Shown here piece by piece: positions 1-48,091 of a stretch of 48,091 nucleotides of DNA (positions within the stretch are counted from its first letter, which is position 1; the number at the start of each line of letters is the position of its first letter). The stretch covers positions 1-48,091 of the forward strand of contig CAYMLS010000002.1 in assembly GCA_964390665.1 (NCBI GenBank). The letters run 5' to 3'. The position numbers and the translations under genes were made by a program. This stretch comes from an uncultured Bacteroidales bacterium (GTDB lineage: Bacteria; Bacteroidota; Bacteroidia; Bacteroidales; UBA7960). The notes beneath the pieces were generated by a model. It saw nothing but the letters and a program-made list of their open reading frames with translations, ran no database searches and was not told where the DNA came from.

Positions 1-162
1 AAACCATTCAATAAAATTTTAAAATTTTGTATTCTCACATTTTATCATATAAGCAGAACTTATTTAATCAACTGATTTTATAAAAATTTATTTTACCTTT
101 GAAATATCTCCCTTTTTTTATTTCAAAACCCCTGGAAGGTTTTTCGATATATGGGTCAAGTA

Positions 163-281
163 AAAAAAGTATTTGTCCACAAATTTTCACAAATTTACAC
201 GAATTTAATTGATTGAAATTCAGCAATATAAAACAAAAAAAATACACGAATGTCTAAAAACAAGTTTTTAGACTGTACTCA
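163..281 (+). repeat. Family-2 intergenic repeat, copy 1
   Basis: AAAAAGTATTTGTCCACAAATTTTCACAAATTTACACGAATTT...ACACGAATG, then hairpin TCTAAAAAC/GTTTTTAGA (252-273), then CTGTACTCA. It aligns by eye over about 120 nt with 22608-22727. Confidence 0.6.
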
Positions 282-322
282 TATATCCTTTTTCTAAACC
301 TGTTTCTCGTTATAAATTTACC

Positions 323-1084
323 ATGAACATCGTTCCCCCTGTAAAAAAAATCCTTCACTTTCAGGCAATTAACTCAACCAATCAAAAAGCCAAAGAACTT
401 ATGCAGACCGAACCACTTCCTGAAGGTGCTGTTATCATCACTTCCTGCCAGCTGCAAGGAAGAGGATACGGAACCAATCAATGGGAAAGTGAACACGGGA
501 AAAACCTTACGGCATCTTTTATTCTGAAACCTTCCTTTATTGAACCCTACAAGCAATTTGCGATCACCCAATTGCTTTCTCTCGCAGTTGTGGATTCTAT
601 AAAATACTTTTACAAAGGAGAAAAGGTAATTTCCATCAAATGGCCGAATGATATTTACGCAGGCAATAAAAAAATTGCCGGAATCCTTACTGAAAACACC
701 ATCATGGGAGACAAAATTAAATATACCATTGCGGGTATTGGCATCAACATCAATCAGGTTAAATTCAGTGCTCTCCTCCCCAACCCCGTTTCTCTTTGCC
801 TGCTTACAAACCAGGAGACCCAAACCGAACTGGTTCTCGATGTTTTATACCAACAAATTTTTAAATGGTATGCTCACCTGCAACATTCCAACCCAACTGA
901 ATTAGAAGCTATTTATCTGGATAATCTTTACAGGTATAATATAAAATCAACATTCAAGGCAAATGAAAAAGGAACTTTCGATGGTATGATCACCGGTATA
1001 GATGATCTGGGACGTTTAAAAATCAAAACAAACGACAACAGAACGCATGTCTTTGCTTTCAAAGAAGTGGAGTTTCTGGTTTAA
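323..1084 (+). CDS. birA: Biotin--[acetyl-CoA-carboxylase] ligase (group I BirA, no N-terminal HTH)
   Basis: 253 aa ORF. It has the GRGYGTNQWES motif (BirA GRGRxGRxW-type biotin-binding loop) and KWPNDIYAGNKKIAGILTE, and the length fits a catalytic-only BirA. Confidence 0.85.
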   Translation: MNIVPPVKKILHFQAINSTNQKAKELMQTEPLPEGAVIITSCQLQGRGYGTNQWESEHGKNLTASFILKPSFIEPYKQFAITQLLSLAVVDSIKYFYKGEKVISIKWPNDIYAGNKKIAGILTENTIMGDKIKYTIAGIGININQVKFSALLPNPVSLCLLTNQETQTELVLDVLYQQIFKWYAHLQHSNPTELEAIYLDNLYRYNIKSTFKANEKGTFDGMITGIDDLGRLKIKTNDNRTHVFAFKEVEFLV

Positions 1085-1183
1085 AACATCAGATACTTTA
1101 AGAGCAAGTAAGAAAACATCAACAATAGAGTGTTTTCAGGTAAGCAACTTGTAAAGAAAAAACGGACGTTTACAAAGACTTGC

Positions 1184-1585
1184 TCAGGCAAAATGCTCCT
1201 GCAACTTCTGGGAAAGCATGTTCACGAAATTTTGCAGGGGTCTTGATGCAACACTCTTCACAAAAGGATTTAATTCCGCCCGAAAGGCAATTTCCACCTC
1301 AGACTGATCATTTGCCGTTGGAAAGATAAAACAATCAAGCGTGTAATCAATGGGATTTTTTCCATCAGCAACAATAAAAACACTTTTATTTTCTTTTTTG
1401 GAGGCGATGCGCATAGACAGATCTGCCAATCCTTCTATGGTAAAAGAACAATGTTCGTCATCTGATTTCCAGTTCTTTATTTGAGGCGGCATCAGATGCT
1501 CAAAATTATTGAAATTGCTGAGAAACTGATACACAGTTTCCGGTGATGCATTGACGATGGTTCTTTCACTCAAAAATTCTGTCAT
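1184..1585 (-). CDS. SRPBCC (START/polyketide-cyclase-like) family protein
   Basis: 133 aa. The N-terminus SERTIVNASPETVYQFLSNFNNFEHLMP is typical of SRPBCC ligand-binding fold proteins, and the size fits. Family-level call only. Confidence 0.55.
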   Translation of the reverse strand: MTEFLSERTIVNASPETVYQFLSNFNNFEHLMPPQIKNWKSDDEHCSFTIEGLADLSMRIASKKENKSVFIVADGKNPIDYTLDCFIFPTANDQSEVEIAFRAELNPFVKSVASRPLQNFVNMLSQKLQEHFA

Positions 1586-1762
1586 AGTTTTGCGGTTTTA
1601 TTGGTTTTAACGGTTATCGTACTATCTATCGGATCTGATGCATTTGGAAATCCTGAAACGACTGATCTGATTTTTGTCTGCCGCCAAAGGAAATATTGGT
1701 TTCTTTTGATCTTATCTTCTCAAACAGAGAACAAAGAATTTGTTTTTTCCGAAGAAAGGACA

Positions 1763-2407
1763 TCACATTGCCCTCCACTGGTGGGGGTTTTGTTTCCAGT
1801 TCTCCAGCAATTCAGTTTTGCTGTGATGCAACAATCCTTCGCTGATCGCCTGTTGAATAAGGGTATCGAAATCAGAAAGGGTGGAAATGGAAACTTTGGC
1901 ATCCTCCATATTTTGCCTGGCCTGGGGTAATCCGTAAGTAAAAATTGCCACCATTCCGAGCACCTCAGCCTGCGCATTTATTAAAGCGTCTACAGCCGAA
2001 AGACTGCTTTGTCCGGTACTGATAAGGTCTTCGATCACAACAACCTTCTTACCCGGTGGCAAATATCCTTCTATTTGATTACCCAGTCCATGTTCTTTTT
2101 TTGTACTTCGTACATAAACAAAAGGAAGATCAAGAATTTGGGCAACCAATACCCCGTGGGCAATGGCTCCGGTGGCTACACCAGCGATCACATCCGCCTC
2201 TGCAAATTGTGTTTTTACCTGCTCGCTCAAAGCTTTGCTTACGTATTCGCGTATATCCGGGAAGGATAATATTTTCCTGTTATCACAATAGATGGGTGAT
2301 CGAATACCGGATGCCCAGGTAAAAGGATTTTCTACATTGATTTTTACAGCTTCTATCTTTAAAAGATAAGAAGCAAGTTGTTCGGAAATTGTAAGTTTAT
2401 TTTTCAA
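1763..2407 (-). CDS. pyrE: Orotate phosphoribosyltransferase
   Basis: 214 aa. It has the PRPP-binding motif KVVVIEDLISTGQSS and FTWASGIRSPIYCDNR, characteristic of PyrE. Confidence 0.9.
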   Translation of the reverse strand: MKNKLTISEQLASYLLKIEAVKINVENPFTWASGIRSPIYCDNRKILSFPDIREYVSKALSEQVKTQFAEADVIAGVATGAIAHGVLVAQILDLPFVYVRSTKKEHGLGNQIEGYLPPGKKVVVIEDLISTGQSSLSAVDALINAQAEVLGMVAIFTYGLPQARQNMEDAKVSISTLSDFDTLIQQAISEGLLHHSKTELLENWKQNPHQWRAM

Positions 2408-2565
2408 ATCTCAGATCTTTTGTTATGAATTCTGTGCGATATCATTTTTTTTCCTGTTGTTGATCTGTATCCGTCTTCATGAAAACAAAAAACGAAGTTC
2501 AGACCCAGGGTAGTATCACAATTTTATTTTTTGACAAATGAATCCACCCTAAAAGTATATTATCC

Positions 2566-2633
2566 ATGAACCGAAGCGAAGCGGAGCCCGACAAAGTCAA
2601 TTTTTCCGAAAATAAGTTTTCTGAGTGGACTCA
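2566..2633 (+). repeat. Family-2 repeat, partial/rearranged copy 2
   Basis: TCCGAAAATAAGTTTTCTGAGTGGACTCA (2605-2633) matches the hairpin-plus-tail module. The preceding GAACCGAAGCGAAGCGGAGCCCGACAAAGTC resembles the reverse complement of 22747-22787. Confidence 0.45.
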
Positions 2634-2699
2634 CAGATTGCCTGAAATATCTGCCCGGTGATTTTCCCGGAAGCATCTTACCTGTAAATTTTATTGCCT

Positions 2700-2762
2700 G
2701 TTTTTCATGAAAATTTATTATAATCTTCTTTGCATGCTTAATGGTATTGTCATGGTTCGGTT
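2700..2762 (-). repeat. Family-1 element, internally deleted derivative (copy F)
   Basis: TTTTTCATGAAAATTTATTATAATC...TTTGCATGCTTAATGG..TATTGTCATGGTTCGGTTC retains both ends and the GCATG box but is only about 63 nt long. Confidence 0.5.
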
Positions 2763-3199
2763 CTATTGTTTTATGAAACCAGAATACACAAGAAAACAGG
2801 ATTTAAAAACCTCATTTTCAAATCTTTAATACTTCCGGTCACATCACAAGCACACCAAAACAATTGGCAAACCTACTAAATTTTTCAATATAAATGTTTT
2901 ATTTGCCCAATGAATAGTAAAACCCGGCGAAACGACTTTTTAAGATGCGCACAATTCTTCATGGAAAAACTTTATCTTCATCTGAGGATAATTTGCACAA
3001 AAACAATTCAGGCTGTTTCAGGGAAAGAGCCTAATTTTGATTTTCCAGATGGATGATTAAAAATTATGGAAATCCACCTTTTTTTTCACGAATCCGGTAC
3101 CCTTTCTTAGTGTTTTATAATTGTTTTACCAGTGCTTGCCTTGCATTTGCTTCATCCCTGGATGATAATAAATCATTGATTTCAAAAATTGAATTCTAT

Positions 3200-3826
3200 A
3201 TGAGTAAAAAAATATTTTTTGAAAACACCACCTTTTTGCTTTCCAAAAAGAAAAAAAACAATGTTGATAAATATTATAGATTTGAGGAACTTCAACATAT
3301 AAATTTACATACATGGATGCAAAAAACAAAGAACTTTCATACAAACCAAATCATAAACATATGGGGGAAAAAAGGAAAAGATACACTTGAGTTTTTTAAG
3401 TACAATCTGATATTCATAAAAGCAGCAGGCGGATTGGTAAAAAATGAGTTGGGAGAGATCTTGTTTATTTACAGAAAAAACAAATGGGATCTGCCCAAAG
3501 GAAAACCTGAAGGCAAGGAAAGCATGGAAGAGACTGCCATAAGAGAAGTCATGGAAGAATGCGGAATTGACGGTTTACATATAGAAAAAAAAATACCCTC
3601 CACTTACCATATTTACAGGTGTAACAGCAAATACTTTGCGCTCAAAAAGTCAATTTGGTATTTGATGTTTTCCGCGGATTGGAAAGATGTTAAGTTGCAA
3701 TATGAAGAGGAAATAACCGATTATAAATGGATCGCTCCGCCTGTTCCTTTGTCTTTAATGAAAAAAGCATTTCCCTCCATTAAAGATCTGATAGAAAAAC
3801 TAAACTTACACCAAAAAAGTAAGTAG
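3200..3826 (+). CDS. NUDIX hydrolase
   Basis: Nudix box GKPEGKESMEETAIREVMEECGI (GX5EX7REUXEEXGU). The track ORF starts at 3053, but the first 49 aa are low-complexity and lie in an AT-rich spacer. ATG at 3200 (MSKKIFF) is the more plausible start; the start is uncertain. Confidence 0.75.
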   Translation: MSKKIFFENTTFLLSKKKKNNVDKYYRFEELQHINLHTWMQKTKNFHTNQIINIWGKKGKDTLEFFKYNLIFIKAAGGLVKNELGEILFIYRKNKWDLPKGKPEGKESMEETAIREVMEECGIDGLHIEKKIPSTYHIYRCNSKYFALKKSIWYLMFSADWKDVKLQYEEEITDYKWIAPPVPLSLMKKAFPSIKDLIEKLNLHQKSK

Positions 3827-3834
3827 TGTCCTCA

Positions 3835-5250
3835 TTATTGCTGATTGTTTCTTCTTCTCTGGAAAAGCAAATACTCAAATGTAGTGATCAGTTCTCCTGA
3901 AGGATAAGGGGCAGGGTATTTTAAAATATCACCTTCCGGGGAAATCAGCACAAAAAACGGTACAGCCCGAATGCGGTAATCATCTAAAATATCAAAACGA
4001 TGATTAAAATATAAATGCATCCAATCAAACGGATGTGTTTGGATGTAATCTTGAAAATCCGACTTGTGCCGGTCTGTCATCACGGTTAAAAAGGAGAATT
4101 GATCTTCATATTTTTCTGCCAACTCCTGCAAAGCATAAGATTCAATCAGACACGTCTGGCAGGCAGAAGAACCAAAAGAAAGCAGAAGAAATTTACCGCT
4201 GAAATCATCCGGAACAGAAACTTTTGCTCCTTCCGGGTTAGGTAGTTCAAATGATGGCGCCGGCGATCCTTCTGATAAATAAGTTTTTTGATACAAAATA
4301 TTACTGGCTATCTCACGATGACGGAAAAACTTACTGTTTTGAGTAATATGATCTAAGATATCTTTCACATTTTGTGTGCTGAATTCGGGTTTGCCATACA
4401 TGTCGTCCAATCCTTTCAGCAAGACCAACTCGCGAAGCAACTCATTCCTGAGTACAGTATCTTTCCCTAAAGAATCCATCACCGCATCATAACTGTTGAG
4501 TTGGTTTACAGTATAAGTAAGATCAGCGTAGTTGAGAGAACGACTTCCGGCAAAAATATAAGATTCAAATACAGCATTGAAAAAAATCATATACTGCGTG
4601 TTATCGTATAGTATGTCTTTGTTGAGAATGTAACGGTCAAATTGTTTGGCAGTACTTATTGAATTGGAAACACGGTAGTAATAAGCAAATTTGTAAGTAA
4701 AGTAATCCCTGAAATATGGGTCGGAGATACCTTTAAAAACAGAATCCATTTCTAACCTGAATTGATCAAGCATTTCAAAATTCCTGGATTTCTGCATTCG
4801 AACAAAATTTTCCGACAAAAAATCCTGGAAAAGCTCGTCAAAATGATTGATATGGGTATTCAGATCGTTTTGTGGTTGTTGGATGTCAAAAGAAAAGTAC
4901 CATGGATCCATATAAGGATTCCTCTGATCATTTAACTGATTGAAATCAACAGGGTCAAAACGGAGGTAGTATTTTTCTCCGGGTTTTACAAACATATGCA
5001 TACGCGCATGATCTATACGGAAAAAAATATTTTTGGTGGCATCCATCCGGAATGTCATCGAAAAATTACCGAGGGAATCAATCATTTGCCTGTCTGCTTC
5101 CTTTTCAAGATAGGTGATATGGTCAGCATACTGAAATACCCTTAACATACGCCCTTCAGCGCCGGGAAAGTTTCCTTCAATCGTTACTTCATTTTGTGGA
5201 TGAGATAAAAAAGGAGAACAGATGATCCATAAAAGCAAGAAAATTCTCAT
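3835..5250 (-). CDS. Secreted thioredoxin-fold (TlpA/redoxin-like) protein with a large N-terminal domain
   Basis: The C-terminal region has FLLLSFGSSACQTCLIE (CxxC in a thioredoxin-fold context). Signal peptide MRIFLLLWIICSPFLSHPQ. The track ORF begins at a TTG (5262); ATG at 5250 is preferred. Confidence 0.65.
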   Translation of the reverse strand: MRIFLLLWIICSPFLSHPQNEVTIEGNFPGAEGRMLRVFQYADHITYLEKEADRQMIDSLGNFSMTFRMDATKNIFFRIDHARMHMFVKPGEKYYLRFDPVDFNQLNDQRNPYMDPWYFSFDIQQPQNDLNTHINHFDELFQDFLSENFVRMQKSRNFEMLDQFRLEMDSVFKGISDPYFRDYFTYKFAYYYRVSNSISTAKQFDRYILNKDILYDNTQYMIFFNAVFESYIFAGSRSLNYADLTYTVNQLNSYDAVMDSLGKDTVLRNELLRELVLLKGLDDMYGKPEFSTQNVKDILDHITQNSKFFRHREIASNILYQKTYLSEGSPAPSFELPNPEGAKVSVPDDFSGKFLLLSFGSSACQTCLIESYALQELAEKYEDQFSFLTVMTDRHKSDFQDYIQTHPFDWMHLYFNHRFDILDDYRIRAVPFFVLISPEGDILKYPAPYPSGELITTFEYLLFQRRRNNQQ

Positions 5251-5488
5251 GTTACAGCCCAATTTTTAGTTACAATTGGTTAGCAGATATGAAACGAGTG
5301 AATTGAAAAAATATTCTTTTTACCTGCTGATGATCACGATTGTTATTTATTGTACGATAAAGGCATCGAAAAGTTCAAAACATTAAACTTCCTTTTCAAA
5401 CCAATGAATGAATAATATTGTTAATTTTAAAGAAACTTTTTCCTTTACCAATCTCTTTAATACCCCGTTTTTACCAAAATCCAATCCT

Positions 5489-6181
5489 ATGAAAACGATC
5501 CTTTTCTTTCAGGCAATACTATTCACCGGCATTTTATCTATGTCTACAAATCCTTTGCAACAAAATGATTGCAGGGTGCTGATTCCCGAAATTGCGGAAA
5601 ACTATAAAGGGGATTGCAAAAACGGACTGGCACATGGGCAGGGAGTTGCATCCGGCACCGACCACTATAAAGGGAAGTTTAAAGAAGGACTTCCCCATGG
5701 AAGAGGAACTTACACCTGGGAAGACGGAAGTATCTATAAAGGAAGATGGAGAGAAGGAGAACGCGACGGTAGAGGTACATATGTTAAAATTGTCGACAAT
5801 GAAGAAATGATCAGTAAAGGAATCTGGCAGGCAGATACTTTTTTAAGAGACAGGAGAACCAAAGAATACAGCGTAGGACATGTTTTGAATGTTGACAGAT
5901 ACACCATCAGAAAAATTGATGAAACGCCAGATAGAATTATGGTATTTCTGCAGCAGAGAGGAAGTCAGAATACCAACGTAAGAAACTTTCATTTTTTAAT
6001 GGATGGAGATGGAGAGAGATATTTCATGGGCGGACAGATCGGATATCAAAATGTAAAGTTTCCCGCCCGGTGTCAAATAACCTACGAAACACCCGATATT
6101 TTTGAAAATGTTGTTTACAGGGTCAGAATGGAAGTAACCATTAACGAACCCGGAGATTGGCTGATAACTTTGCACAATTAA
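5489..6181 (+). CDS. MORN-repeat secreted protein
   Basis: Consecutive YxGxxxxGxxHGxG repeats (YKGDCKNGLAHGQG, YKGKFKEGLPHGRG, YKGRWREGERDGRG). The signal-like N-terminus MKTILFFQAILFTGILS begins at internal ATG 5489 (track ORF from 5408). Confidence 0.7.
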   Translation: MKTILFFQAILFTGILSMSTNPLQQNDCRVLIPEIAENYKGDCKNGLAHGQGVASGTDHYKGKFKEGLPHGRGTYTWEDGSIYKGRWREGERDGRGTYVKIVDNEEMISKGIWQADTFLRDRRTKEYSVGHVLNVDRYTIRKIDETPDRIMVFLQQRGSQNTNVRNFHFLMDGDGERYFMGGQIGYQNVKFPARCQITYETPDIFENVVYRVRMEVTINEPGDWLITLHN

Positions 6182-6218
6182 ACAAAGAGTTCACTCCACA
6201 AAAAGACTTTGGTCTTTC

Positions 6219-7661
6219 CTAAAGAGCGGAAATCCATTTGGGCAAAGTTTCTTCTTCAAATTCTTCCTGCATTTCTCTTAGTTTATCCATATCCAATCCT
6301 ATAAACTCCTGTGCTTTCTCTTTCGTAGAAATGTCCGGCATTTCAATAGGAAACTCAAGGTCGTACCTGGCATAAACCGGGGCAAGCAAAATACGGGCTT
6401 CCTGGCTTTTCTGAATAGATGTGCCCAGTACCCTGAGTGCCACATTTGGTGAATGTATGCCATAACCGTTGGCAGCAGCTACCCAGTCCCATCGCCATTG
6501 TGCATGTCTGATAAGGGTAAGCACCTCTTCCATTTCTCCTTCTGTTGCGCCGGCATCCCATGCTCTCTTTGCTTCAATATGCAACTGTGCCAGATTTTTT
6601 TCTGCAATCCGTCTTAGTTCGGCAACTTTATCCTGACGATCATAAACATTGGCTAGCAAAGTAGATTCGCTTTCACGATGACATACCTGGCAGGTATTTT
6701 CTATATTATTCAAAGGACTACTAATATGATGATTGGTAAATTTAATGCCCCCTTCGCGTTTGTAAGGCATATGACAATCGGCACAGCTTACGCCTCTTTC
6801 GGCATGAATTCCTGTTTTGTATAGTTCATAATCAGGATGTTGCGCTTTAAGCATAGGTGCTTTGCTAAGGGCATGCACCCAATCAACGTGCCCAATATTA
6901 TCATAATATTCTTCCATTTCATCGGCAGAAAAACCATCGTCCCAGGGGAACTTCAGGTAGTTATTTTCACCAAAATAATATTCGACGTGGCACTGAGCAC
7001 ATACCAGTGAACGCATTTCCTGCATATCAGCCTCTTCAATGTTCAATCCTCTTCTTTCGTAGGCTTCAACCAAAGCTGGTCGGGTAATGCGCAGGTTCAT
7101 TGTTTGAGGATCATGGCAATCCTGACATCCGATATGATTCTGCACTTCATCTCCTAAATCTTTCCATGTGCCTGCATAAAACTCTGCAACCCCCATTTCA
7201 TTCATCAGTCGGGGAACATCGGTACTTTTACAAGTCCAGCAGGTAGCTGCCATAGGAGTTACAGTTCTCAGGGTGCTTCGGATGTCATCAATGGCATAAT
7301 AATGCCCCCGCCCCTGGTTATAGTCCCTTGAAAAAGCATATCCGGCCCACATCACCACCATCTCCGGGTATCTTTCAAGATAATCAATGGTTGCCGAACC
7401 TACGTATTTACTTCTGAAAGTAGTATCCTGGGTTCTCATATAGCTTTCATATTGCCTGGGGAAGTTCTCACCCCATACAGCATTATCGGGTTCCCAGTCT
7501 GAGATTGGATTCACCATTTGAAAATAGAGTTGTGCTTCGCTTCTTCGTTCAACAATGGAAGAAGCAAATAAACCGATAACAAAAACAACAATCACGGTTA
7601 CAAAAAAAAGGAACCAATTGATCCATGGTTTTTCTTTGGATATTTCTCTGATACTTTTCAT
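6219..7661 (-). CDS. nrfA: Ammonia-forming cytochrome c nitrite reductase, pentaheme catalytic subunit
   Basis: 480 aa. It has the diagnostic CWTCK (CXXCK) active-site haem motif plus four CXXCH motifs (CQDCH, CAQCH, CADCH, CQVCH). It has an N-terminal membrane anchor and lies directly downstream of nrfH. Confidence 0.92.
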   Translation of the reverse strand: MKSIREISKEKPWINWFLFFVTVIVVFVIGLFASSIVERRSEAQLYFQMVNPISDWEPDNAVWGENFPRQYESYMRTQDTTFRSKYVGSATIDYLERYPEMVVMWAGYAFSRDYNQGRGHYYAIDDIRSTLRTVTPMAATCWTCKSTDVPRLMNEMGVAEFYAGTWKDLGDEVQNHIGCQDCHDPQTMNLRITRPALVEAYERRGLNIEEADMQEMRSLVCAQCHVEYYFGENNYLKFPWDDGFSADEMEEYYDNIGHVDWVHALSKAPMLKAQHPDYELYKTGIHAERGVSCADCHMPYKREGGIKFTNHHISSPLNNIENTCQVCHRESESTLLANVYDRQDKVAELRRIAEKNLAQLHIEAKRAWDAGATEGEMEEVLTLIRHAQWRWDWVAAANGYGIHSPNVALRVLGTSIQKSQEARILLAPVYARYDLEFPIEMPDISTKEKAQEFIGLDMDKLREMQEEFEEETLPKWISAL

Positions 7662-7807
7662 CTGTTTATAATTTTATTAAAGTTGTTAGATGCCTGTCTC
7701 GTTTTTTCCAACGAGAGAGCTCGCCAAAACTCTGACTACATGTTTTACCATGCCGCGAATGATCATCATGCGCGTGTGTGTCAAAATTTTGTCATGCCCC
7801 GGTTCAT
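7655..7807 (-). repeat. Family-1 intergenic element, copy A (nrfH-nrfA spacer)
   Basis: It shares CTGACTaCATGTTTTACCATGCCGCGAAT...GTGTGTCAAAATTTTGTCATGcCCCGGTTCA and CTGTTTATAATTTTATTAAA with the other copies. Hairpin TCTCGTT/AACGAGA lies at 7697-7716. Strand is given as the one reading TGAACCG...TATAAACAGAT. Confidence 0.85.
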
Positions 7808-7866
7808 ATGTCTAAATTTTTATCCGTATAGTACTTTCTTATATTGATAATGGATGTTTTTCTTTT

Positions 7867-8460
7867 TTACTCAAGTAAACCTTCCATCCAGGAAGGTAAG
7901 GTAGAAGGTAACCTCTTTACCAGAGCATGGGGAGCAGCAGAAGCACTTTGCACTGTACCATGTGGTGTTTCACGATGACAATCCCAGCAAAGTTTCGCTT
8001 CATCCTTCATCGCCATGTTGCCGGTCATTTCCACCAGACGGGTCATCTCAACCAAATCATCATGACACCTTATACAGTTTTCCTGTACTACATTAACACC
8101 TGCACTTTTGATATCTATGACCTGCGGCTCCCATCGCATGGTAAAATAGGTGGCATGACGTAAACCATCAGATGCCTTGAAAAAATAAGTCCGTAAAAAA
8201 TGATCCTGAGGCACATGACAATCATTGCAGGTTGCATAATTTTCATGGCTGCTTTTCGTCCAGGAAGCATAATGTGGATACATCACATGACAGTTAATAC
8301 ATGCATCGGGTTCGTCGGAAAGATAGGATCCTGCTCTGGAGATATGCACCACAAGAAACAATATGCCACAAAAAATACCCAACAGAACAATCACAGTTCT
8401 TTTCCAACGCAATGGCGGTTCCAGCAGTTTCAGAATTTTTCTCAGGGTCTCCATAGACAA
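7867..8460 (-). CDS. nrfH: Cytochrome c nitrite reductase small subunit, NapC/NirT-family tetrahaem quinol dehydrogenase
   Basis: 197 aa. It has an N-terminal TM helix and four CXXCH motifs (CINCH, CNDCH, CIRCH, CWDCH), and lies upstream of nrfA on the same strand. Confidence 0.88.
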   Translation of the reverse strand: MSMETLRKILKLLEPPLRWKRTVIVLLGIFCGILFLVVHISRAGSYLSDEPDACINCHVMYPHYASWTKSSHENYATCNDCHVPQDHFLRTYFFKASDGLRHATYFTMRWEPQVIDIKSAGVNVVQENCIRCHDDLVEMTRLVEMTGNMAMKDEAKLCWDCHRETPHGTVQSASAAPHALVKRLPSTLPSWMEGLLE

Positions 8461-8482
8461 CTTATTTAAGAAAACAAGTACT

Positions 8483-8514
8483 CAAATGTAGTTTTAATAC
8501 TACAAATAGCCAAA
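8483..8514 (-). promoter_or_regulatory. Candidate Bacteroidota sigma-A promoter for nrfH (TTTG-N20-TACATTTG)
   Basis: On the minus strand, TTTG (8511-8514) is followed after 20 nt by TACATTTG (8483-8490). This matches the TTTG / TAnnTTTG -33/-7 consensus and sits about 22 nt upstream of the nrfH ATG. A TGTAGT-N6-ACTACA palindrome (8487-8504) overlaps it. Confidence 0.4.
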
Positions 8515-8692
8515 ATATAACTCCACATAAATGATATTTATAATCATTTTAAATAAGAAATAAGGAGGTAATTTTTTCTGTTGATTAAAATATGTGGTTT
8601 ATGCAATTAAAAACCTTTTTAATCAATAATAATTTCTAAATTTGTTAGACAATAATCAGGTGGTTATTTTTTACTGACTTTACAATCGTTTT

Positions 8693-10888
8693 ATGATGCC
8701 CCGTAACATATTTCAGGCAAAAAAAATCATACCCTGCATAGCATGGATATTGGGAATTCTTGCAGGTGTGGGAATCTCTTCTGCACAAACCGGTACTGAC
8801 AAGGATAGTTTGAATGAAATTATCGAATCCCAGGATATTCCTGATACGCTTCGCTTTAATGCTCATCTCACACTGGGATGGGAGATAAAATCTGCTGATC
8901 CACAAAAGGCGCTGCACCATACCAAAGAAGCCCTTGATATTGCCCTCAAACTGGGAGATAAAAAAAGAATTGCTGATGCCACCTCCAACACCGGGGTTAT
9001 TTATTGGCAAACCGGTAATTTTGATATGGCGATGGATTATCACCTGGATGCCAACAGAATATACACCAACATACAAGATGAGGCCGGTATTGCCAAATCA
9101 TTTTCAAACATAGGGGTGATTTTTTCTGATCAAAGCCATTACGATAAAGCCTTGGAGTATTTTTTTAAAGCCCTGATCCTTCAGGAACAAAACAACAATA
9201 CCCGTGGTATGGCTGTATTGCTCAACAACATTGGTATGGTTTACGAGCATCAAAAATCCTATGAACTTGCTGAAAGATATCACCTGCGGTCATTGGAACT
9301 AAAAGAAAGTCTCAACGACCAACAGGGTATTGCTTATTCTTACAGCAATCTCGGATTGGTTTATCAGGGTCTCAAAAATTATGAAAAAGCCATGCAGTTT
9401 TTTGTTCAATCTCTTGAGATCAGAGAACAGTTGAACGATAAACGGGAAATAGCAGCATCTGCCAGAAATATCGGATACCTGCACCTGCTGGATGGAAAAT
9501 TTGATGAATCGGAGAAATTTCTTCAATACGCTCTCGATCTTTTTGAGGAAGTTGAAGATAAAAGTGGGTTGGCCATCACATGCAACTATCTCGGGCAACT
9601 TTTTCTGGAAAAAAACCAGCCTCTCACTGCCCGCGGGTTTTTCTATAAAAGTGCTGAGATTGCGGAAGAAATAGGCCTCAACAGGATGATCAACGAAAAT
9701 TACGCCAATCTCGCAGAAGTCATGGCCATGCTTAATGATTACGAAAGTGCCTTCGACTATCAAAAAAAATTCATAGCACTCAAGGATAGTTTATATGGTG
9801 AAGAAACCCGCAGGAAAATTTATGAATTGCAACTTTTGTACGACCGCGAGAAAAAAGAGAACGAAATACAAATACTGAAAAAAAACGAACAAATCAGCCA
9901 ACTGAGCACACAACGCGACAGACTGTTGAAAAATTTTCTTGTCATTGCCATTATCCTCGTTCTTGTTTCTCTGTTTTTGCTTTACAACAGGTTTCTGATT
10001 GCGCGTAATGCCAATGTTTTGCTCGAAAAACAAAAAAAAGAAATATCCGAAACCAACGCCCAACTTGTTGAACTTAATCATTCTCTTTTGGAGCAAAAGA
10101 AAATGTATGAAGACCTGAACCAGAAAATCAATCATTCCAACAAAAAATTAAAGGAATCGGAAAAAAACCTCCGGGAGATCAATGCCACGAAAGATAAATT
10201 CTTTTCGATCATTTCCCACGACCTTCGCAATCCTTTCGCTTCCATCGTGAGTTTTTCGCGCATCCTGAAAAGAGATATATTAAACATGTCTAAAGAAGAA
10301 TTGCAGCAACTTGCATTTGAACTCGATAAATCCGTATTAAAAATCGACAACCTGCTGGAGAATCTTTTACAATGGTCAAGAACCCAAACCGGTAAAATCA
10401 AATACAAACCAGAATACATCGCACTGCACGAAATCATCAAGGAAAATCTGAATCTGTTTAAAAACAACGCCCGCGATAAAGAGATCAAACTTATTGACAA
10501 GGTTGATGATAACATGGTGGTATGGGCAGATAAAAATATGGTGGATACAGTTATTCGCAACCTTCTCTCAAATGCTTTAAAATACACAAACATCAATGGT
10601 GAGATAACCATCAGCAGTTATGGAAAAGACCATAAAGCATTTGTTTCTGTTAAAGATGATGGAGTAGGTATGACAGAAGAAAACAAGAAAAAAATTTTCA
10701 GAACAGATTCATTGCATTCTACCTATGGTACGATGGAAGAAAAAGGAAGTGGTCTGGGTTTACTGCTATGCAAGGAATTTGTAGAAAAACAGGGAGGCGA
10801 GATCACTTTCGAAAGCGAATTAAACAAAGGATCGGTATTCACCTTCTCCTTACCGGTTGAACCAATGGAAGATGATGCATCCAAATGA
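8693..10888 (+). CDS. TPR-repeat sensor histidine kinase (no adjacent response regulator)
   Basis: 731 aa. It has a signal/TM segment, about 350 aa of TPR-like repeats, a TM helix (FLVIAIILVLVSLFLLY), a coiled coil, a HisKA H-box (FFSIISHDLRNP) and HATPase_c N/G boxes (NLLSNALKYT, DDGVGM, GSGLGL). Confidence 0.85.
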   Translation: MMPRNIFQAKKIIPCIAWILGILAGVGISSAQTGTDKDSLNEIIESQDIPDTLRFNAHLTLGWEIKSADPQKALHHTKEALDIALKLGDKKRIADATSNTGVIYWQTGNFDMAMDYHLDANRIYTNIQDEAGIAKSFSNIGVIFSDQSHYDKALEYFFKALILQEQNNNTRGMAVLLNNIGMVYEHQKSYELAERYHLRSLELKESLNDQQGIAYSYSNLGLVYQGLKNYEKAMQFFVQSLEIREQLNDKREIAASARNIGYLHLLDGKFDESEKFLQYALDLFEEVEDKSGLAITCNYLGQLFLEKNQPLTARGFFYKSAEIAEEIGLNRMINENYANLAEVMAMLNDYESAFDYQKKFIALKDSLYGEETRRKIYELQLLYDREKKENEIQILKKNEQISQLSTQRDRLLKNFLVIAIILVLVSLFLLYNRFLIARNANVLLEKQKKEISETNAQLVELNHSLLEQKKMYEDLNQKINHSNKKLKESEKNLREINATKDKFFSIISHDLRNPFASIVSFSRILKRDILNMSKEELQQLAFELDKSVLKIDNLLENLLQWSRTQTGKIKYKPEYIALHEIIKENLNLFKNNARDKEIKLIDKVDDNMVVWADKNMVDTVIRNLLSNALKYTNINGEITISSYGKDHKAFVSVKDDGVGMTEENKKKIFRTDSLHSTYGTMEEKGSGLGLLLCKEFVEKQGGEITFESELNKGSVFTFSLPVEPMEDDASK

Positions 10889-11066
10889 ACACAAACTAAT
10901 CGTCAACTGCCATGAACACGGTTACGGTAATGCTGATGCTGCGAACACACCTGGATTTTATATTTTTGCTTTTTCCTGATACAACCAATCATCATACCGC
11001 CTGTTTAGTGAAAATATTCAGGCAGAACATGATGGGGAAAATCTTTCTTGTTTTCGTATCAAATGA

Positions 11067-11100
11067 TTGGTTATAAATCCAAATTTTTATTGTATATTTG
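11067..11100 (+). promoter_or_regulatory. Candidate promoter for tRNA-Leu (-7 box TATATTTG)
   Basis: TATATTTG at 11093-11100 matches TAnnTTTG and lies 15 nt upstream of the tRNA 5' end. Only a weak TTG (11067-11069) is present at the -33 position. Confidence 0.4.
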
Positions 11101-11115
11101 CACTCCTCAAAAAAA

Positions 11116-11197
11116 GCGGATGTGGCGTAATTGGTAGCCGCGCCAGACTTAGGATCTGGTGCCGAGAGGCGTGGGGGTTCGAGTCCCTTCATCCGCA
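11116..11197 (+). tRNA. tRNA-Leu (anticodon TAG), type II with long variable arm
   Basis: Folded by hand: acceptor GCGGATG/CATCCGC, anticodon stem CCAGA/TCTGG with loop CTTAGGA (anticodon TAG), long variable arm, T-loop TTCGAGT, discriminator A. CCA is not encoded. Confidence 0.88.
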
Positions 11198-11214
11198 CAA
11201 ATTAAAATTATAAA

Positions 11215-11396
11215 CCAAGCATGTTTGCGAATCAAATACAAGTACCAGGCAAAACAGCAAACATGGATATCCCCGTTAGAATGGTACGAACGGGGCAGAC
11301 ATCCAACCATTTTCATCAAATTGATTTTGGATGAACCATATTTTACCCCGTAAGACAAATCAATATCACAGATTCTCACGGGGTGTTTTTGTTTGG
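11215..11396 (+). ncRNA. Candidate structured RNA / compound terminator downstream of tRNA-Leu
   Basis: Four consecutive perfect stems: CATGTTTGC/GCAAACATG (11220-11265), CCCCGTT/AACGGGG (11271-11295), CATCCAA/TTGGATG (11300-11333) and CCCCGT/ACGGGG (11346-11383). The last is followed by TGTTTTTGTTT. I recognise no RNA family here. Confidence 0.3.
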
Positions 11397-11469
11397 ATAC
11401 CAGAAAATCAACAAATTATTATATAATCTCTTATTTCTATAACATAAAACAAACCAAAAGAATCAAAAT

Positions 11470-12927
11470 ATGAATATTGTTCAGGAAAGTACTGGTGAAC
11501 TTACAGCCTTACTGAAAGTGCAGGTAGAACCCAATGATTATCAGGATATAGTAAATCAGGAACTCAAAAACCTGCAAAAAAAGGCGCAGATGCCAGGTTT
11601 CAGACCTGGTAAAGTTCCCATGGGACTGGTAAAAAAAATGTACTTCAAAAACATCATGGCCGAGCAGGTCAATAAAATACTCAACTCTTCCCTTTATGAA
11701 TATATCGAAAAGGAAAATTTAAATATTCTGGGTAACCCCCTGCCCAACACAGAAAATGACGACAAGATCGATTTTGAAAAACAAACTGAATTTGAATTTA
11801 CTTTCGACATTGGTTTATCTCCTGATATTGATCTCGAACTGAATGATGACATTGAAGTAGAGTACCACAAAATTACCGTTGATGATGAAATGCTTCAGGA
11901 AAGTATTGACACCATCAGAAAACAAAACGGAAAAATGATTGAGGTGGAAACTGTAGAAAAAGAAGATATGGTGGATGGAAAATTTGAAGAAGCAGACGGA
12001 GAAGGCAATCTGCTGGAAGACGGACTCTCCAACACTTCCACCATATCGGTGGGTTATATCAAAGATGATCAAACCAAAGAAAAATTTATAGGAGCAAAAG
12101 TGGGTGATGTGCTTGATATTGACATAGAAAAAACTTTTGAAAATGAGACTGAAATGTCGAACGTGCTCAATGTCAAAAAAGAAGAACTCGATCAATATGG
12201 CAAAAACTACCGGTTTACGATTGAAAAAATCACAAGGGTGGAAAATGCCGAACTCAACGAGGAACTTTTTGAAAAAATAGCACCCAACAAAGAGATCAGG
12301 GATGAGGATTCTTTCAGGGAGTTTATCAGAGGCGAACTGGCAAGAAATTACCAGCAGGAGGTAGATAGAAATTTTAAAAATGATGCTTCTAAAACGATCA
12401 TTGAAAAACTCGATTTAAACCTGCCCGAAGAATTTCTGAAAAGATGGATACTGGAAACCAATGCAGAAAAGGAAAATGTGAGTACAGAACAAGTTGAGAA
12501 AGATTTTGTTAACCAAAGAGATGCTTTCAAATGGCAACTCATTCAAAATCATTTGATCAAAAAATATGAAATCAAGGTACCTCAGGAAGAAGTCATGGCT
12601 TTTTTAAGACAAATGATCACCCAGCAATTCATGCAATATGGGTACAACCAGGCCCTTCCCGATGATATTATTGACAACTATGCCAAAACCATGCTCGAGA
12701 ATAAAGAGCAAATGCGCCAGGTATATGACCAGCTATACGATCTGAAAATTACAGATCTTTTTAAGGAGAAACTCAAACTCAACGAGAAAGAAATTTCTTA
12801 CAATGACTTTGTTAACGAGATGACAGAAAAGTATAAAAAACTAAATCCCGATACCGCCTCAGCAACAGATGAACCTGCTGAAAGCAAAGAAGAAACTTCC
12901 GTTGAAGAAGATAAGGACAATAATTAA
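11470..12927 (+). CDS. tig: Trigger factor
   Basis: 485 aa. The N-terminus has the GFRPGKVP ribosome-binding signature, and the gene sits in the conserved tig-clpP-clpX order. Confidence 0.9.
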   Translation: MNIVQESTGELTALLKVQVEPNDYQDIVNQELKNLQKKAQMPGFRPGKVPMGLVKKMYFKNIMAEQVNKILNSSLYEYIEKENLNILGNPLPNTENDDKIDFEKQTEFEFTFDIGLSPDIDLELNDDIEVEYHKITVDDEMLQESIDTIRKQNGKMIEVETVEKEDMVDGKFEEADGEGNLLEDGLSNTSTISVGYIKDDQTKEKFIGAKVGDVLDIDIEKTFENETEMSNVLNVKKEELDQYGKNYRFTIEKITRVENAELNEELFEKIAPNKEIRDEDSFREFIRGELARNYQQEVDRNFKNDASKTIIEKLDLNLPEEFLKRWILETNAEKENVSTEQVEKDFVNQRDAFKWQLIQNHLIKKYEIKVPQEEVMAFLRQMITQQFMQYGYNQALPDDIIDNYAKTMLENKEQMRQVYDQLYDLKITDLFKEKLKLNEKEISYNDFVNEMTEKYKKLNPDTASATDEPAESKEETSVEEDKDNN

Positions 12928-12967
12928 AGAAGAACAAAACCAATCGTAAACATAAAATTAATTATCT

Positions 12968-13651
12968 ATGATACCCAAAGATGAATTTAAAAAATTTGCT
13001 ACCGGGCACATGGGAATCAGCAGTGCAACACTGCATAATTTCACATCTGCCTATGGAAACTATATCAGCCCCACCATTATAGAGGAACGACAACTCAACA
13101 TTGCTACGATGGATGTTTTCAGTCGTTTAATGATGGACAGGATCATTTTTCTGGGAGTACCCATCAACGACTATGTAGCCAACATCATTCAGGCGCAACT
13201 GCTGTTTCTTGAATCTGTTGATTCACGCAAAGATATTCAGATATACCTGAATACACCCGGTGGATCGGTATATGCCGGTTTGGGTATATATGACACCATG
13301 CAGTTTGTTTCCCCTGATGTTGCCACCATTTGTACGGGTATGGCTGCATCCATGGGCGCCGTATTGCTTTGTGCCGGAACAAAAGGTAAAAGAACAGCCC
13401 TTAAACATTCCCGCGTACTCATCCATCAACCCATGGGGGGTGCACAGGGACAGGCAAGTGATATTGAGATCACAGCCCGTGAAATCCAGAAACTGAAAAA
13501 AGAACTTTACGACATTATTGCCTCACATTCAGGGCAGGAATATGACAAGATATGGCAGGATTCTGATCGAGACTACTGGATGGTCGCTGAAGAAGCCCTT
13601 GAATATGGAATGATCGATGAGGTTCTCAGTTCCACTAAAAAAACGAAATAA
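12968..13651 (+). CDS. clpP: ATP-dependent Clp protease proteolytic subunit
   Basis: 227 aa. ClpP motifs are present: LNTPGGSVYAGLGIYDTMQ, GMAASMGAVLL (catalytic Ser) and IHQPMGG (catalytic His). Confidence 0.95.
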   Translation: MIPKDEFKKFATGHMGISSATLHNFTSAYGNYISPTIIEERQLNIATMDVFSRLMMDRIIFLGVPINDYVANIIQAQLLFLESVDSRKDIQIYLNTPGGSVYAGLGIYDTMQFVSPDVATICTGMAASMGAVLLCAGTKGKRTALKHSRVLIHQPMGGAQGQASDIEITAREIQKLKKELYDIIASHSGQEYDKIWQDSDRDYWMVAEEALEYGMIDEVLSSTKKTK

Positions 13652-13753
13652 TCTTTGATTTAAAGAGACTGCTCCTTTGGTGTAACAGAATGATCATCAA
13701 AAAAAATCTAAACTCCAAAGGTACAGTCTCCCACTATTAATCCCATTGCTTTT

Positions 13754-15004
13754 ATGACCAAAGACATCAGGAAATGTTCTTTTTGCGGAAGAGAAGGAAA
13801 AAGTGTTGACATGCTCATTTCTGGCATTAATGCCCATATTTGCGACAGATGTGTTGAGCAGGCACAATTGATCGTTAATGAAGAAATGAAAAGTAACAAA
13901 AAGAAGAAAATTCCTTCCTTCAAACTTCTCAAACCTGGAGAAATAAAAACACATCTCGACCAATACGTGATAGGTCAGGATCAGGCAAAGAAAGTACTTT
14001 CGGTTGCCGTTTATAACCATTACAAAAGAATTTCTGTATCTGATACCCTGAAAAGTAAATACGAACAAGATGATATCGAAATAGAAAAATCAAACATTGT
14101 GCTGGTTGGAGAAACCGGAACCGGTAAAACACTGATGGCACGCACCATTGCCAGGATGCTGCAGGTACCCTTTTGCATTGCCGATGCTACTGTACTTACC
14201 GAAGCGGGTTATGTGGGGGAGGATGTGGAAAGTATCCTGTCCAGACTGCTCCAGGTTGCCGACTATGACGTTGCTGCCGCAGAACGGGGCATCATATTTA
14301 TTGACGAAGTGGATAAAATTGCACGGAAAAGCGATAATCCATCCATTACACGCGATGTTTCCGGAGAAGGTGTTCAACAGGCCTTGTTAAAGATACTGGA
14401 AGGATCTGTCATCAGTGTTCCTCCGCAGGGAGGACGAAAGCACCCCGAACAAAAAATGGTACAGATCAATACGCAAAACATTCTTTTTATTTGTGGTGGC
14501 GCCTTCGATGGTATCGAAAAGAAAATTGCCTCCCGTATTCAGGCAAATGCCATTGGTTATAATGTTGGAAAAGGTAAAAATGATGTAGACAAAGAAAACC
14601 TTTTGCAATATATCGCTCCGCAGGATTTAAAAAGCTTCGGGCTGATTCCCGAACTGGTGGGTAGAATGCCTGTACTTTCGTTCCTCAATCCCTTAGACAA
14701 AGGTGCTTTGCTTCAAATCCTAACCAAACCGAAAAATGCACTGATCAAACAATATGAAAAACTTTTTGAAATGGATGGTGCTGAAATGAAAATCGAAGAG
14801 GATGTCCTGGAGTTTATTGTAGATAAAGCCATCGAATTTAAACTCGGTGCAAGGGGATTGCGTTCAATATGCGAAGCCATCATGATGGATGCTATGTTTA
14901 ATGTACCCACTGATTCCTCTAAAGACAAAACTGTACATATTACACTTAAATATGCTCAAAATCAACTGAATGCCAAAAACATGGGACAGTTGAAAGTAGC
15001 ATGA
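13754..15004 (+). CDS. clpX: ATP-dependent Clp protease ATP-binding subunit ClpX
   Basis: 416 aa. It has an N-terminal C4 zinc finger (CSFCG...CDRC), Walker A GETGTGKT, Walker [10 protein letters not shown] and the GYVGEDVE pore loop. Confidence 0.95.
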
Positions 15005-15040
15005 TCATTTTTGTTTGAAAAAAAATCTGAATTTGAACTT

Positions 15041-15072
15041 AAAAGCACCTGGTTTTTCAGGTGCTTTTTTTA
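15041..15072 (+). terminator. Rho-independent terminator after clpX
   Basis: 8-bp stem AGCACCTG/CAGGTGCT (15044-15051 / 15058-15065), 6-nt loop, then TTTTTTTATTTT. It starts 37 nt after the clpX stop. Confidence 0.75.
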
Positions 15073-15186
15073 TTTTGGCTTATAATTTGTGTATATACCC
15101 TTTTGCAGAAACAAAATATTTAATTCCGGAGAACGTTTTTTTAATTGCGGCATTTGTTTAGAGTTCTGCTGCACTTTATAAAAAGT

Positions 15187-15801
15187 ATGAATATGAGGTT
15201 CTTCTTTTCACCATATTTGCTGAGTTTCATCTTTTTGCTGTTACTTTGGCTTTCAGCGGAAGAATCCTTCGCCCAAAACGAAAGTGGAGGACAAACAACG
15301 CGTGCAGTTGTTTATAAAGGAGACACCATTCCATACATAGAACTGAATCCCATACCTTTTGTAGCACCTAAATTTTTCAAAAACAAAAGAGAGAAAAGAA
15401 GGTATACCCGGTTGGTTTACAACATCAAAAAAGTATACCCTTATGCACGGCTTGCAGGATTAAAATACAGGCAATACAGTGAAGAATTATCTGAAATTGA
15501 GGGTGAATCCGAGCGCAAAAAAATGACCAAACAAATTGAACAGGAGATTAAAGACCAGTTCGAGGATGATCTGAAAAAACTCACTTTCAGTCAGGGGCAC
15601 ATCCTGATCAAACTCATCGACAGGGAAACACAACATAGCTCCTATGATCTGCTGAAAGATTTCAGGGGTATTTTTACCGCTGTTTTCTGGCAGTCATTTG
15701 GTCGTATTTTCGGGTATAATTTAAAAACCAAATACGATCCGGACGGAGAAGACAAGAAAATTGAGGAAGTGGTGCTGCTGATTGAAAGGGGATTGTTGTA
15801 A
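15187..15801 (+). CDS. Secreted hypothetical protein (possibly DUF4294-like)
   Basis: The track ORF starts at a TTG (15145). ATG 15187 gives MNMRFFFSPYLLSFIFLLLLWLSAEESFAQ, a clean signal peptide. The body is a basic KR-rich helical protein. The family assignment is from memory only. Confidence 0.45.
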   Translation: MNMRFFFSPYLLSFIFLLLLWLSAEESFAQNESGGQTTRAVVYKGDTIPYIELNPIPFVAPKFFKNKREKRRYTRLVYNIKKVYPYARLAGLKYRQYSEELSEIEGESERKKMTKQIEQEIKDQFEDDLKKLTFSQGHILIKLIDRETQHSSYDLLKDFRGIFTAVFWQSFGRIFGYNLKTKYDPDGEDKKIEEVVLLIERGLL

Positions 15802-16066
15802 ACAAACAAATAATAAGCGGGGTAGTGGTATTCGGTATTGACCAGAAAAGGGTTATTGGGTGGTTATTTTTATAGCCATTAAATGGTCAATAAGTGGTCA
15901 ATAAGTGGTCATTCCGACTTTGTTTTGAAAACGCAGCGTGATGACAGCAAAACGCAAAAAATTTTTCCGATCTAATAAAACGAAAGAAGTATCCCCTACC
16001 CGATCGTTTGCATTTTTGCAGAAAAAGACAAAGCATCTTAGCCCGATAAAAAAATCTGATTGATTT

Positions 16067-17494
16067 CTATTTTCCCCTTCCCTGGATGATGATGATAACG
16101 GTGTGAATAAGAATTTTAAAATCTACCGCCAAAGACATGTTTTCAAGATACAGCAGGTCATACTTAAGGCGTTGAATCATTTCCACAACATTTTCAGCAT
16201 AACCAAATTTCACCTGCCCCCAGGAGGTGATGCCGGGTTTTATCTTTTGAAGCAGTTTATAATGGGGTGCTTTTTGTGTGATCAGGTTAATAAAATACTC
16301 TCTTTCGGGACGCGGTCCGACAAGAGACATGTTTCCTATCAAAACATTATAAAACTGAGGTATTTCATCAAGTCTGACTTTCCTCATAAAAAGGCCGAAA
16401 GGGGTGATCCGGGGATCATTTTCACAGCTCAACTGCGGACCATTTTTCTCAGCATCCATATACATCGACCGAAACTTATGCATATAAAAAGGTTTTCCGT
16501 TGATACCAATGCGTTGGTGCGAATAAAAAACCGGTCCTTTGGAAGACATCTTTACACCAATGGCTGTAATCAAAAAAACAGGAGAAAGCACGATCAAAGC
16601 CATCACAGAAACTACTACATCCAGAAATCTTTTGATATAGGCCTGCCAGGTGGGCATCAAACCTTGCTGTATCTGAATAAGAGGCGCATCAAATATGGAA
16701 GTCATTTTTACCGACCCCAGCAATATATCATGCATATCGGGAATAATTTTTATGATGGCATTGGTCTGATACAATTCCGCTAATATTTTACCTATATTTT
16801 TATGTTCTTTGGGTTCCAGGGCAATGATCACATCTTCTACATCATGCTCTTCAACAATTGATTTCAGATCTTTAAACCATCCTAAACGTGGCAGATGGTC
16901 TTCCATCAGATAACTGTCAAACAAGTTTACATTTACAAATCCAATAAATTTATTGCCTGAAGATTTACGCTGAGATTCCATTTCACTATACAAACCAAAG
17001 GCCTTTCGCTGACTACCAACGATCAGGGTATTAAAACCAATAATGCGGTTATGTATTTTATGGGTTAGGATGGATGATAAAATGAAGCGGAATACGGCAG
17101 TAAAAGACAAATGAAATACAAACAACAACCCAAAGGAACGATAATATTCCGTGCTGGTTGTTACCCGGTCATCACCAAGTAAAACAACAAAGAATATGAT
17201 CAGTACCCCGATAGTTGTTATAAACAGGGTTTGCCCAAACTCGTTTAACCTAGATCTTCTCAAAACTTTCTTATAACTTCCGCTTAGTGTATATAATAAA
17301 ATCCAGAAAAAAGGTATGATGATAGTACCCAGCAACAAATTCTGATCAATAAATATTTCATTGGTAATATGACTAAACCTGCCATTGTGCGTCGTTTGCC
17401 TGTAAACGATAAACAAAAACCAGGAAAAGAAAGCGGAAAAAAAGTCTGCTGTCAGGTATTTTAGTAACTGAATCCGATGTAATCGTTTGTTCAC
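16067..17494 (-). CDS. Polyprenyl-phosphate glycosyl-1-phosphate transferase (WbaP/exopolysaccharide initiating sugar transferase family)
   Basis: 475 aa. It has N-terminal multi-TM segments and a C-terminal Bac_transf domain with FYMHKFRSM, DEIPQFYNVLIGNMSLVGPRPE and KPGITSWGQV. Confidence 0.85.
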   Translation of the reverse strand: MNKRLHRIQLLKYLTADFFSAFFSWFLFIVYRQTTHNGRFSHITNEIFIDQNLLLGTIIIPFFWILLYTLSGSYKKVLRRSRLNEFGQTLFITTIGVLIIFFVVLLGDDRVTTSTEYYRSFGLLFVFHLSFTAVFRFILSSILTHKIHNRIIGFNTLIVGSQRKAFGLYSEMESQRKSSGNKFIGFVNVNLFDSYLMEDHLPRLGWFKDLKSIVEEHDVEDVIIALEPKEHKNIGKILAELYQTNAIIKIIPDMHDILLGSVKMTSIFDAPLIQIQQGLMPTWQAYIKRFLDVVVSVMALIVLSPVFLITAIGVKMSSKGPVFYSHQRIGINGKPFYMHKFRSMYMDAEKNGPQLSCENDPRITPFGLFMRKVRLDEIPQFYNVLIGNMSLVGPRPEREYFINLITQKAPHYKLLQKIKPGITSWGQVKFGYAENVVEMIQRLKYDLLYLENMSLAVDFKILIHTVIIIIQGRGK

Positions 17495-17758
17495 GCTGTT
17501 TCTTTTTGTAAAGGTTATATTTTGCTAATCAATGGCATAAAAACCACTTTTAATAAAATATTTTAATCGGCCAGGTTATTATTTTAACCAAACGTAAAAA
17601 TGAATCTAAAAGTATAAGAAGAGATCATTTTTTTTAAAGTTTTTCCATCATCGTTTTTTTTATGTATCTGAAATTTGATCAAAGTGTTCAGATGCCCCTG
17701 AAAACATTGGTACTGGAAGTTTTGGAGACTCCAGGATTTAATCATTTGCTGGTATTTG

Positions 17759-17912
17759 ATAAACCGAGCATGACAAAAATTTTTGACACACACGCGCATG
17801 ATTATAACTCGCGGCATGGCAAAACATGCAGTCAGAGTGCTAGCGAGCTCTCTCGTCGGAAAAAACGAGACAGGCATCTGGCAGACTTAGTCAAATCATA
17901 AACAGATGAAAA
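17759..17912 (+). repeat. Family-1 intergenic element, copy B
   Basis: It reads AAACCGAGCATGACAAAAATTTTTGACACACACGCGCATGATTATAACTCGCGGCATGGCAAAACATGCAGTCAG...hairpin TCTCGTC/GACGAGA...CATAAACAGATGAAAA. Confidence 0.85.
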
Positions 17913-17997
17913 ACAGGTATTTACTTTTGGCAATCGACTATTTTGAGGGCGAGCCCCAAGGCAGCAATTGGCGTTTTCCTGCAAGCACTTTGGAATC

Positions 17998-18966
17998 CTA
18001 TTGACCAATTTTTTCCATGATCTTGTAAGCCAGATCAAGTGAATTGTAACCGTCTTCAATACTTACCAAAGGATCGGTATCATTTACAATAGAATCGTAG
18101 AAAGTTTCCAACTCGGTTTTGATGGCGTTGATGGGCTTTATTTCGGGTTTTTCGATCAGAATTTCCTTTGATGGTTTTCCTTCTCCCAGGTTCAGAACCA
18201 TGGAAAAAGGCCCGGGATCTTCCGGTGCATCTTTCATTCTAATGATCTCGCTTTCCTTGGTAAGAAAATCCACGGCGATATAGCTATCTTTTTGAAAAAA
18301 CCGCGACTTTCTCATATTTTTCATGGATATTCTGCTGGCAGTAAGATTGGCAACACATCCATTGTTGAATTCAATCCTGGCATTGGCAATATCAGGACTA
18401 TCAGAAACGACGGAAACCCCGCTTGCATGAATCCTTTTAATAGGTGATTTGATAACACTGAGAACAATATCAATATCGTGAATCATCAGATCAAGAATAA
18501 CGGGTACATCCGTTCCCCTCGGATTAAATTGTGCCAGTCTGTGTGTTTCAACAAACATCGGATGATCAAAAAACGGCAAAGTGGCTAAAAAGGCCGGATT
18601 AAATCTTTCCACATGCCCGACCTGAACCTTTACATTGGCCTCCTTGGCAAGATCTATTAAATTTCGCGCCTCCGAAACAGATGTAGTAAGTGGTTTTTCA
18701 ATAAAAACGTGCTTAAAACTGCGAAGTGCTTCTGATGCATTGTCAAAATGAGACAAAGTTGGGGTTACAATATCAACAATATCAGCGGTATTGATAAGAT
18801 CATGGGCACTTTTAAATCTTCTGATCCCATAATTTTTTTCTACATCTTCTGCTGTTTTCTCATCAGGATCATAAAACCCAACACATTCAAGCAATTCAGA
18901 TTCTTTTATACATTTTATATGTATTTTGCCGAGATGACCGGCTCCCAGTACACCAATTTTATTCAC
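17998..18966 (-). CDS. Gfo/Idh/MocA family NAD(P)-dependent oxidoreductase
   Basis: 322 aa. It has an N-terminal Rossmann motif IGVLGAGHLGKIH, an EKPL motif (FIEKPLT), and typical length. Confidence 0.8.
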   Translation of the reverse strand: MNKIGVLGAGHLGKIHIKCIKESELLECVGFYDPDEKTAEDVEKNYGIRRFKSAHDLINTADIVDIVTPTLSHFDNASEALRSFKHVFIEKPLTTSVSEARNLIDLAKEANVKVQVGHVERFNPAFLATLPFFDHPMFVETHRLAQFNPRGTDVPVILDLMIHDIDIVLSVIKSPIKRIHASGVSVVSDSPDIANARIEFNNGCVANLTASRISMKNMRKSRFFQKDSYIAVDFLTKESEIIRMKDAPEDPGPFSMVLNLGEGKPSKEILIEKPEIKPINAIKTELETFYDSIVNDTDPLVSIEDGYNSLDLAYKIMEKIGQ

Positions 18967-19225
18967 TTTTATTTGTTTTTGATGAATAGTTCTATTGAAT
19001 TTGTTTTGATAACAGGGGCAAAAGTAAAGTTTTTAAATAATCAGATGTACATTTTTTTTGGAAGAGTATTCAACTTTGACTTACAATAATCAGCAATTAT
19101 TTAATAATCAAAATCTTCAGAAACTCAACAATCTATTCATCAGGTTCAGAAATTCATTCAGGCAATGATGAAAGGATCAGAAAAAAGAGAGAAAATGACA
19201 AAGGATCATTCAAATACAAAGTCAC

Positions 19226-19356
19226 TTTTATCTGTTTATATTTGTTTTTCAATTGACGGATGGAGATCGCCAATACGCTGACTGCATGTTTTACCATGCC
19301 ACGAATTATAATCATGCACGTGTGTGTCAATATTATTATTGTCATGGTTCGGTTTA
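19226..19356 (-). repeat. Family-1 intergenic element, copy C (lacks the variable hairpin)
   Basis: On the plus strand it reads TTTTATCTGTTTATA...CGCCAATACGCTGACTGCATGTTTTACCATGCCACGAATTATAATCATGCACGTGTGTGTCAATATTATTATTGTCATGGTTCGGTTTA. Confidence 0.8.
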
Positions 19357-19535
19357 TCCCAAAAGCATCTTGTAAACAGCATCGCATTGCTGACCTTCAA
19401 CTTACTTGAGATTTAAGGTGTTAAAAAAGCGGAACGGGTGCAATTTTTCAAACCTATTTCAAAACCTGTTGTTTGGATTATGAATAAACAGTAGTTTAAT
19501 TATGATCGGGATGATCATTCCGAAATAAAAACTCC

Positions 19536-20117
19536 ATGAAAATCACCAATAGTATGTATAATATGCCAGCAATGAAAAGAAACCTAAACAATCCAAACAA
19601 AACGCTTTCTGGTTTTGTCAGTCGTTTCATCCTTATCCTTGCTTTCTTATTGATTGGTTTACCCAAACAAGGTTCCGGAAAGAACACATTGTCTGAAAAA
19701 ATTGTCACCTATTCTTTTGAAGAATTAGCGCCACGACTGCATCAAAAAACCGACTCTCTCTATATAATCAATTTTTGGGCAACCTGGTGCGCTCCCTGTG
19801 TAAAAGAGATTCCTGCCTTTGAAAAAATCCAGAAAGAATATGGTGATCGAAAGGTCAAGGTTTTGTTTGTGAGCCTTGATTTTCCGGGACAGATAGAAAG
19901 TCGTTTAATTCCTTTCATGGAAGAAATGAATATGAAAGCAGAAGTGATACTGCTGGATGAAGTAGATGGAAATAAATGGATACCAAAGGTTGATGAAGAG
20001 TGGAGTGGTGCAATTCCTGCCACATTAATATACAATTCAGAAAAGAGAATGTTTTATGCACGTGAATTTACTTATGAAGAACTTCAGCATGCCCTACTAT
20101 CTTTTTTAGAACCTTAA
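19536..20117 (+). CDS. TlpA-like thioredoxin-fold protein (thiol-disulfide oxidoreductase)
   Basis: WATWCAPCVKE CxxC motif. There is a hydrophobic anchor FVSRFILILAFLLIGL. The start is uncertain because several in-frame Met codons lie in the first 14 codons. Confidence 0.75.
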   Translation: MKITNSMYNMPAMKRNLNNPNKTLSGFVSRFILILAFLLIGLPKQGSGKNTLSEKIVTYSFEELAPRLHQKTDSLYIINFWATWCAPCVKEIPAFEKIQKEYGDRKVKVLFVSLDFPGQIESRLIPFMEEMNMKAEVILLDEVDGNKWIPKVDEEWSGAIPATLIYNSEKRMFYAREFTYEELQHALLSFLEP

Positions 20118-20145
20118 ATTATTAATCATTTAAAATCAGAAAACT

Positions 20146-20745
20146 ATGAAACAAATTGCTTTTTTTATTTCGCTATTTTTGATCGCTTCTGTATCCTTTG
20201 CCAGTTCAGGTTACCAGGTAGGAGATAAAGCAGAAGATTTTAAATTAAAAAATGTAGACGGAAGTTACGTATCGATGGCAGATTTTCCGGATGCCAAAGG
20301 TTTTGTGGTGATTTTTTCCTGCAACCACTGTCCTTATGTTGTCGCCTATGAAGATCGTATGATTGAACTGCACAACGAATTTGCAGATCAGGGATTCCCC
20401 GTTATTGCGATCAATTCCAACGACCCCGAGCTGCAGCCCGAGGATTCTTTTGAGAAAATGCAGGTACGTGCCAAAGAAAAGAACTTCCCTTTCCCGTATC
20501 TTGTAGATGATAAACAAGAGGTTTACCCAAAATTTGGAGCTGAACGTACGCCCCATGTTTATTTGCTCAAAAGAGATGGCAAAGATCTGAAGGTTGCCTA
20601 TATCGGCACCATAGATGACAATTACCGCGATGCATCCAAGGTAAAGGAAAGGTATCTTGCCAATGCTATTACTGCAGTGATGAATGGGGAATCCCCGGCG
20701 CCGGCAACCACAAAAGCCATAGGTTGTACTATCAAGTCAAAATAG
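20146..20745 (+). CDS. Thioredoxin-family (AhpC/TSA-redoxin-like) secreted protein
   Basis: Signal peptide MKQIAFFISLFLIASVSFA. It has the FSCNHCPYV CxxC motif and the HVYLL motif typical of this thioredoxin-like family. Confidence 0.75.
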   Translation: MKQIAFFISLFLIASVSFASSGYQVGDKAEDFKLKNVDGSYVSMADFPDAKGFVVIFSCNHCPYVVAYEDRMIELHNEFADQGFPVIAINSNDPELQPEDSFEKMQVRAKEKNFPFPYLVDDKQEVYPKFGAERTPHVYLLKRDGKDLKVAYIGTIDDNYRDASKVKERYLANAITAVMNGESPAPATTKAIGCTIKSK

Positions 20746-20836
20746 TTTTACAGAAAGCTTGTGCATGGCAGATCATCACAATTTATCACGAAAGCAAACC
20801 AACGATCTGCAGATCAAAATGAATACTATAAAAGAT

Positions 20837-20881
20837 AAAAAAAAGGACGATGTTTTCAAAAACACCGTCCTTTTATTTTTT
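20837..20881. terminator. Bidirectional intrinsic terminator between the redoxin gene and hup
   Basis: GGACGATGTTT/AAACACCGTCC stem (one mismatch, 20845-20870), flanked by an A-run upstream and TTTTATTTTTT downstream. It sits between convergent genes. Confidence 0.65.
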
Positions 20882-20899
20882 CATTCAGAAGTTGAAAAA

Positions 20900-21172
20900 C
20901 TAGTTAACAACATCGGCTAACTCAGCACCGGCTTTGAATTTTACTACTTTTTTTGCGGGGATAGTAATTTCTTTACCAGTTTGAGGATTTCTACCTTTAC
21001 GTTCTTCTCTGCTTGAAACAGAAAAAGATCCAAATCCTACAAGTGCTACTCTGTCGCCACTTTTCAAGGCTTCAGTTGTTGATCCAATGAAAGCGTCGAG
21101 CGCTTTTTTTGCATCGGCTTTTGTTAAACCGGATTGAGATGCCATAGCATCAATTAATTCTGCTTTGTTCAT
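20900..21172 (-). CDS. hup: HU family DNA-binding protein
   Basis: 90 aa with the canonical HU sequence ([11 protein letters not shown]..., [28 protein letters not shown]). Confidence 0.93.
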
Positions 21173-21227
21173 TTTTTTTGATTTTAATTAGTTTCGCTTA
21201 AATAATAAAAATTTCCTTTAACCATTG

Positions 21228-21258
21228 CAAATATAGGTTATTTATAAAAAAAACCAAG
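21228..21258 (-). promoter_or_regulatory. Candidate promoter for hup (TTG-N19-TATATTTG)
   Basis: The minus strand reads cTTGg, then 19 nt, then TATATTTG (21228-21235). This is a perfect TAnnTTTG -7 box about 55 nt upstream of the hup ATG. Confidence 0.45.
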
Positions 21259-21386
21259 TTAATTCTGCGAAAAGTACTGATTTTGTTGAAAAAAACGGGG
21301 TTTTGTTAATAACTTACACCCAAAATCATCGGTTTTACTGGCATTTTAGAATAATCTACCTCCGAAATATGTATAGGAAACCCTTG

Positions 21387-22349
21387 TTAAAAAGTGAATC
21401 CACGAAGAAATTCGAGGGTGCTCATACGTCTTTTTCCAGCTGCCTGAAGGCTTTTTATGTCAATAAAACCGTTCGGACAAGCCATTTTCAGATAATTTTT
21501 GTTATCCGTTATCAATTCTCCCGGCACATTGGCTGTTTCGGAATACTCATAATCACAATCAAAAATCTTAAGGATGAAAGGTTGATCCAAAGAGTCATAA
21601 ACCTCTGTAAAGGCCCCCGGAAAAGGGTTAAGACCTCTTATGTGGTTAAAAACGCTAGTTACATCGTTTTGCCAGTTAATTCTACAGTCCTCTTTGAATA
21701 TTTTGGGTGCTTTTTTCAGTTCCTTTTCTGTTGTCTGACTGATCAACTCATCCTGGTCAATGGTTTCAGTTTTTTCCGCACGGATCATTTCCAGGGTATC
21801 AATGACAAGTTCTGCACCCAATACTTTTAACCTGTCGTGCAGTTCTCCGGCAGTCTCATCATCTCTGATCCTGGTCTCCCGCATCGCAATGATCTTTCCG
21901 GTATCAATTTTTTCATCCAGAAAAAAAGTTGTGACACCGGTTTTGGTTTCACCATTCATGATGGCTCTGTTGATGGGTGCTGCACCACGATATTGGGGCA
22001 ATAAGGAGGCATGCAAATTAAACGTACCTTTTCCCGGCAGTTTCCATACCTGCTGCGGAAGCATCCGAAAAGCAACCACAACCTGTACATCGGGTTGAAT
22101 GGATTTGAGTTGTTCTATAAAATCAGGAGATTTAAGATTCTCTGGCTGCAACACCGTTAATCCCTGTTCCAGGGCAAACCTTTTAACCGCTGAGGCAGTG
22201 ATCTTGCGCCCTCTTCCGGCAGGTTTGTCTGGTGCGGTAACTACTGCTGCTATGTTGTACCCATGATGGAGCATTTTTTCAAGAGATGCAACTGCCATCT
22301 CAGGTGTACCCATAAAAACAATCCGTAAGTCTTTTTTATCCATGATCAA
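21387..22349 (-). CDS. fmt: Methionyl-tRNA formyltransferase
   Basis: 320 aa. It has RIVFMGTPE, the formyl-transferase motifs NLHASLLPQYRGAAPI and DTG, and a C-terminal Fmt domain. Confidence 0.92.
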   Translation of the reverse strand: MIMDKKDLRIVFMGTPEMAVASLEKMLHHGYNIAAVVTAPDKPAGRGRKITASAVKRFALEQGLTVLQPENLKSPDFIEQLKSIQPDVQVVVAFRMLPQQVWKLPGKGTFNLHASLLPQYRGAAPINRAIMNGETKTGVTTFFLDEKIDTGKIIAMRETRIRDDETAGELHDRLKVLGAELVIDTLEMIRAEKTETIDQDELISQTTEKELKKAPKIFKEDCRINWQNDVTSVFNHIRGLNPFPGAFTEVYDSLDQPFILKIFDCDYEYSETANVPGELITDNKNYLKMACPNGFIDIKSLQAAGKRRMSTLEFLRGFTF

Positions 22350-22506
22350 ATAATTGTATCGTTAAAAAACTGGTCAAATATGGTTGCGATCTGCTGTCTT
22401 TTCCTTCAACCACTTAGAAGTATTTCCCTGCAGAACTTACCAGACGGGGAAAGAATCAAACCGGCTCATAAGCGGTTATCAAAAGAAATCGATCTGCTTA
22501 TAAAAG

Positions 22507-22545
22507 AAAACAGGCGAAGATGTGGAATCCGCCTGTTTTGTCAAT
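22507..22545 (-). terminator. Intrinsic terminator about 265 nt downstream of ribH
   Basis: Stem CAGGCG/CGCCTG extended by four A-T pairs (22507-22539). On the minus strand it is followed by TTTTCTTTT. Confidence 0.5.
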
Positions 22546-22607
22546 AATTTTTATCAGTATAGCCCCGGTACAATGAAAAAATTGTAATCCTAAAAATGAT
22601 TCCACTA

Positions 22608-22727
22608 CAAAAAGTCTGTTATCCACAAATAACGTAAATTGACACTAATTTTAATACCTGACATTCAGGCAAATAAAGAAGAATATTTTCACGAATTTAC
22701 CGAAAACGAGTTTTCGGAGTGGACTCA
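22608..22727 (+). repeat. Family-2 intergenic repeat, copy 3
   Basis: AAAAAGTCTGTTATCCACAAATAACGTAAATTGACACTAATTTT...TTCACGAATTTA, then hairpin CCGAAAA/TTTTCGG (22700-22717), then AGTGGACTCA. Confidence 0.6.
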
Positions 22728-22802
22728 AAAATGGATATTGGTTTTGTCGAACTTAGTGTTTTTCCACTTTACTTCGTTCCGTCCGGAATGACATACAGAT
22801 GA

Positions 22803-23294
22803 TTATTTTACCTGATTCTTCAGATGCACCATTTTAATGGCAGTAACAGCGGCTTCATCACCTTTGTTCCCATGTTTTCCGCCGGCACGGTCTTTTGCCT
22901 GCTCCCAATTATTGGGGGTAAGCACACCAAATACAACGGGCAGGTCATAATCAAGTCCCACCCTGGTTATGCCATCTGCCACCGCATTACAAATAAATTC
23001 AAAATGGCGGGTTTCGCCCTGTATAACACATCCCAGGCAGATCACTGCATCATATCGTTTTGTTTGCGCCAAAAATTTTGCACCCAAAGGTAACTCAAAA
23101 CTTCCGGGAACATAGTGAACGTCTAAATGAATATCCTTTGCACCATGTTTTTTCAAAAAGTCTACAGCACCATCGCGCAAAGCAAAAGTAATTTCATCAT
23201 TCCACTCAGAAACCACAATACCAAATCTCATTTTGGAGGCATCTGGTACAGTATTCAGATCATGTTCCGACAGGTTTTTCTTTTTTTTATCCAT
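22803..23294 (-). CDS. ribH: 6,7-dimethyl-8-ribityllumazine synthase
   Basis: 163 aa. It has RFGIVVSEWN, YVPGSFELP, GCVIQGETRHFEF and a KGDEAA-type C-terminus typical of RibH. Confidence 0.92.
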   Translation of the reverse strand: MDKKKKNLSEHDLNTVPDASKMRFGIVVSEWNDEITFALRDGAVDFLKKHGAKDIHLDVHYVPGSFELPLGAKFLAQTKRYDAVICLGCVIQGETRHFEFICNAVADGITRVGLDYDLPVVFGVLTPNNWEQAKDRAGGKHGNKGDEAAVTAIKMVHLKNQVK

Positions 23295-23305
23295 GACAAA
23301 TACGA

Positions 23306-23998
23306 TCAGGAATTAATAAGTGCCTGTGCACGTGATATATAACGCTCAATATTCCGACCTTCATTGGTATTGGGAAAATCTTTTTGAATGCGCTCATAGG
23401 CTTCCACCGCTTCAGTGTAGTTGCCCTGCAATTCATGAACCATTGCCAGTTTCATCAAAAATGCAGGTGAAGTGAGGGGATTGGAATAGCGATCGGTTGC
23501 TTTTTTGTAATAATCTACTGCCTTTTCCATATCTCCTGATTGCAAATGAGCATCACCAAGTGCACCCAGCGCCATGGGAGCAACAAGCTCATCTTTTCGC
23601 TTGTATTTTTTAAGGTGTGTGATCGCCTCCTCATATTCACCCATATTCAGATACGAAACTCCTGCATAATAACGCGCCAGGTTTGCAGAACTGGTCATTT
23701 TGTATTCAGAAATAATATCGAGAAAACCCAGATGAGCAGCGTCGCCTTCCAGAGCAAGTTGCAAACTGTCTTCGGCAAAGTATCTCTCTGCCATGAACAT
23801 TTCCTCACTGGCTTCTTGTTCCCGCGGATCAATGATAAAACGGTTGAACCCGATATAACCAGCAATAATCAAAACGATAAAGGCAATAACACCGATAAGC
23901 AGATTCTGATTCTTTTCGATGAACTGTTCACTTTTACTCAATGCTTCCTCAACAGCAACGATATTTTTTTCTCCTTGCTCTGTTTTATTATTCTTCAT
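23306..23998 (-). CDS. Membrane-anchored tetratricopeptide-repeat protein (YfgM-like)
   Basis: 230 aa. It has one N-terminal TM helix (LLIGVIAFIVLIIAGYIGF) followed by TPR-like repeats. It lies 11 nt upstream of ribH on the same strand. Confidence 0.65.
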   Translation of the reverse strand: MKNNKTEQGEKNIVAVEEALSKSEQFIEKNQNLLIGVIAFIVLIIAGYIGFNRFIIDPREQEASEEMFMAERYFAEDSLQLALEGDAAHLGFLDIISEYKMTSSANLARYYAGVSYLNMGEYEEAITHLKKYKRKDELVAPMALGALGDAHLQSGDMEKAVDYYKKATDRYSNPLTSPAFLMKLAMVHELQGNYTEAVEAYERIQKDFPNTNEGRNIERYISRAQALINS

Positions 23999-24173
23999 GC
24001 TTAATTTATTATTTGATGTTTATTTTATGATTTCTAATAGAAAACAGGTACAATAAAAACCAATCAAATTTGTTGATACCTATACCTTCATTTTTTTTTG
24101 TGTGCAAAATTAACCTAATTTTGCGTGTTTCAAATATTTTATTTGAACAACCTGCTTTTTTTGACAAATTTTT

Positions 24174-25652
24174 ATGAGAAAACTTTTCCCTCTTCTGGCA
24201 ACGCTGCTTATCTTGCTTCTGGTATTGCAATTTCAATCATGCCGGGAAGATAACTTTGATGATTCACCATCCGTTCAACTGTCCTTTTCTACCGACTCAC
24301 TGCTTTTCGATACGGTATTTACCACCATAGGATCATCTACGCGCTATTTTAAGGTATATAACCAGCACTCTTCGGGTGTGGTCATATCTGACCTTCGCCT
24401 GGCAGGTGGACAAAGTTCTTTCTTTCGTATCAATGCCAACGGCAGTAGCGGCACACATATTACTGATCTGGAGATCGGTGCCAATGACAGCATTTATGTG
24501 TTTGTTGAAGTAACGGTTGACCCGCTGGGTGAAGACCTGCCTTTGGTTATTTCCGACAGTGTGGTTTTTTACATGAACAATAATGTTCAGGACGTAAAAC
24601 TTGTTGCCTGGGGGCAGGATGCCAATTTTATCCGCCCTAATTATTCTGATACCATCAATAATATTGACTACCATCTGATAACCAACCATACAACCTGGTC
24701 AGGAATAAAACCCTGGGTGGTCTACGGACTGGTAGTGGTTGCGCCCGATGCTTCCCTTACCATCGATAAAGGATCAAAGGTACACTTCCACAACAACTCA
24801 GCAATGATATTTTTGAATCGGTCGAGTTTAAAAATAGAGGGTACTGCAGAAGAACAGGTTGTTTTGCAGGGCGACCGCCTTGAAACAGATTATGCTGACC
24901 TACCCGGTCAATGGGGATACATCTGGCTGACAGCAGGAAGCCAGGATCACATAATTGAGAATGCAACCATCAAAAATGCTACTTATGGCGTCATTATGGA
25001 CTCCATTGGCAGTTTTACAGAACCAACACTGCGCATGCACAACACCATTGTAAAAAACATGGACCAAACAGGACTGGAACTGAGGGGTGCATGGGTGGAA
25101 GCAACCAATCTTGTGGTTGCCAATTGTGGGGTAAATGCCATCAATATGATGCTGGGCGGAAACTATAGTTTCAAACATATTACCGTTGGCAACTATTTCA
25201 GCCTGCCAGGTACCATCCGGCAAACCCCTTCTCTGGCATTCAATAATTACTATGTTGATACATCCAATACGGTGCAGGTGAGAGATTTTGAACAGATCTA
25301 CTTTGGCAATTCCATTATTTATGGCAGTTTGACTGATGAGATATCGCTCGATCTTTTCCCGGATAACAACAACCCTGGCTTTACTTTCGATCATTGTCTG
25401 ATCAGAACCTCCCTGCATACACAATTTCCGGATTTGTTTATCAATAGTATAACCAATCAACAACCCCGATTCGTGGAAGCGCGCGATAATAACTACAGAT
25501 TGCGCGAGGATAGTCCTGCCAGAAAAAAAGGCAGTACCGAAATTGCCCTTGAGGTACCCCTGGATATTTTAGGACGAAACCGTACCGACAGCGTAGATGT
25601 AGGTGCTTATCAGTATTATGAGGAAGAAGTGGAAGAGGAAGGTAATAATTAG
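24174..25652 (+). CDS. Hypothetical lipoprotein, probable beta-helix-rich
   Basis: Lipobox LVLQFQSC. The sequence is 492 aa, rich in N/G/T/I repeats reminiscent of right-handed beta-helix proteins. No catalytic motif was recognised. Confidence 0.4.
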   Translation: MRKLFPLLATLLILLLVLQFQSCREDNFDDSPSVQLSFSTDSLLFDTVFTTIGSSTRYFKVYNQHSSGVVISDLRLAGGQSSFFRINANGSSGTHITDLEIGANDSIYVFVEVTVDPLGEDLPLVISDSVVFYMNNNVQDVKLVAWGQDANFIRPNYSDTINNIDYHLITNHTTWSGIKPWVVYGLVVVAPDASLTIDKGSKVHFHNNSAMIFLNRSSLKIEGTAEEQVVLQGDRLETDYADLPGQWGYIWLTAGSQDHIIENATIKNATYGVIMDSIGSFTEPTLRMHNTIVKNMDQTGLELRGAWVEATNLVVANCGVNAINMMLGGNYSFKHITVGNYFSLPGTIRQTPSLAFNNYYVDTSNTVQVRDFEQIYFGNSIIYGSLTDEISLDLFPDNNNPGFTFDHCLIRTSLHTQFPDLFINSITNQQPRFVEARDNNYRLREDSPARKKGSTEIALEVPLDILGRNRTDSVDVGAYQYYEEEVEEEGNN

Positions 25653-25742
25653 TGCCAGCAAGTAAACCCGCATTCTTATATGTGCTTGATAAAGATAGCT
25701 TCAAGTGCAAGGCAGGAGATGACCGAAAAACAGGAGTTTAAT

Positions 25743-25885
25743 TTTATCTGTTTATAATTTTATTAAACAGGTCCCCGTCCTTTTCTTACGGGGGGAGTTC
25801 GCCATCATGCTGACTGCATGTTTTATCATGTTGCGAATTATACTCCTCCGCGTACGTGTCAAAATTTTTGTCATGGCTCGGTTCA
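25743..25885 (-). repeat. Family-1 intergenic element, copy D
   Basis: On the plus strand it reads TTTTATCTGTTTATAATTTTATTAAA, then hairpin CCCCGT/ACGGGG, then CTGACTGCATGTTTTATCATG...GTGTCAAAATTTTTGTCATGGCTCGGTTCA. Confidence 0.85.
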
Positions 25886-25925
25886 CCCATGTACAATTCA
25901 TTTGCTGTCACAATGATCAAGACTG

Positions 25926-28373
25926 CTAATCATCCGATATCCGCCTCATCTCCTCATCTATGGCCGAACGGCTTCTTTGACGTGCTTTGGCCTGCTGGTT
26001 GCCAAAATTCCAGGTTAAACTGAAACCGAACCTTTGGTTGTCAAACGTTCTCACACCATCCGTAACAATACCACCATAATTGCTCTGGTAAAAGTAATCG
26101 CTGTTGGTTCTGAATATGTCACTGCCTGTCAATTGCACAATAAGGGTTCTGTTCATAAACGATTTTCTCACTCCCACATTCAATCCCTGGTTTCCTTCTA
26201 CTTCAACCGAACCACGCCATATCCAGGGGCTGTAAATATAGTAAGTGAGTTCCAGGTTTACATCACCAGGGAGTTTGAGCATATTTTGCACACGGAAATT
26301 ATATTTGCTAACGGTAAGATCAATTACAGTTCCTTGCAGATCGCCCCCGTATGTCTCATAGTTATAGTTGAAAAAGGTATTGAACTGCCACCACTCCAAA
26401 GGCTGCACCGGATAAGTAACCGATAATGCATAATTTGTAACCTTGTCCATATTTCGGGGGGTGAGAAAACTGTTCTCTTCTTCAGCAACAAAAATAGTAG
26501 CAAAAAAATCGCGTGTGATGCTGTAAGAATTGGAAATAACCAATTTTCTTTTCCAGGAATACGACAGGTTATAATTGGTGATATAGTTGGGTTGCAGAAA
26601 AGGATTACCTTTCCATGACTGAATTTCGCTCATTTTATATTCAAATGGGTTCAAAGATTGATAATCAGGTCTGTTGATCCGCCTTCCCACACTTGCACTT
26701 ATAGTGCTGTTTTTCTGGTTGTTGTAGGAAATACCGATGCTGGGAAAAAAGTCGTTATAATTTCTGTTTACCCTGTCGTCGAGTGTGGGTACCTCACTAT
26801 CAAGCACACCGAGGGAGGAAGTGTTTTCCATACGTACACCTGCATTCAAAGAGAGGTATTCGTTGGGTTGGGCATTCATCATGAAATAAAAGGCAGCAAC
26901 ATTTTCTTCATAACTAAAATCGTTGCTTTGTGAGATATCGTAAACAGGACTGCCTTCCACAAAATTATAAAAAGCCAGGCTGTTGTCGGTGCGGATATAA
27001 GAATACTTGGCCCCGGTGGAAAAAGTAAGAAAGCTGAACTTTTTCTCGTAATCAACCATGGCAGATGCGATATCGATGGATGTGCCCGTATCGAAACGAC
27101 TGTTGGAGGTTCTGATAACGCTTCCTATACCAGGGTCATAATATGTGTTGGGTTGATCTGTACCACCTGTCAGGTCGTATCGCCCAAAACTGATATTGGT
27201 TGATATATTGGCGGTAGTGCCTGGAGTGTACCGGTGGTTAAGATTGATCATGTAGTTTTCAGTAGGATCATCTTCAAATGTTTCAGCAATCAGTAATTCT
27301 GCAGGTAATTCATCCTGGGCATGAGCAATGCCGGTATTATTCAGCGACTCACCGCCTCTGTCGGTTATAAAAACCCTGCCATCAAGGGAGATTGAATTTT
27401 TTTCATTGAGCGTATAATCCATACCGCCAGAAAAGTTATATCCTGTTCGGTAGTAAAGACCATCGGTTTGCATATCGAGAATAAAACCACGCTGTTCGGA
27501 TATTTCATTAAAATCATCCTGAAACTCTGAATCGTTGATGGACAGACTAGTGTTAAAAGCCAGTTTCTCTCCCATATAATTGAGTGATGTACCCAGGTTG
27601 CCACGTCCGTGATTACCCAATGAATATCCAGATACAAGGTTTCCGTTAAATCCCAGATTCTTGTTTTTCTTCATAATAATATTGATAATACCGCCCGTTC
27701 CTTCGGCATCATACTTTGCTGATGGATTGGTAATGAGTTCAATGGACTCAATGTTATCTGACGACATCCCTTCGAGCAGGTTATCCAGATCATCTCCGGA
27801 AAGGCGTGACGGACGACCATTGATATAGATCTGCACACCCGACTTACCTTGCAAGCTGATGCTGTTGTCCATATCTACGGTAACTCCCGGTGCATCTCCT
27901 AATAGTTCCAGTGCATTGGTTCCCGAGGCATTGACACTTGCCGATACATTATAAACCATTTTATCAGGATGTATTTCGATCAGGTTTTTATCTGCAGAAA
28001 CCACAACCTCACCCAGTTGATTGACAGCCTGAAGCAGGTAAATGGGATCAAGCTCCAGCATCATGCCGGGTTCAATGGTGATAAGGTCTGAGATGTAGGT
28101 ACGGAATTCTATATTCCTGATCTGCAAATAATAATCTTCGGGTTCCACATTTTCAAGCAGGTAAGAACCATCTTCCTGGCTCAATACCCCTTTTACAAGA
28201 ACTGAATCCTTGTTGAGCAAGACCACAGTTGAATACATGGCCGGCTCATTATCAGGGTTGAAAACGAATCCACTTATTTGAGCCTTTTCATTCTGCGCCA
28301 TTAGCATATTGCAGAAGAACATCAGAATAATAAACAGAGTTAATTTATATTTTAAAATAGTCATAGCCTTCAA
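25926..28373 (-). CDS. Outer-membrane beta-barrel receptor with CarboxypepD_reg N-terminal domain (TonB-dependent-receptor-like)
   Basis: 815 aa. It has a signal peptide, then ISGFVFNPDNEPAMYSTVVLL (carboxypeptidase-regulatory-like fold), a plug-like region (DAPGVTVDMDNSISLQGKSGVQIYINGRP), and a long alternating beta-strand region. Confidence 0.8.
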   Translation of the reverse strand: MKAMTILKYKLTLFIILMFFCNMLMAQNEKAQISGFVFNPDNEPAMYSTVVLLNKDSVLVKGVLSQEDGSYLLENVEPEDYYLQIRNIEFRTYISDLITIEPGMMLELDPIYLLQAVNQLGEVVVSADKNLIEIHPDKMVYNVSASVNASGTNALELLGDAPGVTVDMDNSISLQGKSGVQIYINGRPSRLSGDDLDNLLEGMSSDNIESIELITNPSAKYDAEGTGGIINIIMKKNKNLGFNGNLVSGYSLGNHGRGNLGTSLNYMGEKLAFNTSLSINDSEFQDDFNEISEQRGFILDMQTDGLYYRTGYNFSGGMDYTLNEKNSISLDGRVFITDRGGESLNNTGIAHAQDELPAELLIAETFEDDPTENYMINLNHRYTPGTTANISTNISFGRYDLTGGTDQPNTYYDPGIGSVIRTSNSRFDTGTSIDIASAMVDYEKKFSFLTFSTGAKYSYIRTDNSLAFYNFVEGSPVYDISQSNDFSYEENVAAFYFMMNAQPNEYLSLNAGVRMENTSSLGVLDSEVPTLDDRVNRNYNDFFPSIGISYNNQKNSTISASVGRRINRPDYQSLNPFEYKMSEIQSWKGNPFLQPNYITNYNLSYSWKRKLVISNSYSITRDFFATIFVAEEENSFLTPRNMDKVTNYALSVTYPVQPLEWWQFNTFFNYNYETYGGDLQGTVIDLTVSKYNFRVQNMLKLPGDVNLELTYYIYSPWIWRGSVEVEGNQGLNVGVRKSFMNRTLIVQLTGSDIFRTNSDYFYQSNYGGIVTDGVRTFDNQRFGFSLTWNFGNQQAKARQRSRSAIDEEMRRISDD

Positions 28374-28387
28374 TTGGATTTAAAAAT

Positions 28388-29116
28388 TTATTCCTGTTTC
28401 CTGAAAATCATATACCAGTTGATATAATGAATTTTAGAATCAGGTTTTTGTAATTCTTCCTTGTCTTCCTTTGTAAGAATGGGTATCATAACATCCTGGC
28501 CTGGTTGCCAATCAGACGGGATCACGATATTATCTTTGTTTTGCTGGGTTTGCAGTGCTTTTAAAGTTCTGAGGATTTCTCCGGCATTACGACCCACCTC
28601 ATTGGGGTAAAACTGAAAAGCCCTGATCTCGTTGTCGGGATCCACGAAAAATACGCCCCTTATACTTTGCCCGTTGCCGGTTTTTGAATCAATCATACCA
28701 TAGCTGTGGGAAATCACCGCGGAACTGTCCACCACAAAAGGAAAGTCAATTTTAACCGGATTTCTGCCTTTGTAAGGGATGGATTCCATCTCTGCTTTCC
28801 AGCTTTTGTGTGAAGCCATCCTGTCTACAGAGATCACCAGCAGTTGTGTTCCCAACTCCCTGAACTCATCCTGTCGGTATGCAAGTTCCAGAATTTCTGA
28901 CGAACACACAGGAGTGAAATCACGCGGATGAGCAAAAAGAATTTTCCAACTCTCCCCAAAATCTTCCGGGAAGGAAATGGGTCCGTTGGTGGATGAACTT
29001 TTAAATGCAGGTGCCTTGGAACCGAGCAAAGGTATGCGTTGATCGTTTGCATGCTGAGCCAACGTTATGTTAAAGAAAAAGAGCATTGCCCCTAAGTTGA
29101 GAATCATATTTTTCAT
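28388..29116 (-). CDS. Peroxiredoxin (Prx6/1-Cys-like AhpC/TSA family) with an N-terminal signal peptide
   Basis: HPRDFTPVCSSE peroxidatic-Cys motif. The N-terminus MKNMILNLGAMLFFFNITLAQ looks like a cleavable signal peptide. It ends 14 nt upstream of the OM barrel gene. Confidence 0.8.
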   Translation of the reverse strand: MKNMILNLGAMLFFFNITLAQHANDQRIPLLGSKAPAFKSSSTNGPISFPEDFGESWKILFAHPRDFTPVCSSEILELAYRQDEFRELGTQLLVISVDRMASHKSWKAEMESIPYKGRNPVKIDFPFVVDSSAVISHSYGMIDSKTGNGQSIRGVFFVDPDNEIRAFQFYPNEVGRNAGEILRTLKALQTQQNKDNIVIPSDWQPGQDVMIPILTKEDKEELQKPDSKIHYINWYMIFRKQE

Positions 29117-29137
29117 GAGTGTTATTGCTTTATATCA

Positions 29138-29303
29138 TTTTATCTGTTTATAATTTTATTAAATAGATCCCCGTTCTTTTCTTACGGGGGAGCTCGCCAA
29201 CACGCTGACTGCATGTTTTACCATGTCACGAATTGTACTTCTCCGCGTGTACTTCGACATGCTCAGCAGAACTGTGTCAAAATTTTTGTCATGGCTCGGT
29301 TCA
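29138..29303 (-). repeat. Family-1 intergenic element, copy E (with a ~22-nt internal insertion)
   Basis: It has the same ends and the CCCCGT/ACGGGG hairpin as copy D. There is an extra ACTTCGACATGCTCAGCAGAAC-like segment before GTGTCAAAATTTTTGTCATGGCTCGGTTCA. It lies 22 nt upstream of the peroxiredoxin ATG. Confidence 0.85.
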
Positions 29304-29378
29304 TTTATGAACAGGATTATCGCTTTTAATCCTGATTGGGAATTGTCAGCTAAATTACTCCGCACGAAATGGCAAAGG

Positions 29379-29408
29379 GCAGGATTAATCTCGCATAGAA
29401 TTGGACAA
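29379..29408 (-). promoter_or_regulatory. Motif-3 site i (GTCCAAT-N14-ATCCTGC on the minus strand)
   Basis: The plus strand reads GGCAGGATTAATCTCGCATAGAATTGGACAAA. It lies upstream of the peroxiredoxin/OM-barrel operon, 263 nt from the ATG, or 97 nt if the 166-nt copy E is subtracted. Confidence 0.5.
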
Positions 29409-29507
29409 AAAGTGCATAGGGTGGGGAAAATGGTTTCATATTGATGAATTGCTTGCCCCTGATGCGAATAATGTGAACATTCAATGAAATAAAAATGAAG
29501 GTTTTTA

Positions 29508-30065
29508 TTATTTGACCGTCTTCCTCAACTTGATCAATCTCCCATACGTAAGTTGCCGCCATATCCATTCCACGGGTCCGAAACGGAAATACCGGAGCCA
29601 GATGGTGCTGAAGAGTATCTGCCAGATATATAAGGTTAGGACGAAAATGATAACAGAGGTATACCCAAACGACATGGCAAATCCTAATCCCACCCCGTAA
29701 AAAACAAAAATACTGATGATGCTTTGAAACAGATAATTGGAAAGGGCAGTGCGCCCCACAGCTGCAAACCAGTTCAGCCAACCACTGCGGTGGGTAACAA
29801 TGAGCGCAACGATGCCGCAATAAGCCAGTGCCATAGGTGTAAGTGCCAGGGCATTAAGCATATATTCCAGAAATTGACGCAATGCACCGTTCATAAAGCC
29901 AAACTCTATCCAGGCACGCAGCAAATTCATGGGCAATCCAATGACCAGACCCCAGAGGATGATCTTTTCAATCAGGGGAGTATTGGAAAGAATATTGTTT
30001 TCAAGTATTTGCCTGCCCACATAAATGCCGAGCAGAAACAAAAGAGTTATAAGATTGATCTTCAA
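29508..30065 (-). pseudogene. Truncated 3' copy of the DUF418/YeiB-like gene (C-terminal ~173 codons)
   Basis: Nucleotides 29519-30038 match 41571-42090 with one mismatch seen (29534 T versus 41586 C). The ORF acquires a novel 12-aa N-terminus and a 4-aa longer C-terminus. Confidence 0.85.
29519..30038. repeat. Left copy of the 520-bp direct repeat (period 12,052 bp)
   Basis: Base-by-base reading shows identity to 41571-42090 except 29534 T/C. Homology breaks sharply at both ends. Confidence 0.9.
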
Positions 30066-30357
30066 ACTTTTAAAAAAATTATAAAACTCAGGTTTTAAAT
30101 CTTCAAAAAATTAAACCCGGAAAATTATCACTCAGTAGATATGAGTTATATTTAAAGCAGTGATTTTTCCGTAGTATTTTTTACTATCACATTGTAGCAC
30201 TGTTACCTAAAATGCTAAATATCAACCATTAACCTTTGTACATAAATCATTCATTTACAGCAATTAACCATAAGTTAATTAACAATTTCTTAAGATTGAG
30301 TTTAAATCCACCAAATGATCAATATCTATTTTTACCTCTTAAAACAAATCGAACAAA

Positions 30358-30993
30358 ATGATAAAAATCATCATTGCCGACGATCATGCTGTGGTGCGCA
30401 CAGGACTTCAACTCATCTTTGATGGCACCAACGATTTGATGATTGAAGATGAATGTACCAATGGAAATGAACTCATCAGCAAGATAAAGGTAAAAGATTA
30501 TGATGTGGTGATTCTGGATATTTCTATGCCGGGAAAGGACGCCATGGATGTATTAAAAGAAATAAAGGTTTTCAAACCTAAAATTCCGGTTATCATCTTC
30601 ACCATGAATCCTGAGGAAACATTTGCCATACGATTTTTTCATAACGGAGCCTGGGCATTTATCAACAAAGAATCAGATCCATCACTTTTGGCACAAGCCA
30701 TAAGAACTGTAAACGCCGGACGTAAATTCTTCACCCAGCATCAGATGGAAATGATGAGTGCGTTGATGAGCGAAGGCAAAACCAATGAAAGCGACCACCA
30801 AAGTCTTACCGATCGAGAGTTTCAGGTGCTTCACCTTCTGGCATCCGGAGAAAGTTCAACTAATATTGCCAAAAAGCTCAATGTAAGCAAAAACACCATC
30901 AGCAATCACAGAAACAATATCCTGAAAAAAATGCAACTGAAAAACAATTCTGAACTCACCCGATACGCCATAACACACGGTATCATTAAATAA
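30358..30993 (+). CDS. NarL/FixJ-type response regulator (REC + LuxR HTH)
   Basis: 211 aa. IIIADDH and DVVILDISMPGKD mark the phospho-acceptor Asp context. The C-terminal LTDREFQVLHLLASGESSTNIAKKLNVSKNTISNHRNNILKKM is a LuxR-type HTH. Confidence 0.9.
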   Translation: MIKIIIADDHAVVRTGLQLIFDGTNDLMIEDECTNGNELISKIKVKDYDVVILDISMPGKDAMDVLKEIKVFKPKIPVIIFTMNPEETFAIRFFHNGAWAFINKESDPSLLAQAIRTVNAGRKFFTQHQMEMMSALMSEGKTNESDHQSLTDREFQVLHLLASGESSTNIAKKLNVSKNTISNHRNNILKKMQLKNNSELTRYAITHGIIK

Positions 30994-31031
30994 TTTCATT
31001 ATATCCTTTCCCGAAAAAATAAATTTCAATC

Positions 31032-33326
31032 ATGCATAAGTTTATTGTCATTTTTCTTTTCCTGAAAACGTTACTTCTTATCAGTTTGACCAATTTTCAG
31101 GAAAAAGAACATCAACTAACAGATGCAGAAAAGTCCTCATTAATACAGCAGGCAGAAGAATTGATTTTCCATCAGCCGGAGTATGCTATGAGAATAGCCC
31201 TTGATAGCGAAAAGCAATCGCGTAAAGACAACAATCACTTCATTCTGATTAAAAGTTGGTATATCCAGTCTCTTTATCACATCAATTCAGGAAATATCCA
31301 GCAGGCAAAAGGATTTGCCGAAAAGGCTATTGCCCTGTCACAGGAAATGAAATTCGACCGTTTATTGGTTGATGCCCACCTTTTAATGGGTGAGATCGTT
31401 TACAACGAAGGTCAATTCGAGAGATCAATGAAATATTTCCTGGATGCAACCAAACTTTCTAAAAAGATCAGATACAAGCAGGGTGAATCTTTTGGATTAA
31501 ATATGCTTGGTAAGTACCACTATTCTAAAGGAAATTATTCGAGAAGTCTCAACTATTTTCAGGAGGCAATGGCCATAGCCAAAGAGATCGGCAATCCAGA
31601 TCTTCAAATAAAAATACTGAACAATATTGGTAAATATTTTGAAACTCACGGCTTATTTAAAGAGGCACTGGAAAAGTATCTGTCAGGTTATGATCTAATT
31701 GATTCAACAAAAAATAAGGTTATTAAGGCAACCACCTATAATCATCTTGGAAATATTTATGACGAAACCGGAGACTATGAACAATCGCTTCGATTTCATA
31801 AAAAGGCGCTCAATCTTCGCAAGGAGATCAATTATGTGGAAGGAATGGCCAAATCAGATAAAAATATTGGTGAAGTTTTTCAGAAAAGCAACCAATTAGA
31901 TAGCGCAGAATACTATTATCAAAGGAGTTATAATACATGTAAAGCGATAAATTACAAAAAAGGCAAGATCAAAAGTCTTTTCCTTTTAGGTGAGATATAC
32001 CATCAGACAAACAGGCTAAATGAAGCTGAAAACGCCTACCTTGCATCTGTTGAAGAATCTGAGTCTATTGGATACCAGAAGGGTAACATGAAGATTTACC
32101 TGAACCTGGGAAGATTACAGAAAGAAACAGGAAATCCCCGTAAAGCAGAATATTATCTGAAAAAAGGGATAGAGAGCGCCAGGGAAGATACCTTAAACTC
32201 CATGCTCGAACCATTATACCGGGAAATAGCTCAAGTGCAAACAGACCTTCACAACTATCAAAAGTCTAACGAGTATCTCTTAAAATATGTGGCAACCAAA
32301 GAGTATATGCTGAACCATGAGAAAAACGAAAATGTGGAACAGTTGCGCATCGCTTTTGAAACCGACCTGAAAGAAAAAGAGAATAAAATACTACAGCAGG
32401 AAAACACACTGATGGCCCTGAATATGCAACGGAAAAACATACTCATACTTGTAACCGGTCTTATCCTTGTAATGCTCATTCTTTTCACCTTAATGACCTA
32501 CCAGAGGGTAAAATCCAAAGAACTCGCAAACCTTGAATTAGAAACCCTCAATAGTCATATCACACAAAAAAACGATCAACTTGCTCATCTAAACAAAGAA
32601 CTAGATCTGTCCAACAATGAAAAGGATAAATTTTTCTCCATCATAGCACACGAATTGCGCAACCCCCTTTGGTGGTTTAAGAATTTATCTGAAACACTAA
32701 GCACACGGTTCAATAATGGGGAAACCGATCGGGTAAAAATGCAAAAAGGACTGAATTCACTCAATGAGAGTGCTAAAACAGCGTTTCATCTGATCGACAA
32801 TCTGTTACAATGGTCGAAATCGCAGCTGGGCAGATTAACCTATCAACCTAAAACCTTCCGGATGAATGAATTGGTCAGGAAAACATTCAATTTGTTTCAA
32901 CCTGAACTGGAATCTAAGAATATTCGAACAAGAATTGACATTCAGGAAGATTCAATGGTTTATGTGGATCATGAGCAGATCAATACTGTGCTAAGAAATC
33001 TGATTTCCAACGCTATCAAATACACACCTGAAAATGGAACTATTGCCGTGTTTTCCGAAAAAAAAGATCAGTTTCTCAGGTTATGTATTCAGGATAACGG
33101 CATTGGTATTTCACCCGGGAACCAAAAGAAATTATTCGATCCGAAGATAGAATACACCACTCTTGGTTTGTATCAGGAAAAAGGAAGTGGGTTAGGATTG
33201 TTATTGTGCAAAGATTTCGTGGAAATGAACGGAGGCAATATTCGCATGGAAAGTGAGGAGGGAAAAGGAACCCGATTCTACTTTAGTGTTCCGCTCTCCA
33301 CAGAAAAGATACCAGAACCTGTATAA
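31032..33326 (+). CDS. TPR-repeat sensor histidine kinase
   Basis: 764 aa with the same architecture as 8693..10888. It has a signal/TM segment, TPR repeats, a TM helix (ILILVTGLILVMLILFTLMTY), a coiled coil, an H-box FFSIIAHELRNP and HATPase_c (NLISNAIKYT, DNGIGI, GSGLGL). It starts 38 nt after the response regulator. Confidence 0.88.
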   Translation: MHKFIVIFLFLKTLLLISLTNFQEKEHQLTDAEKSSLIQQAEELIFHQPEYAMRIALDSEKQSRKDNNHFILIKSWYIQSLYHINSGNIQQAKGFAEKAIALSQEMKFDRLLVDAHLLMGEIVYNEGQFERSMKYFLDATKLSKKIRYKQGESFGLNMLGKYHYSKGNYSRSLNYFQEAMAIAKEIGNPDLQIKILNNIGKYFETHGLFKEALEKYLSGYDLIDSTKNKVIKATTYNHLGNIYDETGDYEQSLRFHKKALNLRKEINYVEGMAKSDKNIGEVFQKSNQLDSAEYYYQRSYNTCKAINYKKGKIKSLFLLGEIYHQTNRLNEAENAYLASVEESESIGYQKGNMKIYLNLGRLQKETGNPRKAEYYLKKGIESAREDTLNSMLEPLYREIAQVQTDLHNYQKSNEYLLKYVATKEYMLNHEKNENVEQLRIAFETDLKEKENKILQQENTLMALNMQRKNILILVTGLILVMLILFTLMTYQRVKSKELANLELETLNSHITQKNDQLAHLNKELDLSNNEKDKFFSIIAHELRNPLWWFKNLSETLSTRFNNGETDRVKMQKGLNSLNESAKTAFHLIDNLLQWSKSQLGRLTYQPKTFRMNELVRKTFNLFQPELESKNIRTRIDIQEDSMVYVDHEQINTVLRNLISNAIKYTPENGTIAVFSEKKDQFLRLCIQDNGIGISPGNQKKLFDPKIEYTTLGLYQEKGSGLGLLLCKDFVEMNGGNIRMESEEGKGTRFYFSVPLSTEKIPEPV

Positions 33327-33601
33327 ACTTTCACTAAAAGAATTTCAATCTCCCAGACAAAAATCAGTGCACTATGAAAAAATCATTAACACACCTTTAG
33401 CACAAGCTTAAGTTTTCATTTTAAAAGTGGCGCCCGATCATCAGCAAATATTACAACGTGTTACAAATCAACATCCCTGAATAAAATAGTACTTTTCACT
33501 ATGCCTCGTCTATGAATCACACTATTGATAGATTACAGGAACCGAAATAATATTGCACTTCCAAAAACAAAATTTTCACACAAATCAAAAGACAAAGAAT
33601 T

Positions 33602-35308
33602 ATGAAAAAATTTCTACTTAATTTACTCCCCGCAGCGCTTATCTGCTTCTTGTGGGTAGAGGTATCAGCACAAAACGCCAAATTCGAAATTTACATCCAA
33701 AGTACCGGTGTTGTTTCCATCGAAGATGAAGACGACGAAGGCAACCCCATCACACTTACTTTTGATGCATCTACCGACGATGCAGAACAGGAAAATGATG
33801 AAGTTGACACAGCTTTTGACGACGATCTCGATGCAGGTTGGGAAGGTGCTCCTGAAGACCAGAACATTCTTACCATGGGATTGCGTTTCCGCGATATTTT
33901 TATCCCACAGGGTGCTACCATAGACTCTGCTTTTATCGTTTTAAACGCCCATGAAGGCAAAGATGCTGAAGACGTGGCACGTTTAACCATTTCCGCTGAA
34001 GCTGCAGACAGTGCAAGCACATTCGATGAAGAAAACTTCAACAACGAATATCTGCTCACCGACCGCCCAACAACCAATGCATCTGTATTATGGGAAGTTG
34101 CAGAAGAATGGGGCATCTGGGAATTTTACAGTACTCCTGATTTAAAAGACATTGTACAGGAAATCGTTGACCGTGATGGATGGAAAATGGGAAATCCCAT
34201 TGCATTTATCTTTGGTGGTGAAAACCAAGGACCAAGCGATGTGGACAATGCACGCGAATTCTGTTCTTATGAAAACATTGCCGACCCCGAAGATGGTGGC
34301 GACGGACAAAATCACCCCGAAAGAAGACCCAAATTTGTAGTTTATTACACTGCTCCCAGCTACGCCTATTCTTCTTACATCAAATCAACCGGATTTGTAA
34401 CCATCGAAGATGAAGACGATGATGGAAATCCTATAACCCTGACTTTCGATGCATCAACCGACGATGCTGAGCAGGAAAATGACGAAGTGGACACCGCTTT
34501 TGACGATGACCTCGATGCAGGATGGGAAGGTGCTCCCGAAGATCAGAATATTCTTACTACCGGATTACGTTTTACAAACATTTCAATACCCCAGGGCGCA
34601 ACCATTGAATCTGCTTACCTGGTTATGAATGCACACGAAGGCAAAGATGCTGAAGATGTGGCACGTATGACCATACAGGCGGAAGCAGCCGATAGTGCAT
34701 TTACTTTTGATGAAGAAAACTTCAACAACGATTATTTGCTTACCGATCGTCCGAAAACAAATGCTTCTGTCATGTGGGAAGTAGATGAAGCATGGGACAT
34801 CTGGGGTTTTTATGAATCTGTAGACTTTAGTGAGGTGATTCAGGAAGTTGTGGATCGTGAAGGTTGGAAACAGGGAAATGCCATTGCTTTGTTTTTGCAA
34901 GGTGAAAACCAGGGACCAAGCGATGTGGATAATGCCCGCGAATTCTGTTCGTATGAAAATATCGCCGATCCTGAAGATGGCGGTGACGGACAAAACCACC
35001 CCGAAAGAAGACCAAGACTGGTAATCAACTTCAGTCTGCCTACCGTTGGTGGAACACAAACCATCACACTATCAGATTCTGATATTACTGTATTCCCCAA
35101 TCCTTCCAATGGAATAATCAACGTTGAGATTAAAAACCAAAAACAGGCACAGATATTCATTTATGATCTTACCGGAAAAGTGGTTGCTTCTGATTTTGCA
35201 GGATCAACTCTGAATCAGATCAATGTGAGCAACCTCAACAAAGGTATTTATGTTCTCAAAGCCATACAGGGCGAAAATGCTTATGTTCAGAAAATTGTTG
35301 TTGAATAA
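33602..35308 (+). CDS. T9SS-secreted acidic protein with two 228-aa tandem repeats
   Basis: Signal peptide ending VSAQ. Repeat 1 is aa 31-258 and repeat 2 is aa 259-486, highly similar. The C-terminal ~75 aa (ITVFPNPSNGIINVE...GIYVLKA...QKIVVE) matches the T9SS type A sorting-domain pattern. Confidence 0.8.
   Translation: MKKFLLNLLPAALICFLWVEVSAQNAKFEIYIQSTGVVSIEDEDDEGNPITLTFDASTDDAEQENDEVDTAFDDDLDAGWEGAPEDQNILTMGLRFRDIFIPQGATIDSAFIVLNAHEGKDAEDVARLTISAEAADSASTFDEENFNNEYLLTDRPTTNASVLWEVAEEWGIWEFYSTPDLKDIVQEIVDRDGWKMGNPIAFIFGGENQGPSDVDNAREFCSYENIADPEDGGDGQNHPERRPKFVVYYTAPSYAYSSYIKSTGFVTIEDEDDDGNPITLTFDASTDDAEQENDEVDTAFDDDLDAGWEGAPEDQNILTTGLRFTNISIPQGATIESAYLVMNAHEGKDAEDVARMTIQAEAADSAFTFDEENFNNDYLLTDRPKTNASVMWEVDEAWDIWGFYESVDFSEVIQEVVDREGWKQGNAIALFLQGENQGPSDVDNAREFCSYENIADPEDGGDGQNHPERRPRLVINFSLPTVGGTQTITLSDSDITVFPNPSNGIINVEIKNQKQAQIFIYDLTGKVVASDFAGSTLNQINVSNLNKGIYVLKAIQGENAYVQKIVVE
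33692..35059 (+). repeat. Intragenic tandem duplication, 2 x 684 bp
   Basis: Y31 (33692) aligns with Y259 (34376), giving a period of 684 nt. There are long identical peptide runs (NPITLTFDASTDDAEQENDEVDTAFDDDLDAGWEGAPEDQNILT) despite many third-position nucleotide differences. Confidence 0.9.
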
Positions 35309-35328
35309 TTTCCTTAACAAATAAATAC

Positions 35329-35376
35329 AATCTGCCTGATGAAAGCAACAGGTCTTTCTCAGGCAGATTTTCTCTT
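35329..35376 (+). terminator. Rho-independent terminator after the T9SS protein gene
   Basis: 11-bp stem AATCTGCCTGA/TCAGGCAGATT (35329-35339 / 35359-35369) followed by TTTCTCTT. Confidence 0.65.
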
Positions 35377-35457
35377 ATCGACCCAATATTCCATCAAATT
35401 ACACTGCAAACAAAAACCCTTAACTACACGAATTAACGCAAAACCTCAACTCAAGTC

Positions 35458-38349
35458 ATGATCAGGCAATTCACAAATTCAATCATCCTTTTTTGCTTTT
35501 TATTGTTTGGGAATATATTCCCGGCTATGGCACAAAACAATACTATTACCGGTAAGGTAATCGATGCTGTATCAGGCGAGCCACTGCCCGGTGCCGCCAT
35601 CCGTATTGAAAACACCACCCTTGGTACAACCACCGATCTCGATGGAAATTTCAAGCTGTCCAACATCAGAACCAATACAACCACCATTTTGGTTTCCTAC
35701 GTAAGTTACCAGACAGCACGGGTGGAACTTGAATTTGATAAAGAAAGAGTATTGGATTTCACCATTGAACTGGCAAACGAATCCACCAACCTGGATGAAG
35801 TGATCATTACCGGAAATGCCTCGGGACAGGTAAAAGCAATGTTGGATCAGAAAACCGCAATCAATATCAAAAATATAGTTTCCTCTGAGCAAATTCAGTT
35901 GTTTCCTGATATGAATGCTGCAGAAGCCGTAAACAGGATACCCGGGATTTCACTTCAGCGCGATCAGGGCGAAGGGCGTTATGTACAATTAAGGGGAACA
36001 CCGCCGGAACTGACCAACTTCAACATCAACGGTGAGCAAATCCCTTCACCCGAGGGTGATGTAAGATACGTAGGGCTGGATATCATCTCAGCCGACCAGA
36101 TCGAAAGAATTGAAATATCAAAAGTGCTTACTCCCGACATGGATGCAGATGGTATCGGGGGAAACGTAAACATCATCACCAAAAGTGCAGAAAGTGAAAT
36201 CCCTGACATACAGGCTTCCTTATCAGGCGGGTACAACAATCTCAGACAAACAGAAAATGCACAGTTACAATTTTCTTACGGGCAAAGAGTCAATAAATTC
36301 GGATTTAAGGTAAACAGTAACTACTATGTGAATAACCAGGGATCAGACAACATGGAATTTGAATATGCCAAAGGCCCCTTCTTTAACACCGGAGACCAGC
36401 AAGATGGAGTGGATAACTACAAAGTTCATTACCGGGAGATGCAATTAAGGCATTACAATATTACACGCGAAAGAATTGGTGTGAGTGCCAGCCTGGATTA
36501 TCGCTTTAATCCCAATTCTCTGGTTTACCTGCGTGGCATGTTCAACAGGTTTGGTGATGATGAAATCAGAAGAAGGGTTATATTTACCCTCGACGACCCT
36601 CTGAATGAAAACGTATATCTCTATGGCGGAGTTGACAGGGATGTGCGCGAGAGAACCAAAATACAACAAATCAGCACTGTTAATTTAGGTGGAGAGCACG
36701 ATACCAGATTCTTAAAAATTGATTATGAAGCAGCAGTTTCTCAGGCAACAGATAATCAACCCGATCGGGTGCAAGCCCTTTTCGACAATCCCGGACAAGC
36801 GATTAATATTCAATTTGACAATTCAGACCCGGATTTCCCCGTTCCGCTCTTTGCCAATGAAATTGACACCATCAATGCAACCAATTACGAAGAATACGAA
36901 TTTAAAGAATTGATCATGTCCGATGGTTTAGTGGTTGACAGGAACTTATCAGGAAGACTCAACATCGAGGTTCCTTATGAGTTTGCCAACCAATCAGGTT
37001 ATTTCAAATTCGGTGGAAAATTCAGATTTAAGGAGAAAACACGAGATTTCAATGCTGACGCTTATTCAGCGTATTTCACTTCTTCCAATACTTACCCTGG
37101 TACAGGGCAAACCCTCACATTGCCCGGACTAAGTGACGGTTTTGTGGATAATAATTTACTCGGTCAGGGATACACTTTAGACTTTATTCCTTCACCTCAA
37201 ATGATGGTCGATTTCCATGAATACAATTCACACTTTTTTATCATTGACAGAACCGGGGGCAAAAATGAAACTTTCGGACAGGACTACTTAGCCAGGGAAG
37301 ATATATATGCTGCCTATGGTATGCTCAGACACGATATAGGGGATCTTATGATCATCGGAGGTTTACGGTATGAAAGAACATTTGTGGATTACGAAGCCCG
37401 GTCGGTTCTACTTGACAGGGGGAGATTCGACAGATTGGATACCGTATCCGATAGCAGAACCCACGACTTTTGGCTGCCACAGTTTCAGATGAGATATGCC
37501 TTCAATGACAATTTTAATTTACGATTGGGTTACACACATACTTTTGCCCGCCCCAATTTCAGCGATGTACTCCCCTACCGGCAAATCGACAGGGATGAAG
37601 TGGAATTTGGAAATCCTGATTTAATTTACCCCACGGCACAAAACGTGGATATTTTACTTGAAAACTATCTGAAAGAAGGCGGCATTATCTCGGGCGGATT
37701 GTTCTACAAAAAGATTGATGATTTTATATTCTATTTTGAACGATACGCGAGGGAAGGGGATGTTCAGGATGTTTCACTCAACCTGTATTCCATTCCCATT
37801 AATGGTATAGAAGCATTTGTTTATGGTGCTGAGGTTCAGACACAGTCGAAACTGCATTTTCTTCCGGGTTTTCTTGCCAACTTCGGTGTATTTCTCAATT
37901 ACACCTACACTTATTCGGAGGCACTCATCAACAAAAGACAGCCTGCCAACTATACCGATGCAAGGGTGACATTCCTGGGTGACTACATAGCCGATTTTAC
38001 TATTGAAGGTGAAACAGAACAGATTGAACTACCCGGTCAGGCACCCCATGCCGCAAACCTGGCCTTTTTCTTTGATAATGATATTTTCTTTGCTAAAATT
38101 GCAGCCAATTACCATGATGATTTTCTTCATGAATTAGGTGCAGATTCAGACCTCGACCGGTATTACCATAGTTTGTGGCACCTTGATTTCACAACCAGTT
38201 ACCGGATCAATGACAACATTACCGTGTTTGCCGATCTGATTAACCTCACCAATGCACCCCTGAAATTTTATCTGGGATCACGCGACCGCATCTTACAACA
38301 GGAATACTATTCATGGTGGGGCAGAACGGGTGTGAGAATGAATTTCTAA
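35458..38349 (+). CDS. TonB-dependent receptor (CarboxypepD_reg + plug + 22-strand barrel type), no SusD partner
   Basis: 963 aa. It has a signal peptide, ITGKVIDAVSGEPLPGAAIRIENTTLGTTTDLDGNF, the plug motif NRIPGISLQRDQGEGRYVQLRG, and a C-terminal aromatic residue (...GVRMNF). The next gene is not SusD-like. Confidence 0.88.
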   Translation: MIRQFTNSIILFCFLLFGNIFPAMAQNNTITGKVIDAVSGEPLPGAAIRIENTTLGTTTDLDGNFKLSNIRTNTTTILVSYVSYQTARVELEFDKERVLDFTIELANESTNLDEVIITGNASGQVKAMLDQKTAINIKNIVSSEQIQLFPDMNAAEAVNRIPGISLQRDQGEGRYVQLRGTPPELTNFNINGEQIPSPEGDVRYVGLDIISADQIERIEISKVLTPDMDADGIGGNVNIITKSAESEIPDIQASLSGGYNNLRQTENAQLQFSYGQRVNKFGFKVNSNYYVNNQGSDNMEFEYAKGPFFNTGDQQDGVDNYKVHYREMQLRHYNITRERIGVSASLDYRFNPNSLVYLRGMFNRFGDDEIRRRVIFTLDDPLNENVYLYGGVDRDVRERTKIQQISTVNLGGEHDTRFLKIDYEAAVSQATDNQPDRVQALFDNPGQAINIQFDNSDPDFPVPLFANEIDTINATNYEEYEFKELIMSDGLVVDRNLSGRLNIEVPYEFANQSGYFKFGGKFRFKEKTRDFNADAYSAYFTSSNTYPGTGQTLTLPGLSDGFVDNNLLGQGYTLDFIPSPQMMVDFHEYNSHFFIIDRTGGKNETFGQDYLAREDIYAAYGMLRHDIGDLMIIGGLRYERTFVDYEARSVLLDRGRFDRLDTVSDSRTHDFWLPQFQMRYAFNDNFNLRLGYTHTFARPNFSDVLPYRQIDRDEVEFGNPDLIYPTAQNVDILLENYLKEGGIISGGLFYKKIDDFIFYFERYAREGDVQDVSLNLYSIPINGIEAFVYGAEVQTQSKLHFLPGFLANFGVFLNYTYTYSEALINKRQPANYTDARVTFLGDYIADFTIEGETEQIELPGQAPHAANLAFFFDNDIFFAKIAANYHDDFLHELGADSDLDRYYHSLWHLDFTTSYRINDNITVFADLINLTNAPLKFYLGSRDRILQQEYYSWWGRTGVRMNF

Positions 38350-38556
38350 AAAGTTATTGACTTATCAAACAATAAAAAATGATCAACTCTTTTTAAAATA
38401 ATGCAGATATAATAAGAATTTCTTCAGCGAATAAATCAGAAAGATACTTTTGCTTAAGATAATTCAATCATTTTTCATCAGGATTATAGAAAAATACTTT
38501 CTAAATATTATAAAAGAATCATCAAAAATGTAACAGGCACACTAAAACACCTTACC

Positions 38557-40329
38557 GTGAAATATAACAATACCACAAAAAAATTCCTGACATTAATTGG
38601 CAGTATTTTGATTTTAAACATCTTGCTGCCCCCAGAGCAAACAAATGCTCAAATATTAGAAAACGAACCAGTTTACTCAAACGATCGTGTTACTGCATTT
38701 AAAGTACGCTCAGATTTTAATGCAGAACTTGATAAGAATACAGGCTGGTCAGCTGAAATTAACCAAACAAAACCTCAAACAGTCGACACCCCTTTTCGTA
38801 TCCGTTTTGAAGTAGAAAGTGACACTACAGTTCATCGACGTCAATATAGTCTGCAATACCGATGGAATAACAGTTCATGGACTTACCTTGAGGCGCATGA
38901 TTTTCCATATCCCTCATCTGCATCTCCAACCATAAGTATCGTTAGTTGTGAGGCATATTTCATGGGTGAAACAGCAGAAGATCTGATTCATGTATCAACA
39001 CAACCAGCAAACCCCGGAGCAGGTATCAGCTTGTCACCTGTAACTCCGGGGTGGTGGCCAACCCCACGCGATGGAGCATCAGCAGAATGGGAATTCGCAC
39101 TGGTAGTTCGCAGATGGGCTGATGGTCCCAAACTTGTAAAAGATGGTGACAAGATTTCGCTTAGACTGGTTGATCATTTAGGTCACCCACTCAAAGGCTT
39201 TATACCTGAATTCACGGTCACTATTCCTGATGCACACCTCGGTGGAACTTTCGTTGAAACACCTGCACGAATTGGCCCGTATGAAAATAGCAACGGGGAT
39301 TTATATTTCATGATGGAACCAACAGAAACAGACAATGTTTTCATGATGGTAAAATCAACCGACAAGGGTAAAACATGGTTTGAAGTTGATGCTGAAAACC
39401 GTCCGGAAAAAGGTGATTTGGAAGGTGTTGGTTCTGTGGTAGACAATAAAGGAGTTATTCATATTGTTCATCAAATATCTGAAGCAGTTTACCACCATGC
39501 CTTTGCCATGTCAGAAAATTCAGATTGCAATGATTGCTGGGTGGTAAAAGACAAACTAATTACAGAACATGAAGATCCTCCAACTCAGGCGGCAGACATC
39601 GTCCTTCGTCCGGATGGAAGTCTTGTAACTGTTTTTTGCAACAGTGACAAGATACAATACAGCATTCTGAAACCAAGCGGAAACTGGAGTAAACCAATTG
39701 ATCTATCACACGATTATCCGTTTGGATTTACAAATCCATCCATTACTTCCTTAGCTGATGGCACAATAGACATAGCCTTTAAAAGCATAGACGGGGCAGG
39801 CTGGCACAGGCAATTGTTACCCGATAATTCACTCACACCTGCGCAACAATTTGCCAGCAATCTTGGAACAACCGAATATGAAAACATTTCCATATTACCG
39901 TTGATTTACCTTCCTGGAAAGCAAACTACCGTTGCGATTTTCCGTCAAACTGACAAGTTTCTGTATTTATCTGCCAGATCAAACAATAATCTTTGGTCAG
40001 AACCCGTAAAAATATCTGACAAGCCTGTGATTACTAACGCTGTAGACTCTGATCAAACAGGTGCTGATGCTGTGGCATGGGGTGATAAAGTTGTTTTATC
40101 ATACATAGATAAAGAAGACAGAAACATATACTTTTCGGTGATAGAAAATTTTGCAGAAATACCTTCTGCAAGGCTGCTAATTCAAGATATTGAAGGTTCC
40201 TGGATCAGAGGAAATATCCTGAACCATCAGGATGGATCAGGTATTTACGGCATTATCTATGATGCCGGAAGCAAAGGGGGTTCGGGTTATAACAAGTATT
40301 TTTATGTGGAGATGAGGCGAGAAAAGTAA
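38557..40329 (+). CDS. Secreted hypothetical protein with a BNR/Asp-box (sialidase-fold-like) C-terminal region
   Basis: GTG start. Signal peptide FLTLIGSILILNILLPPEQTNAQ. There is one clear Asp-box, KSTDKGKTW (SxDxGxTW). The N-terminal ~230 aa domain was not recognised. Confidence 0.5.
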   Translation: MKYNNTTKKFLTLIGSILILNILLPPEQTNAQILENEPVYSNDRVTAFKVRSDFNAELDKNTGWSAEINQTKPQTVDTPFRIRFEVESDTTVHRRQYSLQYRWNNSSWTYLEAHDFPYPSSASPTISIVSCEAYFMGETAEDLIHVSTQPANPGAGISLSPVTPGWWPTPRDGASAEWEFALVVRRWADGPKLVKDGDKISLRLVDHLGHPLKGFIPEFTVTIPDAHLGGTFVETPARIGPYENSNGDLYFMMEPTETDNVFMMVKSTDKGKTWFEVDAENRPEKGDLEGVGSVVDNKGVIHIVHQISEAVYHHAFAMSENSDCNDCWVVKDKLITEHEDPPTQAADIVLRPDGSLVTVFCNSDKIQYSILKPSGNWSKPIDLSHDYPFGFTNPSITSLADGTIDIAFKSIDGAGWHRQLLPDNSLTPAQQFASNLGTTEYENISILPLIYLPGKQTTVAIFRQTDKFLYLSARSNNNLWSEPVKISDKPVITNAVDSDQTGADAVAWGDKVVLSYIDKEDRNIYFSVIENFAEIPSARLLIQDIEGSWIRGNILNHQDGSGIYGIIYDAGSKGGSGYNKYFYVEMRREK

Positions 40330-40445
40330 AGGTAACAGACCCAGGAAAACATTTCAATGTAGATATCATAAACAGTTGTTGTTAATTTAACACATTGATA
40401 AATCAAGATGATTAGTATCAGCAAACCAAAATTAAAGATAAACCT

Positions 40446-41402
40446 ATGACACTAACTCTGAAGTCAGCAATTGTTATATTTACGCTGATCTTATTTGCTT
40501 GCAATGCCAATCAGGACAGAGACAACCATAAACCCTATTCTAAGGATTCTATCGCAGTTGCATTGGAAGATATGTTGGAATTCTCAATTTCAACTTCACA
40601 TAACGAAAATGATACTGTACTTTTAAGGATAGCATTCATAGGCGATGCTGAACCAAAACCCCTTCCAGAGTTTCCAGGAATGAAAGGTGCTGTTCAACAT
40701 ATCAATAAACTTACAAAATCAACTCCGGTTGATTTTGTAATAGGCATAGGTGATATTGCCCACAAAGGTACGAAAATCCAATACGAGGAAGCAACAAAGG
40801 TTTTACAAATGCTTGATATTCCCATCTACCCCATTATGGGCAATGAAGAACATGAAAGTACAATTGAAAGGTATCTGCAGTATGCCAAAAAGTGGAATGA
40901 AAATATACAAAAAACAAGCTATGTAATCAATCATGAAAAGGTAGCATTTGTTCTCGCATCCCCCGATCATGGTCGTGATTTTAACGACAGTGGAGTTTTA
41001 TGGATTGCAGAGCAACTAAAAAGACTGGCTCCAAAACCTGTATTTCTTATAGTGCATGGGGCACAAACTGGTGTTTATCCTGAAAACAATGACAAGGGCA
41101 TTAGCAACCAACTTTTTAAAAAACAAGTAATCGGGCAACCAAATCTTTGCGCGGTTATTTCTGGCGACCTACACATGGACATGGATAGAGTAAATCATTC
41201 AAAAAAAATTGATCAGATTCACTACCTGCATATTCCCGCTTTGGAACGCACAAAAATACCCGACAAAACAAATCATACGCCAATGTTTCGCGTTATGACA
41301 ATCTCAAAAAATGGGGCAGTGAAAATAGACACTTATACGGTAGGTAAAGATTCTTCAATGGAAGAACATCAATACATCTTTTCACAGAAGCTCCAACCCT
41401 AA
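40446..41402 (+). CDS. Lipoprotein metallophosphoesterase (calcineurin-like)
   Basis: Lipobox LILFAC. Metallophosphoesterase motifs are in order: FIGDAEP, GIGDIAHKG (GDxxxxG), GNEEH (GNHE variant), VHG, GDLHMD. Confidence 0.78.
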   Translation: MTLTLKSAIVIFTLILFACNANQDRDNHKPYSKDSIAVALEDMLEFSISTSHNENDTVLLRIAFIGDAEPKPLPEFPGMKGAVQHINKLTKSTPVDFVIGIGDIAHKGTKIQYEEATKVLQMLDIPIYPIMGNEEHESTIERYLQYAKKWNENIQKTSYVINHEKVAFVLASPDHGRDFNDSGVLWIAEQLKRLAPKPVFLIVHGAQTGVYPENNDKGISNQLFKKQVIGQPNLCAVISGDLHMDMDRVNHSKKIDQIHYLHIPALERTKIPDKTNHTPMFRVMTISKNGAVKIDTYTVGKDSSMEEHQYIFSQKLQP

Positions 41403-41570
41403 GATTGGATAATTGCTGCAATCAAATACGTATTGTTTAGCATAGGAGAAGATCTCCACATTCTATTCATAGATAACTGACAATTCAAGGTAAAATCTTA
41501 AAATATACCGAAAAAAGGAATCAATATCCTAAAAATAAGAAAACGCTTTTTGCCACTATAAACGGTAACA

Positions 41571-42090
41571 TCTACCTCAACTTGACCAATCTCCCATACG
41601 TAAGTTGCCGCCATATCCATTCCACGGGTCCGAAACGGAAATACCGGAGCCAGATGGTGCTGAAGAGTATCTGCCAGATATATAAGGTTAGGACGAAAAT
41701 GATAACAGAGGTATACCCAAACGACATGGCAAATCCTAATCCCACCCCGTAAAAAACAAAAATACTGATGATGCTTTGAAACAGATAATTGGAAAGGGCA
41801 GTGCGCCCCACAGCTGCAAACCAGTTCAGCCAACCACTGCGGTGGGTAACAATGAGCGCAACGATGCCGCAATAAGCCAGTGCCATAGGTGTAAGTGCCA
41901 GGGCATTAAGCATATATTCCAGAAATTGACGCAATGCACCGTTCATAAAGCCAAACTCTATCCAGGCACGCAGCAAATTCATGGGCAATCCAATGACCAG
42001 ACCCCAGAGGATGATCTTTTCAATCAGGGGAGTATTGGAAAGAATATTGTTTTCAAGTATTTGCCTGCCCACATAAATGCCGAGCAGAAA
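41571..42090. repeat. Right copy of the 520-bp direct repeat
   Basis: See the left copy. This copy is the 3' end of the intact DUF418-like gene. Confidence 0.9.
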
Positions 42091-42870
42091 AAGGGCAAGG
42101 ACTTTGAATATTCTGCCTTCCATAAGGATTCCAGACAATCGCAGAAGAGGCATGAAAGCATTTATTTGAATCCATTCCTTGAAATTGGTGATCGAGTAAT
42201 AAGCAGCCATCGTGAATTCAGTATCTCCATTTTTTGAGGCATCTTCTGAAAGCACACGACTTGCCAGGTCAATGAATCTCTCCCTCAGGAATTCAGGATA
42301 AAAAGTATCGGTAAGAAACATAAAAACCCAGTGAACCACTGGCATCAACAGCAGTATTGCTGCCCATACCAACAACTTTTTGTTGGAAAAATGGCGAAAG
42401 AAGACCAAAAGAAATCCCAGAACCGCATAGAGCGTAAGAATATCACCCAACCAAATGAAAAACAAATGAATTCCACCAATAAGAAGCAATCCCAACATTC
42501 TTTTCAGGAAAAAGGGTACAAAAACCCGGTCTTCCTTATTCATTCGCTGATACTGCAGGGCAAACCCAATTCCGAAAAGAATGGAGAAAATGGAATAAAA
42601 CTTTCCATCCACAAAAATGAATGCAAGCATTTGCAATATATAATCAAGGGAAGCAAATCTCATTTGTGCAATTTCATCTTCAGGAATAAAATACTCACCA
42701 GAAAGATATCTGATATTGGCAACAAAGATGAACAGAATAGCAATGCCGCGTAAAATGTCGAGGTATTGAATTCGTTCTTTGTTGGGTACCGGGATATCGG
42801 GATGGTCGGTGGTGAAAAGTCGGATGTTGACTTTTGATGATTCATTATTGGAAACTATAGGGGTTGTCAT
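41572..42870 (-). CDS. DUF418/YeiB-like multi-pass membrane protein (intact copy)
   Basis: 432 aa. It has RIQYLDILRGIAILFIFVANI, typical of the DUF418/YeiB family, and about 9 TM segments. The 3' 520 bp is duplicated at 29519-30038. Confidence 0.75.
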   Translation of the reverse strand: MTTPIVSNNESSKVNIRLFTTDHPDIPVPNKERIQYLDILRGIAILFIFVANIRYLSGEYFIPEDEIAQMRFASLDYILQMLAFIFVDGKFYSIFSILFGIGFALQYQRMNKEDRVFVPFFLKRMLGLLLIGGIHLFFIWLGDILTLYAVLGFLLVFFRHFSNKKLLVWAAILLLMPVVHWVFMFLTDTFYPEFLRERFIDLASRVLSEDASKNGDTEFTMAAYYSITNFKEWIQINAFMPLLRLSGILMEGRIFKVLALFLLGIYVGRQILENNILSNTPLIEKIILWGLVIGLPMNLLRAWIEFGFMNGALRQFLEYMLNALALTPMALAYCGIVALIVTHRSGWLNWFAAVGRTALSNYLFQSIISIFVFYGVGLGFAMSFGYTSVIIFVLTLYIWQILFSTIWLRYFRFGPVEWIWRQLTYGRLVKLR

Positions 42871-42971
42871 GTGCTATTTTATTGCTTTTTAATGAGCTTG
42901 TCATCTACCATCATATTGCATTTTTAAATTTAATAATTACATCAATCCGGAAACTCGTTTTTGGAATGAAC

Positions 42972-44408
42972 TCAATAGTTTAAATACAACGCCCCGGCAA
43001 TAAACAGCCCGGCCACTGCAGTAAGAATAAGAAAGAGCGGCCAGATAAACTTTACCCACTTTTCAAACGGTACACCGGCAATGGCCAGTGATGCCATTAA
43101 TACTCCATTGGTTGGGATGATCATGTTGGAGAACCCATCGCCCGAGATAAAGATCAACACTGCTGTTTGCCTGGAAATATCCAATAGGTCAGATAATGGA
43201 ACCATCAGTGGCATGGAAACCATGGCCTGACCGGAAGCTGAAGGGATGAAAAAGTTCAGCATCATTTGAAATGCATACATCCCCTGTGCCGAAACTAAAG
43301 GGTGCTTTCCTTCAAGCAGCAGAGATGTACGGTAGAGAATGGTGTCAATGATCATCCCTTCTTCCATCACCACCTGAATACCCCTTGCAAAACCTACAAT
43401 GAGCGCAGGTACAAGCATTACCTCCAGTCCTTTTATAAAACTCTTCATGGCCTGGTCTCCTGTCATGCCGCTGATCAGAATGGTGCAAACACCCACGGCA
43501 AAAAAACCGCCTGTCATTTCAATAAGCCCCCACCCCATGGTTTGAACAGCAAAGAGGATCATGGCGAACAATACCAAACCGGATACAGCAATTCCTATAT
43601 GTTTTTTGGTGGGTTTATGACCTCCATCCACCATATGGTTGTCTTCCACCGTAAAGGGATCATCGGGCATCACAGAACGAGACTTGTCCCTTTTCACCCT
43701 TTTCCCGTAAATAACCAAAAAAGCAAAGGCAATTGTAACACACACAATAAAGAAGACAATGCGCAAGCCGATACCACTGCCAATGGGTAACTCGGCAATT
43801 CTTTGCGCGATCTGAACAGTAAAAGGATTGGTAATGGCTGTTGACCAGCCTACGCCGGTGGCTAAGGTAAGCAGACCAAGTCCGAACAAACGGTCGTAAC
43901 CAAGCCGTTTTGAGATCAGTAAAAATATAGGTATCAATGGTATAAACTCTGCACCCATTCCCATAAAAGTAGCAGCAAATGCAATAAAAATAAAAAGAAT
44001 AAAACTGAGCAGCAGTGGAGAACCTCCAAATTTGTAAAGCAAGAGGTTGATAAAAACATTGATCGTGCCCGTTTGCTGTATCAAAGTGAGCACAGCTCCG
44101 ATGATAAACACAAAAAAGATCAGTGGAGCAGCAGAGTTCAAGCCTTTGGGGATGGACGAAAACAAACCCAACAGACTTATGGGGGTTGATTTACCGGGCA
44201 CCTCCTCACCCAGTACCACACCCTGAACTGAAAAATGCCTGGGTATCTGTTGGTAACTTCCCGGAACAACCAATGTTTGCTGTACATTGTCCACTTCACG
44301 TGTGATTCGTTCAAACTGTCCGCTGGGAACAAAATAGGTCATGATACTGCTAAACAGGATAATTGCCGATAAAAAAATAAAAACGTGGGGTATTTTCAAA
44401 TTTTTCAT
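42972..44408 (-). CDS. YfcC-family (DcuC-like anaerobic C4-dicarboxylate/basic amino acid carrier superfamily) transporter
   Basis: 478 aa polytopic protein. The N-terminus KIPHVFIFLSAIILFSSIMTYFVPSGQFER is characteristic of YfcC-type proteins. Confidence 0.7.
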   Translation of the reverse strand: MKNLKIPHVFIFLSAIILFSSIMTYFVPSGQFERITREVDNVQQTLVVPGSYQQIPRHFSVQGVVLGEEVPGKSTPISLLGLFSSIPKGLNSAAPLIFFVFIIGAVLTLIQQTGTINVFINLLLYKFGGSPLLLSFILFIFIAFAATFMGMGAEFIPLIPIFLLISKRLGYDRLFGLGLLTLATGVGWSTAITNPFTVQIAQRIAELPIGSGIGLRIVFFIVCVTIAFAFLVIYGKRVKRDKSRSVMPDDPFTVEDNHMVDGGHKPTKKHIGIAVSGLVLFAMILFAVQTMGWGLIEMTGGFFAVGVCTILISGMTGDQAMKSFIKGLEVMLVPALIVGFARGIQVVMEEGMIIDTILYRTSLLLEGKHPLVSAQGMYAFQMMLNFFIPSASGQAMVSMPLMVPLSDLLDISRQTAVLIFISGDGFSNMIIPTNGVLMASLAIAGVPFEKWVKFIWPLFLILTAVAGLFIAGALYLNY

Positions 44409-45781
44409 GCACTTTCTTTTAATTTTGATTCATCAACAGGGATATCGTATTTAATATCCAGCAGGTCAACCCTTTTGGTGTGTTTTTCAAACTGTATAAA
44501 TGGGGTAAGGATAAGCATAACCAATGGAAAGATCACTGCAATAACAATTATATATTGCCAACTCAACCATGCCGAAAATATCCCCATCAACCAGGCACCT
44601 GATGCAAGACCAAGATTTGATATGGCCATATACAACGTAAACTGAGTGGCGGAGATGCGCTTCCAGCACAAATTCATGGCTGCTGCAAAAATGGCAATGG
44701 TGGTAAATGTTACAAGGGTGTAAAACGCTCCTACAAATAAAATGATAAAAATTCTGTTTTCCCAGTAAGGCTGTGCCAATGCAGCAGATACCAACAGTAC
44801 GATCAGCATTGCAAGATAAATCCTTAACATTTTAATTTTTCCGAAGATATCAATCAATGCTCCGGCCACAAACATTCCTAAAACACCTGAAATGAGGTTC
44901 ACTACAGAAAACATTTGAGAATAACCAGTATCTGTCCATCCCAGTTCCTGCACTGCCAAAACAGGTATCAATGTATCCATCACCCCTCTGCCCATTGAAA
45001 AACTGAATGCTGCCACTCCCATGATCAGGCTTACAGGTAAAACGAAAACCCTGAAAAGACTCAGGAAAACGGTTTTCCAGTTTTGAACCTGTATTTTCGC
45101 GGCGTTACGGGAAACACCCCCTTTTTTACTCCAGGGCAACTTCTTCTCGCAGGGTCTTTCCTTGATCAGCAGCGGGATAAACATGATCAGAAAAACCAGG
45201 AGCGCCAGGGAGGCAATGGCGGTAAAAAACCCGTACTGATTGATCATAAATACACCAAGGGCAACAGACGATGAAATACCTACGGTTTTTGAACCCCACA
45301 TCAACCCGTTTGCCCGGGCCTGCTGATCGACAGGGAGTACATCAATGGCCATCCCATCAACAGCTATATCCTGGATAACGGCAAAAAATCCCACAAAGAA
45401 ACCCAAAACTTTCAGCATTAGCAAGTTATTGAGTGGATCGTGGATGAACGCCATGGATAAAAAGCTGGTCGCCAGGCCAATTTGTCCAAAAACAATCCAG
45501 GGCCGGCGTCTGCCCATGATCAGGTAGGTGAAACGATCGATGATGGGGGCAGCAACAATTTTAAAACTCCAGGGTAGTCCAAGAATGGCAACAAATCCTG
45601 CAATCTCTGCCGGTGTTTTTCCGTTCATGGCCATCCAGGCAGGCAGTCCAAACCAAAGCAAACCTTCAGGAATACCCTGTGCAAGGTACAAAGCAGAAAA
45701 CGAAAGATACCGAAGTACCTTGTTTTGCGCCAGTGCAGGAAATCTCTTGAAGGTAATGGGGATTTCTCTGTATTGCGTCAT
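44405..45781 (-). CDS. MFS transporter, AmpG/PAT-family-like
   Basis: 458 aa with 12-14 TM segments. The loop motif MGRRRPWIVFGQ resembles the AmpG-family signature. Its stop TGA overlaps the ATG of the YfcC-like gene (ATGA). Confidence 0.65.
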   Translation of the reverse strand: MTQYREIPITFKRFPALAQNKVLRYLSFSALYLAQGIPEGLLWFGLPAWMAMNGKTPAEIAGFVAILGLPWSFKIVAAPIIDRFTYLIMGRRRPWIVFGQIGLATSFLSMAFIHDPLNNLLMLKVLGFFVGFFAVIQDIAVDGMAIDVLPVDQQARANGLMWGSKTVGISSSVALGVFMINQYGFFTAIASLALLVFLIMFIPLLIKERPCEKKLPWSKKGGVSRNAAKIQVQNWKTVFLSLFRVFVLPVSLIMGVAAFSFSMGRGVMDTLIPVLAVQELGWTDTGYSQMFSVVNLISGVLGMFVAGALIDIFGKIKMLRIYLAMLIVLLVSAALAQPYWENRIFIILFVGAFYTLVTFTTIAIFAAAMNLCWKRISATQFTLYMAISNLGLASGAWLMGIFSAWLSWQYIIVIAVIFPLVMLILTPFIQFEKHTKRVDLLDIKYDIPVDESKLKESA

Positions 45782-45798
45782 ATTTTATTCCTTTTGTT

Positions 45799-46299
45799 TT
45801 ATTCGTTCGCCGATTCAAGTTCGTTTAAAACCAATACCAATTCAGAACTGTTCCAGTAACCATGCTCTTCCACGATTTTACCATCCTCAAATCTTGCTGT
45901 TACATGCACCGGGATCTCAAATGTCTGACCATTTGCTCTCAATGTTCCCGACCATAGACCCCAGAAATTGACCCAGGTCTCATTTTCATCGGTTACGACC
46001 ATTTCAAAATAATCTTCGTCCGCTACATAATGGATATCTGAAAACATTTCATGTTCCTGTTTCCAATTACCAATCACCGAATCCAATGATATTTCGCCCT
46101 TTTCAGTAACATTATTCCTGAATTTTGCTGTATCGGCATAGTAGGATCGATACTCGTCCCAGTTTTGCGCCAGGTAGTTTTCAACAGAAGACTTAAACGC
46201 ATCAACCTCAGGTGATGAAGATGCATAACGAACGGGTTGATTGGAATTACATGCAGACAATAAAAATATCATCAATGCAAGGAGAGTTAGCTTTTTCAT
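45799..46299 (-). CDS. Lipoprotein, SnoaL/NTF2-like fold suspected
   Basis: Lipobox LLSACNS. It is 166 aa with composition and length like NTF2/SnoaL-like small lipoproteins. The fold assignment is inference only. Confidence 0.4.
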   Translation of the reverse strand: MKKLTLLALMIFLLSACNSNQPVRYASSSPEVDAFKSSVENYLAQNWDEYRSYYADTAKFRNNVTEKGEISLDSVIGNWKQEHEMFSDIHYVADEDYFEMVVTDENETWVNFWGLWSGTLRANGQTFEIPVHVTARFEDGKIVEEHGYWNSSELVLVLNELESANE

Positions 46300-46403
46300 A
46301 GGTTTTTAATATTTATGTTAAGTGTAAATGAACTTGCATAACAATTACGATCATGCAGGATTTATAATTGCTGAGTAAAATTACCGGGCATATGAATAAA
46401 AAC

Positions 46404-46435
46404 GGTAGGATAAATCTCGCATAGCGTTGGACAAA
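46404..46435 (-). promoter_or_regulatory. Motif-3 site ii
   Basis: The plus strand reads GGTAGGATAAATCTCGCATAGCGTTGGACAAA. It lies 105 nt upstream of the lipoprotein gene start (46299). Confidence 0.5.
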
Positions 46436-46497
46436 TCGCGCAAAATGCACCCTTCTGTTACGGGGTGACTAAAGTTCAACCCGTTATCACAACAATG

Positions 46498-46959
46498 TTA
46501 TCCATTCAGCCATTTTTCAAAGCTTTTGTTGGGTTCTCCATCAGGATAAGTCCAGTCGGGTTGAAGTCTGAGTCCGCTGTCTTTTCTCCAGATAAAATCG
46601 AGCGCATCAGATATTTGCTTCTCGTTGTCTAACAGGATAAGCATAAGGAAACCATTCAGCAATTTTATTTTAGAGATACAGGATGAGATATTCTGAACCA
46701 GCAAGGCATTTTGTATTACTTCCACCTGCCGTTCATCCCATGAAGCCCAAACGATTCCATTTTCATCCGATAAAAGCGTTTTCAGATTTAAAGATATGTT
46801 GATCACCAGAGACGTCCCGGCAGGCAGCTCATGGATAACACTACTGCCCGGATATTTCCAGGAAATACATAAACCGGGGTGGAGACAAATATCTCCATCC
46901 CGGTTTAATTTTCCTGTTGTAGTTATGATCTGCATCATCCAGCGTTTTGGGAAATCCAT
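46498..46959 (-). CDS. Hypothetical protein
   Basis: 153 aa ORF starting 15 nt after the upstream gene's stop on the same strand. No recognised motif and no signal peptide. Confidence 0.4.
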   Translation of the reverse strand: MDFPKRWMMQIITTTGKLNRDGDICLHPGLCISWKYPGSSVIHELPAGTSLVINISLNLKTLLSDENGIVWASWDERQVEVIQNALLVQNISSCISKIKLLNGFLMLILLDNEKQISDALDFIWRKDSGLRLQPDWTYPDGEPNKSFEKWLNG

Positions 46960-46974
46960 TTGTAAATGGGTTGA

Positions 46975-47754
46975 TTATTTTGAAGGGGGTGGCATGTTGC
47001 TCAAATCAACGCTAAGTCTGTAAAGATATGCCCAGGAAGTGTTCACCAGTTCGACGAATGTATCACGCATCTCTTCAGTTTTTTTCTCTCCATGCGCTTT
47101 CTCATATATTTCCCAAACATTATCGCGCTCTACATCCAATGCTGTAAAATTAGCATAAGGGGTGGCCACCATGTAATCAGCTTCATCTGCACTTCCACCA
47201 ATAAAAGAGTACCAAAAACCACGGGGAGAACCTTCCGCTTTGGTCATCTCATCAGAAACCTCTGTGATCATTTCTCTGAAGTTCGTCCAGTGATTAACAT
47301 GGAAATAACTTACCCAAAGCACGGAATCAGTATTGGGATAAGATTTGCTGATATCGGGCATAAACCTTGTAAAGTTTCTTTTTGCGGATTCCACATGCGG
47401 ATTGATCAGATCCCTTCCTATATCTCGACAGGGCATGGAAGCAGGATCACTTTCATCCATTTCAGACCAGCTGCCCATGGCAGAAGCCAAAATATACACA
47501 TTTCCCTCACCGTTTATTCTGCTCCACATGTTCCAGTTCCATTCTCCTTCATTTTCAAGATAACATGCTTTCCAGGCTTTGACACCTTCACGGAATTGAT
47601 TGTTGTGACCAGGTTTGATCGTGAATTCTGTCATGGAAAGTGTAAAACCTGCATCTTCCTGTGCATGCACGCTGTTGACAGAAACGATTGATACTGCAAT
47701 AAAGACAAAAGCGAAAAATAGTTTTGTAATGTTTGTTTTCATTGATCTTTTCAT
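46975..47754 (-). CDS. Secreted hypothetical protein
   Basis: Signal peptide KLFFAFVFIAVSIVSVNSVHAQ. It is 259 aa and appears to be two related halves. No catalytic motif was recognised. Confidence 0.5.
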   Translation of the reverse strand: MKRSMKTNITKLFFAFVFIAVSIVSVNSVHAQEDAGFTLSMTEFTIKPGHNNQFREGVKAWKACYLENEGEWNWNMWSRINGEGNVYILASAMGSWSEMDESDPASMPCRDIGRDLINPHVESAKRNFTRFMPDISKSYPNTDSVLWVSYFHVNHWTNFREMITEVSDEMTKAEGSPRGFWYSFIGGSADEADYMVATPYANFTALDVERDNVWEIYEKAHGEKKTEEMRDTFVELVNTSWAYLYRLSVDLSNMPPPSK

Positions 47755-47854
47755 AGTAAGATTGATTTTGATTTGCCTACTCTTTTTCAGGATTTTCGGC
47801 TTCCTCCTCTGCTAAAAGAACTGATGTAAAAGTAGGCAGGGAAGCATAAAGCAT

Positions 47855-47886
47855 TGTAGGACAAATCTTGCAATGTGTTGGACTTT
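47855..47886 (-). promoter_or_regulatory. Motif-3 site iii
   Basis: The plus strand reads TTGTAGGACAAATCTTGCAATGTGTTGGACTTT. It lies 101 nt upstream of the gene start at 47754. Confidence 0.5.
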
Positions 47887-48091
47887 TCTGTTATTGATGC
47901 GTCAGGAGAGTTGTTTCAATCAGTTATCAGGTGAGCATCAGTCGACAGACAATGGTTTATGGCCGGACGACGATTCGTAGCCGGACGACTACAGTTCGTC
48001 CCACCACTGAAAAGAATGATCTGAACATGATTGAACGAAACTCAGAACAACTGACCTAATAAAATTCCATATTTTTTAATGCTCAGAAAGA

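Follow-up and report, generated by a model that had tools for sequence, protein, structure and literature searches.

Short non-coding repeats in uncultured Bacteroidota resemble a family of non-autonomous transposable elements inserted 3′ of ATGAA

Elements of the IS200/IS605 family insert on the 3′ side of a specific tetra- or pentanucleotide, which they leave in the left flank, show neither target duplication nor inverted repeats, and carry subterminal hairpins with strand specificity (PMC5934647, PMC8612924). The repeats described here come from a 48,091-nt stretch of DNA of an uncultured Bacteroidales bacterium (the window), and they resemble palindrome-associated transposable elements (PATEs), which are non-autonomous IS200/IS605 derivatives mobilised by Y1 HUH TnpA, in lacking terminal inverted repeats (TIRs), lying in one orientation 3′ of a retained 4-5-nt motif, having an absent or undetectable target duplication, internal hairpins, a strand-specific fold and a size of 100-300 nt, and allowing head-to-tail tandem junctions in which the element end recreates the target. 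Unlike PATEs, they have no TnpA/TnpB partner with matching ends that we could find, their ends lack two subterminal palindromes that resemble each other and are spaced as in IS608, their hairpin geometry shows no obvious match to IS608 or ISDra2, and their target, ATGAA, coincides with a start codon, for which the element supplies a replacement ATG and a leader. To our knowledge, no described IS200/IS605 element combines a start-codon target with a replacement ATG, and a literature search for such an element found nothing. The element is also short, non-coding, multicopy and mostly intergenic like the classical MITEs (Neisseria Correia/CREE, ERIC/IRU and RUP), a likeness that extends to being often co-transcribed with neighbours, to the capacity to alter expression and to causing assembly breaks. 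However, classical MITEs owe to their DDE transposases both TIRs and a target duplication of fixed length (TA for Correia), and the element has neither. REP/REPIN sequences, which RAYT, a relative of Y1 transposases, mobilises, are likewise short, hairpin-based and TIR-less repeats of the HUH type and are common between genes, but REPs are 20-40-nt palindromes, single or in inverted pairs, with a conserved 5′ tetranucleotide, whereas the present element is asymmetric, 126 nt long, and has both its polarity and its insertion point defined.

Five full copies and two decayed remnants were found in the window. The copies had been proposed by a sequence-only reading, and a repeat search, a core pattern and a covariance model confirmed them at 7656-7807(-), 17759-17911(+), 19226-19357(-), 25742-25886(-) and 29138-29304(-). 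The 21-nt core pattern gave 5 matches in the window against 0.07 expected, and the covariance model with filters off scored the five copies at E = 4e-23 to 7e-18, with no other significant match in 48 kb. Copy A (7657..7802, minus strand, 146 nt, CCGGGGCATGAC...AAACAGATGAA; covariance model 119.8 bits) is a long form with the hairpin TCTCGTT/AACGAGA and is inserted between nrfH (7867-8460, minus strand) and nrfA. Copy B (17764..17910, plus strand, 147 nt; 109.8 bits), also a long form, has the 5′ flank ATAAA and is directed at the 3′ end of a GFO/IDH/MocA oxidoreductase gene, its terminal ATG opening only a 32-codon ORF. Copy C (19227..19352, minus strand, 126 nt; 115.6 bits) is a short form without the GC hairpin, has ATAAA both as its 5′ flank and as its end, and lies 260 nt upstream of the oxidoreductase gene. 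Copy D (25743..25881, minus strand, 139 nt; hairpin CCCCGT/ACGGGG, 5′ flank GTGAA, end ATAAA) lies between two convergent genes and so has no downstream gene; it is also present in a 98%-identical strain, whose contigs stop inside it. Copy E (29139..29299, minus strand, 161 nt; 95.3 bits) shares the hairpin CCCCGT/ACGGGG, has a 23-nt insertion in its 5′ half, the 5′ flank ATGAA and the end ATAAA, and stops 22 nt before the ATG (29116) of a peroxiredoxin gene (Pfam AhpC-TSA). The piece at 2700-2762, also proposed earlier, proved to be a real decayed remnant: remnant F (2717..2763, minus strand, GAACCGAACCATGACAATA...GATTATAAT) is a decayed 5′ portion in which the 5′-terminal 19-mer is matched at 2745-2763(-) with 1 mismatch versus 0 expected, and the piece as a whole is marginal (nhmmer E = 0.038; covariance model E = 5.4). 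The second remnant, which had been overlooked, consists of the hairpin and tail of an older copy (17653..17705, minus strand, model positions 117-169; nhmmer E = 0.037, covariance model E = 0.34) and abuts copy B at its 5′ side, lying on the opposite strand. The view that the copies had neither an obvious target-site duplication nor a shared flanking target had to be abandoned, since on the 5′ side all have ATGAA or a sequence that differs from it by one or two bases (ATAAA, GTGAA) and every copy ends in ATGAA or ATAAA, followed by A.

Across the family, the element lies directly 3′ of the pentamer ATGAA in a single orientation and is usually followed by A. Over the 22 copies with settable boundaries, the 5′ flank is ATGAA in 17 and ATAAA, GTGAA or TCGAA in the others, and an A directly follows the element in 21. 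The element boundaries were set by an empty site. Its own 3′ end reads ...AAATTATAAACAG-ATGAA, and the 5′ end CCGAGCCATGACAA is unlike the reverse complement of the 3′ end (TTCATCTGTTTATAAT), in agreement with the earlier observation that TIRs are absent. At L062 the element has ATGAA at its end although its 5′ flank is TCGAA. The 3′ AT(GAA) is therefore part of the element itself, and a duplication could not exceed GAA. A target duplication of zero fits all data, and one of 1-3 nt (GAA) is also compatible, the element end repeating the target; no fixed-length duplication with a site-dependent sequence was found, the same pentamer occurring at all sites. Three insertion sites were reconstructed, and the target sites have only 5-6 nt in common. 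An integron attC site or gene cassette boundary was rejected on the ends, which are not complementary and do not match the R''(RYYYAAC)/R'(GTTRRRY) cores, and on the occurrence of copies in both orientations and inside operons.

The nrfH-nrfA site differs between close relatives. Relatives with an NrfA identity of 93% (L048-L051) and 95% (L064) carry an empty allele with a spacer of 56-58 nt, in which ...ATGAA is followed directly by AAGTATCAG, and in the window the same ATGAA is followed by 146 nt, ending in ATGAA, and then by AAGTATCAG. The comparison of filled and empty sites places the original nrfA ATGAA, the target pentamer, at 7803..7807 (minus strand), where it is stranded as the 5′ flank of copy A with the native nrfA leader (ACGGATAAAAAT...) running upstream of it; the 3′-most five bases of copy A (ATGAA, 7661-7657) are now the nrfA start codon plus AA. 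Furthermore, the element interrupts an IS200-type transposase gene at L040 and a gene for a four-helix bundle at L062, and in silico excision of exactly 126 nt yields a one-stretch Y1_Tnp match (profile positions 5-121 of 121) for the former and a one-stretch 23S_rRNA_IVP match (positions 1-105 of 106) for the latter. At the GFO/Bac_transf spacer, the 93% relatives hold a copy oriented opposite to copy B, and relatives at 79-80% identity carry no copy at the nrfA or peroxiredoxin/OMP loci over 15-21 kb.

Outside the window, at least 19 more distinct copies were found in other Bacteroidota MAGs and metagenome contigs (at least 24 overall) by scans that demanded an exact 18-base core and may therefore miss diverged copies or an autonomous relative. 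The hosts so far are only uncultured Bacteroidota, and several come from sediments of saline or soda lakes. The canonical element measures 126 nt, and subfamilies of 137-171 nt arise through GC-rich hairpins that are optional and occupy two fixed positions, near which copy E has one further insertion. Each copy is 81-98.5% identical to a single consensus and less so to other copies (82% in the window, 89% among short forms); this star-like pattern is that of a transposon family. No reading frame is conserved among the copies, as had been noted before, and no match to the element was found in Rfam, phages, plasmids, viral contigs or the literature. Taken together, the presence/absence at nrfH-nrfA, the precise insertions in two coding genes and the star-like family indicate that the element is a mobile insertion, and these observations bear out the earlier suggestion of a MITE-like mobile non-coding element. 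The window repeats are best read as members of a single transposable-element family that is non-coding and non-autonomous. Short (126-171 nt), non-coding, multicopy and, as the empty sites show, polymorphic in presence, they form a new family within a well-known type of genomic parasite.

The pentamer ATGAA is a start codon followed by the beginning of a Lys or Asn codon, and 14 of the 36 window genes open with it. Ten of the 22 copies have an ORF of 81-520 codons that begins with the terminal ATG of the element, and in one more (L016) the ORF extends past the end of the locus; the fused genes encode NrfA, a HemL-like aminotransferase, SusD, a sulfatase, a TonB-receptor, a Phd antitoxin and lipoproteins, and the genes downstream of copies are functionally unrelated. 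Available sites in the window number 13 at start codons and 50 intergenic ATGAA sites. From this census about 21% of insertions would be expected at start codons, so that fusions are in excess (binomial P 0.002-0.008). The claim that four of six window copies point at a start codon stands for copy A, whose end is the ATG of nrfA plus AA, and for copy E, which stops 22 nt short of the peroxiredoxin gene; C and F lie 260-290 nt from the next gene, and B and D face none. An insertion at a start codon strands the old ATG upstream and provides the gene with a new ATG behind an A/U-rich leader, of the kind that Bacteroidota rely on rather than a Shine-Dalgarno sequence. Little harm is to be expected from such insertions, which would account for about half of the surviving copies being fused to real first codons. 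What the host gene does gain from the element is a replacement ATG together with a short A/U-rich leader.

Donation of a promoter, which had also been suggested, is not supported. The hexamers TTGACA and TATAAT are present as described and nearly invariant, but they are 14 nt apart, whereas the usual range is 16-18 nt, and hairpin insertions split them further in three copies (winE, L022 and L063a). No Bacteroidetes-type -33 TTTG / -7 TAnnTTTG motif was found in any copy, and neither a terminator nor an own promoter is evident in the element. Copy A lies inside the nrfHA operon, downstream of a canonical motif of this type just upstream of nrfH (TTTG-N20-TACATTTG, 8483..8514, minus strand), which suggests that nrfHA including copy A may be transcribed from there and not from the element; the count of -33/-7 motifs in the window is not above chance, and this motif is a lead. 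We consider it distinctly unlikely that the element is kept mainly as a useful portable expression module (promoter, stabilising 5′ hairpin, leader plus ATG, or translational switch) by which unrelated genes come under shared control. Such a module would agree with half of the copies being fused to start codons, above the census prediction, with the conserved hexamers, with the A/U-rich tail and with the alternative pairing of an internal CAUCUG described below. It is difficult to reconcile with the hexamer spacing and the missing -33/-7 motif, with copies B and D facing no gene, with the interrupted genes at L040 and L062, with the unrelated functions of the downstream genes, and with the behaviour of the helices.

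The fold is strand-specific, with a mean z of -2.6 on the forward strand versus -1.4 on the reverse strand and values down to -4.6 for short forms on the forward strand. The top strand folds into a three-way junction that contains invariant G-T/G-U pairs; at pair 29-129 all 24 of 24 copies have U-G, and at pair 90-103 17 have G-U. The GC-rich hairpin covaries (TCTCGT/ACGAGA versus CCCCGT/ACGGGG), as had been noticed in the window, and further stem variants in other genomes are still paired; covariation is, however, confined to these optional peripheral hairpins and to comparisons between subfamilies. In the core helices the covariation score was 0.055 versus 0.059 in shuffles, with 2 double changes versus 2.8 expected, and RNAalifold retained only 4 pairs, all invariant. 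The central hairpin is broken in L001b, L048 and L062, and decayed copies lose helices without compensation. Folding on one strand only, optional hairpins that stay paired with different sequences and conservation over several MAGs are what a multicopy small-RNA gene or a riboswitch-like cis-regulatory RNA family, with function conserved at each locus, would show. The presence/absence differences among close relatives, the copies that interrupt ORFs or lie between convergent genes, the uncompensated decay, the core covariation at the level of shuffled controls and the lack of an evident terminator or own promoter all speak against it. As to Rfam, a check proposed at the outset, a scan of the window scored only tRNA and DUF805b, a search over copies B and C gave nothing relevant at E <= 10, and the element has no family match. 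By these comparisons the small-RNA/riboswitch reading appears largely refuted, and we regard it as highly improbable.

We infer that the element is probably a non-autonomous, inverted-repeat-less transposon moved as single-stranded DNA in trans by an IS200/IS605-like enzyme. A HUH/Y1 'peel-and-paste' transposase of the IS200/IS605 type would mobilise it in trans; the enzyme, possibly also a TnpB-type partner, would recognise the strand-specific top-strand fold, and individual copies would decay neutrally after insertion. The hairpins present (GCGGAU/AUUCGC, GCAUG/CAUGC and the optional GC stems) are mutually dissimilar and placed unlike those of IS608, with foot-to-end distances of ~30 nt and ~28-65 nt, and no guide tetranucleotides could be assigned 5′ of a hairpin foot. 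The window contains no transposase gene, and, in a weak test, no Y1/TnpB gene bounded by element ends was found in the window, the element loci or the relatives' loci, ~215 kb in all. When 5.8 billion proteins were searched with peptides from four frames, the only matches were four ORFs that overlap element copies, and the only Y1 transposase seen (L040) is an insertion victim whose own flanks are unlike the element. IS200/IS605 elements favour a G-rich-strand orientation (top strand on the lagging-strand template); in the window, where the GC skew is uniformly negative, 6 of 7 copies and remnants have the top strand on the G-rich strand, a weak hint given the small sample and its confounding with gene orientation.

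That no Y1 partner was found also leaves some room for a non-autonomous element moved by other machinery, either an IS91/ISCR-type rolling-circle (Y2 HUH) enzyme, an IS110/IS1111-type recombinase that uses a short shared core, or SINE-like reverse transcription of an RNA copy, although we consider this rather unlikely. The absence of inverted repeats and the one short motif at both junctions would suit it, as is likewise the case for IS91 (flanking tetranucleotide) and IS110 (core repeated at both junctions), but the 5-6 nt shared by target sites are far below the 11-14 nt read by IS110 bridge RNAs, and no RT, IS91 or IS110 genes were seen in Pfam scans of window ORFs or in annotations of the relatives' loci. 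Fragments of 22-55 nt from the 3′ terminus, ending precisely in ATGAA, abut full copies at L015, L020, L022 and L032. These four resemble truncated products of polar copying, and reverse transcription would yield 5′-truncated copies; however, such fragments occur only beside full copies and never alone, which misfits random truncated retro-insertions. Tail-only fragments beside full copies also fall outside the simple peel-and-paste prediction.

Beyond being a passive parasite, the element may possibly be active as RNA, since host mRNAs transcribe it and the top-strand fold is conserved in the active lineage, but we think it very unlikely that it acts as an omega/reRNA-like right-end scaffold or as a mobile translational switch. 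The scaffold version draws on an analogy with TnpB/IscB guide RNAs (reRNA/omega-RNA), which are structured, ~130-150 nt long and end exactly at the transposon right boundary; by this analogy ATGAA would be the TAM and the flank the guide. Unlike for those RNAs, no TnpB gene was found and there is no sequence or Rfam similarity; the likeness is one of analogy only. If the scaffold version were true, the first 16-20 nt of the host ORF would serve as the guide, and a nuclease encoded elsewhere in the genome would enforce retention or homing at start codons. In the switch version, CAUCUG would pair alternately with CAGAUG (the start-codon region) or with GUCAGA, and the nrfA, hemL, susD-like and sulfatase genes would share one post-transcriptional control. 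The internal CAUCUG can indeed pair with the terminal CAGAUG, hiding the AUG, or with GUCAGA, with 87% of cells paired in each case, and in L014 both partners have changed together (UAUCUG/CAGAUA).

The repeat family described in the sequence-only reading was recovered by a repeat search, and a covariance model applied without filters to the complete 48-kb window found its five full copies at 7656-7807(-) (copy A), 17759-17911(+) (B), 19226-19357(-) (C), 25742-25886(-) (D) and 29138-29304(-) (E), with E-values of 4e-23 to 7e-18 and no other significant match. In addition, the 21-nt core pattern CATGNNAAAACATGNAGTCAG matched in exactly the five reported places (chance expectation in the window, 0.07). 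The piece at 2700-2762, also reported, is a decayed 5′ fragment: its initial 19 nt carry a single mismatch to the element (0 such matches expected), and taken whole it is marginal. A further remnant, comprising the hairpin and tail, lies at 17653-17705(-) and had been missed. The consensus reads ATGAA/CCGAGCCATGACAAtAAttTTGACACACACGCGGATGATTATAATTCGCAGCATGGTAAAACATGCAGTCAGAGTATTGTTGGCGAGCTC^CATCTGACCnaTTTAATCAAATTATAAACAG-ATGAA/A, with slashes at the element boundaries. The canonical unit spans 126 nt from CCGAG to the final ATGAA, and its ends appear as ATGAA/CCGAGCCATGAC... on the 5′ side and ...AAACAGATGAA on the 3′ side, without terminal inverted repeats, as had been observed. In the longer subfamilies a GC-rich hairpin occupies the ^ site, with the stems TCTCGT/ACGAGA, CCCCGT/ACGGGG, TCCCGC/GCGGGA, TCCACGC/GCGCGGGA or CCTGCCTGCC/GGCAGGCAGG. 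Some copies have a similar hairpin between ACAC and GCGG (GTCTC/GAGAC in L022 and GTCCCG/CGGGAC in L063a, L-numbers denoting loci from other genomes or metagenome contigs). One stem variant is common to D, E, L032 and L048 and another to L045 and L001b; because the same variants recur in different genomes, they are subfamily marks and not independent local changes. The copies have no common reading frame, in agreement with the earlier reading: each frame is open somewhere, none is common to the copies, and 1-nt indels shift the frames, so a protein-coding role was rejected. Rfam gave nothing relevant to the repeats, either at gathering thresholds across the whole window or at E ≤ 10 for copies B and C.

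The nrfH-nrfA locus shows the insertion directly. In the window the two genes are 205 nt apart with copy A in between, whereas the spacer is 56-58 nt and free of the element in four contigs with 93%-identical NrfA (L048-L051) and in one with 95% identity (L064). The empty site in L064 reads ...ACGGATAAAAATAAAAAACT-ATGAA-AAGTATCAGAG, and the filled site in the window reads ...ACGGATAAAAATTTAGACAT-ATGAA-[CCGGGG...AAACAG-ATGAA]-AAGTATCAGAG. Copy A was thus inserted as a unit of exactly 146 nt after ATGAA, and the start codon of nrfA is now the element's own ATG. The 5′ flank of copy A was also considered as an older tail, which was rejected because the empty alleles show the native nrfA leader. 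Two further loci can be repaired in silico. L040 has an antisense copy within an IS200-family Y1 transposase gene (94-663); once exactly 126 nt are taken out, a 147-aa ORF results, with matches to positions 5-121 of 121 of the Y1_Tnp profile and to NCBIfam transpos_IS200. The flanks of this transposase gene, including an upstream ACCGC-GTA-GCGGT hairpin, are unlike the element. In L062, the element lies inside a four-helix-bundle (23S_rRNA_IVP) gene, whose match is restored over 1-105 of 106 once 126 nt are removed. Here the 5′ flank is TCGAA, yet ATGAA still closes the element. The terminal AT(GAA) is therefore the element's own, which limits a target duplication, if there is one, to GAA. Among the 22 copies with settable boundaries, the 5′ flank is ATGAA in 17 and ATAAA, GTGAA or TCGAA in the others, and the base directly 3′ of the element is A in 21, which contradicts the earlier statement that the copies lack a common flanking target. 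Taken together, we hold it to be highly probable that the copies form a mobile family with specificity for ATGAA.

Presence of the element also varies among relatives, and such polymorphism provides a strain-level marker in these uncultured lineages. Copy D is present in a 98%-identical strain, and the contigs of two assemblies of that strain stop about 30 nt into it (contig ends L056 2753-2794 and L057 2535-2576), which suggests that short-read assemblies of this lineage break at the repeat. No copy lies in the 15-21 kb around the nrfA or peroxiredoxin/OMP loci of relatives at 79-80% identity. The GFO/Bac_transf intergenic region (window 17494-17998; L048 35-554) is non-homologous over ~350 nt between the window and the 93% relatives, and its flanking genes are 85-92% identical. 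The only common part of the spacer is an element copy, in opposite orientations in the two, and the region looks like an insertion hot spot.

Ten of 22 copies are followed by an ORF of 81-520 codons that starts at the element's terminal ATG, and an eleventh such ORF (in L016) runs off its locus. These ORFs encode proteins with no functional relation to one another: NrfA, an Aminotran_3 (HemL-like) enzyme, SusD, a sulfatase, a TonB-receptor plug, an ABC auxiliary lipoprotein, a fasciclin protein, a Fib_succ_major protein, a Phd/YefM antitoxin and a small lipoprotein. No ORF follows any of the five copies with an ATAAA end. In the window, 14 of 36 genes begin with ATGAA, and with the element copies masked there are 233 ATGAA sites (13 start codons, 50 intergenic and 170 intragenic). 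The start-codon share of the copies is 45-50% against ~21% expected (binomial P = 0.002-0.008), an expectation that assumes that only start-codon and intergenic sites are tolerated and takes the window census as a proxy for the other genomes. We read this excess as purifying selection on a 5-nt target, to which an extra preference or benefit at gene starts may be added. Furthermore, the element tail before the ATG (UUUAAUCAAAUUAUAAACAG) resembles the A/U-rich native leader that it displaces (GAUAAAAAUAAAAGUAU in relatives). The 5-nt target doubles as a start codon plus AA, and the element brings a spare ATG and an A/U-rich leader, so that insertions at gene starts, even within an operon (nrfHA), leave the gene intact and the element transcribed, a harmless-transposon strategy. 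Restoration of the start codon and leader at its target is a distinctive property of the element; to our knowledge no such case has been described, and literature searches found none. The element has consequences for Bacteroidota MAGs at both the assembly and the annotation stage: contigs break within copies, gene callers yield chimeric ORFs over the element (P0241-P0244), and the true start codon of a fused gene lies in the element's last bases.

The host of the window, a 48,091-bp contig, is an uncultured, Bacteroidales-like member of the Bacteroidota, whose NrfA is 93% identical to MAG proteins labelled 'Bacteroidales bacterium' or 'Bacteroidota bacterium', and the copies are flanked by genes with ordinary housekeeping roles (nrfH/nrfA, clpXP, trigger factor, peroxiredoxin and OMP). 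A scan of one representative genome per species with the core pattern returned 20 stretches. Eight were true copies, from MAGs labelled Bacteroidales (three 'CSSed...' isolates) and Sphingobacteriia (two isolates), and 12 were chance matches (rough expectation ~17 for 18 fixed bases). A metagenome scan added five copies, four of them from one sediment sample, 'SL_3KL_010_SED'; both scans required the exact core and undercount diverged copies. A diverged second copy was found in L001 with nhmmer, and a search of 5.8 billion predicted proteins with peptides from the consensus's four open frames gave four more loci with four new distinct copies. The final alignment contains 24 distinct copies, which the covariance model confirmed. 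No match to the consensus was found by BLAST among 72,556 plasmids and 50,697 phages, a scan of viral contigs gave two matches that were both due to chance, and a full-text literature search with sequence strings of the element (two also as reverse complement or RNA) gave none.

The copies were folded with ViennaRNA and z-scores were compared between strands. On the sense strand, consensus-like short copies are predicted to form a three-way junction, in which a long stem (GCCA/UGGC, ACAAU/AUUGU, CUUUGAC/GUCAGAG) surrounds the hairpins GCGGAU/AUUCGC and GCAUG/CAUGC. The z-scores of the short copies are -2.7 to -4.6 for the sense strand and 0 to -2 for the antisense strand, with means over all 24 copies of -2.6 and -1.4. 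Several pairs are G-U in nearly all copies (columns 29-129 in 24/24), which makes the fold strand-specific. The covariation reported earlier is real in the optional peripheral hairpins, between subfamilies only, and did not extend to the core helices, where none exceeded shuffled controls (score 0.055 versus 0.059 shuffled; 2 double changes versus 2.8 expected) and RNAalifold kept four invariant pairs and no more. The diverged copies L001b, L048 and L062 have lost the central hairpin. Each copy is 81-98.5% identical to the consensus, against 82% between copies in the window and 89% between short forms on different contigs. This combination of decay with copies that are nearer to the consensus than to each other is typical of a transposon family, in which a conserved active lineage, with its fold under selection, would spawn copies that then decay neutrally.

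The sequence-only reading had also proposed that the element donates promoters, and this gained no support. A 14-nt spacer separates the perfect TTGACA and TATAAT hexamers and is lengthened by insertions in E, L022 and L063a; in no copy did a sigma-70 consensus scan find a sense-strand site with a spacer of 16-18 nt; and the five Bacteroidetes-type motifs (-33 TTTG / -7 TAnnTTTG) in the window all lie outside the element copies. Moreover, copies B and D face no gene. One of these motifs (TTTG-N20-TACATTTG) lies at 8483-8514(-), 23 nt upstream of the nrfH start, and is likely the promoter of the nrfHA operon that now holds copy A; since it is directly upstream of nrfH, the simplest reading is that the nrfHA transcript includes copy A. 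The two hexamers are strongly conserved among the copies. The GC-rich hairpin was considered as an intrinsic terminator and rejected, as no T-run follows it on either strand.

In the single-strand 'peel-and-paste' transposition of the IS200/IS605 family, IS608 uses the target TTAC and ISDra2 the target TTGAT (PMC5934647, PMC8612924). Like these, the element has no inverted repeats, is inserted with a single orientation directly 3′ of a constant pentamer, which is kept in the left flank, shows no or minimal duplication, and has a strand-specific, hairpin-rich fold. It also forms head-to-tail junctions (L015, L020, L022 and L032), where the new copy follows immediately upon the terminal ATGAA of an older tail. 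Because these features match IS200/IS605 hallmarks, the mover is proposed to be a Y1 HUH transposase, which would act in trans. We regard this mechanism as possible, a little short of evenly balanced, and the whole statement of a mobile, ATGAA-specific family moved in this way as somewhat probable. It is kept tentative because no partner gene with the element's ends was found among the window ORFs, the loci holding the element or its relatives, or the predicted proteins; because the hairpin layout is not obviously like that of IS608; because a 3-nt duplication is possible; and because solo tails of 22-55 nt are not predicted by the simple model. Specifically, Pfam scans found no transposase among the window ORFs, tblastn with the rebuilt L040 transposase against loci holding the element or relatives returned only L040 itself, and the four-frame peptide search of the 5.8 billion proteins returned only ORFs overlapping copies. 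In six of seven copies and remnants the element's top strand is on the G-rich strand (the GC skew of the window is uniformly negative), the orientation expected for IS200/IS605; this is a weak hint confounded with gene direction.

The element is not a classical MITE, since it has neither inverted repeats nor a variable target duplication. REP/REPIN, attC sites and Rfam families were considered and none fits. It is closest in behaviour to the palindrome-associated (IS200/IS605-derived) non-autonomous elements and is a candidate member of that group; neither the partner enzyme nor the end architecture was found for it. Literature searches combining TnpB, TAM and ATGAA, or MITE, Bacteroidetes and start codon, found nothing relevant. 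If the single-stranded-DNA mechanism is true, the family adds ATGAA, as a new motif, to those targeted by HUH transposases and possibly also by associated RNA-guided nucleases.

Tail-only fragments of 22-55 nt, with CAGATGAA as their exact end, lie immediately against the 5′ end of full copies (L015 7706-7741; L020 183-236; L022 2119-2140; L032 about 7850-7887). None was found away from a full copy, no decayed core was detectable upstream of them, and simple tandem insertion does not explain them.

Several other features of the window were observed. A 520-nt segment is duplicated with 99.6% identity at 29519-30038 and 41571-42090; it is the 3′ part of a DUF418 gene (full copy 41572-42870), and the truncated copy (ORF 29508-30065) is upstream of copy E, ~215 nt from its 5′ end. 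A 79% relative has the gene order SnoaL - DUF418 - X - peroxiredoxin - OMP, which indicates a recent rearrangement in the window beside the element. A 43-nt direct repeat (81% identity) at 29374-29416, between the truncated DUF418 copy and copy E, and at 46400-46442, just upstream of a SnoaL-like gene, probably belongs to the same rearrangement. The Rfam scan identified two features: a DUF805b RNA motif at 47774-47809(-) (51.8 bits; gathering score 35.6), just upstream of the ORF at 46975-47754(-), and an 82-nt tRNA gene at 11116-11197(+) (56.3 bits) between a 731-aa ORF and the trigger-factor gene, the tRNA gene being unrelated to the repeats. Finally, a 640-nt internal direct repeat (79% identity; 33691-34329 and 34375-35013) within the ORF at 33602-35308 indicates that its 568-aa protein has a duplicated domain.

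Follow-up and report, generated by a model that had tools for sequence, protein, structure and literature searches.

An 11.5-kb nutrient-uptake gene cluster inserted between two direct copies of a DUF418 gene end in an uncultured Bacteroidales bacterium

The DNA considered here comprises 48,091 nucleotides from an uncultured Bacteroidales bacterium, and this whole stretch is called the window below. Within a housekeeping region it contains a block of about 11.5 kb with six open reading frames (the cargo, 30039-41570) that is bordered on both sides by a copy of the 3' end of a DUF418/YeiB-like gene. The copies are direct repeats at 29519-30038 and 41571-42090, both on the reverse strand, and a comparison within the 48-kb window confirms the offset of exactly 12,052 bp given in an earlier note on this DNA. 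The repeat amounts to 516 nt at 99.6% identity with an exact core of 504 nt (29535-30038), and the identity falls to background right outside either end. An exact repeat of 504 nt cannot have arisen by chance in 48 kb. The earlier note had reported one differing position, but there are two, T at 29522 versus A at 41574 and T at 29534 versus C at 41586. Both lie no more than 16 nt from the stop-codon end, which has a p value of about 0.002 for randomly placed mismatches.

The right copy provides the last 172 codons and the TAG stop (41572-41574) of a DUF418/YeiB-like membrane protein gene (41572-42870, reverse strand). The gene matches Pfam PF04235 and is indeed intact, encoding 432 amino acids of which full-length homologues cover 97-100%. 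In the left copy, AAG stands in place of TAG and four further codons follow (KTVK, then a stop), all within an open reading frame at 29508-30065 on the reverse strand. This copy had been described as an orphan 3' fragment; it does hold the last 172 codons of the gene, but it is part of a chimeric reading frame with an upstream region of its own rather than a bare orphan. Among 47 relatives, 45 run past the residues KLR of DUF418, and the next residue is K in most. Judged by these alignments, the left copy, ending in IKLRKTVK and a stop, is the ancestral C-terminal tail, and the stop codon of the right copy, which ends in VKLR and TAG, is derived. The sequence differs directly after each copy, with ancestral DNA following the left one and cargo following the right one.

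The flanks can be assigned in the same way. The intergenic DNA beyond the left copy (29117-29507, reverse strand) matches the DUF418-downstream DNA of relatives in blastn, at 71.5% over 179 nt in L052 and at 81% over 58 nt in L011, and an alignment with relatives reveals an operator-like conserved motif in it at 29352-29409. It leads to DUF418's ancestral downstream neighbour, a peroxiredoxin gene (28388-29116, reverse strand; AhpC/TSA with a 1-Cys Prx C-terminal domain by Pfam). A search of this intergenic DNA against Rfam returned no matches; the segment 29123-29313 is one copy of a repeat family of about 170 nt. On the other side of the intact gene, Pfam identifies genes for a DcuC-type carrier, an MFS transporter and a SnoaL-like protein (42972-46299, reverse strand), which form the ancestral upstream synteny block and have the identical order in L011.

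The corresponding site without the cargo, for which the earlier note had proposed to look, is found in five relatives (L010, L011, L052, L084 and L086), where the peroxiredoxin / 815-aa barrel genes come immediately after DUF418. L011 also keeps the DcuC-MFS-SnoaL side, with a single DUF418 gene between DcuC and peroxiredoxin. The 11.5 kb are therefore an insertion. It is important to note that the five relatives are family-level ones, with DUF418 proteins 62-73% identical, since the collections searched hold no genome of the same species. Genome and metagenome contig scans for DUF418 gave nothing above 73% amino acid identity, the best homologue is 70% identical, and the cluster at 90% identity contains the window's own proteins only. 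Exact-protein look-ups with the intact DUF418 protein and with one of the cargo proteins, the BNR protein described below, gave no matches. A C-terminal DUF418 fragment in the middle of contig L053 was considered as a second case and rejected as a different kind of truncation, because it adjoins a remnant of an IS256-family transposase.

These observations bear on one alternative, namely that the structure is an old duplication or the remnant of a tandem duplication, as had been suggested, and that gene conversion has maintained the near identity. A near-identical block of 504 nt with mismatches at one edge only could be the pattern of a conversion tract, but the opposite edge of the repeat is perfectly sharp. 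A tandem array of gene end and cargo would furthermore put the cargo-type 3' end after both copies, and the remnant is disfavoured because the ancestral tail and the downstream DNA belong to the left copy and not to the right one. The relatives have one DUF418 gene between DcuC and peroxiredoxin, and their DUF418 paralogues are merely 25-33% identical. We thus regard this explanation as very unlikely.

We now consider the cargo, whose six genes all lie on the forward strand. Ahead of them lies a bidirectional regulatory spacer (30066-30357), in which an alignment with the loci L174, L176 and L177 reveals the conserved boxes TAGTAyTTTTTACTAT and TAATTAACAATTTCTTAA. A LuxR/GerE-type response regulator by Pfam (30358-30993) and a TPR-containing, FimS-like sensor histidine kinase (31032-33326) come next, followed by a T9SS-sorted secreted protein with an internal 684-nt repeat (33602-35308). 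The fourth gene encodes a TonB-dependent receptor (35458-38349) of the TonB-Xanth-Caul subfamily (461.8 bits, cutoff 310) and not of the SusC type (SusC/RagA 78 bits, cutoff 368). The fifth encodes a BNR/sialidase-like propeller protein of 590 amino acids (38557-40329); the protein itself has no Pfam match and a PDB sequence search with it found none, and homologues of it have PF13088 and are annotated as sialidase family. A metallophosphoesterase gene (40446-41402) and a 168-nt spacer (41403-41570) complete the block, and among the fetched loci this spacer is similar only to an identical Logan contig, L170. A reading of the cargo as a polysaccharide utilization locus with a SusC/SusD pair was rejected, as the receptor scores far below the SusC/RagA cutoff and its neighbour is BNR/sialidase-like and not SusD.

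Relatives of the cargo sit in ordinary chromosomal contexts. The module of response regulator, histidine kinase, T9SS protein and TonB receptor occurs beside a phytase or lipoprotein gene in L174, L176 and L177, and the module of BNR protein and metallophosphoesterase occurs in L161-L164, in no case with DUF418 nearby. The response regulator is 90% identical at the amino acid level to that of L174 and 65-70% to those of L176/L177, and the T9SS protein is 98.9% identical to those of L174/L175, two loci that lack the BNR propeller gene. At the nucleotide level, the central cargo genes are 93-98% identical to those of another lineage, as against 70-80% for their neighbours, which suggests a very recent exchange with that lineage. 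By this comparison, the cargo, consisting of phosphorus/nutrient-uptake genes, is identified as a fragment of a two-component/T9SS/TonB locus of the phytase type, i.e. a phosphorus-acquisition locus, that is found elsewhere without DUF418.

How the fragment is joined to the gene end can be seen at its left side. At the joint 30038/30039, about nine codons from the start of a divergent gene in the lipoprotein/phytase position (30039-30065, reverse strand; TTG AAG ATC AAT CTT ATA ACT CTT TTG) are fused in frame to DUF418 codon 261. This remnant is collinear with the intergenic region and lipoprotein gene start of L174; the call is based on this one relative and on a modest match of 15 of 27 nt (p about 0.0025 versus random 27-mers). 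The collinearity with L174 reaches the joint at 30039 and places the start codon at a conserved distance from the response regulator gene, 293 nt here compared to 288 in L174, 265 in L176 and 306 in L177. The resulting chimeric reading frame (29508-30065, reverse strand) has 185 codons, made up of the lipoprotein-gene codons, DUF418 codons 261-432 and the ancestral KTVK with its stop; it is carried as protein P0252 in the annotation of the source record, and a sigma70-like promoter match precedes it (30106 to 30078). The right joint lies between about 41570/41571 and 41574/41575.

Since nine or so lipoprotein codons are fused in frame to the interior of DUF418, the left joint is illegitimate. 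Together with the occurrence of the cargo locus elsewhere without DUF418, this indicates that the joints at least are the work of illegitimate recombination and not of a dedicated mobile element. Both observations, the in-frame left joint and the nature of the cargo as a fragment of a foreign locus, go beyond the earlier note.

No enzyme of a mobile element was detected either. A Pfam scan of the six cargo genes and all flanking reading frames in the 48 kb found no integrase, transposase, recombinase or conjugation domain, and intergenic gaps are at most 319 nt. The sole tRNA gene in the window (Leu, 11116-11198) is 18 kb away; on both counts the earlier reading of the sequence holds. Apart from the 516-nt gene segment, searches for terminal direct or inverted repeats and att-like sequences at the cargo ends gave nothing above shuffled controls. 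A megablast search of PLSDB gave no match that would indicate a plasmid origin, and genes for replication or partition are absent from the cargo. The compositional comparison that had been proposed as a sign of mobility revealed no difference, with a GC content of 39.37% in the cargo versus 39.38% in the flanks and a tetranucleotide distance inside the range of other 11.5-kb segments. Features of a transposon or IS composite are absent as well, as there are no transposase and no terminal inverted repeats and the duplication is 516 nt long.

The layout nevertheless resembles that left by elements that integrate into gene ends. The element e14 and phage 21 integrate into the 3' end of icd and supply a replacement end, and CIMEs are integrase-less derivatives of such integrative elements. 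As in these cases, the element-proximal 3' end keeps the target intact and the native 3' end is displaced to the far side. The insertion could accordingly be a decayed site-specific element, either CIME-like or a 3'-end-targeting island with a replacement end, and moved in trans by a recombinase whose gene lies elsewhere. However, there is no recombinase, phage or ICE gene in or near the cargo, no short att core, and no deviation from the native composition. The repeat is about 5-10 times longer than in those elements and, at its near identity, far exceeds usual att sequences, and the cargo is a chromosomal nutrient-uptake locus. Its left joint interrupts a neighbouring gene of an ordinary metabolic locus within the codons for the signal peptide. 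A decayed element is thus extremely unlikely.

The next point to be addressed is whether the assembled structure is physically present. Logan contigs assembled from the same series of samples agree with the window sequence and reproduce the right junction; a search of the literature with the SRA run accessions found nothing. One of them, L170 (SRR15425356, an independent short-read assembly), is 100% identical to positions 40153-41616, and its end lies precisely 30 nt (k-1) inside the exact repeat. This is the pattern expected where two paths converge at a repeat, and it supports the right junction. Among the independent Logan contigs, none crosses the repeat or the joint at 30038/30039, and L171 begins at 30068, 30 nt short of the joint.

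An alternative is a mixed population, in which chromosomes with the empty site coexist with a 12,052-bp unit of gene end plus cargo that is separate from them and either circular or amplified in tandem, and the assembler has threaded the two into one path. The window is an entire contig of an assembly from an uncultured organism, a repeat that two paths enter and two paths leave fits an integrated state and a circle with an empty site equally well, and the start of L171 is odd. Because the Logan unitigs break at the repeat, short reads cannot separate the two states. On the other hand, the two copies have distinct 3' ends, each tied to its own flank, and a stable free circle is unlikely for a cargo that has neither replication or partition genes nor a plasmid relative. 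We consider the mixed population unlikely. In either case, the unit of gene end plus cargo is real, since an assembler can traverse the joint between the cargo end and the DUF418 interior only if that joint is physical.

A related option is that a 12,052-bp circle recurs between conspecific cells as a self-propagating cassette and integrates by host homologous recombination, where the captured DUF418 3' end with its own stop would stand in for an attachment site and leave the target gene intact. The repeat, as read from the sequence, covers whole codons up to the stop and would give DUF418 a functional end, the very recent exchange of the central cargo genes would fit, and experimental single-crossover insertion-duplications of similar size exist. 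But this is one instance only, with no second genome carrying the cassette at DUF418 among the collections searched, and the cargo contains no transfer function and has its relatives in ordinary chromosomal contexts. Such propagation would thus be improbable. We give an equally slim chance to the idea of a plug-in cassette, i.e. a nutrient-uptake locus with a captured 516-nt gene end that enters and leaves conspecific chromosomes by host homologous recombination alone, the captured end repairing the target gene and the displaced end being re-expressed as a chimeric, two-component-regulated DUF418-domain protein.

The explanation that we favour, and which we hold to be probable, is a recent, integrase-free duplicative insertion by way of illegitimate joints and/or a Campbell-type single crossover. 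Most likely, the insertion arose by the cell's own recombination and not through an enzyme of a mobile element. In this scheme, an 11.5-kb fragment would have been cut out of a phytase-type phosphorus-acquisition locus and linked to the DUF418 gene of the chromosome through two joints that are not site-specific, one connecting codon 9 or so of the lipoprotein gene, in frame, with codon 261 of DUF418 and the other lying at the DUF418 stop codon. With H denoting the 516-nt gene segment, the product would read 5' DUF418, H, cargo, H, ancestral tail, peroxiredoxin. The DUF418 gene would stay complete, ending four codons earlier at a new stop, and the 3' end that it originally had would persist, displaced, as the chimeric reading frame. 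The duplication of H could come about in two ways. Either a 12,052-bp circle of H and cargo integrates by one RecA-type crossover, or the two ends of the fragment attach at points separated by 516 nt, as might happen with sister chromosomes or a staggered break. Through RecA-type recombination, the two copies would be reduced to one, with the cargo leaving as a circle and the site returning to its ancestral arrangement.

The architecture agrees with the Campbell-type route. The order of 3' fragment, cargo and intact gene anticipated for such an integration is what is found, with the 172-codon fragment on the left and the 432-aa gene on the right. The repeats correspond to one uninterrupted stretch of the target gene, of which one copy is intact and one truncated, the intact 3' end is proximal to the insert, and the site is uninterrupted in relatives. 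The clustering of the mismatches in the last 16 nt is, however, not predicted by a simple scheme in which the cell duplicates its own DNA that then drifts. To account for it, one has to assume a donor allele, a short patch of imperfect homology where the joint formed, or selection favouring the new stop.

Comparable events are known from experiments. Homology-facilitated illegitimate recombination (HFIR), or double illegitimate recombination, occurs in natural transformation or conjugation, with examples in Acinetobacter and Streptococcus. In E. coli, it has been described in conjugation (PMC3240628). As in the present case, the incoming DNA, foreign or ectopic, is linked at points that lack homology and have little microhomology or none, and one side may be anchored by host DNA; HFIR, however, usually deletes recipient DNA between anchor and joint, whereas here 516 nt are duplicated. 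Among E. coli conjugation recombinants, single crossovers of circularised DNA gave duplications of 109-950 bp of the locus at the lacZ end (PMC3240628). The likeness to such Campbell-type insertion-duplications is close: direct repeats of the target gene flank the insert, one copy is complete and one truncated, the length of 516 nt is in the published range, the process requires no enzyme from an element, and recombination between the repeats would reverse it. The present case differs in being a natural event in an uncultured member of the Bacteroidota, in that the insert is an 11.5-kb fragment of a metabolic locus and not a plasmid, in that the circle is hypothetical, and in that both joints between gene segment and cargo are themselves illegitimate. 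A third parallel is the transformation-triggered merodiploidy of S. pneumoniae, where interchromatid pairing yields tandem duplications of 100-900 kb between pre-existing IS-derived repeats (PMC3784515). There too, one fragment bridging two sister chromatids creates a repeat-bordered duplication, which offers a route by which the ends could land 516 nt out of order, but here heterologous cargo was inserted and just 516 nt were duplicated.

The insertion is instructive, yet it opens no new class of system. It represents a clean natural case of a metabolic gene cluster that moved into a conserved housekeeping region without mobile-element machinery, with the duplication of the 3' end keeping the target gene whole. 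The long direct repeats left by the event would make the gain reversible, and the chimeric reading frame is a by-product. Insertions of this kind escape island-finding tools that rely on integrases, tRNAs or composition, and they may add to the patchy spread of phosphorus- and nutrient-acquisition loci in the Bacteroidota.

Two direct repeats, at 29519-30038 and 41571-42090, were located by a repeat search and compared base by base. Their offset is 12,052 nt, as stated in the earlier note, which had found a single mismatch; there are two (29522 T/41574 A and 29534 T/41586 C), both in the final 16 nt at the low-coordinate end. The exact core spans 504 nt (29535-30038 in the left copy), and beyond either repeat end the identity is at background level at once. 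The right copy forms the final 172 codons of an intact DUF418/YeiB-like gene, 41572-42870 (-), which encodes 432 aa, matches PF04235 (the YeiB equivalog match is weak) and is covered to 97-100% by full-length homologues. The TAG stop codon of this gene begins with the mismatch at 41574. In the left copy AAG stands in place of TAG, and the reading frame is four codons longer (KTVK*). At its upstream end it passes the repeat by nine codons and starts with a TTG at 30065, giving an ORF of 185 aa that is an annotated protein in the source record.

Judged by gene order in relatives, the 11.5 kb between the copies, called the cargo, is an insertion. No conspecific sequence was found in the collections searched: the closest homologue of DUF418 reaches 70% identity, and its 90% cluster consists only of the window's two proteins and an unrelated 51-aa entry. 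The relatives with an empty site are accordingly at the family level. In one of them (contig L011) the order SnoaL-MFS-DcuC-DUF418-peroxiredoxin-barrel proteins is that of the window, uninterrupted. In four others (L010, L084, L086 and L052), DUF418 is followed by the peroxiredoxin gene, which in the window lies left of the left copy at 28388-29116 (-). In the relatives the two genes are separated by some 80 nt to 1.6 kb, and L052 has an additional gene there. In another MAG (L053, 4287-5119) a DUF418 gene breaks off near residue 237, next to an IS256-family (Transposase_mut) remnant; this is an independent, IS-associated truncation in the same gene family.

Which of the two DUF418 ends is original can be read from the homologues. 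Among 47 close homologues, 45 extend past '...KLR', usually with K next (consensus IKLRKP...). The left copy, ending in IKLRKTVK*, matches this pattern, while VKLR* of the right copy is the shortest end in the set. Furthermore, the sequence adjoining the left copy (29352-29518) shows homology to DNA immediately downstream of DUF418 in L052 (71.5% over 179 nt) and L011 (81% over 58 nt), whereas for the 168 nt after the right copy no match was found in the fetched loci. On these sequence comparisons, the left fragment is the original DUF418 3' end in its original context, and the end of the right copy is derived. The remnant of a tandem duplication of repeat plus cargo, offered by the earlier note as an alternative, is disfavoured, since cargo-type sequence would then be expected after both copies, and the left copy has the ancestral context.

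The DNA after the left copy also contains a conserved non-coding motif of about 60 nt with two GATTTRTCC half-sites about 21 nt apart (29352-29409, and again at 46400-46435). It recurs in L011 (11447-11504), L007 (2889-2954), L084 (7370-7427) and L052 (~640-714), and in several genera it precedes peroxiredoxin and SnoaL-like genes. The motif resembles an operator for a transcription factor, which might control a redox regulon.

The spacer beside the left repeat holds one of five copies in 48 kb of an intergenic repeat of about 170 nt: 7641-7816 (+), 17762-17925 (-), 19256-19337 (+, partial), 25727-25895 (+) and 29123-29313 (+). The family also occurs in L161 (1613-1633). Its core CTGACTRCATGTTTTRYCATG has 5 matches against 0 expected, and it carries a TTGACA/TATAAT-like box and a hairpin whose stem varies by copy and still pairs (CCCCGT/ACGGGG versus CTCTCGTT/AACGAGAG). 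The copies lie in both orientations and in varied contexts, including the nrfH-nrfA spacer, and no Rfam match was found; the family may consist of small-RNA genes or be a REP/MITE-like element. A DUF805b RNA motif (Rfam RF02914, 51.8 bits) occurs at 47774-47809 (-), close to the contig's right end.

At the right joint, homology stops 1-4 nt from the DUF418 stop codon. The joint may lie after AGG, with TAG supplied by the cargo end. It may also lie after AAGA, with AAG mutated to TAG later; without that change the DUF418 frame would run 17 more codons into the cargo. A third possibility is that the last 16 nt (14/16 identical) represent a short imperfect-homology joining patch, or a donor allele. 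If two substitutions had arisen at random after the duplication, the chance of both lying in the terminal 16 nt would be p about 0.002; drift is therefore a less likely source of the mismatches than the joint or selection.

The left joint, 30038/30039, is characterized by comparison with loci that carry the first cargo genes, a LuxR-type response regulator (30358-30993, +) and a TPR/FimS-like histidine kinase (31032-33326, +). The spacer between the regulator and its divergent neighbour is collinear, with conserved boxes, across the window, L174, L176 and L177, and in the window this collinearity runs on to 30039. The TTG at 30065 is 293 nt from the regulator start, compared to 288 (L174), 265 (L176) and 306 nt (L177) for the neighbour's start codon. 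The nine codons of the window (TTG AAG ATC AAT CTT ATA ACT CTT TTG; MKINLITLL) match the lipoprotein start of L174 (ATG AAA ATT GCT GTC TTA TCA GTT TTT; MKIAVLSVF) at 15/27 nt (p about 0.0025 versus random 27-mers). These three observations indicate that 30038/30039 is likely an illegitimate in-frame joint of about codon 9 of the neighbour gene to DUF418 codon 261, with one informative relative. The cargo was then likely excised from a larger locus with loss of the gene in the phytase position. The left copy, a 3' fragment of DUF418 as previously described, is thus not a bare orphan but likely a chimeric ORF that inherits the upstream region of the neighbour gene. A predicted sigma70-like match upstream of it (30106->30078) is weak evidence.

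After the regulator and the kinase, the cargo encodes a T9SS-sorted protein, a TonB-dependent receptor (Xanth-Caul subfamily, not SusC), a 590-aa BNR/sialidase-like protein and a metallophosphoesterase. The first four genes form a module that adjoins a divergently transcribed beta-propeller phytase gene in L176 and L177 and a divergent lipoprotein gene in L174. In L161-L164 the BNR and metallophosphoesterase genes form a module that is preceded by another receptor and an inorganic pyrophosphatase. Since the neighbours vary case by case and DUF418 adjoins none of these modules, the cargo is a composite locus, from its domain content presumably for phosphorus/organophosphate acquisition.

L174 and L175 (Logan SRR17165155/54) are mosaic relative to the window: the regulator/kinase region is 58-81% and the metallophosphoesterase 75% identical in nucleotides, but for the T9SS and receptor genes nucleotide identity is 93-98% (98.9% and 96.7% in amino acids). 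This mosaic pattern points to very recent homologous exchange inside the locus, and the similar segment (33528-37400) has sharp bounds. The BNR/sialidase-like gene, which lies between receptor and metallophosphoesterase (region 38346-40577), is missing in L174/L175, where those genes are 45 nt apart; by this comparison the cargo is itself modular. The T9SS gene contains an internal repeat (33691-33990/34375-34674, 684-nt period, 80% identity), which indicates tandem duplication of a domain. Another TPR histidine kinase, at 8693-10888 (+) beside the nrfHA genes, is 29% identical to that of the cargo and is a distant paralogue, not a duplicate.

No integrase, transposase, relaxase or phage genes were found in the cargo or in the rest of the 48,091-bp window, in agreement with the earlier note. 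The intergenic gaps of the cargo are at most 319 nt, and the sole tRNA of the window (Leu, 11116-11198) is 18 kb away. Between the two ends of the cargo, neither direct nor inverted repeats exceed the shuffled expectation, and PLSDB gave no match. Nor does composition set the cargo apart (GC 39.37% versus 39.38% elsewhere; undistinctive tetranucleotide usage), so the donor is compositionally indistinguishable, i.e. the same genome or a close relative.

The window, a complete contig in an NCBI assembly from an uncultured organism, is a core chromosomal region, encoding trigger factor, ClpP, ClpX, Fmt, RibH and NrfHA, and contigs 99.9-100% identical to parts of it occur in independent per-run short-read assemblies (Logan; SRR15425352, -55, -56 and -57). 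One of these, L170, spans 40153-41616 and thereby reproduces the junction of cargo and right repeat; it stops exactly 30 nt (k-1) inside the exact repeat, which shows that another path joins at this point in the same sample. Among the independent Logan contigs, none spans the inner joint 30038/30039. L171, which covers the regulator gene, starts at 30068, exactly 30 nt beyond the repeat instead of the same distance within it; a gap in coverage, variation between strains or a different junction in that sample, at 30067/30068, could account for this. Since an assembler crosses 30038/30039 only with reads containing the joint, the physical unit of repeat and cargo is very likely real. It could be either integrated as drawn or a circle alongside empty-site chromosomes.

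As the earlier note proposed, a single homologous crossover of the chromosome with a 12,052-bp circle, consisting of the 516-nt DUF418 segment and the cargo, would yield the observed structure. In E. coli conjugation experiments, single-crossover events that duplicate 109-950 bp of the homologous segment outnumber true HFIR (PMC3240628); the 516 nt duplicated here are within that size range. The circle would itself require both illegitimate joints beforehand. An equally economical route would be direct insertion of a linear fragment with its two ends joined 516 nt apart, which could occur across sister chromosomes (cf. interchromatid events, PMC3784515) or at a staggered or replicating site. 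Both routes are host-recombination events. Of the earlier interpretation, the insertion is borne out by the empty site in relatives, the mobile element is not, as mobility genes are lacking, and the 12,052-bp circle is unproven. That the unit is a recurrent cassette with no integrase, for which a captured gene end serves as surrogate attachment site, appears improbable.

The event is a new instance of an already known kind, insertion-duplication by host recombination. From general RecA biology, recombination between the 516-nt repeats would remove the cargo as a circle and restore the DUF418-peroxiredoxin arrangement. What makes the case instructive is that the target gene is preserved, that a chimeric ORF would have been created, and that the gain would be reversible.
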